In this document: piece by piece, positions 1 through 64,000 of the stretch
How positions within the stretch are numbered: the first letter of the stretch is position 1
Layout of the letters: each line of letters begins with the position of its first letter
DNA from: Dictyostelium discoideum
Lineage: Eukaryota
Length of the DNA stretch: 64,000 bases
NCBI GenBank assembly: GCA_000004695.1
Contig: CM000150.2
Location: forward strand, 2,976,001 to 3,040,000
Direction of reading: 5' to 3'
Program-made: the position numbers and the translations under genes
The notes under the pieces: generated by a model
Database searches by the model: none
What the model was told of the DNA's origin: nothing
Seen by the model: only the letters and a program-made list of their open reading frames with translations

Positions 1-1120
1 AGCAAACACTGATAAAACATCATCAACCAGATTTCAATTAGCCAATCCATTTGGTAAAGGTGGTTTAGTTGGTTTTGAATTTAGTGCAGGTCTATATAAA
101 AATAACAATGGTTCAGTATCATACACTGATAGATTTGGTAATACATTATCTCTTTTAAAATCTTCTCAAGATCCAGTTATAAAAGATAGAAATTTTAAAA
201 TTGATGAGACTACATTATCCTATTCATTTCAAAAAAATTCAAATAAATTTTCAATTTTTGCAGGTGATAGTACTGTCTCTGTTTTAAATAAAAATAAAAA
301 CAAAGAGTAAGCAATTTAATAATTTTTTTTTTAAAAAAAAAAAAAAAAAAAAAGTAGAGTTATTAATTTTTTTTTTTTAGACATTTGGCTAATACAGGAT
401 TAGCATTTAAAACAGGTATTTCACATATTTATTCAAGTAATTTAAGAAGTAAATCTATAAATAGACTCTTTAAAATTCAAAATGAACTTGCATTTCCAAT
501 TCTATCATCCTGTTCATTTTTTAAATCAAATATAACATATTCTTTAGATTTTCCACTTTACGAACAGTTGGTATGTATAAAAAATAATACTATAATAATA
601 ATAAAAAGTTAACTAACAATAATAATTTATTATTTATATTTATATATATATTATTTAATTAATTTAGAAATTTAGAGGTGATTTTATAACTGGTGGTATT
701 TTTAATTTTAGTAAAGATTCAATGATACCAATATCAGAAAGATTTTTTAATGGAAGACATTATAATTTTGAAGGATTTGTTGATTCAAGTTTAACCGAAA
801 AAGGAAGATCTCCATATTTAGGTAGTAGTTTCTTTTTCACATTTAGAACTGCGTTATTACATAAAATTAAAGATAATGCAAGTGTTATGGCATATCATTG
901 TATTGGTAACACTGTACTTCCTTTGGATAGTAATGAAACTACTTTTAAATCAACCGCTCTCAAATTATTCTCAACAAATTCAATTCGTTCTTCAATTGGT
1001 CTTGGTATTTCTGTTGATATGGGTTCTGCTGATATTGAATGTAGTTTGGTTAAACCATTATTTTTTAATTCACAAGATGAACTTAATAATTTTGCATTTG
1101 GAATTAATATTAAAATTTAA
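1..1120 (+). CDS. Sam50/Omp85-like (bacterial surface antigen D15 family) beta-barrel protein, 3' part of a gene that starts left of the window; exons <1..306, 381..570, 668..1120
   Basis: The open frame from position 2 runs into a gtaagc donor at 307. The next exon, 381..570, contains the track ORF at 385 and ends at a gtatgt donor. The third exon, 668..1120, follows an aatttag acceptor and is in frame with the track ORF 722..1120. The translation carries the Omp85-type motif ERFFNGRHYNFEGF (compare RFFxGG..RGF) and a glycine/aromatic-rich C-terminal beta-strand region. Confidence 0.55.
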
Positions 1121-1774
1121 AAAAAAAAATAAAATAAAATAATTTAAGAAAATTTAAAATAAATAAATCTCATTAATTACATTATTCATTTTCACCAAAA
1201 AATAATTATAATAATTAAAATAATTAAAAAAAAATAAAAAATAAAAAAAAATAAAAAAAGAAATAAAATAAATAATTCTCACTATCCTGTAAATATATAA
1301 ATCTTATTAAAAAAATAATAATAATAATAAAAATGATAAAAAAAACCCTTTTTATCTTTTTTGGAAATTTCAAATAATTCCTGATTTAGTAATTGTTTTA
1401 TTTTGGTTAAATTGAAAAAAAAAGTAAAAATTAAAAAGTAATAATTCCTTTTTAAAACTTTCAGATCAAGGTCGAATTAAATCATTTAAAATGGGAAAGT
1501 ATAAATTGAATAAAATTTTTTTTTTTTTTCATTATCAATTCAAACCAACAAAGAATGTAAAAAACAAATAATGGAAATCAAAAAAAACAAATAAAAAAAA
1601 TAAAGGTAAAATATTTTTTAAATAAATAATTATATTTATAATAAAAATAATAAATTACCATAATTCTAACAAAAAAAAAAAAATATAAAATAAAATAAAA
1701 AAAATTATAATTTTTTAAAAAATAGGATTTCTAAATGCTAAAATAGAAAGTAGAACTTGTATCTATAACAATCT

Positions 1775-1972
1775 AATGTTAGAGAAAGGAAAGATTTATC
1801 TATGCACTATAACATTAAGAAAGTAATGATCAAATAACTCTACATAAATAACCTTTAAAACAACAATAAAAAGTTTACCAACTCTATTAAAATTATAAAA
1901 TGAAACCAATCAATACCAAAGTAGTGTTAAAGAAAGGAAAGATTTATCTATGCACTTTGACATTAAAAATGG
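1775..1972. repeat. Pair of about 45-bp imperfect direct repeats (core agaaaggaaagatttatctatgcact, identical 26 bp at 1783-1808 and 1931-1956) in a 1.2 kb convergent intergenic region
   Basis: Read directly from the sequence. The two copies are 148 bp apart, between the 3' ends of the Sam50-like gene and snwA. Confidence 0.6.
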
Positions 1973-2335
1973 TTAAATGATTATATGTTTCAACAATTCA
2001 AGAAACTTCTTAAAAAAAAAAAATAATAAAAATAAAGAATAAAAAGTTTTTTACATAATTAATTTATTAAATAAATATTATCAAACACTTTTATTATATT
2101 ATTATTATGGTAAAAAAAAAAAAAAGATTATAAAAGGAAGTTGTTGTTGTTTATTTTAATGATATTTTAAAAAAAAAAAAAAGAATTAAATAAAAGAAAA
2201 TCTTTTTTTAATTTTTATTCTTGAAATCTAAATAATTTTTAAATAATTATTTTAATATTACTATTATGATTTATTATTATCTTTTTTTTTTATTTTTTTT
2301 TTATTTTTATTTTTATTTTTTTTTTTAATATAATT

Positions 2336-4393
2336 TTATCTTTTTTTACTAAAATCATCAAAACCAAATGGATCATCAGATTTCTTTTTCTCTTTTTCAA
2401 ATGCAACAGGACCTGTTCTGTCTTTTGATCTGTCAGTTCCACTAAATTCTTTATTTGGTCTTGGTACACCGCCGCTACCACTACCACCCTCTTTACCGAA
2501 TCTACTATTACTTAAAACATCTTGAATTGATGTATTATCCTCTTGATTTGATTTTGGTCTATAGATTGAATTTGATACAGCGCCACCAAACAAAGGTTTA
2601 GAATAAACATTGTATGAATCATCATTACCAAATCCACTAGTAAGACTTTCTGATTGATTGAATAATCTTTGATCATATATTGAATCTTCAGTTCTCTTTA
2701 TTGAAGCTTGACCCAATGCAATCTTTTCACTAATATCACGATCTTGATCTCTATTGAATTTAGATTTCTTTCCACTTGCTTCTAATCTATATTCACGTTC
2801 TAATTCTCTCTTCTTTTCCATTCTAATTTTATCTCTTTCTAATTTCTCTTTTCTTTCTCTTCTAACTCTTTCATCTTCACTATCTGATGAATCTGAATCA
2901 CTATCTGAATCACTATCTGACCTTCTCTTACTATATCTATCTCTATCATTACTATCATCACGACGTCTATTGTCTCTATTGTCTCTATTATCTCTACTAT
3001 CCCTACTATCCCTATTATCCCTACTATCCCTACTATCCCTACTATCCCTACTATCCCTACTATCCCTACTATCCCTACTATCCCTATTATCTCTACTATC
3101 TATATTGTCTCTACCACGATTATCCCTATTATCTTTTATTCTATATCTATCATCGTCATCATCATTATCATTTCTACTTGGTATTCTTTCAGTAGATCTT
3201 GATCTTGATCTTCTATTCATTGGTGGTGTTCTTTTATTTTTATCTTCATCACTACTACTATCATTATCATTATCATTATCAGAATCTGAATTATCTTTTC
3301 TTGTATATCTTTGTTGTATTATACCAGATCTTTCATTTCTAACATCTTCAGCTAATTTACGAAGCATATCTTGTTTTCTTTCTTTTTCTTTTTGAGCTAA
3401 TTTTCTTTCTAACTCAGCACGTGCTGAAACCTCTTCACGTGCATTCGATTCAGCTATATAGAGTGCTTGAGTGAAATGAGCAAACTTATCATTGATCTCT
3501 ACATCTTGTAAGCCACCACCATTTGAAACCAAACGTTTATCAATTGAGATTGCAAAACCTTTTGGATTTTTCCAATTTGAAACACATGGTGGTATGGTCC
3601 AATCTTGTTGATCCTGTACTGATAATTTACGAGTTGGTGAATGCATAACTGGTGCAGGTGGTGAACCATGCTCCATAATCTTCTTTTTAATCTTATATTT
3701 TGGTGGTTCCAATGGATCTTGTGCGACATCTACCATACGAACAATCTTTGAATTTAATGCACTACCATTGTTTGAACCCAATTGATTCGATGGTGTATAC
3801 TTTATATAGGTGGCACTTTTTTTCTCAACCTCTACATAGTTGGTTGATTTCGATGATTTTATTTTACCATTTACAATCTTTTCTAATGCATTCTTTGTTC
3901 TATCCAATGTTTCTTGTAGTTCATCATCATCTGGTCTTTGTAATTCATGCTCTGTATGTTGTTTTGGTATTAAATCTTTATATTGTGAATGTAAACTACC
4001 CTTTTCACCTAAAATAGCTTCATGTTTAACTCTACCTGTCGAATCAACACTAACTGGTACAATTGATGTTGTTGTACCACCACCATTCATATTACTTGTA
4101 TTGCTATTACTTGATTTAGATTTACCCTTTCTACCCATATCCAATGGATATTGTACTATATGAATCTCTGGGAATGCACCACCATCCCCAAAATCTTCTA
4201 TATTCTTTGGTAAATATCCTTTTCTATTACCATATGTTGGTATTACTTTTTTTGGTTTATCATTTAATTCTTGTTGTTGTTGTTGTTGTTGTTTCTGTTG
4301 TTGTGGTTTTGGTTTCGGTTGAAAAAGTGGATCCTCTTCTTCATTACTATATACATTTTTTGGTTTTGGTAATAATGATGATAATGATGTCAT
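2336..4393 (-). CDS. snwA: SNW-domain protein SKIP/Prp45 homolog (spliceosome component), single exon, 685 aa
   Basis: Uninterrupted ORF with the diagnostic SKIP motifs GAFPEIHIVQYPLDMGR and SNWKNPKGFAISIDKRLV. The C-terminal half is an RD/RS-type (RDSRDN)n low-complexity tail. Confidence 0.9.
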   Translation of the reverse strand: MTSLSSLLPKPKNVYSNEEEDPLFQPKPKPQQQKQQQQQQQELNDKPKKVIPTYGNRKGYLPKNIEDFGDGGAFPEIHIVQYPLDMGRKGKSKSSNSNTSNMNGGGTTTSIVPVSVDSTGRVKHEAILGEKGSLHSQYKDLIPKQHTEHELQRPDDDELQETLDRTKNALEKIVNGKIKSSKSTNYVEVEKKSATYIKYTPSNQLGSNNGSALNSKIVRMVDVAQDPLEPPKYKIKKKIMEHGSPPAPVMHSPTRKLSVQDQQDWTIPPCVSNWKNPKGFAISIDKRLVSNGGGLQDVEINDKFAHFTQALYIAESNAREEVSARAELERKLAQKEKERKQDMLRKLAEDVRNERSGIIQQRYTRKDNSDSDNDNDNDSSSDEDKNKRTPPMNRRSRSRSTERIPSRNDNDDDDDRYRIKDNRDNRGRDNIDSRDNRDSRDSRDSRDSRDSRDSRDSRDNRDSRDSRDNRDNRDNRRRDDSNDRDRYSKRRSDSDSDSDSDSSDSEDERVRRERKEKLERDKIRMEKKRELEREYRLEASGKKSKFNRDQDRDISEKIALGQASIKRTEDSIYDQRLFNQSESLTSGFGNDDSYNVYSKPLFGGAVSNSIYRPKSNQEDNTSIQDVLSNSRFGKEGGSGSGGVPRPNKEFSGTDRSKDRTGPVAFEKEKKKSDDPFGFDDFSKKR

Positions 4394-5115
4394 TGTTTTT
4401 ATTATATAAATATGTATATTATTATTAAGTTTATTGGTATATTTCTCTTTCTCTTAAATAAATAATTCAGGTTATAAAACAAAAAAACTAAAAACAATTA
4501 AAAATAAAATAAAATTAAAAAAAAAAAAAAAAAACAATTGAAAAAAATTTTTGAAATAAAAAAAAAAATTTTAAAAATTAATTATTTTTTTTTTTTTTTT
4601 TTTAATTTTATTTTATTTTATTTTTAAATAAATTATTACCATTTTTAAAACAGATTAAATTTTGTCATTGATATTGTTTTTTTAATCGTGATTATTATTT
4701 AATATTAAATTGTAATATTTATTATAATTTAAATTTTTTTTTTTTTTTTTTTTTATTGGAAAAATAATTATAAAATTAGTTGGATTTTTAATTTATTTTA
4801 TAATTATAACCCTAAAAAAAAAAAACCATTCAGTTAAATGGATAAAAAATAAATAAAAAAAAAAAAAAATATATATATAAATTAATTTTAATCCAAAGTG
4901 TTTCGACCAGTTAATCAAGATCCCAAATCGAGTTTTTTTATTTAATAAAAATTAAAAAAAAAAAAAAAAAAAAAAAGATTTTTTTTTATTTTTTTTTTTT
5001 TTTAAATTTTTCAAAATTTTGTCTGGGTGAAAAAAAAAAAAAAAATAAAAAAAATAAAAAAAAAAAAGGTGTAATATATTTAATCAACATACATTCAGCA
5101 TATATAATAAAAGCA

Positions 5116-5944
<829 letters not shown>

Positions 5945-6128
5945 ATAGGAAATGTAATATTAAAAAATAATAATAATAATTATAAAAAAAATAAAAAAAA
6001 GATATAAATATCCATATACACTTATTTATAAGAAAAAAAAAAAAAAAAAAAAAAGGTTTTTATTTATTATTTACAAATTCGGCGCTCTGTGTTTCTTTTT
6101 TTTTTTATTTTTTATTTTTTTTTTAGTA

Positions 6129-6380
6129 TTAATCTTGTTGTTCTTCTTTTTTTTCTTCTTGTTGTTTTTGTTTAATTTTTTTTTCTAAAACTAAACAAGA
6201 GATTACATGTCTCATTGGAACGAAAACTACACCCAATTCTTTTCTTATGGTTTGTCCATCAGGTAACACTACATCTTCATAAGCATAATTTAATAATATA
6301 TTTTGTTGTTTGTCAAAACATGTGAAAACTCCTTTGATCATTCTATTTCCTGTTGCTATAATTTGAATTTCATGATCCAT
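6129..6380 (-). CDS. Sm-like (LSM) domain protein; minimal CDS from ATG 6380, but the frame stays open upstream to about 6470 (EEVVSQVENIENHEPNESITSEAIKKVQEW), so a short 5' exon is likely
   Basis: Sm1 motif KGVFTCFDKQQNILLNYAYE (G.L..FD..MNLVL.D..E pattern) and Sm2 motif RKELGVVFVPMRHVISC. A candidate ATG/gtatat first exon lies near 6680 with an aaaag acceptor near 6473; this is unverified. Confidence 0.5.
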   Translation of the reverse strand: MDHEIQIIATGNRMIKGVFTCFDKQQNILLNYAYEDVVLPDGQTIRKELGVVFVPMRHVISCLVLEKKIKQKQQEEKKEEQQD

Positions 6381-6768
6381 CCATTCTTGAACTTTTTTAA
6401 TTGCCTCTGATGTAATCGATTCATTTGGTTCGTGATTTTCTATATTTTCAACTTGTGAAACTACTTCTTCCTTTTTTTTTTGTTTTTTTTTCCAAAAATT
6501 AATTTTTTTTTTTTTTTTAATTTTTTTATTTTTTTATTTATTTTTTATATGGTTAATATTATGATATTAAAATTTTTAAAGTTAAAGTGAATTAAGGGTG
6601 TTGTGTATGTGTGTGAGGGTGAGGGTGAAATAAGTATAATGTATGTGTGTTGTGTGTATATTTTATTGAAGATATACCATTTTTATATTAAGTTTTTTGT
6701 GTAGTTCTATAGTTAATTAATTTTCAAATTATTATTTTTTTTTTTTTTTTTTTTTTTTAATTCTTTTT

Positions 6769-6807
<39 letters not shown>

Positions 6808-6973
6808 CAGCGCTTTTTTTTTTAAAATTCAAAAAAAAAAACAAAAAAACAAAAATTATTTTCTTTTTTCCCTTATTTATAAAAAAAAAAAAAGTAAAAC
6901 AAAAATTTATTTATTTACATATATACTAATTAATTAATTAATTAATTAATTAATTAATTAATTAATTAAACTT

Positions 6974-7015
<42 letters not shown>

Positions 7016-7179
7016 CTTTTTATTTATATATATATTACATAATTTCCCCTTTTTTTTAATTTTTTTTTTTTCAATTACCAAAAATAATAGGGTAACAATA
7101 AATCTCATATAAAAACACCACACTACTAGTTTTATACATACACATTCAAAATTAAATAAAAACATGATCCTACTTTGAA

Positions 7180-11875
<4,696 letters not shown>

Positions 11876-12149
11876 TATTAATAACCAAAAAAAAAAAAAA
11901 AAAAAAAACAAAAAAATTTAATAAATTTTAATTATTTTCAACACTTACACATTCCAAGATTTGATATAATTTAAAAGAATTGGGTGAAACTCTTGGATTT
12001 AAATTAAAAAAAAAAATCACGGAATTTTCTCCAAATTACTGTAATTTTTTTTTTTTTCAGAAAACTTTAAAAATTTTAAAAATTTTTTTTTTATATTTTT
12101 TTTTTTTTTATATTTTATTTTTTAATTTCCACATAAAACAACTAAACAA

Positions 12150-12932
12150 ATGGTAATTTCTTCAGATCAAGAACAACTTTTATCTTCAACAGAAGATCAG
12201 CTATTACAATACCAACAACAACATCAACAATCACAATTATCAGAACAACCACAACATATAATACCAATTGGACCACCACAAAATGTATTACCGATGGGAA
12301 AATATAAAATTCCAGAAACTTTTTCATGTAATATATTTACAGGTTATGAAAACCCAACAACTTGTCCAACTGAAATATCAAACTATTTATCATTTGATGA
12401 ATATAATTCATTGGTTATTTCATTAAATAATAAAATGGATACCTTCCATAGAAACTATTGGATCTCCTTTATTATTTATATTATTGTTGTTTTATTGTTT
12501 TACTGTTCATTTTTTATTATATATTCAGATAAAATATTTTTAATACTTGGTTTATTACTTACTGCTATAATATCAATAGCTTTCTTTTTAAATTATTTAC
12601 AAAAAAGGGTAAGTTAAGAAATCATTTTTAAAATAATATAAAAATTAAAAAAAAAAAAAAAGTGAGGAAAAATTTATTTATAAATATTCTAAAAATAAAA
12701 ATAGAATTTTGAAAATATTAAAAAGATTTGTAAAGAATATACTGTTCAATTTTCCAATAGAAATATTAAAGTTGAAACTACTAAAAAACAATTTAAGGTC
12801 AGTGTACATATCAATTATCCACAAAATACTTTTGTTTTATCACAACAATATCTCCAACCACAATTTCAACAATTTCAACCAATTTATCGCCAAAACATTT
12901 GTCAACCACAACAACAACAGCAACAACAATAA
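12150..12932 (+). CDS. Lineage-specific small membrane protein, paralog A; join(12150..12608,12705..12932), about 228 aa; Gln-rich N-terminus, conserved middle domain, one TM segment, QPQF/Q-rich tail
   Basis: Exon 1 is the track ORF ending at a gtaagttaag donor (12609). Exon 2 follows the acceptor aaaaatag at 12704 and reads NFENIKKICKEYTVQFSNRNIKVETTKKQFKVSVHINYPQN..QQQQQQQ to a stop at 12930. Confidence 0.6.
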
Positions 12933-13309
12933 ATAAAGTTCCTTTTATTCAAAATTAATAACTTAGTTTCCAAATTTAATACATTGAAAATTTCTGTTTA
13001 AAAAAATAAATAAAAAAAACAAGAAAAAAAAAAAATATTTAAGGAAAAAGAAAAAAAAAATAATTGGAATGATCTTTGGAAATTATTTTTTTTTATTTTT
13101 TTTTTAATTTTTTTATTTTTTTTTCTTCTTTTTTTAAGCACCAATTTTTGATCAAATTTTTTTTTTGTTTTTTTTTTATTTTAATTTTATTTTTTGTTTT
13201 TTTTTTTTCTCAAAAAACCACCAATTTTTTAATTTATTTTTTTTGTTTTTTTTTTTTTTTCACACATTATTTTTTTTTTTTATTATTTCTCTCTCATAAA
13301 ATAACAATA

Positions 13310-14097
13310 ATGGGAATTTCTTTAGATCAAGAACAACTTTTATCTTCAGCAGAACAACAACAACAACAATCGCAATTATCAGAACAACCACAATATGTAA
13401 TACCAATTGGACCACAAAATGTATTACCAATGGGAAAATTTAAAATCCCAGAAACTTTTTCATGTAATAGATTTACAGGTTATGAAAAACCAACAACATG
13501 TCCAACTGAATTATCAAACTATTTATCATTTGATGATTATAAGTCATTGGTTAATTCATTAAATAATAAAATGGATTCCTTCCATAGACTCTATTGGTGT
13601 TCCATTATCGTCTATATGGTTCTTATTTTCTCTTGTTCATTTTCTGGTGTTTTTATAGGTGTGATATTTTTAGTGGTTAGTATAATACTTATTGTTGCCG
13701 TCTTTCTTTGCTTTTTATTTTATTTACAAAATAGAGTAAGTTAAGGAATCATATAAAAAATTTAAAAAAAAATAAAAAAGGTGAGAAAGTTTTTTTATTA
13801 ACATTCTAAAAATAAAAATAGATTTTTGAAAATATTAAAAAGATTTGTAATGAATATAATGTTCAATTTTCCAATAGAAATATAAAATTTGAGGTCGCTA
13901 AAAAACAATTTAAGATCAGTGTACATATCAATTATCCACAAAATATTTCCTTTGTTTTACCACAATATCTCCAACCACAATTCCAACCACAATTTCAACC
14001 ACAATTTCAACCACAATTTCAACCACAATTCCAACCACAATTTCAACAACAACCAATTTACCATCAAAACATTTATCAACCACAACAACAACAATAA
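13310..14097 (+). CDS. Lineage-specific small membrane protein, paralog B (tandem duplicate of 12150..12932); join(13310..13735,13822..14097), about 233 aa with a (QPQF)6 tail
   Basis: Same architecture as paralog A. The gtaagttaag donor and aaaaatag acceptor sit at homologous positions, and exon 2 reads IFENIKKICNEYNVQFSNRNIKFEVAKKQFKISVHINYPQN..QPQFQPQFQPQF... Exon 1 is about 70% identical to paralog A (IPIGPQNVLPMGKFKIPETFSCN.FTGYE.PTTCPTE.SNYLSFD). Confidence 0.6.
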
Positions 14098-14410
14098 ATA
14101 GCACTTCTTTTTCTACATGACCAATGTCTCTGTTTACCCAAATTTAAATGGAAAATTTGGAAAATTTTTATTAATTTTTTCACCTATTTTGGATGTGAAA
14201 AGTCCAAAAAAAAAAAAAAAAAAAAAAAAAAATAAAAATAAAAAATAAATAAAAAGTGTAAAATGAAGTTTAATAAGAATAGATCCTTTTTTTTTTTTTT
14301 TTTGTTTTTTTTTTTTTTTATATTATTTTTTTTTTTTGTTTTTTTTTATTTTTTAATTTTTTTTTTTTTTTTTTTTAGATTAATAGAGATTTAAAAAAAT
14401 ACAAGAAGAT

Positions 14411-17015
14411 TTATACGTCTGGATGATCACGTTTGTATTCAGCATAAAGGGTATCAATAATGGTTTGATATCTTTCTTTGAGTTGTGGTCTCTTTGGTTT
14501 GAATGATGGAGTTAATAAATTGTTTTCCTCAGTGAATGGTTCATGTTCTACGTAGATATGTTTTAATTTTTCAAAACCATGTAATTTGGCTTCGGCAGCG
14601 CAAGCATCGAAACTTGATAAAATTTCTTTGTAGAGTTCTTTTGATTTTGCGAGGGTTGCATGGTTTGAAACATCAAGTTCTGGATATTTGGAAGCGAATA
14701 ATTTTTGGACAACTTCAAAATCTGGTACGACAACACCAACCAAGAAACTATTTAATGAATCACCATAGACAAATACTTGAGAGGCAAATGGTGAACGAAC
14801 GAAAACAGATTCCAAATATTCGGCGGCAACGTATTCACCTTGAGATAATTTGAAGATATTTTTCTTACGATCAATGATTGAGAGGGTACCATTTTCATTC
14901 CAACGACCAATATCACCAGTATGGAACCAACCATCTTCTTTGAGATCTTCTTTGGTCTTTTCTGGATCCTTAAAGTAACCTTTGAAAACGTTGAAACCAC
15001 GAATACAAACCTCACCTCTTGGACATGGTTTATCAGTAGAGAAATAGTTCATCTCTGGAACGTCGATTAATTTCATTTCACAGGCACTGAGTGGTGGACC
15101 AACATGACCTACATTGTTATCTTCTGGATAGGCAACAGAGGCACCACCTACATTTTCAGAGAGACCATAACCAGAGACGACTGGACAACAGAAACAAGCA
15201 CGTAAGAATTCGGCTAATTTTGGATCCAATGGAGCGGAACCGGAAAGGATGAATTTAACACGACCACCAAGTCTATCCTTTGTTTTTGAGAAAACCAATT
15301 TATCCCAAATTGGAGTGGTTGAACCAAGTCTTAATGCAGATTGTTTAGAGTTGAGACCCCAATTGAAGAGGAATTTCTTTAACCAACTATCATTGTTGAC
15401 AGTGAACCAAAGTTTGTCGTGAAGACGTTGCCATACTCTTGGGGCACCACATAAAAAGGTTGGACGTAAAACTTGGATATCGTTGAATAACTCTGGAATT
15501 AAACCAGAGAAGAAACCAATTTGACCACCAACATAACACATCAATGAAACGACGGCACGTTCAAATGAGTGAGCCAATGGGAGGTATGACATATGAACAT
15601 CCTCTGGAATTACACCTGCTGGTGAAAAGTTGGCACCTGCAACTTCACTGACCATATTTGTATGAGTTAACATTACACCCTTTGGATTACCAGTTGAACC
15701 AGAGGTGTAAAGTAATGTACATAAATCTTCTGGTGATGGGACTTCATGTTGGGCTGGATTTTGTTCACCCAATTTTTCAAAATCTGATAAGAGGTAAAGT
15801 TTAACGTTTTCATTATCCTTGAATTTATCTAATGTTGCTTGTGGTAATGGATCATAACTGACAATTGTTTTAATGGTTGTACCTGGCATTGAAAGAATCT
15901 TTTCAACATTTTTACCTTCACATAAAAGTACTGAAATCTCTGAATGATTAACAACATATTCAATTGCATTGGCACCTAATGTTGCATATAATGCAACTGG
16001 TACAAGTGAATGATTCATTGCTGCCATATCTGATAAAACCCATTCTGGTCTATTAATTGAAAAAATACCAATTCTATCACCCTTTTAATTTTTATTTATC
16101 ATTTATTATTTATAAATTATTAAAGTAATAAGTTAAATGTTAATAATAAATAAAATTAAAATAAATAAAATTAATTAATTGAAAAAAGATTTAGATATTT
16201 ATAATTTGATTAAAAAAAAAAAAAAAAAAACACAAAATGGTGTGGGGTTGGTGCACAAAATTTTTTTTTTTTTTTAAAATCAATTAACTTTTTATCAAAT
16301 TTTAAAAAAAATATCTTGGGGATTTTCATCGTTTCACAAAAAAAAAAAAAAATTTTAAAAAAAAAACCCTTTTTTCCCCGATATTTGATTTAGTTGCGGT
16401 TTTTTTTTTTGAGTGATTAACAAAGTGTTTTGAAAAAAAAAAAAAAAAGAGAAAAGTGTTTTGAAAAAAGAAAATAAAAAAAAAAAGAAAAGAAAAAAAT
16501 AAAAAAAAATAAAAAAATTATTTGTGAAAACCAAATATTAAAATATTTCTTCTTTACCTTATTTAAACCTAATTGAACTAAAGCTGAACCAATGTTATTT
16601 GCTCTAATGCATGCTTGTTTATAAGAAATCCATTTGTAATCACCTCTTTTGCCATCTGCTAATAATTCACGAATACCTAAAAAGTTTGAATCTGAATCTT
16701 TATTTATTCTTTAAATTTATTTATTATTGAAAAATATTAGAATTTAATAATCATAAAAACTTTATTTTATATTATTATTATTATTATTTATTTATTTTTT
16801 TTTTTATTTTTTTAAAAATACATACCTATAAACATCATACAAGGTAAAGGTTTTACCGTCTGGTGAATTTGTTAATTTTGGGAATTTAGTGTTTCTTCTT
16901 GGTCTAGTTTCGCCTGGTATAACTTCACTACCGTCTACTTCAACACTTTGAAGACGGATCTAAAAATAAATTCAAACAATTGTGTAATTATAGTAATAAA
17001 GTTAGTATAAATAAT

Positions 17016-17052
<37 letters not shown>

Positions 17053-17319
17053 CTTTTTGACTTTTTATTTATTTTAGTAAAAAATACATACAAAATCTGG
17101 GTCACCAAGTAAATCTATATAATTAATTTTATTACAATAAAATTATATATGTATATTATTTAAAGTTTTTATATTTTTTTTTTTTTATTTTTTTTTTTTA
17201 TTTTTTTATTTTTTTATTTTTTTTTTTTTCATTTATTTTAGTAAAGAAGAATATTAAATATTTAATTAATAATATTTAATTAATAATTAATTACCTGTTT
17301 TTGTTGAAAGGCTTGACAT
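14411..17319 (-). CDS. fcsA: Long-chain fatty-acyl-CoA synthetase (AMP-binding superfamily); complement(join(14411..16081,16558..16708,16826..16959,17092..17114,17295..17319)), 667 aa
   Basis: The large 3' exon is the track ORF extended upstream to an acceptor at 16082. It reads GDRIGIFSINRPEWV.., TSGSTGNPKGVMLTH, GYGLSE and a C-terminal TPSFKPKRPQLKERY. The upstream exons were reconstructed by phase (gtaaag, gtatgt, gtatgt and gtaa donors) and give MSSLSTKTDLLGDPDFIRLQSVEVDGSEVIPGETRPRRN..YKWISYKQAC... The 667-aa total is consistent with my memory of Dictyostelium FcsA/LC-FACS1; the two tiny 5' exons are the least certain part. Confidence 0.75.
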
Positions 17320-18295
17320 TTATAAAATTATATTACAATGAAAAATAAAAATAAAAAAAGAGAATTTGATATTAAAAATAAAATAAAAAAAAAAAAAAAG
17401 AAAAAAAAAAAAAAAGATAGTGAAAATTTGAAAAAAAAAAAAAATAAAAAAAAAAAAAATAAAAAAAAATTAAATAAAAAAAAAAAATAAAAAAAAAAAA
17501 ATTAAAAATAAAATAGATTTTTATTTTTTGTGTAAAAAAATTTTTCAAAATTAATATCAAATTTGAAATTTAAAAAAACAACTGCAATGTGTGGTGTATT
17601 TTGGGAGTTGTTTATAGTTATTTATGTATTAAAATTTTATAACAATATTTTGTTTATGACAATATTTTGTTTATATGTTTTATGGTATTTCTTATATTTA
17701 TATCTTTTAATTTATTTTTCTTATTTTATATCTTTTAATAATATTTGAGTTAATAACTGAAGAAAAAAAAAAATTTTAATTTAATTATATTTTATAATAT
17801 TTAAAATGTGTTGATAGAATTAATTAAAAAAGGATATTAAAGGGATATAATAATTTTTGGAAATAATTATTTTATAATAATAATTGAATTTGCTATTTTA
17901 AGAATATATAATTTATAATAATAAATAGAAAATACTATTTTTAAATTGGTATATGATATATGATATATGATATATCGTCAAGAATAAGAATGGTTTCGTT
18001 ATAGCAATTCGTAAAAAAAATTTAAATCAATAATTAAATATTATATTATAAAAAATAAATAACATAATAATACTTATATGTACTCACTTTGACCTTAATA
18101 ATAAAAAAAAAAAATAATGAAAAAAAAAAAAGTTTAAAAATGTGGGAATATTTTTATTTATACTCCCACTTAAATTAATATCTTTTACCTTAAGTGTTTT
18201 TACCAAAAATTATATAAAAAAAAAAAAATAAAAAATGCTTTTTACAAAAAAAAATTAATTTTATTTTTAATTTAATATTACTTCATTTATTGTTT

Positions 18296-18315
18296 TCTAT
18301 TTTAATTTTAATTTT

Positions 18316-18363
<48 letters not shown>

Positions 18364-18572
18364 CAATATTTTGATAATAAATTAAATTCTTAATAAAATA
18401 AAAATAAAACCTTATTTGGTTTTGTTTTTTTTTTGTAATAATCTTTTAAAATAAAAATAAAATAATATTAACAAGGCTCAATTTAATTTTGCCTTCATTT
18501 ATCGTTTGTGTATTACCGTTTTATTTTCTAATTTTAGTTTTATATTTTTATTTTTCTATTTTCAATTTTAAT

Positions 18573-18626
<54 letters not shown>

Positions 18627-18660
18627 CAATATTCTGATAATAAATTAAATTCTTTAATTA
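18296..18660. repeat. Two copies (18359-18393 and 18623-18657) of a 35-bp element containing the palindrome TTATCAATATT(T/C)TGATAA, each immediately preceded by a poly(T) tract of about 55 nt
   Basis: Read directly. The second copy overlaps the stop and 3' end of the GT14 gene. The palindrome is two inverted GATA half-sites (TTATC/GATAA). Confidence 0.6.
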
Positions 18661-19127
18661 TTGCATCTCTGATTTCTTTTAAATAAACTTTTCTTACAAA
18701 ATACAAACCATGTAAATTTGGTATATCTTTTAATTCTACAGCATAACGAGTATTATCTCTTGCTTCTGGATTATTATCGAACATTGTTACTCTTTTTGTG
18801 TCAAACTCAAATGAATGACCACCTTTACTATTGAAAAATATTTTTGAAGCTTGAAAGAATGATTCATCAGGAATAAATGAAAATTTAAAACTGATTAATC
18901 TTTCCAATGATTTTAAATCACTAATTAGGTATTTTACAAATTCAACATTTAAAAATTTCCATTGAGATCCGTCGCCATAACTTTTATTTCTATCATAATA
19001 TTTACTCATTCCCAAGCCATCACCACAACCTTGTTCTTTCATATTTTTTGGTAATAATTCAATTAATCCACTTTTATCATTAAGTTGTACCCAATTTCTC
19101 TATATTTAAATTTATATTAGTAATTAT

Positions 19128-19159
<32 letters not shown>

Positions 19160-20280
19160 AAAATTAATATAATATTTACATCAAATCTAAAATAATCTTT
19201 AATACAACAATGATCTAAATAACTTTTTCTTTTATTATTACATAGAATTTTTGAAAAATTTGATAATGGAATTGTTGGCATATCATTACCACTTAAATTA
19301 ATAATATGTGACCATTGACTATCTTCAAATGACAGACCAGTTTTATTAATTCTTTCTTCAACCATATCAAATAATACCGTATATGAAGCAATCTCTAAGT
19401 AAACTAATGAAATTGATCCCCATTCACCTTCAAATCTATTTTTCATAATTTTGATATTACTTGGATAATCATTCCATTTCTTTTTTGAATAATTACTTAA
19501 ATTCTCTTTTTTTGTTTCAATAATTTTTTTAAAAAATATTTCCAATTCTTCATCATCTATTTTTGTATTTCCATCAACTTTGATTTTTTTTAATAATATT
19601 TATTAGTTTTTAAATTTTTTTTTTTTTTTTTTTTTAATAATTTACTTACTATGAATAAGATAATAGTTATTTGGTGAATATAAAAATTGAAATAATGTAT
19701 TGATAGCATCATAATCAATATCTTTTATAATTAATAAAAAAGCCAATGGATTTGGGTTATCTAAATCATTACAATTATCATTATTTAAAAAATTTTCAAG
19801 TTGTTGTTCTCTTTTTTTAAAATAATTTGAATATTTTAAATTAATTTCACCTTTTTCCAAATTACTAATTAATAAAAAATCTAATAATTTAACATCTTTT
19901 TTATCCCATGGTCCATATGTTTTTAATAATTCATTAATTATTTTATTTTCATATGATTTATTTAAATTTATACTATTGTTATTATTATTTTTATTATTAT
20001 TAATTGTTAATTTTAATTCTGATAAATTGATTTCATCTCTATATTTTGAAAAACAACATATTGGTCCAATTGAATTTGAAAAGTAAGTTGCATTTGTACA
20101 TTTTTCATTTTTATCTATTTTTTCACATTTATCACCTGAATATGATGGTGGACAAATACATTTGTCACTTAAAACCGAAATACCACCATTTTCACATAAT
20201 TTAAAATTATTTTCTTGAAAACTAAATTCTACAAAAAAAATTATAAATAAAATTAAAATTAATAGTTTCTTCATTTTCAT
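18626..20280 (-). CDS. Family GT14 (core-2/I-branching beta-1,6-GlcNAc-transferase-like) type II glycosyltransferase with signal/TM anchor and an EGF-like Cys motif; complement(join(18626..19099,19180..19577,19650..20280)), about 500 aa
   Basis: Three track ORFs are joined by gtaagt..tcaaag and gtaaat..atatag introns, with phases checked against the ORF frames. GT14/DUF266-like motifs are NPLAFLLIIKD..LYSPNNYYLIH(ID), GSQWKFLNVEFVKYLISD and DESFFQASKIF. The N-terminus MKMKKLLILILFIIFF is a signal anchor; CICPPSYSGDKCE is EGF-like. Confidence 0.65.
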
Positions 20281-20711
20281 TTTATTATTCTGTTTTCTAA
20301 ATAATAATAATAAAAAAAAAAAATAAAAAAAAAAATAAAATGTATAAATGATTTTTTTTTTTTTTTTTTTATAAAATAAAATTAATTAAATAAATAAATA
20401 ATAAAAAAAAAAGTTAGAATATTGGTGTGGATATCTAATATAGTATACTTAAATCTAACTGTGGAAAAATTTCAAAAATAACCCATTTCATTAATTAATT
20501 AATTGAACCACTACAAAAATTCCTTAAAAAGTTTGTTGTTTTTTGAAAAATTCTTTAAAAAATGTGGTGGTGCCAATGAAAAAAATTATTTTAAAATAAA
20601 ATAAAAAAACAAAATAAAATAAAATAATTTTTTAATTATAATTAAAAAAATTTAATTATTTCTATTTTTTTTTTTTTTTTTTAATTTTACAAAAGTTTAT
20701 TTATATAACTA

Positions 20712-22286
20712 TTAGTTGATTTTAAAAGTTGCAGATATTGAAGTATGGTCAGAAGCATAAAATGGAGAATTAAAAGGTGATAATTTTGAGCATCTACCAC
20801 CAATTTTAAAATCTATTAAAGATAGAATTTGATCATTTGAACGTAATAAGAAATCTATTCTTTTTGAAGGTTTTGAATAAAGTGTTGGAAAAGTGAAACC
20901 ATTTACTAAATCAGTTTCTTTACATCTATCAGTATCTTCAATACCAACAATACTAACAACACCTTCATTATCTTTTAAAAATTGTAATTGTCTATTCTTT
21001 TCATTCTTTTGATTTGGATGATTTGAAAATTCAACCCAAGTATCAATTAAATTATTATTATTATTATTATTATCTTTATAATAATTATTAATATCATAAT
21101 TTCCTAATAAAAATTGAATTGCATTTTCATTTGGTTCTAAATTAAAATCACCCATAAATAAATGTGGTTTTTTAAATGAATTTATCCAATTTAAAGATTC
21201 ATATGCATTTCTTTTTGAACCATCAGTTTCTAATGAAAAATGTGATGTAAATATATTAATTTTTTTTGAAATTTCAAATTGTTGTTGTTGTTTTTTTTTA
21301 AAATTAATTTCAACTCTTAAACAAGATCTTTGATGAGCATCATCAGGTTTTTTAATATCTCTTGATAATTTAATTGAATCAATATTTGAAATTTCATGTT
21401 TTGAAAATATAGATAAACCTTCAAATTGTAAACCAGTACTTGTTGGATATACCATTGATGGTAAATAAACGAAATTATATTTTAAATTTCTTTCACCAAG
21501 TAATTTAAATAAATGTTGAACTTGATTACGTTCTTCACCCATTTTAATTGGATTACTTGATTTCACTTCACTATCCCATGCTGAAAATCTTAATTCTTGA
21601 AATGAAATTACATCTGGTAATTCTTTCTCTATTAAATCCGCCATTAATATTCTTCTATCTTTCCATGGTTCATTAAAATTCCATGTATTATATGACATAA
21701 TTTTAATTGTTTCATTAAAATTATTATTATTATCTTTATTTATATTATTAGTTGATGAAATTGTTGATAAAATATCTTTTTGTTGTTCATCATTATTATT
21801 ATTATTATTTTTATTATTATTATCATTATCATTACATATAAATTGTTGAATTGTAATTAATTTTAAATAATCTTTAAATAATTTAATTGAAAGGTATCTA
21901 CAGTTTGATTCTAAAATTCTTTTTGATTTATAATCTTCAATAATTGTTGTTGTAGATTGATTTCTAATGAATGTTTCATATTGTTTTGATTGTTGAATGG
22001 TTGTATCAACGAAAAGTGTTAACTCATAGAGTGTACCAATTTGAAAATCTTGATATTCAAGTTGGCCATAACTATTATAGGCTGGTTGTTTCAAATTATC
22101 ACCATTTCCATTTGTACTTAAAAATTGTTTTTGTAATTTACCTTCAACTACTTGAAGTTGAAATATTGGATAATTATATTTAATTCGATTCTTTAAATTA
22201 TCAACTTTTTGAAATTTATTTAAATAAAAATATCTATGTAAATTAATTGTTGGTTCAATTTGCTTGAGAAAAAAAAAAAAAAAAAG

Positions 22287-22328
<42 letters not shown>

Positions 22329-22525
22329 AATATATTATTATAATAAATAAATAAATAAATAAATAAATTACATACATCTAATAATTTATTTAATTCTTTT
22401 GAATCTAAAGATAAACTTTCGAATTCACCAACTATACCAGCATTTGAAGTTGGTTCTGAAAAAGTATTATTAATAAATAGTAATACTAAAGTAAATAATA
22501 TTATTGAAAAATGATACATTTCCAT
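20712..22525 (-). CDS. Secreted endonuclease/exonuclease/phosphatase (EEP) family protein; complement(join(20712..22262,22376..22525)), about 566 aa
   Basis: Exon 1, MEMYHFSIILFTLVLLFINNTFS.., is a signal peptide and ends at a gtatgt donor at 22375. Exon 2 follows the acceptor ttctcaag and is in frame with the track ORF. EEP hallmarks are MSYNTWNFNEPW..ISFQE, FMGDFN and YASDHTSI. Confidence 0.7.
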
Positions 22526-23038
22526 TGAATGGATTTGAAGTACTATTATATAAATAAAGATTAAAATAACCAATCTTTATATTTGTTTTTTTTTTTTCAA
22601 ACTGTGTTTCATTTTTTTTTTTGTTTGTGTTTTCACAAAAAAAAAAAAAAAAATTAAAAAAAAAATTAAAAAAAAAATAAAAATATTATTTTTTATTTTT
22701 TATTTTTTTTTATTTATTTTTATTTTTTTGTTTTATTTCAACTGCTTTTCAGGGTTAAATGAATTGATTCAATGAAAATATATAAATAGTTTTTATTAGT
22801 GTGGGAATAATCTATATGGTAAGAATTTTATTTTATTTTAATTTTTTAATTTTTTTATTTTTTATTTTTTAATTTTCACATTTAAAAATATCTTTCGTGG
22901 ATATTTTTATTAAAAAAAAATTAATTTTGGTGTTTTTTTTTTTTTTTTTTTTTTTTTTTTGTGAATAGAATAATTTTTAATTTTTTAGATTACTTTTAAT
23001 TCCTCATCAAAACAAAATAATAAATAAAAAAAAAAAAA

Positions 23039-23433
23039 ATGAGAGATTTATTAAAATTCAAGTAGGTGAATTTGGAAATCAGTTAGAACAATCAACTAAT
23101 ATTAAATCAAATTTAGAATCAATTATTAAAGGTATTCAAGATAATAAGATATTAAAAGTATTCGATAAATTCTACCATCAAGATGTTATAATGTATGAAA
23201 AAGGTGATTCAACTAATCGTGTTGGTAAAGTTGCTAATCGTAAAGCTGAAGAATCCTTTGTTAATAATGCAACAATCCATGAAGCAAAATTATTAAAAAC
23301 AATCATTGATGGTAATAATACAGCATATGAGATGTATATGGATTTCACATATGGCGAACATCGTATCAAAAAGAATCAATGGGCCATTCAACAATGGTCA
23401 AATGGTTTAATCATCAAAGAAGAATTTTATTAA
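23039..23433 (+). CDS. NTF2-like/SnoaL-like small protein. The ATG at 23039 is out of frame by one nt with the downstream domain ORF, which is open from about 23041 to the stop at 23433. Either there is a frameshift in an A4 run, or translation starts at ATG 23191 (80 aa)
   Basis: The downstream frame reads ..IQVGEFGNQLEQSTNIKSNLESIIKGIQDNKILKVFDKFYHQDVIMYEKGDSTNRVGKVANRKAEESFVNN..YEMYMDFTYGEHRIKKNQWAIQQWSNGLIIKEEFY, about 130 aa of SnoaL-like length and pattern. ATG AGA GAT TTA TTA AAA TTC AAG TAG stops after 8 codons; adding one A to the AAAA run restores a continuous ORF. Confidence 0.4.
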
Positions 23434-23456
23434 ATAAACTAAAGTAATTGTAAATT

Positions 23457-23487
<31 letters not shown>

Positions 23488-23590
23488 GTTATTTAATTAA
23501 TTATTTATTTATTATTTTTGTTTATTTTTTTTTAAACAATAAAGTAAAAGATAATAGGTTTTTAATTTTTTTTTTAATTCTCCCAACCAC

Positions 23591-23625
<35 letters not shown>

Positions 23626-23911
23626 GCGACATGGCACTGATTTTCAAATAAAAATTTTACAATTAATTCCCAAACACCAAGGAATCCAATTTTAAAAAAA
23701 AAAATCCATAATCTCTTTTTGCCAAATTTTTTTTTTTTTTTTTTTTATCTCTGATTAAAATAAAGAATTAATTTTAATGTTTTTTTTTTTTTTTTTTTTT
23801 TTTTATATTTAAAATAATTGTAGGAAAAAAAAAAAAAAAAAACAAAATTAAAATAATAATAAAAATAATATAAAAATACAATAAAATAATATTTTAATAA
23901 AATAAAAAAAA

Positions 23912-24916
23912 ATGGAAGATCGTTTACAAGAATTAAGAATAGCTGGTGGTCTTAAACCTCTAGTTGATAAAAAGAATGGTAAAAAAGGTTCAATGGTTGA
24001 AATATCTTTAGAAACACCATCAAGTTCAAAAATATATGATTATAATGAAAATAAAAATGGTGATATTGAATTAGAAATAAATGATCATCCAGATCCGGTT
24101 GAAGAATTTATGCCAGAATTTTATCAAGAAGTTGGTTTAATAAAATCATTAATGACATCAGTTAAAAAGAATATAAGAGCAATCGAAGATAAATATATAT
24201 TATCATTAAATTCAATTAGTATTGAATCACAAAATCAAAAATATGAGGATGATATACAATTAATACTAGAAGTTACAAATAGTTCATTATCTGAATTAAA
24301 GAATAAATTGGATACAATGAAAATAAGTAATGAAAAATATTCATATTCAAAATCATCAACACCCACAGAAGTTCGTATTAGAAATAGTATGTTAAATACA
24401 CTAACTCAAAAATTCATTGAAATGATGAGAGAGTATCAAGAGATTCAAAACAACTATAAAAATAAATATAAAGAAAAAATCGAAAGACAATATAAAATCG
24501 TTAAACCAGAAGCAACCTCTCAAGAAATTAACGATGCAATTCAATCAGGTGACTCTAAAAAGATTTTCGAAGAGACTATTCTCCATACACATTTACATAC
24601 TCATGCTTTGAATGCTTTAGATTATATTCAAGAAAGACATAACGATATTATTAAATTGGAACAAAGTATTAAAGAATTACATCAATTATTTTTAGATATG
24701 GCTGTTTTGGTTCATAATCAAGGTGAGTTGTTAAATGTTATTGAAGATAATATTAATTCTGCTGTATCCGATACAAGAGAGGGTACACAAAATTTACAAG
24801 AAGCTAATAAGCTTCATAAAAAATCAAGAAAGAAAATGTATATTCTTTTAATTATAGTTTCAATTGTTTTGGTAATAATTTTAGTTCCAATTTTAAGTAC
24901 TCAAATTAATAAATAA
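23912..24916 (+). CDS. Syntaxin (Qa t-SNARE) with Habc region, SNARE motif and C-terminal TM anchor, 334 aa, single exon
   Basis: The track ORF carries the SNARE-motif region ALNALDYIQERHNDIIKLEQSIKELHQLFLDMAVLVHNQGELLNVIEDNI and the C-terminal anchor KKMYILLIIVSIVLVIILVPIL. Confidence 0.85.
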   Translation: MEDRLQELRIAGGLKPLVDKKNGKKGSMVEISLETPSSSKIYDYNENKNGDIELEINDHPDPVEEFMPEFYQEVGLIKSLMTSVKKNIRAIEDKYILSLNSISIESQNQKYEDDIQLILEVTNSSLSELKNKLDTMKISNEKYSYSKSSTPTEVRIRNSMLNTLTQKFIEMMREYQEIQNNYKNKYKEKIERQYKIVKPEATSQEINDAIQSGDSKKIFEETILHTHLHTHALNALDYIQERHNDIIKLEQSIKELHQLFLDMAVLVHNQGELLNVIEDNINSAVSDTREGTQNLQEANKLHKKSRKKMYILLIIVSIVLVIILVPILSTQINK

Positions 24917-25126
24917 TTAAATATATATATATATTTAATTAAATAGTGTTTAAAATTATCTATATCTAATTTAACATTCAAAATATTTTATTGTTTATTT
25001 AATTTTTATTTAATGTTTATTATTTAAACCGATTGTTGAATTGCTTTTTTTTAGTTCAACTATTTTTTTTTTTTTTGAGAAATAATTTTTTGAAAAAAAA
25101 AAAAATAACTGAAATTAAAAAAAAAA

Positions 25127-25134
25127 TCCCATAA
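25127..25134 (+). promoter_or_regulatory. DUSE-like element (TCCCATAA, fits the [AT]CCCA[CT]AA pattern) about 64 nt upstream of the Class I RNA
   Basis: The motif is read directly; its spacing to the predicted RNA 5' end matches the reported position of about -60 for DUSE in Dictyostelium snRNA and Class I RNA genes. Confidence 0.5.
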
Positions 25135-25191
25135 AAAATTTATTATTAAAAATTGTTTTACTAATTAATAGATTTTTTACAATTATTAAAC

Positions 25192-25250
25192 AAGCTCGCC
25201 TTACAGCAATTACTCTGATTTTTCTCCAAAAAAAAAACCTTCGCGAGTTG
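25192..25250 (+). ncRNA. Dictyostelid Class I small ncRNA (about 58 nt)
   Basis: It contains the exact 11-nt Class I motif CCTTACAGCAA (25199-25209), placed immediately 3' of a short 5' stem strand GCTCGC. That strand can pair with GCGAGT at 25243-25248 to give the usual 5'/3' terminal stem. A T-run follows, and the DUSE-like box lies about 64 nt upstream. Confidence 0.65.
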
Positions 25251-25256
25251 TCCTTT

Positions 25257-25295
<39 letters not shown>

Positions 25296-26228
25296 TTGCC
25301 AATATTGGTAATTATATATAAAGGAACACACAATTAATATTATATGAATGCTGTAAAGCGAGAATCAAAACTAACTTTATTTTTTTTTTTTTTTTTATAA
25401 CCCAAAAAGAAAAAATTTACATTTTTTTTTTTTTATGACCCAACTAACCGTTAAAAAAAAAAAAAAAAAAATAATTAAAAAAAGAAAAAATAAAAATAAA
25501 AAAATAAATAAATAATTAAATAAAAAAAAAAAAAAAAAAAAATAAAATTCAGGAAAAAAAATTTCATTTCTGGTACTCATATTACAACAACAAGGAACAA
25601 CAATTTTTTTAAAAAGCAATTGAAAAAAAAAAAAAAACAAAAAAAAAAAAGAAAATATTATCGAAATGATCGCGAAAAATGACAATTAATTTTTTTTTTT
25701 TTAATTGAATTCATTTTGTGAATATATGGATATAAAAATAACCTGATGCCAACACATCGCCTTCACCAAACATTTTTCTTTTGGATGGCCACTTTATTCG
25801 AAATATGACTTTTATCTTTAGACATATTATTATTATTTTTATTTTCTTTTTAACTAAAAAAAAAAAAAAAAAAAACTATAAATTTAAAAAAAAAACAAAC
25901 TATTTTTTTTAATTTATAAAGGGTTAATAATAATAAAATAATAATTTATATAACTCCATAATTAAATATTCATTATATTATTATTTTTTTTTTTTATATA
26001 AAAAAAAAAAAAACAAAAAAAAAAAAAAAAATATTTTACCTTACTTAATAATAAATTATTCAATTTATTATTTTCATTCATATAACTTATTTATAGTTCA
26101 AATTATATTAAAAAAAAAAAAAAAATTTTATAAAAAATTTTTTTAACTAAATATTATTTTTTTTTAAAACAAATAATTTATTTTCAAATTATTAAAAAAA
26201 AAAAAAATTAATATATAATTTTTCCAAA

Positions 26229-29200
26229 ATGGAAGAAAATAGTAATAAATTTGAACAAGAATTAAAAGAAATTGGCCAAGATAGAAATCAATTTCCGCAT
26301 ATAAGTGTTGAAGAATCTCTTCAAGAATTTGATTCATTCTCAAATAAAATCGAAAATGAATCAAAACAATTTGGAGCTCAAAAAGATCCAGAATCTTATA
26401 TGGCAGGTGGTGAAACTGAAGAAGATTTCAAATTAAGAAAATATTTTGAAAACTCTGAAAGAATGCATCTTGAAAATGGTGGTAATGAAAAAAAAATGGG
26501 TGTTTCCATTAGAAATTTAACTGTTGTTGGTCTTGGTGCCGATGCATCTGTAATTGCTGATATGTCAACTCCATTTTTTAGTATTTTAAATTTTTTTAAA
26601 CCATCATTTTGGTAAGTAAAAAAATGGTATTATTATTATTATTTTAATTTTAAAGTTTACTAATTATTATTATTTTTTTTTTTATTATTTATAGGACTAA
26701 AAAAACATCAACATTTGATATTTTACATGATGTTACAACATTTTGTAAAGATGGTGAAATGGTTTTAGTTTTAGGTAGACCAGGTGCTGGTTGTTCAACT
26801 TTATTACGTGTTATTGCAAATCAAACTGCATCATATGTTTCAGTTAAAGGTGATGTTAGATATGGCGGTATTCCATCAAAAGAGTTTGAAAGATATAGAG
26901 CTGAATCTATTTATACACCAGAAGAAGATTCACATCATCCAACTTTAACAGTTCGTGAAACTTTAGATTTTGCATTAAAATGTAAAACTCCAGGTAATCG
27001 TTTACCAGATGAAACTAAAAGATCTTTCCGTGAAAAAGTTTTTAATTTATTATTATCAATGTTTGGTATTGTTCATCAAGCTGATACTGTAAGTTTTCTT
27101 TTTTTTTATTTATTTATAAAATAATTTTTTTTTTTTTTATCTTTTGCTAATTACTTTTTTTTTTTTTCCTAAATAAAATAGATTGTCGGTAATGAATATG
27201 TTAGAGGTTTATCAGGTGGTGAAAGAAAACGTTTAACAATTACAGAAGCAATGGTATCATCAGCATCAATTACATGTTGGGATTGTTCAACTCGTGGTCT
27301 TGATGCAGCATCAGCATTTGATTATGCAAAATCAATTCGTATTATGTCTGATACATTACACAAAACAACAATTGCATCATTTTATCAAGCATCCGATTCA
27401 ATTTATAATGTATTTGATAAAGTTTGTGTTTTAGAAAAAGGTCGTTGTATTTATTTTGGTCCAGTTGGTATGGCAAAACAATATTTTATGAGCTTGGGTT
27501 TCGATTGTGAACCAAGAAAATCAACACCAGATTTTTTAACTGGTGTAACAAATCCACAAGAACGTATTATTAAAAAAGGTTTTGAAGGTCGTACTCCAGA
27601 AACTTCAGCCGATTTTGAAGCAGCATGGAAAAACTCTGATATATATAGAGATCAACTTCAAGAACAAAAAGAATATGAAGAATTAATTGAAAGAACTCAA
27701 CCAAAAGTTGCATTTGTTCAAGAGGTAAAAGATGAAAATAGTAAAACCAATTTCAAAAAATCACAATATACTACAAGTTTTATTACGCAAGTTGTTGCAT
27801 TAACTAAAAGAAATTTTCAATTGATTTTAAATGATAAATTTGGTCTTTTCACAAAATATCTTTCAGTATTAATTCAAGCATTTGTATATTCATCTGTTTT
27901 CTATAATATGGCAAGTGATATTAATGGTTTATTTACTAGAGGTGGTGCAATTCTTTCAGCTGTAATTTTCAATGCTTTTCTCTCTGTTGGTGAAATGTCA
28001 ATGACTTTCATTGGTCGCCGTGTCTTACAAAAACATAAGAGTTATGCTTTATATCGTCCATCTGCTTTACATATTGCACAAGTTGTTAACGATATTCCGT
28101 TTACATTACTTCAAGTATTCTTATTTTCAATTATTGCATACTTTATGTTTGGTTTGGAATATGATGGTGGTAAATTCTTTATTTTCAGTTTTACATTGGT
28201 TGGTGCAAGCTTAGCATGTACAGCACTTTTCAGATGTTTTGGTTACCTTTGTCCATCGATGTATATCGCTCAAAATATTTCAAATGTTTTCATCATTTTC
28301 ATGCTTACCTATTCTGGTTATACAGTACCAATTCCAAAAATGCATCCATGGTTCAGTTGGTTTAGACATATCAATATCTTTACCTATGCATTTAAAGCAA
28401 TTATGGCAAATGAATTTGAAGGTAAAGAATTTAATTGTTTAGAATCTGCAATTCCATATGGTCCAGCATATCAAGGTTCAGAGTTTGATGCATATAGAAT
28501 TTGTCCATTAGGTGGTATTGAACAAGGTAGTCTCTACTTTAAAGGTGAGTTTTATATGGATAAAACTTTAAGATTCAAAGAAGGTGAAATGTCACAAAAT
28601 GTCATCATTGTTTATTGTTGGTGGATTTTCTTTGTAATTTGTAATATGCTTGCAATGGAATATATTGATCATACAAGTGGCGGTTATACTCATAAAGTTT
28701 ACAAAAAAGGTAAAGCTCCAAAAATGAATGATGTTGAAGAAGAAAAACAACAAAATGCCATTGTAGCAAATGCAACAAACAACATGAAAGATACTCTTCA
28801 TATGGATGGTGGTATTTTCACATGGCAAAACATTAGATACACTGTCAAAGTTCCAGGTGGTGAAAGATTATTATTAAACAATATTGAAGGTTGGATTAAA
28901 CCAGGTCAAATGACAGCTTTAATGGGTTCATCGGGTGCTGGTAAAACAACTTTACTCGATGTTTTAGCAAAGAGAAAAACTTTGGGTGTTGTTGAAGGTG
29001 ATTCACATTTAAATGGTAGAGAATTAGAAATTGATTTTGAACGTATTACTGGTTATGTAGAACAAATGGATGTCCACAATCCAGGTTTAACAGTTAGAGA
29101 AGCATTACGTTTCTCTGCAAAATTACGTCAAGAACCAGAGGTATCATTAGAAGAGAAATTTAAATATGTTGAACATGTTTTAGAAATGATGGAAATGAAA

Positions 29201-30724
29201 CATTTAGGTGATGCATTAATTGGTACATTAGAAACTGGTGTTGGTATTTCAGTTGAAGAAAGAAAAAGATTAACAATTGGTGTTGAATTGGTTGCAAAAC
29301 CACAAATTCTTTTCCTTGATGAACCAACATCTGGTTTAGATGCTCAATCATCATATAATATCATTAAATTTATTCGTAAATTAGCAGATGCAGGTATGCC
29401 ATTAGTTTGTACAATTCATCAACCATCATCAGTATTATTTGAACATTTTGATCGTATTCTTTTATTAGCTAAAGGTGGTAAAACAGTATATTTCGGTGAT
29501 ATTGGTGAAAAATCAAAAACTTTAACATCATACTTTGAACGTCATGGTGTTCGTCCATGTACTGAGAGTGAAAATCCAGCAGAATATATTTTAGAAGCAA
29601 CTGGTGCAGGTGTTCATGGTAAGTCTGATGTTAATTGGCCAGAAACTTGGAAACAATCACCAGAATTAGCAGATATTTCAAGGGAATTAGCAGCATTAAA
29701 AGAACAAGGTGCACAACAATATAAAATAAGAAGTGATGGACCAGCAAGAGAATTCTCACAATCAACATGGTATCAAACTAAAGAAGTTTATAAACGTTTA
29801 AATTTAATTTGGTGGAGAGATCCATACTATACATATGGTTCATTCGTTCAATCAGCACTTTGTGGTTTAATTATTGGTTTTACATTTTGGAATCTTCAAG
29901 GTTCAAGTAGTGATATGAATCAAAGAATTTTCTTTATTTTCGAAGCACTCATGTTAGGTATCTTATTGATTTTCGTTGTAATGCCACAATTAATTAGTCA
30001 GCGTGAATACTTTAAGAGAGATTTTGCCAGTAAATTCTATTCATGGTTCCCATTTGCAATTTCAATTGTTGTTGTAGAATTACCATTCATCGTTATTTCA
30101 GGTACAATTTTCTTCTTTTGTTCATTCTGGACCGCAGGATTGGATAAAACTAGTGATAGTGAACAAACCTTTTACTTCTGGTTCATTTTCGTTATCTTTT
30201 TGTTTTTCTGTGTTTCTTTCGGTCAAGCAGTAGCAGCAGTTTGTATCAATATGTTCTTTGCAATGACATTGATTCCATTGTTAATTGTTTTCCTATTTCT
30301 TTTCTCAGGAGTTATGACCCCCCCATCATCAATTCCAACCTTTTGGAGAGGATGGGTGTATCATTTAAACCCATGTCGTTACTTTATGGAAGGTATTGTT
30401 ACAAATATTTTAAAAACTGTCGATGTTAAATGTTCATATGAAGATATGATCACTTTTACATTCCCAAAGAGTTATAATACTTGTCAAAACTACACTAGTG
30501 CTTTTCAATCATATGGACCATCCGGTTATGTTGAGAGTTCCATATTAAATGGTGAACCAGCCTGTAGTTATTGTATCTATAAAAATGGTGAACAATATTA
30601 CAAAACACTTGGTTGGTCAGATGATAATCGTTGGAGAAATGTTGGTATTATCATTTGTTTCTTTGTTTTCAATATTTTAATGGTTATCTTATTTGTTTAT
30701 TTAACTAGAAAAGGAAGTAGATAA
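26229..30724 (+). CDS. Full-size ABC transporter, G family, PDR type (NBD-TMD-NBD-TMD), copy 1; join(26229..26611,26695..27088,27182..30724), 1439 aa
   Basis: Three track ORFs are joined by two gtaagt introns, phase-checked (TG|G gives Trp; ..ADT|[18 protein letters not shown]). Both NBDs show Walker A (GRPGAGCST and GSSGAGKTT), signature (LSGGERKR and VEERKRL) and Walker B, and there are two 6-TM domains. Confidence 0.9.
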
Positions 30725-31464
30725 ATAATTTAATAAATAAAAAAAAAAAATAATAAAAAAAAAAAAAATATATATATATTTAATAAAAAAAAAAGTAAAT
30801 TGAAATAAAACTAAAAAGTTTTAATTTATTAATTATAATAAAAAGCTTTTTCAATTATAAATAAAAATAAATTAAAAATTGTTTTGAAAAAGTTTAAATA
30901 TTCATAAATCAAAGATAAAAAAAGGATTTTTTTTTTTTATTTTTAGTAGGTATTGTCAACAAAAATTAATCTCATTAATTTTATTATTATTAATTATCTT
31001 TATTGATTTTATTTTTTTTGGGATGGTTATTAAGGACTTTGATTTTTTTTTTTTTTTACAATTTTTTGATATTAATTTCAGCCTAAAAAGAGGTGATTTG
31101 TATAGTCTTAAATCAATATTGTTGATAAAATTAAAAAGATAAAATAAGAATGGGACAAATATTCTTTTTTTTTTTTAATTTAATTTATCTATAATAAAGA
31201 ATATTAAATTTTATTTTTTTAAATATAGACTAATAAGTGAATTTTATTTTTAGTTTTTTTTTTTTTCAAACAAATTTTTTTTAAGATATTTTTTCAATGA
31301 AAATTTTTGGATTAAAAAAAAAAAAAAAAAAAAATTAATTTTTGTGGTGTATAAATAATTTTTTTTTTTTTTTATTTTCATTAAGAAATCAAATAAAATA
31401 AAATAAATAAATAAATAAATATAAATATTAATTTAAAAAAATTGAATTTAAATAAAATAAAAAA

Positions 31465-32125
31465 ATGTTGGTACCAATAAAAATAAAATTTATTTTAAAA
31501 AAAAATTAATATTAATTTTTTTTTTTTTTTTTTTACCAATTTTAGGCAAAATATTAAATGTGTTGTTGTTGGTGATGGTGCAGTTGGTAAAACCTGTATG
31601 TTAATTTCATATACTACAAATGGTTTTCCATCAGAATATATTCCAACAGTTTTTGATAATTATTGTGCAAATTTGATGTTGGAAGGTAAGCCCTATAGTC
31701 TTGGACTTTGGGATACTGCAGGTCAAGAAGATTATGATCGTTTAAGACCATTATCATATCCACATACTGATGTATTTTTAATTTGTTTTTCAATTATTTC
31801 ACAAGCATCATTTGAAAATGTTACAACAAAATGGTTTAAAGAAGTTAATCATCATGCTCCTGGTGTACCAATAATTTTAGTTGGTACAAAACAAGATATT
31901 AGAAATGATAATGATTCAATTAAAAAATTAAAAGAAAAGAATATTGAATTAGTACCATATGAAAAAGGTTTAGAAAAAGCAAAAGAAATTAATGCAATCT
32001 ATTTAGAAGCTTCAGCTTTAACTCAAAGAGGTATTAAAGATGTTTTTGATCAATGTATTAGATCTGTAATATATCCAAATAAATTAATTAAAAAACCAAA
32101 GAAGAAGAGTTGTACTATAATGTAA
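31465..32125 (+). CDS. Rac-family small GTPase, 193 aa, CAAX end CTIM; join(31465..31466,31546..32125), with the start codon split AT|G by an intron
   Basis: Exon 2 begins G CAA AAT ATT AAA TGT GTT GTT GTT GGT GAT GGT GCA GTT GGT AAA ACC, which is the canonical Rac N-terminus [17 protein letters not shown] only if AT from ATGgttggtacc (31465) is spliced to G at 31546. The rest matches Rac/Rho: [21 protein letters not shown] and SAL. Confidence 0.75.
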
Positions 32126-32368
32126 AAAAAAATAAAAAATAAAATAAAATAAAAAAAAACCAAATTTGTAAATATTCCATAAAATTAAAAACATAATCAT
32201 TCTTTTTTTTAAATATAATTTTATTATATTAGATTTTATAAAATAATTTTTTTATTTTAATTATGCTCAATTTAATTATGATTTTTTTGTATGAGTATAT
32301 TAAAAAATTATCTCATTTGTTTTTAAATTGGCCAAATTATTATTCAGTTAATTTTAACGCTAATTTTA

Positions 32369-32381
32369 GGGGAATCGAACC
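32369..32381 (-). promoter_or_regulatory. External B box (exB) about 31-43 nt downstream of the tRNA-Glu gene; plus-strand ggggaatcgaacc, a second B-box-like copy of the internal gggaatcgaaccc
   Basis: Direct observation of the duplicated B-box consensus. Dictyostelium tRNA genes commonly carry an extra B box 20-40 nt downstream. Confidence 0.5.
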
Positions 32382-32411
32382 AACGATCTTATTCTTATTT
32401 TTTCATAAAAG

Positions 32412-32483
32412 CTCCCCATTCGGGAATCGAACCCGAGGTACCAGTGTGAAAGACTAGAGTGTTACCGACTACACCAATGAGGA
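32412..32483 (-). tRNA. tRNA-Glu (anticodon UUC), 72 nt plus discriminator G
   Basis: The reverse complement reads TCCTCATTGGTGTAGTCGGTAACACTCTAGTCTTTCACACTGGTACCTCGGGTTCGATTCCCGAATGGGGAG. It has a 7-bp acceptor stem, a 5-bp anticodon stem with loop CTTTCAC (U33, UUC, A37), and a T-arm TCGGG/TTCGATT/CCCGA. Confidence 0.9.
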
Positions 32484-33707
32484 TTTAGTTGAAAATTTTG
32501 ATATAATATTTCTATAAAGTTAGATTATTTATAGAATATCTTAAAATTTGTGTCAATTTATATTTCAAATAATAATTATATTAAAATCAGTAAACATTAT
32601 AAAAATTTTCATTTTTTTCAACTATGGTATTAATAATCATTATGTAACTCATTTAAATTAATATAAATATAAAAAAAATTTTAATTTTCAATTCAGATTA
32701 ATATTCTAATTACTAAAAGATAAAAACTATTTAATAAATAAAAATATATAAACTAATATAATAAGTGTTAAAATAAAGATAGATTATTAAATATAATAAA
32801 GATTTAAATAAAATATTAAATAAAGTTAAATTAAATTTAAAATTAATCAAAATTTATATTATTTGTAACGTAATTCAACTAGACCACTTTAGTTACATTT
32901 GGTTTTACGAAAGTAGTTTTTAGTTATAATAATTATTCCAATTAGTAACTTCAATTTCATAATTATAATTATTCATTTACATAGTAATTTTATTATAATT
33001 ATTCATTTCTAAAATGGTTTTATTTTAAATATTCTTTTTATAGTATAATATTTCAATTAATATCTTTTAGTAATAAATGTCAACATATTTTATACAGTAC
33101 AAAATGAAAAAGAAAATTTATTTTATACTTTATAAAATGTTTTGACAATTATTACCAAAATAAAATAATTAAAATAATATAGTTAAGAATATATCTAATT
33201 TCTAATTAAACTAATTTTGGAAATAAATAATTATAAAAATGAAAAATGAGCTACTAATTTTAATAATTGTTGTAATGAACTATTGCTTTCGTTACAACTT
33301 TATCAAATATGTGTATAAAATTTTAAAAAAAAATTTTCTGCGGTTTTAGATTTTATTATTTAAATTATGAAGTGACTGTTTTATTTAGTTCGATCGACCA
33401 TCAGCTCCAAAACACAAAGTACCATAGAAATCTTTTAGGTTCATAAGATTTAACATAAAGATGAATATTTAAAAAAAAAAAAAAAAATTAAAAACAAATA
33501 TCAAAATGGAGTTGCAAGATGGAAATTATCAAAGACCCCATTTAGGTACAGATATAGATAATTTCAAAACACTAAAAGAAACTCCCTTATACAACATTGT
33601 TTTTAGTTTACCAGATATTTAAAATTTTTAAAATAAAAGTTTAAAGAATAAAAATAAGAAAAAAAATAAATAAAAAAAATGAAAAATTTTCAATAATTAT
33701 AAGTTTA

Positions 33708-34970
33708 TTATTCATTAAATAATAATTTTACTTCAGATAATAATTTTTCAAGTAATTGTTTCTCAGTGGAAAGTTGAGTGGAAACTGATTTTTCAACTTT
33801 TTTTACAATTGAACCAACGATTGATTTAACATTTGACAATTGGAATATTTCATATAATTCTTTTGATTTAAATAACTCGATAAGTGATAAAATTGAATAT
33901 TGATTATTATTATTTTTTTCAACTTGATTATTACCAACATTTAATTTACTTGAAATTAAATTTAAAATATTAATTAATATTTGATTTGAATTATCCAATT
34001 GAATAATTTTTAAAATGATATTTAAGTCATAAATTTTTGTTGATGTTGAATTTATAAATTTAATTGATTGGAAAATATAAATAAAAATACTATTTGTAAT
34101 TGTTATTATTAATTCATTTGATAATGATTTGAATTCTTTTTCTCTAATTTCATTATTATAATCATTTTTATCAGTAAAACATGATAAAATTAAAGATAAA
34201 ATATAATTTAAAGAATCACCTGAATTTTCATTATTATTATCTTGGAAATTTGTTGAAATCTTTTTTAATTCACTTATAAATGGTTCTGTCATTGGTTCTA
34301 AAATATTTTCAATTGAATTTGATAATCTTAATGAATTTATATTCCAACATAATTTCTTTATAATTTTTTCTTGTTCTTGAATTTTCTCTTCATCAATCAT
34401 TATTACATTATTAGTATTATCCTCAATTTCTTTTGATGTAATTGATAAAGTAATTGCAATACAAAATGCTGTATAATGTGATAATGATAATGTACCAACT
34501 AAATATAAATTATGAATTAAATCTAAAACAATTGAAATAATTTCTGGTGATGATTTATTTGCTTTTTAAAAAATAAATAAATAAATTAATAAAATTAATT
34601 AATATTTTTTTAAAAAAATAAAAATAAAAAATAAAAAAAAATAAAAAACTTACATCTACAAATTGCAATTAAAGATCTAATCATAATTTTGTTTAAACTT
34701 GAGAAATAATATAAAGTATTTAAAGCTAAAAATTGAATATTCAATGGTAAACTTGAGAATGGACCATAAATTTGTTTACCATTTGGAAATTGTGGTGTTG
34801 GTTTTGAAATTGTAAAAAAGAATGGTACTAATGCATTTTGAATTGAATCATATTGTTTAATTTTACTCTTATCTCTACCAACTGATAATAAAATATTTAA
34901 AATCATCTATTTTTATATTTATATATAAAAAAAAAAAAAAAGAAAATATTAATAATTTTAATTTTGAGAG

Positions 34971-35026
<56 letters not shown>

Positions 35027-36882
35027 ACATACCAATGATGTATCATTATCAGAATTACCCAATTTCCATAATAATTTTGGTAAAGAAGTTAAACCCCATT
35101 CAATTATATTTTTAAAAGATTTAACATTTGATAATAATGGATTTGATTGAATATCAATTAATTCCTTAATAAAGAAAACACAAGCTTTCTTTGAAGTACT
35201 ATGTGGATGACATTTTTCATCAAAACTAATGAAAGAATTTAAAATGGATTCACTTTGAGTTGATGATAAAATTGGTAAGATAATTTTAACTATCCATAAA
35301 AGATTTGAAATGTGAGTTTTAATAGATTGGCCTTTTGTAGCCTCAACTTTTTCATCAATTAATTTACCATTCAATGCATCTTCAATAAATTCAAAGAATG
35401 GTTGATACCAACCATTAATAGTTTGATCAACATTTGAAATCGATGGTGAATAACCTAAAAAGTGTGAAGCTGTTTGAGTCATCAATGAATTGATTGAACA
35501 ACTTATAATCCATTCTTTTGAATCTGGATTACTTGGTGAACCAACATAAAATGGAAAATGAACTGAAAAGAATTTAATATAATCCTTTCTTAATTGTTCA
35601 TAGAAATCAGTGGTTGAAAAGTTTTCTTTTAAACAGTGAACTAAAAGTTGAATAATTGAAACTACCAATTCTAAATCCTCTAAAACTTGGAATGAAATAC
35701 CTGGATTTGATGGTCCCAACTCTAACCATAAATCAATTAAAATTGGTAATAATGTACTTGAAAATTGTTTAACTTCTTCTGATGTCTCTAAAATTGTTGG
35801 AAATAATGATTTAACTGTACCATCACTATTTAATTGTTGTTGTTCATTATTTTTAACTAAATATTTACTAAATAAATCTGGAAAAACTTTTCTATCATTA
35901 TAAGCTTGATAGGTTAAACTACAATCAATTGCCATCTTTCCATCAATAATTTGAGTATTTTCTCTTTGTTTATGAATTTTATTTAATAATGAAGAGAATG
36001 ATAAATCTGGTTCATGTAATAAAACTTTAATTAATTTAAAAAGACTTTTTAAAATCATAACTCTAGTATGTAATGAATTTGCTTTTGGAGTTGATGAAGC
36101 AGTTGATGATTTGTTCTTTTGTTGAGATACTGGTACTGATGCTGAAATTGGAACATTTGCAGAGGATGAAGTTGAAGTTGAAATGGTTGCAACGGTGGCT
36201 GCACCAGATACTCTTTTCAAAAGGTCAATATAATTTGGAATCATTTGATGACAACTACGTGATACTAAATTTGGATAATGATCAATGAAAATATCCAATA
36301 AACGTAATGAATCTAAACGGATGGTTGTCTTTAAATGTGTCATACCGGAATTAATGTAAACTGAAAACAATGGTATGAATGGTGAAATTGATATTTCGTC
36401 AAGCATTGGTAAAATTGTTGATATTAAAGTATGGGTACAATGTCTAACATCTTTATCTAAATCATTGATTACCTCTACTAATTTATTCATAATTGCACCT
36501 AAATGAACGAATAATACACTTGGATGTTTTAATATTAAATCACGTATACCTGTAACTGCATCCTTTTTAACTTGATCATTATAATGATTTAATTTTGTTA
36601 ATAAATCCTTTAATGTTAAATTACGATGATTAACTAAATCATCTTTTTCTTCAACTATATTTTGACCTGGCATATTTAATGCTGTAAAAATAAATAAAAA
36701 AGGATTGTTAATAAAATAATTATAATTATAATAATAATAATTATAATTTGGTATTTACCTTTAGATTTAAAAGTTGTAACTGTAATATTTGGGTTTGGTG
36801 GTGGTTTCTTACCCAATTTCTTCTTTTTCACTTTAAAATCAAGTGATGGTTGTAATGTTTTTTTTGGTGCTGATCTACCCAT
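33708..36882 (-). CDS. Ipi1/TEX10 homolog (Rix1-complex pre-rRNA processing protein); complement(join(33708..34561,34654..34906,35033..36681,36759..36882)), about 959 aa
   Basis: Four track ORFs are joined by gtaaat, gtatgt and gtaagt introns, phase-checked. The N-terminus MGRSAPKKTLQPSLDFKVKKKKLGKKPPPNPNITVTTFKSK-ALNMPGQN..LTLKDLLTKLNHYNDQVKKDAVTGIRDLILKHP matches the Ipi1_N/TEX10 pattern of a basic stretch then a conserved helix. Confidence 0.7.
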
Positions 36883-37228
36883 TTTTTTTTTTTATTATTA
36901 CTTATAATTATAGATATATAGATAAGAAAAAAAAAAAAAAAAAATTAAAAAATTAAAATAAAAAAATAAAAAAAAAAAATAAATAAAAATAAAAAAAAAA
37001 AAAACGAACGAAAAAAAAAAAAAAAAAAAAAATCACAAAAAAAAAAAAAAAAAATAATTATTCGCATTTTTTTTTATTTAATTTTTCATTTTTTTTTTTT
37101 TTTTTTTTTTATAACAATGATTCAATTTAATTTATTTAGTATGAATTTAGTATACAAAAATAGAACACTCAAAAATACAAAAAATGATATAAAATATAAA
37201 AAAAAATGAATATAACCATTCTGTTTTT

Positions 37229-37269
<41 letters not shown>

Positions 37270-37301
37270 CAGATTTTAAAAATTTTATTTTTAGAATTAA
37301 A

Positions 37302-37478
37302 CCATTTATTATTTTTTTATTTTGAAGAAAAAAAAGAGTAGAGAATATTAGATTTAAAAAAAAAAAATCGAAAAAATGGTAAAAATCGAATTTGTATCCT
37401 TTTTTTTATTAAACCATTTATTATTTTTTTATTTTGAAGAAAAAAAAGAGTACGGAATATTAGATTTAAAAAAAAAAA
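37302..37478. repeat. Tandem direct repeat, two copies of about 66 bp (aaaccatttattatttttttattttgaagaaaaaaaagagta.g.gaatattagatttaaaaaaaaaaaa) separated by 44 bp
   Basis: Read directly; the copies differ at 2-3 positions. It lies in the intergenic region upstream of the Ipi1-like gene. Confidence 0.65.
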
Positions 37479-37600
37479 AGATAATAAAATATAAAAAAAT
37501 TACAAATAAAAAAAAAAAAAAAGTAATTTCCAAAACTTAATTTATTATTTATATAAAATTTCTTATTATTTTTTTTATTTTTTTTTTTCAGACATTTATT

Positions 37601-38302
37601 TCAAATATCACCACCACTACAATAAATAGATTTGAATTGATTTTTTTGTGGTTGTTTTGAACAAGTTGTTTGAGTATCTACAGGATCTTTACAACCAGCA
37701 GAAGAGTGAATACTATTTTCACATAATTGAGTAAATGGAATTTGTTTGTTACAGAATAAATTTAACTCTTGAGAATTACCCAAATCAACAGATGTACCAC
37801 TAGCAGTATATTCTAATAATAAAATATCTTGATTATTGCAATATTCTGATAAAGCAGTGACATAGTAATTATTTGGAATATCGTACCATGGTGCCATACC
37901 ATCAGAGAAAGTAATATTAATTTTCATGGATGAAGTGTAGGCAGAGTAGAGTGAATTGAAAACAAATGAATATACACAATAAGATTCTTCAAATTCGAGT
38001 GTTGAGATTGGTTTATCACATTGAGCAATACCACCTTTACCAACGCCATAAGTGTAATGGGTGAATGTTGTGTTATCTTTATCTGCTGTAATCATATGAC
38101 TATTGTAACCATCCAATGTAAAACAATAACCAGTTTTAATTGAATATGCAATACCGTTACCATCCATTTGATTTACATCTGTGCAATAATCACTAGCATC
38201 TTGTGATAATGGAATAAAATTGATAGTTTGACCAACTGAATAGTTAATTTGTTTTAATACTAATATTAAACAAAATGATAATAATAAGTAATTTAATTTC
38301 AT
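37601..38302 (-). CDS. Secreted cysteine-rich protein (signal peptide MKLNYLLLSFCLILVLKQINYSVG, about 14 Cys), 233 aa, no recognisable domain
   Basis: The track ORF has an ATG start and a hydrophobic N-terminus. Its composition is typical coding sequence rather than AT-run translation. Confidence 0.55.
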   Translation of the reverse strand: MKLNYLLLSFCLILVLKQINYSVGQTINFIPLSQDASDYCTDVNQMDGNGIAYSIKTGYCFTLDGYNSHMITADKDNTTFTHYTYGVGKGGIAQCDKPISTLEFEESYCVYSFVFNSLYSAYTSSMKINITFSDGMAPWYDIPNNYYVTALSEYCNNQDILLLEYTASGTSVDLGNSQELNLFCNKQIPFTQLCENSIHSSAGCKDPVDTQTTCSKQPQKNQFKSIYCSGGDI

Positions 38303-38469
38303 TTTATATTATTTTATTTATTTATTTAAATATATATTTTTATATTAATAGAATATGATAAAATAAAATTAAAAAAAAAAAACTAATTAATTTTTATACT
38401 TGTTTTTTTTTAAAGATATTTTGGTTCCCAAAAAAAAAATCTTTTTTTTTTTTTTCACTTTTTTTTTTT

Positions 38470-38646
38470 TTTTTTAAAAGAATGCTTCAAGAATTTCAGA
38501 CCATTTTTAAAAAAATTCACAAAAATGATTTGAAAATATCTTTTTTTTTTTTTTTTGTTTTTATTTTTGTAACTTTTCAAATGGAAGCCAGATATTGATA
38601 CCATCACATTTTTAAGGGTTATTTTAAAATAAAGGTCTGAAATTCT
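38470..38646. repeat. 23-bp inverted repeat with one mismatch (gaatgcttcaagaatttcagacc at 38470-38492; ggtctgaaattcttgaagcgttc at 38624-38646) separated by 131 bp
   Basis: Read directly. It sits in the intergenic region between the two secreted-protein genes, and tcccctga occurs twice just downstream. Confidence 0.6.
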
Positions 38647-38932
38647 TGAAGCGTTCCCCTGACATCATCAATTAATTCCCCTGATTCTCTTTGAAAAAAA
38701 AAAAAAAAATACATTTATTTTTTAAAAAAAAAAAAAAAAGAAAGACAAAAGAAAAGAAAGACAAAAGAAAATAATTTTTTTGAAAGGTTATTTTATTATT
38801 ATTTTATTTTTATTATTTTTTTTTTTATTTTTTTTTTTTTTATTGCTTTTTATAATTTTTATTATATTATTTTTTTCTATTTTATTTTTTTTTATTTTTA
38901 AAATACTATTACTATTCTTACTTTTCCTATTT

Positions 38933-38963
<31 letters not shown>

Positions 38964-39025
38964 GAATAAAGTGTTATTCCTTTTATATTGATTATGAACA
39001 AATGATAGTTGGTTTAATTTATCAT

Positions 39026-39487
39026 TTAACAACCTTTCATATTTCCAAAATCAATTCTTGCAGATACGGAGCATGGAAAAACTTGATTTTCACAAGTGAA
39101 GTTCCAGAAATATGGAGCAAAATTATCACTTGCACAATATGTTTTACTAACATAATTATGACTAATTACATCGTCTGGTTTAATATCACCAAATTTATCT
39201 TTGAATGTCCAATGACTTGTACCACCATTACAACTGATTTTAACGTCTTTCTTTTCATTATCATTAATTTCAAATTTTAATGCAACAAATGATAGAGGGT
39301 CTACAATTGTTTTATATAAGAAGTTTGGTTTTTGATTTTCAAATTTTGATGAACTTCCTGGTAAATTACCTAATTCTATTTCCCAATCATTTTTTTTAAT
39401 ATTATATTTATATATTTTACCTTGTAATTTACCATTTACAATTATTAATAAATTTATTATTAATATTAAAAATAATAATAATTTCAT
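39026..39487 (-). CDS. Small secreted protein (signal peptide MKLLLFLILIINLLIIVNG, 6 Cys), 153 aa, unknown function
   Basis: Track ORF with an ATG start, a signal peptide and no AT-run artefact. Confidence 0.5.
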   Translation of the reverse strand: MKLLLFLILIINLLIIVNGKLQGKIYKYNIKKNDWEIELGNLPGSSSKFENQKPNFLYKTIVDPLSFVALKFEINDNEKKDVKISCNGGTSHWTFKDKFGDIKPDDVISHNYVSKTYCASDNFAPYFWNFTCENQVFPCSVSARIDFGNMKGC

Positions 39488-39772
39488 TTTTTTTTTTTAA
39501 AAATTTTTTATTAAATTTAATTGTTTTTATATATATCTATATTCTTAAAATATTTATTTGGTAAATATCCTTTTTTTATTGATTTATTTAAAATTTTTAA
39601 AATAAAATATATCTTTTTTTTTTTTTTAGATTAATTTTTTTTTTTTAAAGATTAAGTAAAGTTTTTAAAAAATATATAAAATTGTGTTGAAGTTTTTTTT
39701 ATATGTATAAGTACAACTTTTTTTATAAATAATAAATAAAAAAATGAAATATATTATATTATAATATTTAAA

Positions 39773-39823
<51 letters not shown>

Positions 39824-40221
39824 ATTATTTCAAAAAATAATTTTTAACCACCTCATGTTTGTGTTAAGTGTATAATTTGGTGTGGTGGGTTGAGTTATTT
39901 TTTAATGAAAATAATAAAAGTGTGGGGTATATATCTATTTTTTGATTGTTATAAAATAGATTTAATTTTTTTTTTTTTTTAAATCAATATTTTAGTATTT
40001 TTAATATTGATTAAAAATTTTAACCATCATGTTGCATATAAATGTTGGTAATTTTATTTTTAAAATAAATATTGATAAATTATGAAAGAATAATTAATAA
40101 AAAAAAAAAAAAAAAAAGTATTGACAAAAACATTTAGATTTGCGTAGAGAAAAAAAAAAAATTATTATTTTAATTTATTTTTAAAAATGTAATAAAAAGA
40201 TGAATAAAAAAAATGAAAATA

Positions 40222-40252
<31 letters not shown>

Positions 40253-40389
40253 CAAGCATCATCTTGTAAAAAATGAAATTTTATTTTTGGAATTTAAACT
40301 TTTCATTGTTTCTTTCACACAAACAAATTAATTATAAATAATATATTTTTTACTTTTTTTTTTTTTTCACTATTTTTTTCCTATTTAAA

Positions 40390-41663
40390 ATGTCAATGAA
40401 TTCCTTAATAGGTAAAAGAATAGCATTACTATTCCCAGGTCAAGGTAGTCAAATTGTTGGTATGGGAAAAGATTTAATTAAAGATTTTCCTTATATTTCA
40501 AAGATATACAATCACTCTGACAAGATTTTAAACTTTTCAATATCAAATTTAATGTTTAATGGTCCATCTGTAAGTTAATATGATAATCTATTTTTTTTCA
40601 TTTTTTTTTATTAATTTAAAAACTCTTTTTTTTTAAAAAAGGAAGAATTAAAACAAACATATAACACACAACCAGCATTATTACTTCACTCATTTTCAAT
40701 GATTAAAATTTTAGAAAATGAATTAGGTTTTATAAATAAAAATAAAAATAATAATAATAATAATGAAGATGATGAATTTAAAGTATCAAGTGAATTTTTA
40801 AAAAGATTTGATTTTGCATTAGGACATTCATTAGGTGAATATTCAGCATTAACAACATCAAATTCAATAAAATTTAGTGATGCATTAGAATTGGTTAGAT
40901 ATAGAGGTCAATTAATGAGTAAATGTGATCCTGGTGTAATGTTTGCATTATTAAGTAAAAAGAATATGATTGAATCAGGTTCATTACTTGAACTTAAATC
41001 AATAATAAATCAAATTAATAATAAAATTAATGAAACATCAAATGAAATAATGATTTGTAATATTTCTAATATAAATTCACCAAATCAAATTGTAATTAGT
41101 GGTAATGAAATTGGAGTTTCAAAAGTTATAGAACTTGCAAAATCAAAAAAACTATTTACAAAATCAGTTAAATTAGAAGTTAGTGCTGCATTTCATAGTG
41201 ATTTAATGATTCCAAGTAGTGATAAATTTAAATTAAAATTAAATACTATAAATTTTAAACAACCTGAAATTGATGTAATTTCAAATGTAAACTCTTTGCC
41301 TGTAATGTATTTTTATTATTAAAAAATAAAAAAAAAAAAAAAATATATATATATTAATATTTATATTCATTTTAAATTTACTTCTTTTAGTATAAAAATA
41401 ATATAGATAAAACTTCAGAGTCATCAATACAATCATTATTATCAAGACAATTATCATCAACGGTTGAGTGGACATCATCAATTCAATATTGTATTGAAAA
41501 ATGGGAAAAAGAAAATATACAATTAAAAGATTGTTATTTTGTTGAAATTGGTTCAAATAATGTATTAACTCAGCTATTAAAACAAATTTATCCAAATTCA
41601 AATTCATATAATATTCAATCTTCAAATGATTTAATTAATTTTATAAAAGAATTTAAAGATTAA
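40390..41663 (+). CDS. Malonyl-CoA:ACP transacylase (FabD/MCAT, mitochondrial type II FAS); join(40390..40569,40642..41301,41391..41663), about 371 aa
   Basis: Motifs FPGQGSQ, GHSLGEYSA and AAFHS are present. The introns are gtaagt..aaaaag and gtaatg..ttttag. The C-terminal exon reads ..STVEWTSSIQYCIEKWEK..FVEIGSNNVLTQLLKQI. Frames are anchored to the track ORFs 40390..40578 and 40699..41322. Confidence 0.8.
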
Positions 41664-42083
41664 AAATATTAATAAAAAAAAAAAAAAATCTTTAAAATCC
41701 TTTTTTTTTTTTTTTTTTTTTTTGTTTAATTTATTACAAATTAATTTATTTTTAACATTTCATCTAAAAGTTGATCCATCCAATTTATTTCTTTATCTTC
41801 ATCATCATCATTATTTTCATTCATATTTACATCTTGACTATTATTTAATTTTGTTGGTGACATTAAATTTTTTGTTGGTGAAGTTATATTTGTTGGTAAT
41901 GGTGTTGCAGAGTCTATTTGTTTATCTTCAATATTTAAATTTTTAAATGAATTCATTAATGATTCTTTACAAATATCTAATGCTCTTTTTTTTTTTTTTT
42001 TTTGTAATAAATAAAAAATATATATATATATTAGAATAAATAAATAATAGATAAATAAATAAATTTTATAAATAAATAATTTA

Positions 42084-42878
<795 letters not shown>

Positions 42879-43089
42879 TATTATTGAATATTTGATTTTT
42901 TATTTATATCTTCCAAATGAAATTAGTTGATTTCACACCTCAAATAAAAAATTTGCCCATTTTTATTTTCATTTTTTTTTTTTTTTTTTGATTTTTTTTT
43001 TTTTTTTTTTCATTTTTTATTTTTAATTTTTTAATTTTTTAATTTTTTAATTTACTTTTTAATTTTAATTAACACAACACACGAATAAA

Positions 43090-43309
43090 ATGGTAATTTC
43101 ATTATCTTACAAATAAATAAATTAGTATATATCCTTTTAAAATGAATATATTAACAAGCAAAAAATAATAAAATGTTTTTTTTAATTTAGCACGGTGTAT
43201 TAAAAGTTAGAACATCAGAGGAGAAAGCAAAAGCACAAAGATTAAAAGAATTAGAAAAAATCGAAAGCTATAATAAATTAGTTAAATCATTTGAAGAATT
43301 AGTAAATTG

Positions 43310-43364
<55 letters not shown>

Positions 43365-44441
43365 ATATTATTAATTTAACTAACTAATAATAATAATAAA
43401 TTTATAAATTTATAAATTTAAAATATATATATAGAGAGAAAAACAAAATGGAAGATATGATGAAATTTCATTATCAGTTTCAAAATTAGTATTAATAGAG
43501 AATCCAGAATTCTATACAATTTGGAATTATAGAAGATTGGCAATCTTACAATTTACAGAAACTAAAGAGAATTCAGAATTACAAGTAATATATCAAAATG
43601 AAATGAAATTCTTGGAAGAATGTATTCAACGTTTTACAAAAAGTTATTGGATTTGGTTTCATCGTCAATGGATTGCATTAAGAATGGATAATTGTGATTG
43701 GGAAAGAGAAATGAAATTATGTACAAAATTATTAAATTTTGATTTAAGAAATTGTATTATTATTTATTTATTTTAAACTATTTATTTATTTATAATTTTA
43801 AATATTAAATATTAATTTTAAATTTTCTTTTTTTTTTTTATTTTTTCAAAATAATAATAATAATAGTCCATTGTTGGGGTCATAGAAGATTTATATTAAA
43901 ACATTCAAATATTAAATTAGAAGATGAATTAAAATATACAACTGAAAAAGTTGAACAAAACTTTTCAAATTATTCAGCATGGCATCAAAGATCAAGTATA
44001 TTACCAAAGATTTATAAAGAACCTGAACAATTATTAGAAAAGATTTTAGAGGAATTTGAATTAGTTAGAAATGCTGTATACACTGAACCAAAGGATTCAA
44101 GTTCATGGATTTATCATAAATGGTTAGTTGCAACTATTAAATCAATTCCAAATAGTAATTATATTGAAGTATTAAAGAATGAATTAACTCAAATTTATGA
44201 TCTCATTGAATTAGAACCTGATTGTAAATGTATGTATCAAAAAAAAACAATTATTCTTTATAAATATATATTAACAAACCTCTCTTTCCTTTATCCTACA
44301 GGGCCAATTTATACAACACTTTTATTAAAAATTGAAATTGGAGGTTTTGAAAAACAAGAATTATTAGATATTATCTCACAATTAATTAAATTAGATCCAG
44401 ACCATAAAAATTATTATAAGAGTCTAGAAACTAAGATTTAA
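43090..44441 (+). CDS. Rab geranylgeranyltransferase alpha subunit (PFTA-repeat protein, short Bet4-like form); join(43090..43092,43191..43301,43435..43753,43867..44229,44302..44441), about 311 aa
   Basis: ATG|gtaattt, then HGVLKVRTSEEKAKAQRLKELEK.., which matches the RABGGTA N-terminus MHGRLKVKTSEE. PFTA repeats follow (ENPEFYTIWNYRRLAIL, SYWIWFHRQWI, NFHCWGHRRFIL, NYSAWHQRSSIL, DSSSWIYHKWLV). Exons 3-5 are frame-anchored to track ORFs at 43537 and 44232; the first two junctions are unanchored. Confidence 0.7.
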
Positions 44442-44702
44442 AAAAATTAAAATATATAAAAAAATAAATTGTAAAACTTTTAAAAAGTAATAATACAAAG
44501 TAATTAAAAAAAAAAAAAAAAAAAGAAGAGATGATAAAAGAAGATTTTTTTTTTTTTTTTAATATTTTATTTTATTGTATTTTTTGCGAAAAGATTTAGT
44601 AATTTATGTATGTGAATGAATGGTGAATGTATATTTATTAGTGGGTGTTTGTCGTCTGTTATTTAAAGGGTTTTTTTTTTTTTTTTATTATTTTTTTTAT
44701 TT

Positions 44703-46234
44703 TTATCTTTCGAGTTTACGAGATGAAGGTTTAATTGGAGCCCTTGTTGGTTGTTTATTTTTTTCACGTTCTCTTTCTCTCTCTCTTTCTCTTTCTCTCT
44801 CTCTTTCTCTATCCCTTTCACGTTCTCTTTCTCTTTCTCTATCTCTATCACGTTCATTTTTAGCTGAACTATTGGTACTGCTACTGCCAGTATTAGTTGA
44901 TGATGATGATGAGGATGAAGAAGATGAAGATGATTTTGAATCTTTAATTTCTGGTGATAAAGTTTCCCCAACTGGATTTTCTTTCTTTAGTGGTGATTCA
45001 GGTTGTTCAGATGGAGTTGAAGCAGTTGTTGCAGAGGAAGGAGTTGAATCTGGTTTTAATCTTTTACTTGGAGTTGAAGTGATATCATCTTCTAATTTTC
45101 TTTTATTGATTTCCTCTTGTGAGGCATCTTGATGTGGTTCAACAACTTCATCAGATCTAGTTGGTGAAGAGTTTGGAGATTTGGCTGATTTTGTAGTGGT
45201 GGTGGTGGTAGTAGTAGTAGTATCATCATTTTTTGATGACTCTTTGTCTTTGTGTGTTGGTTCTACAGTTGTGGTGTTAGTGGTGGTGGTGGTGGTAGTA
45301 GTTGGTGATTTTTTTTCTTCATCAATTGGTTTTACAGATTCACTTGCAGCAGCAGTGGTGGTAGTTGATGATTTCTTTTCCTTTTCTGAATCTTCTTTGG
45401 TATCCATTTCCAATTCTTTAGTTTCATCTCTTGATTGCTCCACAGCGGTGGTGGTTGGTGATACTGATGACAATTTCTTTTCATCAGTTGGTAATTTTGA
45501 TGAATCATCTTTCTTTGTTGTTGTTGTTGGTTCACTTAATTCACCTTCTTCATCCTCATCATTAGTTGTAGTAGTTGTGGATTCCTTTTCAACTGGTTTT
45601 TCACTTGATTTTTCAACAGATTTATTTTCTTCAACATCTTTTTCCACTTCTTTCTCTTTTTCTTTTTCTTTATCATTTTCAATCTCTTTTTCAACCTCTT
45701 TTTCCACTTCTTTCTCTTTTTCTTTCTCTTTTTCTTTTTCTTTTTCGGTTTCTTTTTCGATTTCTTTTGATGATGATGACGATGATGGTGATTCTTTTTC
45801 ATTTTCTTTATCAACTTTTTCAACTAAAGATGATTCTTTATCGGTAACCTTCTCAACTTGTTTTTCATCTGGTTTTTCTGTAATAATAGGAGTTGGTGAT
45901 CTTTCCTTATCTACAATCACAGTTTCTCTCTTTTCTTCAGCTTCTTTAACAATTGATGGTGATCTTGTTTTTGATCTTTCATTAATATCAGATTCTTCAT
46001 CTAATATTATTTCTCTTCTATCTTTATGTTGTGATGATTGTGGTGAAAGTGCTCTTTGTCCAATATTATTATAGTTGATATTATTATTATTATTGTTATT
46101 GTTATTATTGTTGTTGTTACTATTATTTTCAAATGGTGAAGATGTTCTGTTATTTTGATGTTCGAATCTACTAATATTACTATTGTTATTATTGTTATTC
46201 ATATTATTCATATTATTATTCATATTATTATTCA

Positions 46235-46265
<31 letters not shown>

Positions 46266-46338
46266 ACGTTCTTTATTATCTCTTTCATAAGATCTTCTAT
46301 CATTGTGTGATGGTAACGGAGATGTTGCTCTTAAACCA

Positions 46339-46424
<86 letters not shown>

Positions 46425-46961
46425 ACTACTAATACTATTATTATTGTTGTTGTTATTATTATATTCTCTGGTATATTCTTGGATTCTATCTCTGCTATCT
46501 CTACCATCCCTATTATCTCTACCATCTCTACTATCTCTATTATCTCTATTATCCCTAATATTGTCTCTATTGTCTCTACCATCTCCATTAGGACTAGTCT
46601 TTTCACGTTCCAAAATACCTTTATATCTTCTATCTAATACATCATTATTTTTACTATTTACATTATCATTCATATTGTGGTGGTTATTATTATTATTATT
46701 AATATTGCTATTATTATTATTATTGTTATATTGATTCATTTGGTGATTATTATGGTTGTTATTATTATTATTGCTCATATTATTATTAATATTATTATTA
46801 TTGTTATTCATATTATTCATACTATTCATATTATTATTATTATTATTCATATTATTCATATTGTTATTCATATTATTATTCATATTCATATTATTATTAT
46901 TATTATTCATATTATTCATAGACATACTATTAGAATATTGCGAATGATGTGAATTGTGCAT
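44703..46961 (-). CDS. Low-complexity nuclear-type protein, 752 aa: poly-N/M N-terminus, (RDN/RDS)n block, Lys/Glu-rich coiled-coil (KEKEKE, EVEKE), poly-T/S, C-terminal (RE)n
   Basis: Uninterrupted track ORF from ATG 46961. Codon usage is typical despite the repeats. No recognisable catalytic domain. Confidence 0.55.
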
Positions 46962-46967
46962 ATCTTC

Positions 46968-47006
<39 letters not shown>

Positions 47007-47035
47007 AAAAAAAAAAAAAAATTAATAATTAATAA

Positions 47036-48142
47036 TTAAACTATGTATAAATAATTTTTAAAAAAAAAATATTTACCACCTCTACCTCTTTCAGTTTTTC
47101 TATCAATTAAACTTGAATTTAATTCATTTGAAGAAGGTAATGAAGAATTGTTTCTCATATCTTCAGGAAGATGAGAATTAATTTCAGCCAATTCAGGAAC
47201 AAAACTATTATTTCCATTGTTATTACCATTACGATTATTTTGACCACCTTTACCTAATGATTCCATTGCACCAGTGCCAGGTGAATTTGGTTCGATGATC
47301 ATTGGAGTTGACTTACCACCATGCTCACCATGCTCACCATTTTGAAGATCATAGCCATCCTTACCAATTGGTTTACCTGAAACTTGGGCTCTAAGTGTGG
47401 CAAGACGTGATTGAATATGTTTATTGTGTGGATCAAGTTCTGCAGCACGTTGATAAGCATCCAATGAATCGGTATGTTGATGACAACTCTCATACAATGT
47501 ACCCAAATCATACCAAACCTCACTAAGGAATGGATTAAGACGAATGGCTCTAGTGTAGGCATCCAATGCATCTCTGTACTGATTGATTTGATAATATAAT
47601 ACACCAATGGAACACCAAAATGTTGGGTTTCTACCATCTCTATAAACTGCTTGTTGATAGGCATCATATGCTTTTTTATACTTTTGTTGAGTCATATAAC
47701 ATCTTCCCAATAAATACCATGTTTGTGCATCAGATGAATCTGAATCAATTGATCTCATCAAATAATTTATTGCATACTCTTGATTTGTAAATAATGGATT
47801 ATGATGATATAACCAACCTAATTGTTGTAAAACTTTTGAATGTGTTGCATTATCTTTTAATACTTTTTCATATGCATCTTTTGATTTATGATACTAATTA
47901 AAAAAAAATTAAAAAAATTAAAAAAATTAATAAGAAATAAAGAAAAGTAAAAAAAAAAAAAAAAAAAAGGGTTTACTTACTTCTTTTTGTAATTCATAAA
48001 CATGACCAATTTGGAACCAAATATCAGATGTCGTTAATGGTAATGGTGGATTCTTAACTAAATGTTGGAAATACTAATAATAATGATGATGATAATAAAT
48101 AAAATGGTTGTTAATATAAATGTAATATTAAAATATTGGTTA

Positions 48143-48204
<62 letters not shown>

Positions 48205-48768
48205 TACTTCTAAAGATTGATCATATTTACCTTGATGTTTATATAAAACACCAAGTCTAAAATAAATTTCAGTAGATTTTTCGAATTTATTATCCATTTT
48301 TAAGACAGCTGTAAAAGCTTCTTCAGCGTGATCGTATGAACCATATCTATCGTACAAAATACCAATACCATACCAAAGGTTTGGATCCTTTGGATTTGGT
48401 AAATGATATAGAGCTTGTTGATAGGCAGTGTATGCCTTTTGAAGATCATCCATCATGAGATAACAATGACCTAATGCACCCCAAACTTCACCATTCTTTG
48501 ATTCAATGGTCACTATTCTTTGAAAGTATTCAGCTGCCTTTGAATATTGTTCTTTGATCCTAAATAATGATGCTATTTGTGTGAGTGCCTTTATTGAGAA
48601 TGGATTATGTCTTAGTGCATTCTCATATGATGCCAATGCTTTATCTTGTTCTCCAATTGATTCTGCATATCCACCTAAATGAATCCAAATTGATTCATTC
48701 AAGTCTCTAATTTTACCAGTAACACCACTTAATTGATCTTGTTGTTGTTGCTGTTGTTGTTGTTGTGG

Positions 48769-48803
<35 letters not shown>

Positions 48804-48869
48804 GCTGTGGTTGTTGTTGCTGTTGTGGTGGTTGTTGTTGTTGCTGTTGTGGTGGTTGTTGTTGTTGTG

Positions 48870-48906
<37 letters not shown>

Positions 48907-48961
48907 TGATTGTTGTTGTTGTGGTTGCTGTTGTTGTGGTTGCTGTTGTTGTTGTATATGC

Positions 48962-49023
<62 letters not shown>

Positions 49024-49206
49024 ATGTTGTTGATGTTGTTGTTGTTGTTGTGCTATTTGTTGTTGTTGTGCTATTTGTTGTTGTTGAGCTATTTGTTGTT
49101 GTGCAATGGCTGATTGTTGTTGTGCTATTTGTTGTTGCTGCTGTGCTACCATTGATTGTTGTTGTGCTGCCATAGCTTGTTGTTGTTGTGTTTGTTGAAC
49201 ATTCAT
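47036..49206 (-). CDS. trfA: Cyc8/Ssn6-like TPR transcriptional corepressor with an N-terminal poly-Q of about 150 residues; complement(join(47036..47893,47981..48073,48208..49206)), about 649 aa
   Basis: Two track ORFs plus a 93-nt middle exon (YFQHLVKNPPLPLTTSDIWFQIGHVYELQKE) reconstructed between gtaagt donors. The TPR region aligns residue-for-residue with yeast Cyc8 (WFQIGHVYELQKEYHKSKDAYEKVL against WFQIGSVLESMGEWQGAKEAYEHVL; CSIGVLYYQINQYRDALDAYTRAIRLNPF..SEVWYDLGTLYE). The symbol is a guess based on Dictyostelium trfA being the Ssn6 homolog. Confidence 0.7.
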
Positions 49207-49747
49207 TTTATTGTTATAGTTGTTGATGGTGATGATGTTTATCTATTTGCTTATTTTTGTGTGATATGACTATTTGCCTCATATAATTATATGTGCTTTT
49301 TTTTTTTTTTTTGTTAAGTATTTGGGCTGTGTGTGTGTATTTGTGGTTTTGTAATAAATTATAAAAAAATAAAAAAAAAAGGAAAAAAAAAAAAAGTTAA
49401 AAATTGGTTTATTTTTTTGTTTTTTTTTTTTTTTTTTTTAATTTTTAATTTTTGAAAATTGTTTGAAGTTTGGGTGAGTTTTTTGTGTCTATTAAATACA
49501 GATTTTTAAGTGATAAAAAAAAAAAGAAAAAAAAAATGGATAAAAAAAGATCAAGATCTAAACTTTATGAAACCTAAGTTTTATAAATGATGGTAAATTT
49601 TTTTTTTTTTTTTTAATTTTTATTAATAATATACAAAAAGGTTAGTATATAATCTAGTTTTGAACAAGAAAAAAAAAAAAAAAAATAATATTTATAATAA
49701 TAAATAAAAAAAAAAAAAAAAAGAAAAAGGTAAAAAAAATATATATA

Positions 49748-49780
<33 letters not shown>

Positions 49781-49826
49781 GTGGGTATGCTGTGTGTTGT
49801 GTGGTGTGGTAGTGGTGTGTGGGTTG

Positions 49827-49833
<7 letters not shown>

Positions 49834-49864
<31 letters not shown>
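49834..49864. repeat. (TG)15 dinucleotide microsatellite
   Basis: Read directly. Confidence 0.9.
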
Positions 49865-49866
<2 letters not shown>

Positions 49867-50220
49867 GTAGAGAAGGTAAAGAGATTGTTTTATTTTTATA
49901 CTATCTAAATGGTGATATGCCATTATAAATATAATTTTATATATGTAAATATGTGTGCATGTATGTATGTTGTATGTATATATGCATATTTATATAGTTA
50001 TATTACTTTTTTTTTTTTTTTAATTTAAAAAAAAATTTATATGATAGTGAGTGAAAGGGAGATTTGAAATACGTGTGTTTGTGTGGGTGTGTTTGTGTGT
50101 GAGAGTGGTACTATTTATAATTTTTTTTATTTTTTTTTTTTTTTATTACTATTATTATTTTTTATTTTATTTTATTTATTTATTATTTTTTTTTTTTATG
50201 TTTTTAAACAGATATGAAAA

Positions 50221-50291
<71 letters not shown>
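50221..50291. repeat. (AAT)23 trinucleotide microsatellite in non-coding DNA
   Basis: Read directly. Confidence 0.9.
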
Positions 50292-50294
<3 letters not shown>

Positions 50295-51729
50295 TAAAAA
50301 ATAATAATTGTAGTGACAATTAATGGTTTTATTACTATTAATATCAATACAATAAACCAATATTTTGAGTGTTTTTTTTTTTTTTTTATTTAAAATAAAA
50401 AAAAAAATAAAAAAAAATTTTATTTATTTATTTAATTATTTATTTATTTATTTATTATTTATTTATTTATTATATTTATTTATTTAATTTAATTTAATAT
50501 TTTATTTTTTTTATTTTTTTTTTTTTTTTATTTTTTTTTTTTTATTTTTTTATTTTTTTTGTTTTGTTTAAAATAATAAAAAAAATAAACTTGTTTTGAA
50601 GTCATAAATATATGTTGTGTGCGTATAAAAATACAATGCAACGAAATTTAATTACCCTTTATAAAAAGAAAAAATGATAATTAAACACAATAACTATAAA
50701 TTTATTTATTTTCTATATTATTTAACTTTATGTTATTTGTCTACAATACACAGATATTTTAATATATCAAAAAAAAAAAAAAAAAATTAAAAAAAAATTA
50801 AAAAAAAAAAATAAAAATAAAAAAAAAAAAATAAAATTGGGAGCCCAACGGTGAGTTTGAATTTGATTTAATTTAGTTTTTTTTTTATTTTTATTTTTTT
50901 TTAATTTTTATTTTTTTTTTAAAAAATGAGATTTGGCAGCGCTTATGGAAAATGTAATTGAAAAAAATAAATAAATTATTAAAAAAAAAAAACAAAACAA
51001 AACAAAACAAAACAATTATTCATCAGCAAATTAAAATTTATAAATGGTAATTGTTATTAATAATAATAATAATATTATTATTGTTTTATTATTATATTTA
51101 TTTTTTTTTTATTTATTTATTTATTTTTATTTTTTTTCCTTTGTTGCTTTTTTTTTTTTTTTTTTTTTTTCAAAAAAAAAGAAAAAAAAAATTGGCGTTG
51201 ACTTTTTTTTGAATTAATTGGCGTTGACTTTTTTTTTTGAATTAATTCAAAATTTTAGATTTTTTTTTTGGTGTGAACCCTGCAAATGCCAAAATTAAAA
51301 AAAAAAAGAGAAAAAAATAAAAATAATAAAAATAATAAAAATGGTTTAATTACCTTTGCAAAAAGAAAAAAAAAAAAATAAATAAAAATTAAAATAAAAT
51401 AATAAAAAAGAAAAAAAAATAAATAATTAAAAAAAAGATTAAAAATTCAAAAAAAAAAAAAAATTCAAAAATAATTAATTAAAAAAATAAAAAATAAAGA
51501 AAAAAAAAAAAAAATACCAAAAATAAATAATCAAAAAAAAAAAAAAATAACCCCACATAAATTGTCAAACTGATCATCAATGATTGTTCTATCACAAAAA
51601 GACATAAAAAACGATTGCTGTTGAATTTATTGTTATATTACTATTATTATTATTATTATTATTATATATTATTCTTGTATCATTATCGGTTTGTATATTT
51701 GTTTTATAAAACAATTTCGTAAGGTGGTG

Positions 51730-51768
<39 letters not shown>

Positions 51769-51854
51769 GAATGTAGGAGTTTGGTTATTGTTGATGTTGT
51801 GTTAATGTGGTTGTGTGTGTGTTTATTAGATGGTGTATGTGGTTTATTGTCATA

Positions 51855-51895
<41 letters not shown>

Positions 51896-53132
51896 AAAGA
51901 AAGGAAATAAATAAATAAATAAAAGTAAATGAAAGGGGATGATCATTTTATCAAATTTGTTGAAGGTTATATACAATGTATTTTCAAAAAAAAAAAAAAA
52001 AAGAAATTTTTTTTTGATTTTTTAAAATACATTAATAATAAATCTTGATCTAAAAATAATCATCAATACAATGGTACAGATTAAACATTATAACTAACAT
52101 AAATGGAAAAAAATAAAATAAAAAAAAAAAATAAAAATAAATAAATAAATAAATAAAAAAATTTAAAAAAAAGGTGGGTGAGGGGTGATAAATTATCACT
52201 GACCAATTATAAAGAAATTAAAAGTTTTCTTATTACTCTTTTGCCAACTGTAAAGAGAGTATCTCGGTTTACTTATTAAATATATAAAGAAAAAAAAGAA
52301 AAATGGAGATGACTAAAATATATGAATATAAATAATCAAAAAAAAAAAAAAAAATAAAAAAATAAAAAATAAAATAAAGTAAAAAGATAAAAATAAAAAA
52401 AAAACTTTTTTTTTTAAAAAAAAAAATTTAAAAATAAAAAATATCATCAAGATTTAATCTTATCATACCAGATAATGAGTTTTTTTTTTTTTTTTTTTTA
52501 AAAAAAAATTATTCAGTCAAATAATTTAACCAAATAAAAAGGGAATGGGTCGGTCAAGGGCAGTTCAAATAGTTTAATCATAAGTAATAATAATAATGTA
52601 ATAATGACCAGATAAAAAAATAAAATAAATAAAAAAAAAATAAAATATATAAAAAAAAAAAATAAAAATAAAAATAAAAATAAAATAAAATAAAAAAAAA
52701 AAAAAACAAAATTAAAAATAAAATAAAATAAAAAAAAAAACAGAAGATTTGTTGGCACGAAAATGGCGACATTTGCAAAAAAATAAAAATTATAAGGAGT
52801 TTGGACCAAATTTTTTTTCACATGCATTCCAACACATTCTTAGAACATTTACCAGCACTGTTTTTATGTAAAAAAAAATGAAAACCGCGACCTTAACCAA
52901 AAATACATAATTTTTACAAAACAACAAAAATATTTTAAATGAAAATTTCAATTTCCGGTAAAGCTTTGTTGTGTTTTTAAAAACACCTGATGGCGATCAA
53001 TGGCACATTGCACTCATCAATCAATCAAACTGGCATTTACCAATAATATTATTTTTTTTTTCTCAATCACCTTTGGAGTGATGCTTAGTATCGCACTCAT
53101 TAATCATGTGTAACTGTTTTCCTCAAGAAATG

Positions 53133-53165
53133 ATTTTGTGTTTATTTTTAAAATAAACACAAAAT
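53133..53165. repeat. Perfect hairpin palindrome: 15-bp arms (attttgtgtttattt / aaataaacacaaaat) with a 3-nt loop
   Basis: Read directly, about 390 bp upstream of the ATG of ABCG copy 2, at the edge of a GC-richer 400-bp patch. Confidence 0.7.
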
Positions 53166-53556
53166 AACAATAAAAAAAGTATTTTTAAAAAAAAAAAAAA
53201 AAACTATTTTTAAAAAAACTATATAAAGACGAAACAATTTTTTTTTTTTTTTTTTCTTTACTTTTGTTTTAAATTATTATTTAACTAAATTTATTTATTT
53301 ATATAATATAAATATTTTTTTTTTTTTCATAAAAAAAAAAAAAAAATAAAAAGAATAAATAGTTAGAAATAATTTTTATTTATTTATTTCATGAATTACA
53401 CATAAAAAATAAATAAATAAATAATTAAAATAAAATAAATAAATAAAAAATAAATAATAAAAATAAATAATAAATAGTAAATTGAATTTTTTTATTTTTT
53501 TATTTTTATTTTAATAATAATAATAATTGGTAATAATTTATTATTAATTAATAAAA

Positions 53557-56500
53557 ATGGTCCATAACAATGATGGTGATAATAATGACCAAGAAATGCA
53601 AGAGATTGGGATTAATGAAAAGAGAAGTCAATTCCCACACATAAGTGTTGAAGAATCTCGTCAAGAGTTTGACTCATTTTCAAATAATATCGAAGGAGAG
53701 TCAAAACAATTTGGAATGAATAGAGATGCTGAATCTAATATGGCAGTTGAAAGTGAAGAAGATTTTAAATTAAGAAAATATTTTGAAAATTCAAATAGAA
53801 TGCATCTTGAAAATGGTGGTAATGAAAAAAAAATGGGTGTTTCCATTAGAAATTTAACTGTTGTTGGTCTTGGTGCTGATGCATCTGTAATTGCTGATAT
53901 GTCAACTCCATTTTATGGTTTAGTTAAACTTTTTACTCCATCTTTTTGGTAAGTTTTAAATTCTTGATTTTTTTTTATTTATTTAAAAGTGTTTAGAAAA
54001 AAGAATAAAATATTGGGTGGCAATTTTTTTTTTTTATTATTTATTATTTTTTTTTTTTTTAAACAAAAGTAAGACCATCTTTTTTAAATTAACACAATTA
54101 TACTAATTATTTATTTATTTATTTATTTATTTAATTATTTTTTTTATTTTATTATTATTATTATTTATAGGACTAAAAAAACATCAACATTTGATATTTT
54201 ACATGATGTTACAACATTTTGTAAAGATGGTGAAATGGTTTTAGTTTTAGGTAGACCAGGTGCTGGTTGTTCAACATTGTTACGTGTTATTGCAAATCAA
54301 ACTGCATCATATGTTTCAGTTAAAGGTGATATTACATATGGTGGTATTCCTTCAAAAGAGTTTGAAAAATATAGAGGTGAACCTATTTATACACCAGAAG
54401 AAGATTCACATCATCCAACTTTAACAGTTCGTGAAACTTTAGATTTTGCATTAAAATGTAAAACTCCAGGTAATCGTTTACCAGATGAAACTAAAAGATC
54501 TTTCCGTGATAAAGTTTTTAATTTATTATTATCAATGTTTGGTATTGTTCATCAAGCTGATACTGTAAGTTTTCTTTTTTTTTTCTTTTTTTTTTTTATC
54601 TTTTACTAATAGGTTTTTTTTTTCCTAAATAAAATAGATTGTTGGTAATGAATTTATTAGAGGTTTATCAGGTGGTGAAAGAAAACGTTTAACAATTACA
54701 GAAGCAATGGTATCATCAGCATCAATTACATGTTGGGATTGTTCAACTCGTGGTCTCGATGCAGCATCAGCATTTGATTATGCAAAATCAATTCGTATTA
54801 TGTCTGATACATTACACAAAACAACAATTGCATCATTTTATCAAGCATCCGATTCAATTTATAATGTATTTGATAAAGTTTGTGTTTTAGAAAAAGGTCG
54901 TTGTATTTATTTTGGTCCAGTTGGTATGGCAAAACAATATTTTATGAGCTTGGGTTTCGATTGTGAACCAAGAAAATCAACACCAGATTTTTTAACTGGT
55001 GTAACAAATCCACAGGAACGTATTATTAAAAAAGGATTTGAAGGTCGTACTCCAGAAACTTCAGCAGATTTCGAAGAAGCATGGAAAAACTCTGATATAT
55101 ATAGAGATCAACTTCAAGAACAAAAAGAATATGAAGAATTAATTGAAAGAACTCAACCAAAAGTTGCATTTGTTCAAGAGGTTAGGGATGCAAATAGTAA
55201 AACCAATTTCAAAAAATCACAATATACAACAAGTTTTGTTACTCAAGTTATTGCATTAATTAAAAGAAATTTTGCATTGGTTTTAAATGATAAGTTTGGT
55301 ATGTACTCTAAATATCTCTCAGTTTTAATTCAAGGTTTCGTTTATGCTTCACTTTTCTATAATATGGATACAGATATTACTGGTTTATTTACTAGAGGTG
55401 GTGCAATTCTTTCAGCTGTAATTTTCAATGCTTTTCTCTCCATTGGTGAAATGGCAATGACTTTCTATGGTCGTCGTGTTTTACAAAAACATAAGAGTTA
55501 TGCTTTATATCGTCCATCTGCTTTACATATTGCACAAGTTGTAACTGATATTCCATTCACAGCAATTCAAGTATTCTTATTTTCAATTATTGCATACTTT
55601 ATGTTTGGTTTACAATATGATGCTGGTAAATTCTTTATTTTTTGTTTTACTTTGCTTGGTGCAAGTTTAGCATGTACAGCACTTTTCAGATGTTTTGGTT
55701 ACCTTTGTCCATCGATGTATATCGCTCAAAATATTTCAAATGTTTTCATCATTTTCATGCTTACCTATTCTGGTTATACCATTCCAATTCCAAAAATGCA
55801 TCCATGGTTCAGTTGGTTTAGACATATCAATATCTTTACCTATGCATTTAAAGCATTAATGGCAAATGAATTTGAAGGTTTGGATTTTAATTGTAAAGAA
55901 TCTGCAATTCCATATGGTCCAGCATATCAAGGTTCAGAGTTTGATGCATATAGAATTTGTCCATTAGGTGGTATTGAACAAGGTAGTCTCTACTTTAAAG
56001 GTGATTTTTATATGGATAAAACTTTATCATTTGCAACTGGAGAAATGTCACAAAATGTTATCATTGTTTATTGTTGGTGGGTTTTCTTTGTAGTTTGTAA
56101 TATGTTTGCAATGGAATACATTGATCATACAAGTGGCGGTTATACTCATAAAGTTTACAAAAAAGGTAAAGCTCCAAAAATGAATGATGTTGAAGAAGAA
56201 AAACAACAAAATGCCATTGTAGCAAAAGCAACAAGTAATATGAAAGATACTCTTCATATGGATGGTGGTATTTTCACATGGCAAAACATTAGATACACTG
56301 TCAAAGTTCCAGGTGGTGAAAGATTATTATTAGATAATATTGAAGGTTGGATTAAACCAGGTCAAATGACAGCTTTAATGGGTTCATCGGGTGCTGGTAA
56401 AACAACTTTACTCGATGTTTTAGCAAAGAGAAAAACTTTGGGTGTTGTTGAAGGTGATTCACATTTAAATGGTAGAGAATTAGAAATTGATTTTGAACGT

Positions 56501-58180
56501 ATTACTGGTTATGTAGAACAAATGGATGTCCACAATCCAGGTTTAACAGTTAGAGAAGCATTACGTTTCTCTGCAAAATTACGTCAAGAACCAGAGGTAT
56601 CATTAGAAGAGAAATTTAAATATGTTGAACATGTTTTAGAAATGATGGAAATGAAACATTTAGGTGATGCATTAATTGGTACATTAGAAACTGGTGTTGG
56701 TATTTCAGTTGAAGAAAGAAAAAGATTAACAATTGGTGTTGAATTGGTTGCAAAACCACAAATTCTTTTCCTTGATGAACCAACATCTGGTTTAGATGCT
56801 CAATCATCATATAATATCATTAAATTTATTCGTAAATTAGCAGATGCAGGTATGCCATTAGTTTGTACAATTCATCAACCATCATCAGTATTATTTGAAC
56901 ATTTTGATCGTATTCTTTTATTAGCTAAAGGTGGTAAAACAGTATATTTCGGTGATATTGGTGAAAAATCAAAAACTTTAACATCATACTTTGAACGTCA
57001 TGGTGTTCGTCCATGTACTGAGAGTGAAAATCCAGCAGAATATATTTTAGAAGCAACTGGTGCAGGTGTTCATGGTAAGTCTGATGTTAATTGGCCAGAA
57101 GCTTGGAAACAATCACCAGAGTTAGCCGATATTTCAAGGGAATTAGCAGCATTAAAAGAACAAGGTGCACAACAATATAAACCAAGAAGTGATGGACCAG
57201 CAAGAGAATTCTCACAATCAACATGGTATCAAACTAAAGAAGTTTATAAACGTTTAAATTTAATTTGGTGGAGAGATCCATACTATACATATGGTTCATT
57301 CGTTCAAGCTGCACTATGTGGTTTAATTATTGGTTTTACATTTTGGAATCTTCAAGGTTCAAGTAGTGATATGAATCAAAGAATTTTCTTTATTTTCGAA
57401 GCACTCATGTTAGGTATCTTATTGATTTTCGTTGTAATGCCACAATTAATTATCCAACGTGAATACTTTAAGAGAGATTTTGCCAGTAAATTCTATTCAT
57501 GGTTCCCATTTGCAATTTCAATTGTTGTTGTAGAATTACCGTTCATTGTTATTTCAGGTACAATCTTCTTCTTTTGTTCATTCTGGACTGCAGGATTACA
57601 TAAAACTAGTGACGATGAACAAACCTTTTATTTCTGGTTCATTTTCATTATCTTTATGTTTTTCTGTGTTTCTTTCGGTCAAGCAGTAGCAGCAGTTTGT
57701 ATCAATATGTTCTTTGCAATGACATTGATTCCATTGTTAATTGTTTTCCTATTTCTTTTCTGTGGAGTGATGGTCCCCCCATCATCAATTCCAACCTTTT
57801 GGAGAGGATGGGTGTATCATTTAAACCCATGTCGTTACTTTATGGAAGGTATTATCACAAATATTTTAAAAACTGTCCGTGTCGAGTGCTCTGAAGAAGA
57901 TATGGCCATTTTTACATTCCCAAAGAGTTATAATACTTGTCAAAACTATACTAGTGCTTTTCAATCATATAAACCATCCGGCTATGTTGAGAGTGCTACA
58001 TTAAATGGGGAACCAGCATGTGGTTATTGTATCTATAAAAATGGTGAAGAATATTACGAAACACTTGGTTGGTCAGCTGATAATCGTTGGAGAAATGTTG
58101 GTATTATCATTGGTTTCTTTGTTTTCAATATTTTAATGGTTATCCTATTTGTTTACTTAACTAGAAAAGGAAGTAGATAA
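53557..58180 (+). CDS. Full-size ABC transporter, G family, PDR type, copy 2 (tandem paralog of 26229..30724); join(53557..53948,54171..54564,54638..58180), 1442 aa
   Basis: Identical exon/intron architecture and exon lengths for exons 2 and 3 (394 and 3543 nt). All motifs are as in copy 1. Exon 3 is about 97% identical to copy 1; exon 1 is about 70% identical. Confidence 0.9.
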
Positions 58181-58841
58181 ATAATTTAATAAAAAAAAAA
58201 AAAATTAAAAAAAAAAAAAAATTAAATAAAATTAAAAAAAAAAAAACTATATATATAATTATTTATAAAGTAAATTATAAAAAGAAAATAATTAATTCTT
58301 AAATATATTAAAATTTGATTTATAATAAAAAAAAGTAAAGAGAAAATTGTTTAAAAAAAATAATAATAAAATTTTTATGAGTATACCACTTCCGTTACAA
58401 TCTTTGTTAAATGTAATTGGTTTTTTATGAAATAAAATGGATTCAACTTAAAAATCATTCAACTTTTAAAGAATGCACAAAAAAAAAAAAAAAAAACTAT
58501 CTCTAAAAAAAAAGCAGTCGTGACCCAAAAGTAAATTAATATTTTTGGAGGCAAAAAAACCCATTAAAAAAGTTGGAGCAATGACTAATAAACAGCATTT
58601 GGCTCAAATTGCCTGGTAATACCTTAAAATTTTAATATCTATTGATTAATTTTCAATTTTTTTTTTCATTTTTACATATTATCTGTCATATCCCATGCAC
58701 GTTAAGTTGAATTTAAAAATAAATGAAAAAAAAAAAAGAAATAAAGATTGAATTATTTACAAGGTGTTATATAATTTTTTTTTTATATTTTTTTTTTTAA
58801 CAAAAATTTTGTTTTTTAAATATTTGTTTTTATTTGTTTGT

Positions 58842-58879
<38 letters not shown>

Positions 58880-58893
58880 ATATATTTTATAAT

Positions 58894-61800
58894 TTAACAT
58901 TCTATACAACATACACGACACATACTTGTGTAACAACCACACATACCACCCAAGATTAAAACGGTTGAATTTTCATTCTTCTTTTTATAAGCAAAAAATG
59001 GATTAAATTCGAAAATGAATAAACTTGCTCCAGTTTTAACACGAATCCAACGATAAAAGAATCTAAATTGAGAGTTTGAATTTCTAGCAGAAAAGTAAAC
59101 AATACCCAATAAAGCCCAAAATCTTTCCAATCCAGTGGATTCAATTGACCAATATCTAAAGATTGGCATAAAGTGAACTGTTTTATTTTGACCATCATTA
59201 TAGGCAAGGAACAAACTAATGGGTTTACGAATGTGATGAGTTTTTTCACTTTCTGGAATACCTTGATTAACATTTGAATTATGATAGAGTGATTTTTTGG
59301 TAGCACCAATCCATAGTAAACCGAATTGAACATACTCTTCAATCTTTGATAACCAAAGGAAAAGGAAAATATGGAAATGAGAGAATTGATTCTTTGACCA
59401 ATAAGAGATGAATGCAACCTTTGGATGAGCAATCCAAAACATTGATAAAACCAAACCATTCTCTATTGAATTTCTAAAGTAAAGTATTAAGAACACAAAT
59501 ATTTTACTATAATCTGGTGTGAATTTCGATAAGATAAAAGCTGCTTTTGGATGGAATAAATAAATAAAACTAACCAATTTCTTTTCATTTTCTCTCTTGA
59601 AAAAGTAAAGCAATAAAATATAGAAACGTTTGAAATCATTACTACTACTCCAATAATCAATGAAACCAAACTTCCTAACAATGAATAAAATTGATAAATG
59701 ATAATCGGTTGTATCTTTCTTTCTCCAGAATAATGGGAATAAACAAACAATACTCTTTCCATCATGGTGTCTATCATAACGGAAAAAGGCAATCTTTGGA
59801 TGAGCGATCCAAATAAAACTGAAAAGGTTGCGATATGCTGATTGAACTTCTTTAGTATCATTATTGGTAATTCTATAATACAATGGTACAAATCTATGTG
59901 TAATAACTTTACCAATACGATTATAATTAAATAATGATACAATTGGTGAAACAAACCAGAATAAACTGAAAATCTTGATACCATCACCCAATTTAGAATG
60001 TAGATAATAGAATAGTGGTAAGAAATACACAGAGAATTTATATGAACTCTTACGTAGATTAAAAAGTCCAAAGTTTGGTACTATATAAATGATACTTAAT
60101 GCCATTGAACTAACTGTAACACGAGTTGAACTACGTTTTCTAGAATGTGCACTAGAGGTGGAATTTTCATCAACAACAGGTTTTGAAGAATCTGGTATTG
60201 AACGATACCAAAATATTGGAAACATTCTAATGATTGAAGAAAATGGTGAAATTTCATAAAGGAAACAACTAACCAATGGATGGAAGAACCAAATGATTGC
60301 ACAAGTAGTTGCAGAAACATCAAATTTATAATATACTAGCATGAAAATGTACCATAGATTTTCAGTTGATTGTTTACTCTTATAAAAGAATGAAATGAAT
60401 GGTTTGAAAAACCAAAGTAATGCAAAATGATTATAATCTGAAATTCTTTCTGATTTCTTATGGAATACTGGCCAAAAATAAGTTTTCTTTGTATCTGAAA
60501 CTATATCTAATTTTTGAATGGTTGAAACATCTACTTCTCTATCGGTTGGACGACTTTCATTTAAAACCATTTGATCAATTGATTCTGCAATACTTTGGGT
60601 TTTAGAGATTGAACGTTTAATAACTTTTTTATGACAAAACAAAGTTAAATGAGTAGTAACAAACCAAATTATAGAGATTCTAGTTAAATCTTTCAAAGTT
60701 GATGTTATTTTATCATATGCCAATAACAAAGCAATACGAAGATGTTTACTATTTTCAACTTTATTATTCCAATATACCCAAAGTGGTACGAACCCAGTGA
60801 TTGAATACTTTTCACTATTATGTTTAAAGAAGAGTAGGATATTCATTGTGAAATTTTCACTAAAATCACGATAGGTATGACGATACAAGAACCAACAGAA
60901 CCATTTCAAATGATCTAAACCTTTAATTTGATGTGAATAGAATGGGAAGAGATAACGATTTTCAACATTACTAGCCTCTCTATGATAGTGAATATAATAA
61001 GGTGGTAAGAAAGCTGGTGAAGCAAAAGTAAACATATATTCTGCTGAATCTCTGAAATAATAGAATGGAAGTATCAATGTATTTCTTTGAGGTCTTGTAT
61101 CTTTGTCAGTAATGAATCTCCAAAATAATGGCATAATTAAAAGCATTTCATTGTAATCATTCTTTGATTTCCAAAAGAATGGCAACAATCTTATTGAATG
61201 ACTATTATCAGTACCATTTGATTCATAATGGAATAGAGGGAATAAGAAATCCACACTAAATAATTTACTCTCATCTTTACCCAATTTAATACGGAATATT
61301 GGGAAAAGGAAATAACGATTAACCTTTGAACCTCTATAAGATTTACCATAGAATGGGAAATAGTAGGTAAAGAGTTCATTCTTTGATGCATCTTGAGTTC
61401 TAAAAAAGAATGGGAACAATGTTTGGAATTTAAATATTGATTTACGATAATAAATATACATTGGTAGTACCAATATCATTAAATGAGTTTCACCTTTATG
61501 AACATCAATAAATATTGGAGCTATTAATCTGAATGAATTTGTTAAATTTCTATAATAATAATACAATGGTGATAAAATGATATCTCTATCTTCAGTATGT
61601 TTTTGATAGAAAATTGGTATAATTAATCTCTTTAAATAAGTTCCCATTTTTCTTTGATAATAAATTGGTGAAAGGAAATAACTATCAATATCAACTAATG
61701 ACCATTTCATTATAAATAAAGGAATTAGGAAGAATCTACTATCATTACCACTATTAATATAAAATGCTAATGGTAATAATGATCTAAATATAAAACTATA

Positions 61801-63320
61801 TTGTTCTAAAATTTCTTCATTGTTTGATTTCTTTTCTTCTTCTTCTTCTTCTTCTTCTTCTTCTTCTTCTTCTTTATTATTATTACTACCAATATCATTA
61901 TTAATAATATTATCTTCATTTCCACTACCTAATGTTTTCATTTCTTGAATTAAATCTGATTCTTTTTCTAAATGTATTTTATTTGATGATGATGATAATT
62001 CTAAATTATCTGATGGTTTTTCTAAATCTACGGTTGTTGTTGTTGGAGGTGGTAATGGAGATATTTCTAAATTATCTGAAGGTTTTTCTAAATTTATATT
62101 ATCATTGACTGGAATATTCCTTGGATAACTAATTTCAAAACCCTTCATTTTAATATTTTTCATTGAAGCTTGAATTTTTTTGAAATACCACATATATAAT
62201 AGGATATGACCTTTATTATAGTATAAAGAATTACTATAGGCAAAGAATGGGAAGAAACCATATCTAAGTCTACCAGATTCTTTATTTCTATAATAGTGAA
62301 TGAATCTATAAAAGAAATGGTTATAAACCCATTCACCATGATCATAGGTATTGAATTGAATGAGTGGATAAATGAAATAAATACTATGACCATGTTGTTT
62401 CCATGATCTTCTATAACCAATTAATGGCCAAACATGAACAAAGTAAGAACTACCTTTTTTCATTCTATACCAAAATATTGGCAAAACAATATGCCACCAT
62501 TTCGATTCATTTCCTTTGTATGTATATAATAAAGCTATATTTATAAATTTATTACTGTCACCCGATGATTTATAAAACAATGCCAACGGTATGAAATGTA
62601 ATTTGAAATAGTTTGAAATTTTTCTATAATAATAAAAGAAGCAAATCGATAGAAATACATTACTTGATCTTCTCATGTACAATACAATCGGTATGAAATT
62701 AAATGTGGTATTATTCGATGACCAACTACTCCAAAGGAATGGAAATATTACAAATCTTTTGAAACTACTTGATTTTGAGAAATAGAATAGTAGTGCCACA
62801 TTCACTCTTAGCCGTTTACCAATTCTATTATGATAGATAAAGAATGGTAAAATCATAAATGAGAATAAATCACCTTGATATGACATTATATTAATAAACA
62901 ATGCAATGTTTAATGTAAATCCACTACCTTGTTTGTATTTCAATAAACCAACTGGTATCAATAAATAAGTCCATCTGTCATTTTTCTTGGTTACCCATAA
63001 AATTGGAAATATGGTCCAAAATACATCACCACGATAATATCTATACCAAATGAATGGCGCCACTGTAAACCAAACATCTTCACCATCATCCTTTGAAAAT
63101 ATATTAATTATACCAGCTATTGATAATTTAAATTTACCTTTTCCAGATATAATCCATAATAATGGTCTAATACCAAATCTAAACTCTTCACTATTATATT
63201 CAATATGAATTATTGGCCAAAAGAAATCAATAAATTGACGATCATCTTTTTCTTTATATGTTAAACGAAATAAAATATAAAGTAACGCTAATAATTTTGT
63301 ACCTGCTTTTTCAGTCCTAT

Positions 63321-63357
<37 letters not shown>

Positions 63358-63544
63358 AAAATAATAATTAATAATTTAGAAAAAAAAAAAAAAAAACCTC
63401 AAAAGAGATTTCTATTAATCATACTTACCAAACAAAGAAAGGCCATAGAATATGTAATATTGTTGAAACTTCTCTATAGTTTTCTTTGGTTTTGTAATAA
63501 ACAAATGGCCATGCTGGAATATAATCACAATTCACTCTGACCAT
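58894..63544 (-). CDS. Very large aromatic-rich tandem-repeat protein, about 1512 aa; complement(join(58894..63316,63429..63544)). It has at least 60 copies of a roughly 17-aa unit (hydrophobic run-P-[LIF]-[FWY]-[FWY]-basic/polar), a central acidic insert (E13) and a Cys-rich C-terminus CGCYTSMCRVCCIEC
   Basis: The 4.2 kb track ORF extends upstream, in frame, to an aataatag acceptor at 63317. A 116-nt first exon, ATGGTCAGAGTG..TTTGTTTG|gtaagt (ATG 63544), joins in phase 2 (TG|G gives Trp). Repeats include RFFLIPLFIMKW, YFLSPIYYQRK, RLIIPIFYQKH, IILSPLYYYYRN, FLFPLFHYESNG, IRLLPFFWKSKND, WIAHPKIAFFRY and LFPLFWRKKD. I recognise no homolog. Confidence 0.65.
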
Positions 63545-63771
63545 TGTTTTTTTTTTTATTTTTAAAAATAAAAAATAAAATACACTATATATTTAAAAAA
63601 AAAAAAAAAAAAAAAAAGAAAACTAATAATAGGATTAATATAAATAAATAGTGATGATAAATAGGATAATAGGATAAATGTTTATATAAATTAAAAATTA
63701 AAAAAAAAAAAAAAAAAAAAAAGGATTAATTTAAATTTTGTATTTATGATTTTTTATTTAATAATAAAAAT

Positions 63772-63805
<34 letters not shown>

Positions 63806-64000
63806 CATATTTTAACATAAGAACAGATCAAAAAAAAAAAAAAAAAAAAAAAAAAGAAAAAAACAAATAAAAAGAATAACCCCCTATCTGGATTTTTTTT
63901 TTTTTTTTTTTTTAAATATTTTTATTTAGATCTTTATTTTTAAAAAGTGTGGTGTGGGGTTTCTTTGGATATTAAGAAAAAAAATAATAAATAAAAAAAA

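Follow-up and report, generated by a model that had tools for sequence, protein, structure and literature searches.

DdR-35, a catalogued Class I RNA gene with an upstream DUSE, lies between a syntaxin and an ABC-transporter gene of Dictyostelium discoideum

The window analyzed here is a 64,000-nt stretch of D. discoideum chromosome 1 (GCA_000004695.1, contig CM000150.2, positions 2,976,001 to 3,040,000, forward strand); unless stated otherwise, coordinates count from its first letter. Its small RNA gene DdR-35 is intergenic and lies in a 1.3-kb A/T-rich spacer that leads from a syntaxin gene to a gene for a PDR-type ABC transporter, both on the same strand. The upstream neighbor, an ORF of 334 aa at 23912-24916 (+), matches Pfam Syntaxin (6.5e-22) and SNARE (1.6e-12) and has a hydrophobic tail, which bears out an earlier note, made from the sequence alone, that had set a small RNA gene 3' of a syntaxin gene. 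DdR-35 begins 278 nt past the syntaxin stop codon (24916), on the same strand. The downstream neighbor, ~1 kb from DdR-35, is a multi-exon PDR/ABCG-type ABC-transporter gene at 26229-30724 (+), with a 1439-aa product in the assembly GCA_054883475.1. The locus itself has no plus-strand ORF and is richer in G+C than its surroundings (40.4% over the 57 nt of DdR-35, 23.0% in the window), both as the note had observed; a mechanical low-complexity ORF of 96 aa on the minus strand (25395-25685) lies downstream of DdR-35 and does not overlap it. Class I RNAs range around 60 nt and 32-41% G+C (Kjellin et al., 2021).

Window positions 20912-27916 are 99.7% identical to GCA_054883475.1 (JBTAPE010000039.1, L001 1-7005), with one mismatch and six gap openings. 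DdR-35 is unchanged there and the syntaxin protein, on a 3.2-Mb contig, is exactly the same; from this comparison, the window and JBTAPE010000039.1 appear to represent one species in two assemblies or strains.

Scanning the full 64-kb window against Rfam 15 at gathering thresholds gave two matches, a tRNA and RF01414 (Dicty_Class_I_RNA). The RF01414 match spans 25194-25250 (+) and model positions 1-56 of 56; its 45.2 bits exceed the gathering threshold of 41.5 bits, with E = 1.9e-5 for the window against 4227 families and E = 8.8e-7 in a local Rfam search. At 45.2 bits and E = 1.9e-5, chance origin of the whole feature is far outside expectation. The tRNA match (56.3 bits) is a tRNA-Glu gene with anticodon UUC at 32411-32483 (-), on which ARAGORN agrees.

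The curated D. discoideum Class I set has been published (Kjellin et al., 2021, Genome Res 31:436, PMC7919456), and in a script comparison its member DdR-35 (file ddi_curated.fa of the supplement) proved identical to 25194-25250 at 57 of 57 positions. Supplementary Tables S2 and S3 of that paper locate DdR-35 on DDB0232428 (chromosome 1), 3001192-3001250, + strand, in agreement with window position 1 being chromosome 1 position 2,976,001. They list a length of 57 nt, a CM score of 37.8, a classifier score of 56.7, the DUSE TCCCATAA, a duse_dist of 58 and N/A for the TGTG box. Sequence, strand, DUSE octamer, DUSE distance (25192 - 25134 = 58) and the absence of a TGTG box are all equal in the window and the published record, and there are no differences. 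By its sequence, the locus is a gene that Kjellin et al. have already named and catalogued, a fact absent from the note, and its novelty is therefore gone. The proposal of a Class I RNA gene at this site thus holds in both of the comparisons that the earlier note had suggested, with a covariance model and with the known Class I RNAs; that note, working from raw sequence, fixed the 57-nt ncRNA gene, along with its stem and promoter box, to within 1-2 bases.

Table 1. Features of the DdR-35 gene in the window.
Feature	Position	Strand	Basis
DUSE (Dictyostelium upstream sequence element) TCCCATAA, putative promoter box	25127-25134	+	Exact match to WCCCAYAA
AA ahead of the 5' G ("AAG" start)	25192-25193	+	Read from sequence
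Mature Class I RNA DdR-35	25194-25251	+	CM/curated 57 nt = 25194-25250; probably 58 nt with terminal U
Terminal stem, 5' strand GCUCGC	25194-25199	+	Pairs with 25243-25248 in MFE, centroid and RNAalifold consensus
11-nt Class I motif CCUUACAGCAA (DNA CCTTACAGCAA)	25199-25209	+	Exact match
Variable A/U-rich internal region with A10 tract and CCUUC before the 3' stem	25210-25242	+	Variable loop of Rfam model
Terminal stem, 3' strand GCGAGU	25243-25248	+	MFE and centroid folds, RNAalifold
T-run TTTT-A-T31, probable Pol III terminator	25254-25289	+	Read from sequence; termination function inferred

The elements of the gene (Table 1) follow the family pattern. The 11-nt consensus that the note had given, the Group 4 form of the motif, is right, being exact in 30 of the 37 curated D. 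discoideum Class I RNAs; the motif sits where it had been placed and is unique in the 64 kb, on both strands and even at one mismatch. Its first C is also the last base of the 5' stem strand, and, as with the curated RNAs, the motif starts at RNA position 6. The two stem strands, the second of which begins 34 positions after the motif end, are complementary as claimed: their pairs are G-U, C-G, U-A, C-G, G-C and C-G, six out of six standard with one wobble. An A at 25193 precedes the 5' strand and a T at 25249 follows the 3' strand. Folding of 25193-25251 with RNAfold, a check that had been proposed for the terminal stem, recovers the 6 bp in the MFE structure and again in the centroid. The energy of the fold does not stand out from that of shuffled sequences (z = -0.65), as expected where a 6-bp stem closes an unstructured A/U-rich loop; in Class I RNAs this internal region is highly variable (Kjellin et al., 2021).

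D. discoideum Class I RNAs begin at an invariant G, and the two nucleotides before it are conserved A (Kjellin et al., 2021). At the other end, DdR-35 finishes in UUGU (25248-25251), where the family has a near-invariant CUGU; the closing pair is therefore G-U, with the first U of UUGU pairing the 5' G as a wobble, and not G-C. Among the 37 curated D. discoideum RNAs, the UUGU end is found in DdR-35 and DdR-36 only, both of them accepted, expressed members. Because the CUGU end is part of mature Class I RNAs (Kjellin et al., 2021), mature DdR-35 with its terminal U is, by analogy, probably 58 nt long (25194-25251). The length of about 58 nt given in the note fits this range of 57-58 nt.

The putative promoter box is present as the note had said, but the distance needs amending: the "about 64 nt" to the 5' end counts from the middle of the box, whereas its last base, 25134, is 58 nt before the AAG start (25192) and 60 nt before the G at 25194. 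The published DUSE consensus is [A/T]CCCA[C/T]AA, and it precedes either the start or a TGTG box by about 60 nt; the TGTG box, an optional element of Group 4 only, is missing from Groups 1-3 and from several expressed Class I genes (Kjellin et al., 2021). The TGTG box AAATGTG does not occur in 24900-25300. Taken singly, the DUSE octamer pattern is no rarer in the window than chance would have it (3 occurrences, 9.7 expected from shuffles), and the DUSE therefore counts by its spacing alone. Neither fold energy nor octamer is informative singly; their combination and the spacing are.

Two other DUSE-like boxes, ACCCATAA at 21150 and 62993, were rejected as promoters: no covariance-model match lies downstream of them, and the octamer is scarcer than shuffles predict. 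The copy at 21150 (+) is followed two bases on by a TGTG-box AAATGTG (21150-21166), the two boxes being adjacent and not 60 nt apart, which looks like chance; this site is covered by an Exo_endo_phos gene called on the minus strand, with no RNA-model match downstream.

The family literature points to a DUSE at about -60 as a requirement for expression (Kjellin et al., 2021). By analogy with the family, the DUSE 58-60 nt upstream would direct transcription from, or from just before, the G at 25194, without a TGTG box in between. The T-run noted past the RNA is there, two C being followed by TTTT (25254-25257), an A and T31 (25259-25289). T-runs lie downstream of many Class I genes, and transcription by Pol III has been suggested (Kjellin et al., 2021). 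Because of these T-runs, DdR-35 is probably transcribed by RNA polymerase III as well, and its transcription would end in the T-run that starts 3 nt past the RNA.

In D. discoideum, Class I genes are always intergenic, independent units and are often clustered (Kjellin et al., 2021). A cluster in the window was considered and rejected: DdR-35 is solitary in the 64 kb by Rfam and by a covariance model of our own, and no further Class I gene emerged from the Rfam gathering scan, from the local Rfam search at E up to 10 or from this model. The latter was built from 14 family members, including the window sequence, and run over all 64 kb with filters off; DdR-35 scored 63.5 bits, by construction, and the runner-up, with a broken stem and no motif, 15.1 bits.

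Close to the gene, an inverted partial copy of it was found. On the minus strand at 25349-25362, 98 nt past the 3' end of the curated RNA (25250), CTCGCTTTACAGCA matches the DdR-35 5' stem plus motif, CTCGCCTTACAGCA, at 13 of 14 positions; matches to CTCGCCTTACAGCA with up to two mismatches are expected 0.03 times in the window. The similarity is confined to these 14 nt, and its local-alignment score was reached by 5 of 1000 shuffles. A second full Class I gene at 25349-25362 was rejected: the copy lacks a partner for the 3' side of the stem, the minus strand offers no DUSE, and the covariance model gives no score. The inverted 14-mer is most likely what remains of a partial duplication in inverted orientation; on a plus-strand read-through transcript it would pair with the motif.

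The search for repeats near DdR-35 was swamped by A/T homopolymer noise. A 22-nt direct repeat (+), T13-AT[A/G]ACCCAA, is seen farther downstream as T13-ATAACCCAA (25384-25405) and T13-ATGACCCAA (25422-25443), the copies being 38 nt apart. The first copy holds ACCCAAAA (25400-25407), the DUSE variant listed for DdR-56 (Kjellin et al., 2021); about 60 nt downstream of this box there is only a poly-A tract, with no covariance-model match.

The terminal stem of Class I RNAs is conserved in structure, not in sequence (Kjellin et al., 2021), and DdR-35 illustrates this. The stem GUUGAC/GUCAAC is present in 24 of the 37 curated D. discoideum RNAs, GCUCGC/GCGAGU in DdR-35 and DdR-36. Relative to the majority, both sides differ at pair 2 (U-A to C-G), pair 4 (G-C to C-G) and pair 5 (A-U to G-C), and one side differs at pair 1, where G-C is replaced by the wobble G-U. 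In an RNAalifold alignment of the window sequence and 13 family members (n = 14), the consensus is exactly the 6-bp terminal stem, with both-sided changes at three of six pairs and no broken pairs; two of these three changes come from DdR-35 and DdR-36 only. This covariation agrees with the structural conservation described for the family.

Published RNA-seq data from 0, 4 and 8 h (duplicates, six libraries) assign DdR-35 77,909-156,702 reads per library and a read coverage flag of 1, i.e., expressed (Kjellin et al., 2021). By that table, DdR-35 is reported as an abundant RNA both in growing cells and after 4 h and 8 h of development, although some reads may be cross-assigned between DdR-35 and DdR-36, its near-identical paralogue. 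The earlier note had said that its reading would fall with a lack of small-RNA reads, with a terminal stem missing from the lowest-energy structure or with a wrong consensus. Reads are reported, the stem is in that structure and the consensus is right; its elements are confirmed at, or within a few bases of, the positions it gave.

Class I RNAs, said to have been first described by Aspegren et al. in 2004, are of interest as dictyostelid-restricted, very abundant molecules tied to aggregative multicellularity. Functional evidence comes chiefly from DdR-21, which is bound by Rnp1A, a protein with two RRMs, and without which multicellular development is not normal; the 11-nt motif of Class I RNAs is single-stranded by prediction and, for DdR-21, by probing, and protein sponging or mRNA pairing have been proposed as mechanisms (Kjellin et al., 2021). 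By analogy, the ~58-nt product of DdR-35 would have its 5' and 3' ends closed in the 6-bp stem and would display the 11-nt motif single-stranded beside it. It may bind Rnp1A, as does DdR-21, the sole member tested, and would belong to a large pool of Class I RNAs whose effect is to modulate early multicellular development, through protein titration or mRNA pairing. It is close to certain that window positions 25127-25289 (+) hold the complete DdR-35 gene, one of about 40 D. discoideum Class I ncRNAs. The locus gives no fresh handle on the Class I mechanism and no addition to biology.

Could the locus instead be a silent pseudogene, or a chance look-alike that yields no stable RNA? Unexpressed high-scoring loci exist in D. 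discoideum, e.g., r45/DdR-45 with a CM score of 40, r43 and r54, and a covariance-model match alone is therefore no proof of expression; r54, DdR-57, DdR-62 and DdR-64 are silent even with correctly spaced DUSE and TGTG boxes (Kjellin et al., 2021). Most high-scoring loci without a correctly placed DUSE are silent, however, and most unexpressed loci lack a correctly spaced one (Kjellin et al., 2021), whereas DdR-35 has, at the canonical 58 nt, the DUSE variant that scores highest, besides a fully intact stem and an exact motif. Together with the published 78,000-157,000 reads per library and expression flag 1 (Kjellin et al., 2021), some of which may be cross-mapped from DdR-36, this makes a silent locus highly improbable. 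The RNA might also be processed out of the 3' UTR of the syntaxin mRNA, or out of read-through from that gene, to which its strand and its position only 278 nt past the stop codon would be suited. Such an origin has next to no probability: DdR-35 has its own DUSE at the family-typical spacing, its paralogue DdR-36 on DDB0232430 has the same octamer at a distance of 60, A/T-rich stretches typical of D. discoideum gene flanks separate the stop codon from DdR-35, and the Class I genes of D. discoideum are all described as independent units in intergenic DNA (Kjellin et al., 2021).

Because snRNA and other ncRNA genes of D. discoideum likewise have a DUSE upstream (Kjellin et al., 2021), and the CUGA tetramer at 25215-25218 could be taken for a D box, another type of DUSE-driven small RNA, for instance an snRNA or a box C/D snoRNA with the motif by chance, was considered too. 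We give this no credence: the DdR-35 sequence has no C box (UGAUGA), no other Rfam family matches the interval at E up to 10, and it is the Class I model that is matched over its full length. A different kind of departure would keep the Class I identity and hold either that the inverted 14-mer is a functional antisense element or that DdR-35 and DdR-36 form a functionally distinct subfamily. The subfamily version arises because these two RNAs have their own stem, a G-U closing pair and an ancestral-type promoter without a TGTG box. If the antisense version were true, the 14-mer, carried either by a minus-strand transcript or by one that continues past the T-run, would pair with the 11-nt motif, mask it and provide locus-specific Class I control. 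There is only a slim chance that either version is right.

Within Class I, DdR-35 is best compared with its paralogue and with the majority type. DdR-36 is located on another chromosome record (DDB0232430, 2300516-2300575, minus strand) and has the same DUSE octamer at a distance of 60 (Kjellin et al., 2021). It shares with DdR-35 the stem GCUCGC/GCGAGU, the UUG 3' end, the motif, the DUSE TCCCATAA, the lack of a TGTG box and similar expression, and differs in length (58 vs. 57 nt) and by small changes in its loop (GAAUUUUU vs. GAUUUUU, A9CCC vs. A10CC). Among the matches listed in the supplements of Kjellin et al., DdR-35-type stems appear in the D. discoideum files only. With DdR-21 and the majority type, DdR-35 has in common the 11-nt motif, a 6-bp terminal stem, a 5' G, a length of about 55-60 nt, a DUSE and developmental regulation; the knockout phenotype, Rnp1A binding and structure probing are data for DdR-21 only. 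The majority stem GUUGAC/GUCAAC has a CUG end, whereas DdR-35 is changed on both sides at three pairs and closes with G-U. Most majority-type genes have their DUSE 70-90 nt upstream and a TGTG box 60 nt past the DUSE; in DdR-35, by contrast, the DUSE is placed directly at 58-60 nt, and this DUSE-direct layout of DdR-35 and DdR-36 is the layout of the other dictyostelid groups (Kjellin et al., 2021).

Follow-up and report, generated by a model that had tools for sequence, protein, structure and literature searches.

Concerted evolution of duplicated genes, broken by islands of divergence that selection maintains, has been described for the GOT1 paralogs of Tigriopus (PMC3728101), the ruminant CEACAM1 paralogs (PMC7042247) and long-lived converting gene pairs in mammals (PMC2720389). 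In these systems, paralogs within a species are closer than orthologs between species, identity is mosaic, and the lasting, mostly non-synonymous islands are read as selection for distinct function. We found the same features in abcG14 and abcG11 of Dictyostelium discoideum. Relative to those systems, the present pair differs in three respects: the grain of its islands is unusually fine, some being single codons, and the pattern switches 15-22 times in 360 codons; the genes lie about 23 kb apart across unrelated genes rather than in strict tandem; and one stretch of NBD2 shows no difference at all between the two genes in any of four genomes (AX4, ACTFIR, ACTFIZ and D. dimigraforme). Our literature search found no prior report of such conversion for abcG14/abcG11 or for Dictyostelium ABC transporters. 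The phenomenon is already known and the example is new: the pair shows cleanly, though with precedents, how concerted evolution is most probably counteracted by selection.

The nearest solved structures to the two proteins are C. albicans Cdr1 and S. cerevisiae Pdr5, which can be aligned with them across aa 69-1435 (E = 5.5e-272) and aa 89-1435 (E = 5.1e-266), respectively. Like these pumps, abcG14 and abcG11 have the reverse NBD-TMD-NBD-TMD order with ABC_trans_N and PDR_CDR domains (Pfam: ABC_trans_N, two ABC_tran, two ABC2_membrane, PDR_CDR). They also have the same asymmetric nucleotide sites: the Walker A motif of NBD1 reads GRPGAGCST, with Cys replacing Lys, whereas that of NBD2 is canonical (GSSGAGKTT), and the signature is LSGGERKR in NBD1 and a degenerate ISVEERKR in NBD2. 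Both are full-size ABCG transporters of the PDR (pleiotropic drug resistance) type and are predicted pumps. The likeness is one of proteins, not of the evolutionary phenomenon, and unlike the fungal pumps, the two are amoebozoan.

Gene structure and mosaic identity in AX4

The window, a 64-kb stretch of D. discoideum AX4 chromosome 1, contains both genes intact and in the same orientation (+). abcG14 (26229-30724; exons 26229-26611, 26695-27088 and 27182-30724) gives a clean spliced translation of 1439 aa that exactly matches Q55DR1/XP_646070, and the 1442-aa product of abcG11 (53557-58180; exons 53557-53948, 54171-54564 and 54638-58180) exactly matches Q55DQ2. As the preliminary description of this DNA had stated, intron positions are identical and each gene has a 3543-nt exon 3; exon 2 (394 nt) and the intron phases are likewise shared, and every donor is GTAAGT and every acceptor AG. 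The genes are 27,328 nt apart from start to start, with 22.8 kb and at least eight unrelated genes between them. We found no further abcG fragments inside the 64-kb window. The next-closest homologues, abcG13, abcG10 and other D. discoideum PDR-type abcG genes, have the same family membership and architecture but lie outside the window; at 66-74% identity they are too diverged to serve as conversion partners, and they have one-to-one counterparts in other species among the matches listed.

Over the whole protein, the paralogs are 92.8% identical, and their codon differences (71 silent, 104 changing the amino acid) are clustered. Exon 1 is 84.5% identical overall (77% in its first half, 91% in its second), so that the roughly 70% previously given for exon 1 and intron 1 was too low for the exon; intron 1 is indeed diverged, being 83 nt in abcG14 and 222 nt in abcG11, a difference of 139 nt, and alignable over its last ~25 nt only. 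Intron 2 is 93% identical. For exon 3, whose protein identity had been put at about 97%, we obtained 94.2% at the protein level and 95.6% at the nucleotide level (155 of 3543 positions differ); exons 2-3 together contain 165 nucleotide differences. The flanks are unrelated: their ~50% identity is the background in such AT-rich DNA.

Divergence is far from uniform along the alignment. A 765-nt tract in NBD2 is perfectly identical (28880-29644 in abcG14, 56336-57100 in abcG11, both +), in agreement with the earlier observation of an apparently identical NBD2 segment, and a second identical tract, of 257 nt, lies in NBD1 (27302-27558 and 54758-55014, both +). When the exon 3 differences were placed at random in 20,000 permutations, the longest run had a median of 120 nt and a maximum of 352 nt; the 765-nt tract is thus non-random (P < 5e-5). 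Third codon positions alone gave the same result, with a run of 261 codons against a null median of 70 (P < 5e-5). The mosaic that had been noted is therefore real. Within this NBD2 segment, the paralogs are identical also in ACTFIR, ACTFIZ and D. dimigraforme, though orthologs differ there; it is the segment converted most recently and most often.

Duplication age and concerted evolution

Synteny of both genes is conserved in D. citrinum, D. dimigraforme and other isolates of the D. discoideum group; the entire ~48-kb neighbourhood is colinear with its counterparts in the first two of these, and both transporter genes are in place there. For D. firmibasis only an abcG14 copy was retrieved, and this side is colinear. 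The residues that distinguish abcG14 from abcG11 are common to the other genomes. The duplication is older than the ancestor that D. discoideum, D. citrinum and D. dimigraforme share, and it is probably younger than the split from D. purpureum, which has a single close homologue. The two-gene arrangement is seen in six independent assemblies; those other than AX4 are unpublished-grade GenBank records, in any single one of which inter-paralog polishing artefacts are possible, yet all six agree.

Site patterns were counted only in the four genomes having both genes as DNA. Among quartet sites, orthologous, concerted and conflicting patterns numbered 69, 228 and 3 for AX4-citrinum, 71, 232 and 3 for AX4-dimigraforme, and 69, 263 and 3 for citrinum-dimigraforme; the corresponding silent codons were 9/155/0, 8/165/1 and 8/199/1. 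Orthologous patterns in the quartets were limited to alignment columns 1-150 and 451-~750, and in the species quartets NBD1 had concerted patterns only, with 0 orthologous ones. In NBD1 and NBD2, paralog dS in the four genomes was 0.015-0.058, whereas dS between orthologs of different species was 0.23-0.39. Trees of NBD1, NBD2 and TMD2 clustered the paralogs by genome, with 100% bootstrap for the D. citrinum pair and for the D. dimigraforme pair, 98-100% for the ACTFIZ pair, and 68% (NBD1), 98% (NBD2) and 99% (TMD2) for the AX4 pair. This species-wise grouping, together with paralog dS far below ortholog dS, argues that recurrent interlocus gene conversion has homogenised most of the gene. The converted regions appear to comprise exon 2, intron 2, NBD1, NBD2, TMD2 and the parts of TMD1 between small protected islands. 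Conversion also seems to be still ongoing among D. discoideum isolates: AX4 and ACTFIR differ by 37 concerted sites, and in ACTFIR abcG11 the last extracellular loop has become abcG14-like by conversion. The ongoing conversion suggested by the preliminary description thus holds in essence; its restriction to the 3' two-thirds of the gene was too simple.

These data bear on three other readings of the AX4 mosaic. The alternative that had been offered alongside conversion was a recent duplication plus diversifying change. Such a duplication, perhaps confined to one lineage, with selection then diversifying TMD1 and the last extracellular loop and with identity elsewhere reflecting youth, fits the clustered silent and replacement differences of AX4 viewed by themselves, as well as the single D. 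purpureum homologue. It is very improbable, however, given that both copies are syntenic in three or more other species or lineages and share paralog-specific residues across several species, and that the last-loop differences are absent in D. citrinum and nearly so in D. dimigraforme. The cross-species quartets refute it: at 228-263 sites per quartet both paralogs carry species-specific states, which would need parallel mutation or independent duplications at the same two sites. NBDs are the most conserved portion of ABC proteins, and NBD2 ortholog dN is just 0.003-0.012, so that extreme purifying selection with codon-usage constraint on both copies might be thought to explain their near-identity with no conversion at all. 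We consider this equally improbable and refuted by the silent-site and intron data: in the same segments silent sites are free to diverge between orthologs while paralog dS is 0.015-0.058, each quartet holds 155-199 silent concerted sites, identity at third positions runs for 261 codons, and non-coding intron 2 is 93% identical although intron 1 and the flanks cannot be aligned. Least credible of all is an assembly artefact, in which one locus was doubled, or two partly collapsed, in the reference. Nothing beyond the existence of a long identical tract speaks for it, and it is refuted by the unrelated flanks, the 165 differences in exons 2-3 with unlike first introns and promoters, and the same arrangement in six assemblies.

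Paralog-specific islands and their probable protection by selection

The N-terminal island (aa 1-63 of abcG14, 26229-26417; aa 1-66 of abcG11, 53557-53754; both +) is not homogenised: nearly all patterns in alignment columns 1-100 are orthologous, paralog dS is about 0.25-0.34 and dN about 0.13-0.16, and abcG11 copies are monophyletic in the N-terminal tree (100% bootstrap). At the end of exon 1, FSILNFFK in abcG14 (26577-26600, +) faces YGLVKLFT in abcG11 (53914-53937), differences at alignment columns 125-132 that are fixed in 4/4 genomes. Divergence is densest in TH1 (aa 472-507 of abcG14, 27818-27925, corresponding to 55274-55381 in abcG11; both +), where one 150-nt bin holds 28 differences and the pattern is orthologous at silent and replacement sites both. 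In the four-genome codon alignment, L481M, F482Y, T483S, A492G, S496A and S504T are fixed, and in a set of 15 proteins the sole exception is D. firmibasis abcG14, with N at 504. Smaller islands consist of single codons (528, 568/569, 599, 666 and 674) with concerted silent sites within 2-8 codons.

The TMD1 and last-loop peptides quoted in the preliminary description are present in AX4. In the last extracellular loop, however, the paralogs are identical in D. citrinum and one nucleotide apart in D. dimigraforme; with the conversion in ACTFIR, these are not conserved paralog differences. Nor was an association with substrate-contact regions established: most fixed differences map to TH1, the TH3-TH4 hairpin and ECD1 rather than to TH2 and TH5a, which line the cavity as defined in Pdr5, and only one protected TMD1 replacement falls in a cavity-lining helix. 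The protected TMD1 replacements are for the most part conservative (I/V, L/M, F/Y, S/T, A/G).

Thirty-five codons are fixed between the paralogs in all four genomes, 33 by replacement and 2 silently. In a McDonald-Kreitman-type table, fixed N/S was 31/2 against 115/247 within clades (P = 1e-12). Within TMD1, silent codons were 23-30 concerted versus 4-6 orthologous, whereas amino-acid-variable codons were 25-36 orthologous versus 9-16 concerted. As fixed differences are nearly all replacements and the silent sites between islands are homogenised, the islands are most likely preserved by purifying selection against converted alleles. For the branch between the paralogs, dN/dS is not demonstrably above 1.

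Alternatively, conversion could be real and the islands neutral, with mismatch-repair anti-recombination and the intron-1 indel shutting sufficiently diverged segments out of heteroduplex tracts, so that divergence would reinforce itself between functionally equivalent pumps. In favour of this, divergence peaks in the N-terminal and TH1 islands, where a small number of silent sites are orthologous, the two first introns differ in length by 139 nt, and the protected TMD1 replacements are conservative. Yet a neutral barrier should keep silent differences equally well or better, contrary to the 33 replacement and 2 silent fixed codons, and TMD1 silent codons are mainly concerted; heterology likewise fails to explain single-codon islands flanked so closely by concerted silent sites. 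We regard neutral islands as unlikely, if less so than the three readings above.

We favour, with a probability of about 85%, an old duplication followed by recurrent conversion and selection-protected islands. A single duplication of a ~4.6-kb gene would have produced abcG14 and abcG11 as direct-repeat paralogs, which would since have been repaired or recombined against each other repeatedly, by non-reciprocal interlocus gene conversion between copies ~23 kb apart; HR/SDSA repair is the molecular mechanism that we infer from the pattern alone. Conversion would keep exon 2, intron 2, NBD1, NBD2 and most of TMD2 near-identical in each genome while they diverge freely from one species to another, and would be fast, with differences between D. 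discoideum isolates borne by both copies and tracts polymorphic among isolates. Homogenisation ends near the ATG and ~80 nt beyond the stop codon, the limits of homology, and is resisted at the N-terminal extension and the TMD1 islands: TH1, one TH2 residue, the TH3-TH4 hairpin and the first extracellular domain. The two pumps may thus hold distinct functions, encoded in the protected residues together with distinct promoters. The larger islands (N-terminus, TH1) carry some orthologous silent sites; these islands could persist without selection, through local divergence (~14-23%) and intron-1 length heterology that block heteroduplex formation.

Upstream elements

A conserved non-coding element of ~75 nt (25741-25812, +), which contains cctgatgccaacacatcgcc, lies 0.3-0.5 kb upstream of abcG14 and is specific to that gene. 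Its sequence hardly varies among AX4, ACTFIZ, D. citrinum, D. dimigraforme and D. firmibasis, although the AT-rich spacer around it evolves fast. We found no RNA covariation in this element, and a conserved uORF was ruled out by an indel. Upstream of abcG11, a cluster of GC-richer conserved islands (52738-53105, +), containing cctgatggcgatcaatggcacattgc, is kept among abcG11 orthologs. The two are unrelated and have only the 7-mer CCTGATG in common. The 5' motif that the genes had been thought to share is this chance heptamer, whose site reads ACATGATGG upstream of abcG11 orthologs in other genomes. Each transporter gene has its own, distinct upstream conserved elements.

Gene structure and mosaic identity of the pair

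The window is extremely AT-rich and carries two related genes on its + strand. abcG14 (exons 26229-26611, 26695-27088 and 27182-30724) encodes 1439 aa and is an exact match to Q55DR1, ABC transporter G family member 14; abcG11 (exons 53557-53948, 54171-54564 and 54638-58180) encodes 1442 aa and is an exact match to Q55DQ2, ABC transporter G family member 11. These matches identify the window as part of chromosome 1 of D. discoideum AX4. Their introns have GTAAGT donors and AG acceptors and lie at the same codon positions and in the same phases, and exon 2 (394 nt) and exon 3 (3543 nt) are of equal length in both. The genes are co-oriented, 27.3 kb apart from start to start, with 22.8 kb in between. 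Because this gap is filled by unrelated genes (a Ras-family GTPase, tRNA-Glu, an Ipi1/TEX10-like gene, a CfaA/B/C-family gene, an acyl-transferase and a TPR protein), we regard the pair as proximal direct repeats rather than as a strict tandem.

In both proteins, the Pfam modules follow the order ABC_trans_N, nucleotide-binding domain (NBD), ABC2_membrane, PDR_CDR, NBD, ABC2_membrane. The two ABC_tran and two ABC2_membrane matches correspond to the reverse, duplicated topology NBD1-TMD1-NBD2-TMD2 on a single polypeptide (TMD, transmembrane domain). The PDR modules score 32.9 bits (PF14510, ABC_trans_N; cut-off 25.4) and 97.1 bits (PF06422, PDR_CDR; cut-off 20.5) in abcG14, and similarly in abcG11. 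In the translations, Walker A reads GRPGAGCST (deviant) in NBD1 and GSSGAGKTT in NBD2, and the ABC signature reads LSGGERKR in NBD1 and ISVEERKR (degenerate) in NBD2; the nucleotide-binding sites are thus asymmetric between the two domains, as described for Pdr5 (PMC8421411). The nearest solved structures are those of C. albicans Cdr1 (9iuk, E = 5.5e-272) and S. cerevisiae Pdr5 (7p03, E = 5.1e-266), and each alignment forms one nearly full-length stretch (aa 69/89-1435). By sequence, abcG14 and abcG11 are PDR-type full-size ABCG transporters, with a predicted role in ATP-driven efflux of xenobiotics or lipids.

We aligned the two loci globally with 3-kb flanks and found that homology spans only the interval from about the ATG to ~80 nt beyond the stop codon; the flanks are ~50% identical, which is background for this composition. 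Identity is 84.5% in exon 1 (77% in the first half, 91% in the second), 97.5% in exon 2 and 95.6% in exon 3 (94.2% at the protein level). Intron 2 is 93% identical, and intron 1, which is 83 nt long in abcG14 and 222 nt in abcG11, is alignable at its 3' end only. The 155 differences in exon 3 are distributed very unevenly, with 28 in one 150-nt bin and 0 over four consecutive bins. A tract of perfect identity in NBD2 covers 765 nt (28880-29644 in abcG14 and 56336-57100 in abcG11, both + strand), and a second identical tract, in NBD1, covers 257 nt. In a GENECONV-type test, random placement of the differences gave a longest run of 352 nt in 20,000 permutations, and the identical run is likewise significant at third codon positions alone (P < 5e-5). 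The mosaic identity noted in the preliminary description is thus borne out, with modest corrections to its numbers.

Concerted evolution and the age of the duplication

A 90%-identity protein cluster containing both proteins lists 15 members: pairs from D. citrinum, D. dimigraforme, two 'D. cf. discoideum' isolates and two further D. discoideum isolates, together with one D. firmibasis protein. A D. firmibasis abcG11 is absent from these 15 listed members, and lookup through other query members gave the same 15. We compared the DNA of both copies in D. dimigraforme, D. citrinum and the isolates ACTFIZ and ACTFIR, and of single copies in D. firmibasis (abcG14) and D. purpureum (one close homologue). 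All compared genes except that of D. purpureum share the three-exon structure. The whole gene order of the AX4 neighbourhood is preserved in D. dimigraforme and D. citrinum, which carry both genes at a distance of about 20 kb, and also on the abcG14 side of D. firmibasis, in the part compared; the syntenic markers are a syntaxin gene upstream of abcG14, and a TPR gene upstream and a ~1400-1570-aa gene downstream of abcG11. Since both copies occupy colinear positions in D. dimigraforme and D. citrinum, the duplication predates the divergence of these species. The pair looks recent, but with positional orthologs of both copies in other species it is not the young duplicate that had been proposed as one of two readings.

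We classified two-state sites in two-species quartets, over a 1458-column codon alignment, as orthologous (the two abcG11 copies agree and differ from two agreeing abcG14 copies), concerted (both paralogs of one species differ from both of the other) or conflicting. The respective counts were 69/228/3 at all sites and 9/155/0 in silent codons for AX4-citrinum, 71/232/3 and 8/165/1 for AX4-dimigraforme, and 69/263/3 and 8/199/1 for citrinum-dimigraforme. Orthologous sites lie in columns 1-150 (the N-terminal extension) and 451-~750 (TMD1), with at most one in NBD1 and 0-5 each in NBD2 and TMD2; concerted sites number dozens each in NBD1, NBD2 and TMD2 in the three species quartets. In every genome, paralog dS in NBD1 and NBD2 is 0.015-0.058, and ortholog dS between species is 0.23-0.39 (Nei-Gojobori). 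The neighbour-joining tree of the N-terminus groups all abcG11 sequences with 100% bootstrap support. In the trees of NBD1, NBD2 and TMD2, the D. citrinum paralogs pair with each other, as do those of D. dimigraforme (both 100%) and ACTFIZ (98-100%), and the AX4 paralogs pair at 68% (NBD1), 98% (NBD2) and 99% (TMD2). The region-wise trees conflict exactly as concerted evolution would predict, and because silent sites and the intron are homogenised too, protein-level constraint cannot explain the near-identity. From these results, we conclude that abcG14 and abcG11 undergo concerted evolution. The standard mechanism is interlocus gene conversion, which, judged from the alignments, is also the sole one that fits the mosaic of tracts. 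We found no signal of a GC bias in conversion: the converted segments show no elevation of GC3, and the ratio of AT>GC to GC>AT changes is 147:43 for those common to both paralogs and 112:39 for singletons. No further abcG fragments that might serve as third conversion donors were found within the window.

Conversion also acts on a shorter time-scale. The 765-nt NBD2 segment is identical between paralogs in AX4, ACTFIR, ACTFIZ and D. dimigraforme, and the few differences between AX4 and ACTFIR inside it are present in both copies; over exons 2-3, these two D. discoideum isolates differ at 37 concerted sites. Across the last extracellular loop (exon-3 nt 3151-3450), the paralogs are separated by 27 differences in AX4, 25 in ACTFIZ, 5 in ACTFIR, where abcG11 carries acquired abcG14-type sequence, and 2 in D. 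dimigraforme. Transfer runs in both directions: in two isolates, for instance, abcG11 states have replaced part of the 'VR...YV' states of NBD1 that are specific to D. discoideum abcG14. These data indicate that conversion is ongoing, with tracts polymorphic within the species. The loop differences of AX4 had been singled out as a feature of the pair, but the loop is identical between paralogs in D. citrinum and one nucleotide apart in D. dimigraforme, so the AX4 differences represent a transient, lineage-specific state. Positive selection was rejected for this loop: it is fast-evolving between species (dN 0.11-0.35), yet omega (0.15-0.6) never exceeds 1.

In the unconverted N-terminus, dS is 0.25-0.34 between paralogs, 0.23-0.37 between orthologs of the three species and 0.59-0.74 to D. 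purpureum. The one close D. purpureum homologue matches abcG14 at 10 and abcG11 at 5 of the polarisable fixed sites; it lies 1.9 kb from a contig end, and its downstream genes are unrelated. The dS values and this comparison place the duplication, or the last N-terminal homogenisation, shortly before the discoideum/citrinum/dimigraforme radiation and after the purpureum split. An older origin could be hidden by conversion.

Islands that resist conversion

In all four genomes with both copies, abcG11 and abcG14 show fixed nucleotide differences at 35 codons, and at 33 of these the amino acid is altered. In the 15-protein alignment, additional isolates show the same states at these codons; at the TMD1 positions, only two proteins depart from them, the abcG14 of D. 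firmibasis (N at 504) and that of ACTFIW (F at 568). In an MK-type comparison of the N-terminus and TMD1, the ratio of replacement to silent changes was 31/2 for fixed differences and 115/247 within orthologous clades (Fisher P = 1e-12). TMD1 itself is mixed: its silent codons are concerted in 23-30 cases and orthologous in 4-6, and its amino-acid-variable codons are orthologous in 25-36 and concerted in 9-16. In a fine map, the pattern switches 15-22 times in 360 codons. The island at transmembrane helix 1 (TH1) covers ~105 nt (27818-27925 in abcG14, aa 472-507, and 55274-55381 in abcG11, both + strand), and there silent sites are orthologous too. Other islands consist of one or two codons (V528I, LL568/569AI, E585Q/G588A, V599L, I666L and K674L), with concerted silent sites a few codons away. 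In the N-terminal island, informative silent sites are too few to delimit homogenised flanks.

The islands might be neutral, with a heterology barrier alone keeping the divergence between pumps that do not differ in function. Local divergence and the 139-nt difference in intron 1 length may indeed add such a barrier at the N-terminal and TH1 islands. However, the single-codon islands, the predominance of replacements among fixed differences and the concerted silent codons of TMD1 speak against a purely neutral origin, which we consider improbable. Since conversion runs through TMD1, the replacements that persist there are, from the substitution patterns, best explained by selection against converted alleles.

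To locate the protected residues, we used the alignment to Cdr1 together with the hydrophobic stretches of the sequence. On the TMD1 side they occupy the pre-TH1 linker, TH1 (five residues), the TH1-TH2 loop, TH2 (one, V528I), the TH3-TH4 hairpin (TH3, its loop and TH4) and the first extracellular domain; two more lie in TMD2 and fourteen in the N-terminal extension. Most of the changes are conservative. The helices TH2, TH5a, TH8 and TH11a flank the substrate cavity of Pdr5 (PMC8421411). By helix assignments inferred from alignment, the protected residues lie mainly outside these helices, so the proposal that substitutions mark substrate-contact regions is not supported as stated. If conversion erases every neutral difference, then the ~33 residues that survive in all genomes would form a map, filtered by nature, of the positions responsible for a functional difference between two PDR pumps, a reading that we advance as a tentative possibility. 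For the most part this map leads away from the canonical cavity and in the direction of TH1 and the outer-leaflet/extracellular side, and, if true, would suggest an unrecognised determinant of substrate or partner specificity in PDR transporters.

The PDR family of pumps is well known, and duplicates that evolve in concert while selection maintains islands of divergence are a well-described phenomenon. Our literature search, outside which the key 2002 family paper lay, turned up no account of this pair or of conversion among Dictyostelium ABC transporters, and Miranda et al. 2013 mention neither abcG11 nor abcG14; ABC genes of 'uncertain orthology' were already noted in the D. purpureum comparison. 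The pair is thus an unusually clean, fine-grained new case of a known phenomenon, showing ectopic conversion across ~23 kb on a within-species time-scale. It yields a short, testable list of candidate specificity residues kept different between two otherwise interchangeable pumps. Whole-gene trees give wrong dating and orthology for abcG11 and abcG14, and probably for other Dictyostelium gene families too. In knock-out design, a targeting construct for one gene can match the other perfectly over as much as 765 nt, and short-read mapping and variant calling at both loci call for caution.

Upstream elements and neighbouring sequence

Upstream of abcG14, a conserved non-coding block of ~75 nt (25741-25812, + strand) is almost invariant in five genomes amid fast-evolving spacer and is more conserved than the silent sites of abcG14. 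We rejected a structured RNA (RNAalifold -5.3 kcal/mol, without compensatory pairs), and a 1-nt indel excludes a uORF or conserved reading frame; the block is a candidate cis-regulatory element. Comparison of abcG11 orthologs revealed conserved islands upstream of that gene at about 52738-53105 (+ strand), which differ from the abcG14 element. The motif said to be shared by the two 5' flanks shrinks to CCTGATG, which reads ACATGATGG in abcG11 orthologs. As CCTGATG is not conserved upstream of abcG11 orthologs and each gene has its own element, we rejected paralogous or regulatory homology of the flanks; this heptamer and its reverse complement occur 2 and 4 times in the window. Rfam and ARAGORN found no RNA genes at the 5' motif sites; their only hits were the Class I RNA and the tRNA-Glu described below. 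The separate conserved elements indicate that the promoters are distinct and individually conserved, consistent with separate regulation. One M. marinum infection transcriptome lists abcG14 among up-regulated ABC genes and does not list abcG11, which speaks weakly for the same conclusion. About 1 kb upstream of abcG14 lies a Dicty_Class_I_RNA (25194-25250, + strand; Rfam 45.2 bits, gathering score 41.5), and the class motif CCTTACAGCAA recurs at the equivalent place upstream of the gene in ACTFIZ, D. citrinum and D. firmibasis.

Just 3' of abcG14, a ~2.9-kb segment (30800-33640) contains the Ras-family GTPase ORF (31598-32125, + strand) and tRNA-Glu(UUC) (32411-32483, - strand). The colinear loci of D. 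dimigraforme, D. citrinum and D. firmibasis lack this segment, and the D. discoideum isolates ACTFIR and ACTFIZ carry the Ras gene; the segment looks like a lineage-specific insertion or deletion. In ACTFIZ (D. cf. discoideum, JBTAPI010000014.1), abcG11 and abcG14 are convergent and ~8 kb apart rather than co-oriented at 23 kb, which suggests an inversion of the intervening block or an assembly mis-join. About 300 nt past the ACTFIZ abcG11 stop (L008, one of two ACTFIZ loci, 7902-8308) there is a relic of an abcG11/14-type gene, decayed and frame-shifted, that covers its last ~135 codons (74% aa identity) and may be a scar of the rearrangement; no such relic was found in the AX4 window.

In the pair from D. 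discoideum isolate ACTFIW (proteins P0134/P0124), the reading frame of the abcG14 model is locally disrupted and 10 aa are deleted across the NBD2 signature, and the abcG11 model is extended by ~97 aa at its C-terminus; either the assembly or annotation is at fault, or the isolate carries real inactivating changes. The D. purpureum gene DICPUDRAFT_149091 has at least six introns, compared with two in the D. discoideum clade, and its annotated last exon looks wrong: read-through of the annotated donor (6642-6650 of the D. purpureum locus, L006) gives ...YLTRKGSR*, the C-terminus common to all other family members. Downstream of abcG11, a long ORF (58894-63063, - strand) encodes 1389 aa from a GTG; it is highly repetitive and F/Y/W-rich, with no Pfam match. 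It is 82-91% identical at the nucleotide level in D. citrinum and D. dimigraforme, where the products are called at 1520-1569 aa, and the real form is probably spliced and longer. In ACTFIR, the 2 kb of sequence downstream of abcG11 (6700-8649 of its locus, L010), in which no gene is called, has no match to AX4 58230-60200, where the 3' end of this 1389-aa gene lies; this suggests that an insertion or rearrangement sets ACTFIR apart from AX4.

Follow-up and report, generated by a model that had tools for sequence, protein, structure and literature searches.

Several described protein systems bear a likeness to the product of the locus examined here. The G-box of CPAP/SAS-4 binds proline-rich peptides along its sheet and stacks into fibrils. 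Choline-binding repeats and the CROP repeats of clostridial toxins are aromatic hairpins of about 20 amino acids that form a beta-solenoid. The beta-belt of ApoB100 and the YD shell of teneurin and Rhs proteins are sheets of great length made from hairpins, wrapping lipid or forming a shell. For VPS13, BLTP and AsmA the likeness lies in giant, largely all-beta proteins with hydrophobic surfaces, and in bacterial versions with an N-terminal anchor. The MORN unit spans 23 amino acids and is marked by GxG and Y-x-G-x-W signatures; the dimer of TbMORN1 is negatively charged overall (PMC7725318). MORN repeats did not bind liposomes in vitro (PMC7725318), which counts against the MORN analogy for a membrane role.

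The gene considered here lies on the minus strand of the window, the 64,000-nucleotide stretch of Dictyostelium discoideum DNA that was analyzed. Compared with the MORN family (PF02493; TbMORN1, junctophilin, MORN2/3/4), its repeat unit is 17-18 amino acids long instead of 23, the GxG and YEGEW motifs are absent with a hydrophobic-Pro-hydrophobic sequence as the defining turn, and the array of about 70 predicted hairpins is 5-10 times longer. Its arrays are also strongly basic, unlike the TbMORN1 dimer. The CPAP/SAS-4 TCP10 (G-box) domain and the single-layer sheet of OspA are domains of about 20 strands stabilized by polar or charged faces; their matches cover only about 115-130 of the 1,080 residues of a modeled bacterial relative and involve no sequence relationship. 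The strands of ApoB100 and teneurin are longer and amphipathic by face, whereas the family described here has neither YD/Rhs motifs nor the corresponding Pfam matches, and the TM-scores to both are below 0.1. Very probably, this is a genuine, spliced gene of D. discoideum and a member of a large unnamed family. The analysis adds a large family that is absent from the curated models of the Pfam-A and NCBIfam libraries searched and has no name, solved structure or known function.

Gene model and layout of the protein

The two-exon coding sequence join(63544..63429,63316..58894) is intact. Once joined, its 4,539 nt contain no internal stop and encode 1,512 amino acids. The features, given in window coordinates, are the following.

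63429..63544, minus strand: exon 1, 116 nt, from Met1 to the first two bases of Trp39
63317..63428, minus strand: the only intron (112 nt, phase 2, GT..AG ends), with a coding strand rich in poly-T
58894..63316, minus strand: exon 2, residues 39-1512 and the stop codon (58894-58896)
62158..63315, minus strand: N-terminal array of predicted hairpins within exon 2, residues 40-425
61801..62157, minus strand: acidic low-complexity linker, residues 426-544, net charge -21
58951..61800, minus strand: C-terminal array of predicted hairpins, residues 545-1494, net charge +52
60883..61392, minus strand: conserved, non-periodic core block, residues 681-850, 170 aa
about 60481-60651, minus strand: polar spacer 1 in the C-terminal array, residues about 928-984, poorly conserved
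about 60118-60189, minus strand: polar spacer 2 in the C-terminal array, residues about 1082-1105, poorly conserved
58897..58950, minus strand: C-terminal Cys cluster, GGMCGCYTSMCRVCCIEC, 6 Cys in 18 residues

Exon 1 ends in TG directly before the donor GTAAGT, the 3' end of the intron reads ..AATAG, and removal of the intron restores the frame to give the junction FFVW/TEKAG, which is also present in orthologues. The splice put forward in the original prediction is supported by the same junction sequence in seven other dictyostelid orthologues and by annotated D. discoideum proteins of 97% identity that align over residues 1 to 1512. Its phase is confirmed as well, and since the intron is T-rich on the coding strand, the poly(A) stretch in which it had been placed is an A-run on the plus strand. 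By contrast, the N-terminal exon is not unique as had been supposed: it encodes the first two repeat units, IPAWPFVYY and ILWPFFVW, it starts in the same way in orthologues, and its IPAWP motif is conserved in bacterial homologues. Because the arrays are free of DNA-level tandem repeats, the locus is not a collapsed assembly, a concern raised at the outset. The idea that the frame is an artefact, whether a fortuitous ORF, a pseudogene or AT-rich low complexity, draws on the extreme AT-richness of the genome and on the protein collection holding no exact 1,512-aa sequence. In DNA of about 25% GC the frame stays open for 4.4 kb, orthologues align over their full length even at 38% identity, the splice junction is conserved and homologues number in the hundreds; together these points rule the idea out, leaving it a negligible probability.

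The N-terminal array itself begins at residue 1, in exon 1. Over residues 1-425 it carries a net charge of +31, and it runs collinearly with the N-terminal regions of the bacterial proteins P0134, P0136 and P0137 and of the Physarum protein P0135. The acidic linker contains LEKPSDNLE repeats and a run of 13 Glu (61834-61872; residues 521-533), and both its length and its sequence vary among orthologues. This linker is the main insert in an array that had been described as interrupted once; the two polar spacers are further, shorter interruptions. Within the C-terminal array, the core block reads TYYFPFYGKSYRGS..YFLFPIF..VDFLFPLFHYE..IRLLPFFWKS..LPPYYIHYHRE..FPFY and aligns over nearly its full length with a Nitrospirota-type bacterial subfamily (80-90 bits) and with Physarum. 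Motifs from this block served as the search patterns for genome scans.

Turning to the C-terminus, the Cys cluster is kept in all dictyostelids, and Cys-rich tails are found in the Physarum, Pelomyxa and Pharyngomonas homologues. Its composition makes it a candidate S-acylation tail, or it could bind a metal instead; the terminal CIEC we take not to be a canonical CaaX box. Every 19-residue window of the D. discoideum protein has a Kyte-Doolittle hydropathy of 1.6 or less, so no transmembrane helix is predicted and that reading was rejected.

Repeat unit and predicted fold

Three measures agree on the period of the D. discoideum protein. The hydrophobic autocorrelation is highest at lags 17-19, reaching 0.15 where 200 shuffles gave 0.10 at most; Fourier analysis has its strongest component at 17.8 aa; and BLOSUM lag scores peak at 17. 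The roughly 17-aa periodicity first proposed thus holds, at 17-18 aa and well above shuffled controls, and such a unit is among the shortest hairpin repeats known. A Pro-centered unit HMM with the consensus FFPLFWYRKSSS detects 41 units, compared with 1-6 in shuffled sequence. The C-terminal array also includes a second unit variant, W..HP (for example FIWIAHPKIAFF), which occupies much of residues 1000-1400; counting both, the earlier figure of about 60 tandem units is fair. The same base period recurs in relatives. Lag 17 gives the top score in the D. discoideum, P. violaceum and Physarum proteins and in P0136 and P0134, and it ranks third in P0077 and P0008 behind super-repeat lags of 91 and 182 aa. 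An HMM of the bacterial unit in turn finds 19 units in the D. discoideum protein, versus 0-4 in shuffles. Nearly the whole chain therefore follows a period of about 17 aa marked by a hydrophobic-Pro-hydrophobic-aromatic motif, a defining trait of the family. Around the Pro, positions -5 to +4 are hydrophobic, +4 to +7 are enriched in Lys and Arg, and +8 to +11 are polar. The aromatic content had been put too high at above 25%, for F+W+Y amounts to 20.6% overall, 23.6% if His is included, and 24.9% in the N-terminal array (residues 1-425).

The fold is best approached through a bacterial member of 1,080 residues, for which an AF2 model (pLDDT 68) predicts an unbroken antiparallel meander of 107 short strands. 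Each unit forms one hairpin with strands of 5-6 residues, and the Pro is always in the turn. With a pTM of 0.34, the global fold of this model is uncertain, and the path of the ribbon, be it flat, superhelical, a ring or a shell, is not fixed by it. A single elongated antiparallel hairpin sheet, as in MORN proteins, is thus seen in the bacterial model, whereas AF2 modeling of the D. discoideum C-terminal array with eight orthologues reached a pLDDT of 29.7; the fold is therefore transferred from the bacterial homologue at about 20% identity. On this footing the D. discoideum protein likely has the hairpin-meander architecture. The models favor the all-beta tandem-repeat array originally envisaged but not the beta-solenoid suggested for it, as the bacterial model, its pTM of 0.34 notwithstanding, is a meander sheet. 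A transmembrane beta-barrel is unlikely given predicted strands of 5-6 residues that are hydrophobic on both faces near the tip.

In each unit, a strand would lead into a tight hydrophobic-Pro-hydrophobic turn and then into an aromatic F/W/Y strand ending in Lys or Arg. A polar turn (G/S/N/D) would link each hairpin to the next, joining them as a long antiparallel meander ribbon with all the greasy Pro turns on one edge and all the polar turns on the other. Such a polarity is unusual for single-layer beta-sheets and, if real, would require the greasy edge to be buried by a membrane, by self-association or by a closed superstructure. The best Foldseek fold matches of the bacterial model are the CPAP G-box, OspA, MORN and the ApoB beta-belt; all are local only, with TM-scores below 0.1 and about 100-180 aligned of the 1,080 residues. 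The lowest E-values belong to the ApoB100 beta-belt (6e-10) and the teneurin/Rhs YD shell (2e-7).

A large and mostly bacterial family

Searches of the D. discoideum protein against Pfam and NCBIfam at E<=10 returned nothing, the sole Pfam return being a spurious DUF4746, and PDB sequence profile searches gave no match. TPR, LRR, WD40, ankyrin and Kelch repeats were rejected, as originally predicted, since no HMM matched and the period of 17-18 aa departs from their unit lengths of 34, 24, 40, 33 and 50. MORN (PF02493) likewise gave no match at E<=10, and Gly makes up 3.4% of the protein. Neither the GW..G.WYYF-type motif of about 20 aa nor the beta-solenoid of choline- and cell-wall-binding repeats (PF01473) and CROPs was found. 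When 15 homologues were added to the Pfam and NCBIfam searches, spurious short matches to CydS, Lipoprotein_15, DUF4746 and an allose-binding protein were obtained, together with a sub-threshold match to LA_1737_Cterm. The LA_1737 family of Leptospira (NCBIfam NF047486, LA_1737_Cterm) is the only curated model with a recurring signal, in three bacterial relatives at 23-31 bits against a cut-off of 60 bits. Since these relatives fall below the cut-off and the D. discoideum protein has no match, membership was rejected. The LA_1737 family is itself uncharacterized, and a literature search on it found nothing; one for a horizontally transferred (HGT) repeat protein in Dictyostelium found nothing relevant. 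Three homologues carry precomputed Pfam tags (PF27811, PF28462 and PF22282) that a rescan with the Pfam library did not reproduce.

The view that the protein has no recognizable family therefore holds for Pfam, NCBIfam and PDB profiles but overlooked hundreds of homologues, mostly bacterial. BLAST and profile searches, proposed with the original prediction, recovered orthologues across Dictyostelia and homologues in Physarum, Pelomyxa, Pharyngomonas and bacteria. Identity among the dictyostelid orthologues falls from 91% to 38% across the whole length, and the Pro and aromatic columns are invariant, a pattern that, judged from the alignments, indicates purifying conservation. The profile search returned 667 cluster representatives (50% identity) at E<=1e-3, 88 of them at <=1e-30, with E-values against bacterial members reaching 1e-80; searches with P0008 and P0136 gave 314 and 440 matches. 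Named taxa include Bacteroidia, Tenuifilaceae, Williamwhitmania, Nitrospirota, Elusimicrobiota, Desulfuromonadales, Planctomycetota and Methylomirabilota, and the family spans at least seven bacterial phyla (Nitrospirota, Bacteroidota, Elusimicrobiota and Planctomycetota among them) and several amoeboid eukaryotes. Its proteins, such as Williamwhitmania taraxaci P0077, Nitrospirota MDH5527004.1 and Physarum Phypoly_transcript_00740, measure 700-1,800 aa and are called "hypothetical protein" in every source.

In sequence terms, the relationship to bacterial proteins exceeds what repeat convergence would give. The C-terminal array aligns with the bacterial family by hhalign over 339 columns (probability 98.7%, E 2e-16), and BLAST segments are collinear, pairing the N-termini with each other and likewise the C-termini. 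The landmarks that define the family are also shared: an N-terminal IPAWP, the TYYFPxYG...WDxLWPLFHYE core block and a C-terminal FR..R..NPF..LGG.

A signal-like N-terminus is present in 240 of 294 bacterial members, which are therefore probably envelope proteins, and in none of the eukaryotic members, which carry Cys tails. In bacterial homologues the IPAWP motif directly follows the signal peptide. The eukaryotic proteins begin exactly at the mature bacterial start, indicating that the signal peptide was lost. The bacterial members compared, from the core-type subfamily, end in ..LWIF and not in a Cys cluster; in the eukaryotic branch the Cys cluster would have replaced this end. The eukaryotic branch thus looks like a clean re-targeting of a bacterial envelope protein, with the signal peptide trimmed at the mature start and a terminal Phe motif exchanged for a Cys cluster. 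Acquisition of the eukaryotic members from bacteria is somewhat favored, and vertical descent with loss may be the alternative. The closest bacterial subfamily, counting named and genome-scan members, is mainly from Nitrospirota. By BLASTP best matches, Dictyostelia, Physarum and the Logan-assembled P0138 and P0141 lie close to one another; for the Pharyngomonas and Pelomyxa homologues, bacterial proteins score higher than other eukaryotic ones, so a single transfer is not established.

Possible roles of the hairpin ribbon

Of the functions suggested initially, we infer that an extended membrane-associated array is the most plausible. The two basic arrays (+31 and +52), joined by the flexible acidic linker, could act as an elongated scaffold along the cytosolic side of a membrane, held there by an S-acylated Cys tail and by aromatic and basic hairpin tips dipping into the lipid interface. 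Its architecture would resemble a very long beta-hairpin array of the MORN or junctophilin type. Such a scaffold function in Dictyostelium is a doubtful assignment by itself, and the combined explanation of gene, family, hairpin fold, bacterial origin and membrane scaffold, taken whole, is tentative and slightly the less likely outcome. A bolder version, which we consider quite unlikely, proposes a new monotopic membrane-binding fold: a ribbon of at least 100 strands would insert its whole Pro/aromatic turn edge like a picket fence into one leaflet, possibly closing into a belt or ring, and amoebae, having taken it over from bacteria, would have moved it from the envelope to the cytosolic leaflet through signal-peptide loss and a palmitoylated Cys tail.

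If the ribbon had no membrane role, it might bind proteins or self-assemble as the CPAP/SAS-4 G-box or axonemal MORN proteins do. This is unlikely, since it leaves the conserved terminal Cys cluster, the bacterial signal peptides and the strongly hydrophobic turn edge unexplained, and neither TCP10_C nor MORN models match its sequence. The signal-like N-termini would suit a carbohydrate- or cell-wall-binding hairpin superhelix comparable to choline-binding or CROP repeats, as exported bacterial members would be expected of it. A similar unit length (17-21 aa), the aromatic richness and phage tail-fibre models among the Foldseek matches point the same way; it is improbable all the same.

Two lipid- or cargo-related readings are each highly improbable. 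A bulk lipid-transfer groove of the VPS13/BLTP/AsmA type, also raised in the original prediction, is opposed by the lack of Chorein_N, VPS13, AsmA or TamB Pfam matches and of five-strand RBG units, by a 17-aa hairpin whose 5-6-residue strands are too narrow for a taco-like groove, and by hydrophobicity that is not segregated by face. The fold matches listed are single-layer sheets, and no BLTP, VPS13 or AsmA structure is among them. Alternatively, the ribbon could close into a cargo-enclosing hollow shell or giant ring like the Rhs/teneurin YD cocoon or the ApoB100 lipid belt, to which the lowest Foldseek E-values belong. TM-scores of 0.03-0.09 make this similarity local only, there are no Rhs/YD Pfam matches (PF05593) and no attached toxin-like or cargo domain, and closure is not supported by the pTM of 0.34.

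As a genetically tractable host, Dictyostelium could yield the first function for the whole family. Bacterial gene neighborhoods are conserved in one sub-clade only, and a search for a conserved operon partner found none across the family. In that sub-clade the neighbors of the gene are GNAT/FeeM-aminotransferase fusions, LPG_synthase_C and phospholipid-synthesis genes, which hints weakly at a link to lipids.

Gene model and repeat unit

The repeat gene consists of two exons whose joined coding sequence of 4,539 nt encodes a product of 1,512 amino acids:

63544-63429, minus strand: exon 1 (116 nt), with the ATG at 63544 and TG followed by GTAAGT at its end
63428-63317, minus strand: T-rich intron of 112 nt, phase 2, ending in AATAG
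63316-58894, minus strand: exon 2, a stop-free frame to the TAA at 58894-58896

Joining the exons confirms the phase-2 intron of the original prediction. The splice is corroborated by KAM9960731.1 and KAM9961787.1, both annotated proteins of D. discoideum, which align with the product from residue 1 to 1512 at 97% identity, and by the junction sequence, which is present in all dictyostelid orthologues. An identical 1,512-aa sequence was not found in the protein collection searched; strain differences from the product of the window are probably mostly within the polymorphic insert. Annotated D. discoideum strains also vary in protein length (1,495, 1,498 and 1,512 aa), probably largely through length polymorphism of the insert (window 61829-62030), where a run of GAA/TTC trinucleotides gives a stretch of 13 Glu and an imperfect 27-nt repeat encodes LEKPSDNLE. 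Since repetition at the DNA level is confined to this GAA run and 27-nt repeat, the array itself is old and diverged and not an assembly artefact.

The predicted array of aromatic and proline-rich units of about 17 residues agrees with four measures made on the product. Hydrophobic autocorrelation is maximal at lags of 17-19 (0.15 versus a shuffled maximum of 0.10), the top Fourier term is 17.8 aa, BLOSUM lag scores peak at 17, and an iterated unit HMM with the consensus FFPLFWYRKSSS finds 41 units versus 1-6 in shuffles. A hydrophobic-Pro-hydrophobic context surrounds 35 of the 65 prolines, spaced by 17-21 aa or multiples thereof. Around Pro, hydrophobic residues fill positions -5 to +4; Lys/Arg is enriched from +4 to +7, and positions +8 to +11 are polar. 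A W..HP variant of the unit occupies much of residues 1000-1400. Some details require amendment: F, W and Y together make up 20.6% of the product rather than more than 25%, polar interruptions number three rather than one, and exon 1, described as unique, belongs to the array. The two arrays carry a strong positive charge (+31 and +52), the linker a negative one (-21); no window of transmembrane-helix-grade hydrophobicity was found in the product.

GC content across the window is 14-34%, as is usual for Dictyostelium, and no paralogue of the gene lies elsewhere within the 64 kb. On its 5' side, positions 63545-64000 are nearly all poly-A/poly-T tracts of 20-30 nt each, typical Dictyostelium intergenic DNA with no further ORF seen up to the window end. 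On the other side, a long convergent ORF of 1,157 aa (54707-58180, plus strand) codes for an ABC transporter of the ABCG type (PDR-like), in which Walker and signature motifs and two transmembrane blocks are present; a 713-bp AT-rich spacer separates the two stop codons. Since this ORF starts mid-domain, one or more earlier transporter exons probably lie upstream of 54707.

A family shared by bacteria and amoebae

No meaningful match to the product was found in Pfam or NCBIfam at E<=10 or among PDB sequence profiles, and no sequence-defined test placed it in the MORN, TPR, LRR, WD, ankyrin, Kelch, Rhs/YD, choline-binding, Chorein/VPS13/AsmA or LA_1737 families. The claim of no recognisable family holds for the curated collections searched and fails beyond them, where a very large uncurated family exists. 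The gene is real and belongs to this hairpin-repeat family. A word-indexed search gave full-length orthologues in D. citrinum (91%), D. firmibasis (83%), D. purpureum (59%), Polysphondylium violaceum (45%), Acytostelium (45%) and Heterostelium album (38%), together with two distant bacterial-looking proteins. Searching exhaustively with a profile built from the C-terminal-array alignment gave 667 cluster representatives at E<=1e-3, 328 at <=1e-10 and 88 at <=1e-30. Bacteria form the majority; eukaryotic matches include Tieghemostelium, Cavenderia, Physarum polycephalum, Pelomyxa schiedti and the heterolobosean Pharyngomonas kirbyi. Searches seeded with bacterial members P0008 and P0136 returned 314 and 440 matches. 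All named matches are "hypothetical protein" (Bacteroidia, Tenuifilaceae, Williamwhitmania, Nitrospirota, Elusimicrobiota, Desulfuromonadales, Planctomycetota, Deltaproteobacteria). A GTDB genome scan with the closest bacterial subfamily gave 12 loci, seven of them in Nitrospirota MAGs. One dictyostelid orthologue, P0005 (eukprot gene3812-4742_t), has in its residues 1 to about 300 an extension of ~210-300 aa unrelated to the family and is probably a fused gene model. Part of its N-terminal array is missing, and its precomputed Pfam tag PF27811 was not reproduced by a Pfam scan.

By sequence comparison, the Dictyostelium and bacterial proteins are homologues rather than simple repeats that have converged. 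When the dictyostelid and Bacteroidota alignments were compared as profiles, the probability was 98.7% (E 2e-16, 339 columns), and BLAST segments are collinear, N-terminus to N-terminus and C-terminus to C-terminus. Landmarks are shared along the length. The bacterial motif ..IPAWP(L/I/F)(V/I)Y(H/Y).. forms the mature N-terminus immediately after the signal peptide, and the Dictyostelium protein starts MVRVNCDYIPAWPFVYY. A core of 170 aa (residues 681-850), TYYFPFYGKSYRGS..YFLFPIF..VDFLFPLFHYE..IRLLPFFWKS..LPPYYIHYHRE, aligns nearly full-length with P0281, P0260, P0261, P0259 and P0275 at 80-90 bits. Near the C-terminus, FRFFYRWIRVK..FEFNPFFAY..LILGG corresponds to bacterial FRFLWRFIR..FEFNPLYY..AILGG.

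The protein ends distinguish the two groups. A signal-like N-terminal segment is found in 240 of 294 bacterial members, few of which have lipoboxes, and 23 of 30 core-block bacterial members end in Phe (..LWIF or ..FWVF; ..(L/F)W(I/V)F), a motif reminiscent of the outer-membrane-protein beta-signal, with P0134-P0140, P0257 and P0258 as the bacterial homologues cited for it. The C-termini of Bacteroidota members are of another kind (..SNY..LK.KG...). In every eukaryotic member the signal peptide has been lost and a Cys-rich tail gained, which reads GGMCGCYTSMCRVCCIEC in Dictyostelia, ..CRVTCCTC in Physarum, ..CRLCCCCFV in Pharyngomonas and ..LCCFTTDCDKC.. in Pelomyxa. Hundreds of members in many bacterial phyla versus a patchy amoeboid distribution, and a Dictyostelium protein that begins exactly where the mature bacterial N-terminus does, make a bacterial origin probable. 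The best BLAST matches of P0179 (Pharyngomonas kirbyi) and P0238 (Pelomyxa schiedti) are bacterial, not Dictyostelia or Physarum, which suggests several independent transfers or fast divergence.

Predicted hairpin architecture

The AF2 model of the Dictyostelium C-terminal array, from an alignment of only eight orthologues, is unusable, at a pLDDT of 29.7. For the Williamwhitmania homologue P0077, with 44 homologues, mean pLDDT is 67.8 (591 residues at 70-90; pTM 0.34), and the model shows the predicted hairpin-repeat architecture of the family: an N-terminal helix (signal or anchor), then 107 strands of 5-6 residues with 3-residue turns between. Along its DSSP string, Pro is never within a strand and occurs 53 times two residues before a strand start, so hydrophobic-Pro-hydrophobic marks the tight turn of each hairpin, with the aromatic strand after it and a polar turn at the opposite end. 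In a meander the greasy tips would all lie along one ribbon edge. A super-repeat of 91 aa (five hairpins; BLOSUM lag score up to 1.95) in Bacteroidota P0008 and P0077, and of 85 aa (five hairpins) in Physarum P0135, may correspond to a single structural turn, or one module, of the ribbon; D. discoideum has the base period only.

Possible function and lipid-gene neighbours

The Dictyostelium product may be cytosolic and tethered to a membrane through an S-acylated Cys cluster, with aromatic and basic hairpin tips inserting at the interface to form an extended scaffold. This membrane-scaffold function is offered tentatively. A purely protein-binding or self-assembling sheet, G-box- or MORN-like, is a slightly fainter prospect. 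A MORN repeat has 23 aa and includes a hairpin with two strands of 6 residues (PMC7725318), and the product works like the hairpin-array class of MORN, G-box and OspA-type single-layer sheets; however, the family differs in unit length, signature, scale and polarity across the ribbon, and relative to MORN its loops are shorter and the array is far longer. Foldseek gave local matches only: in the PDB to the ApoB100 belt, megalin, teneurin and OspA, every TM below 0.1, and in BFVD to tail fibres of phages and MORN proteins of giant viruses. Among the other readings, a closed shell or belt is improbable, a BLTP-like lipid groove equally so, and a glycan-binding solenoid hardly less so. On present evidence, these hairpin proteins form a large repeat family that is new and unnamed, but they introduce no new architectural principle and do not yet point to specific new biology. 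The family's size, bacterial-to-amoebal distribution and odd hydrophobic edge make it worth pursuing, and in Dictyostelium it is directly open to genetics.

One bacterial sub-clade adds an independent, if weak, hint of a lipid connection, at these loci:

L002, 8041-11010: homologue
L003: homologue
L006, 10001-12784: homologue
L007, 5998-8667: homologue

At three distinct loci in this sub-clade, the homologue is directly followed by a GNAT/FeeM-aminotransferase fusion of ~550-590 aa. Lipid-type neighbours were not found at the other bacterial homologue loci examined. The sub-clade neighbourhood might represent a gene island for aminolipids or phospholipids. In L006 and L007, a CxxCxxCC + LPG_synthase_C gene precedes the homologue. 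Near the L002 homologue are a CDP-alcohol phosphatidyltransferase (CDP-OH_P_transf), a CDP-diglyceride synthase (CTP_transf_1), three PlsC-type acyltransferases and an Aas-like MFS-acyltransferase-AMP-ligase gene, and a DUF6962 gene is present in both L002 and L007.
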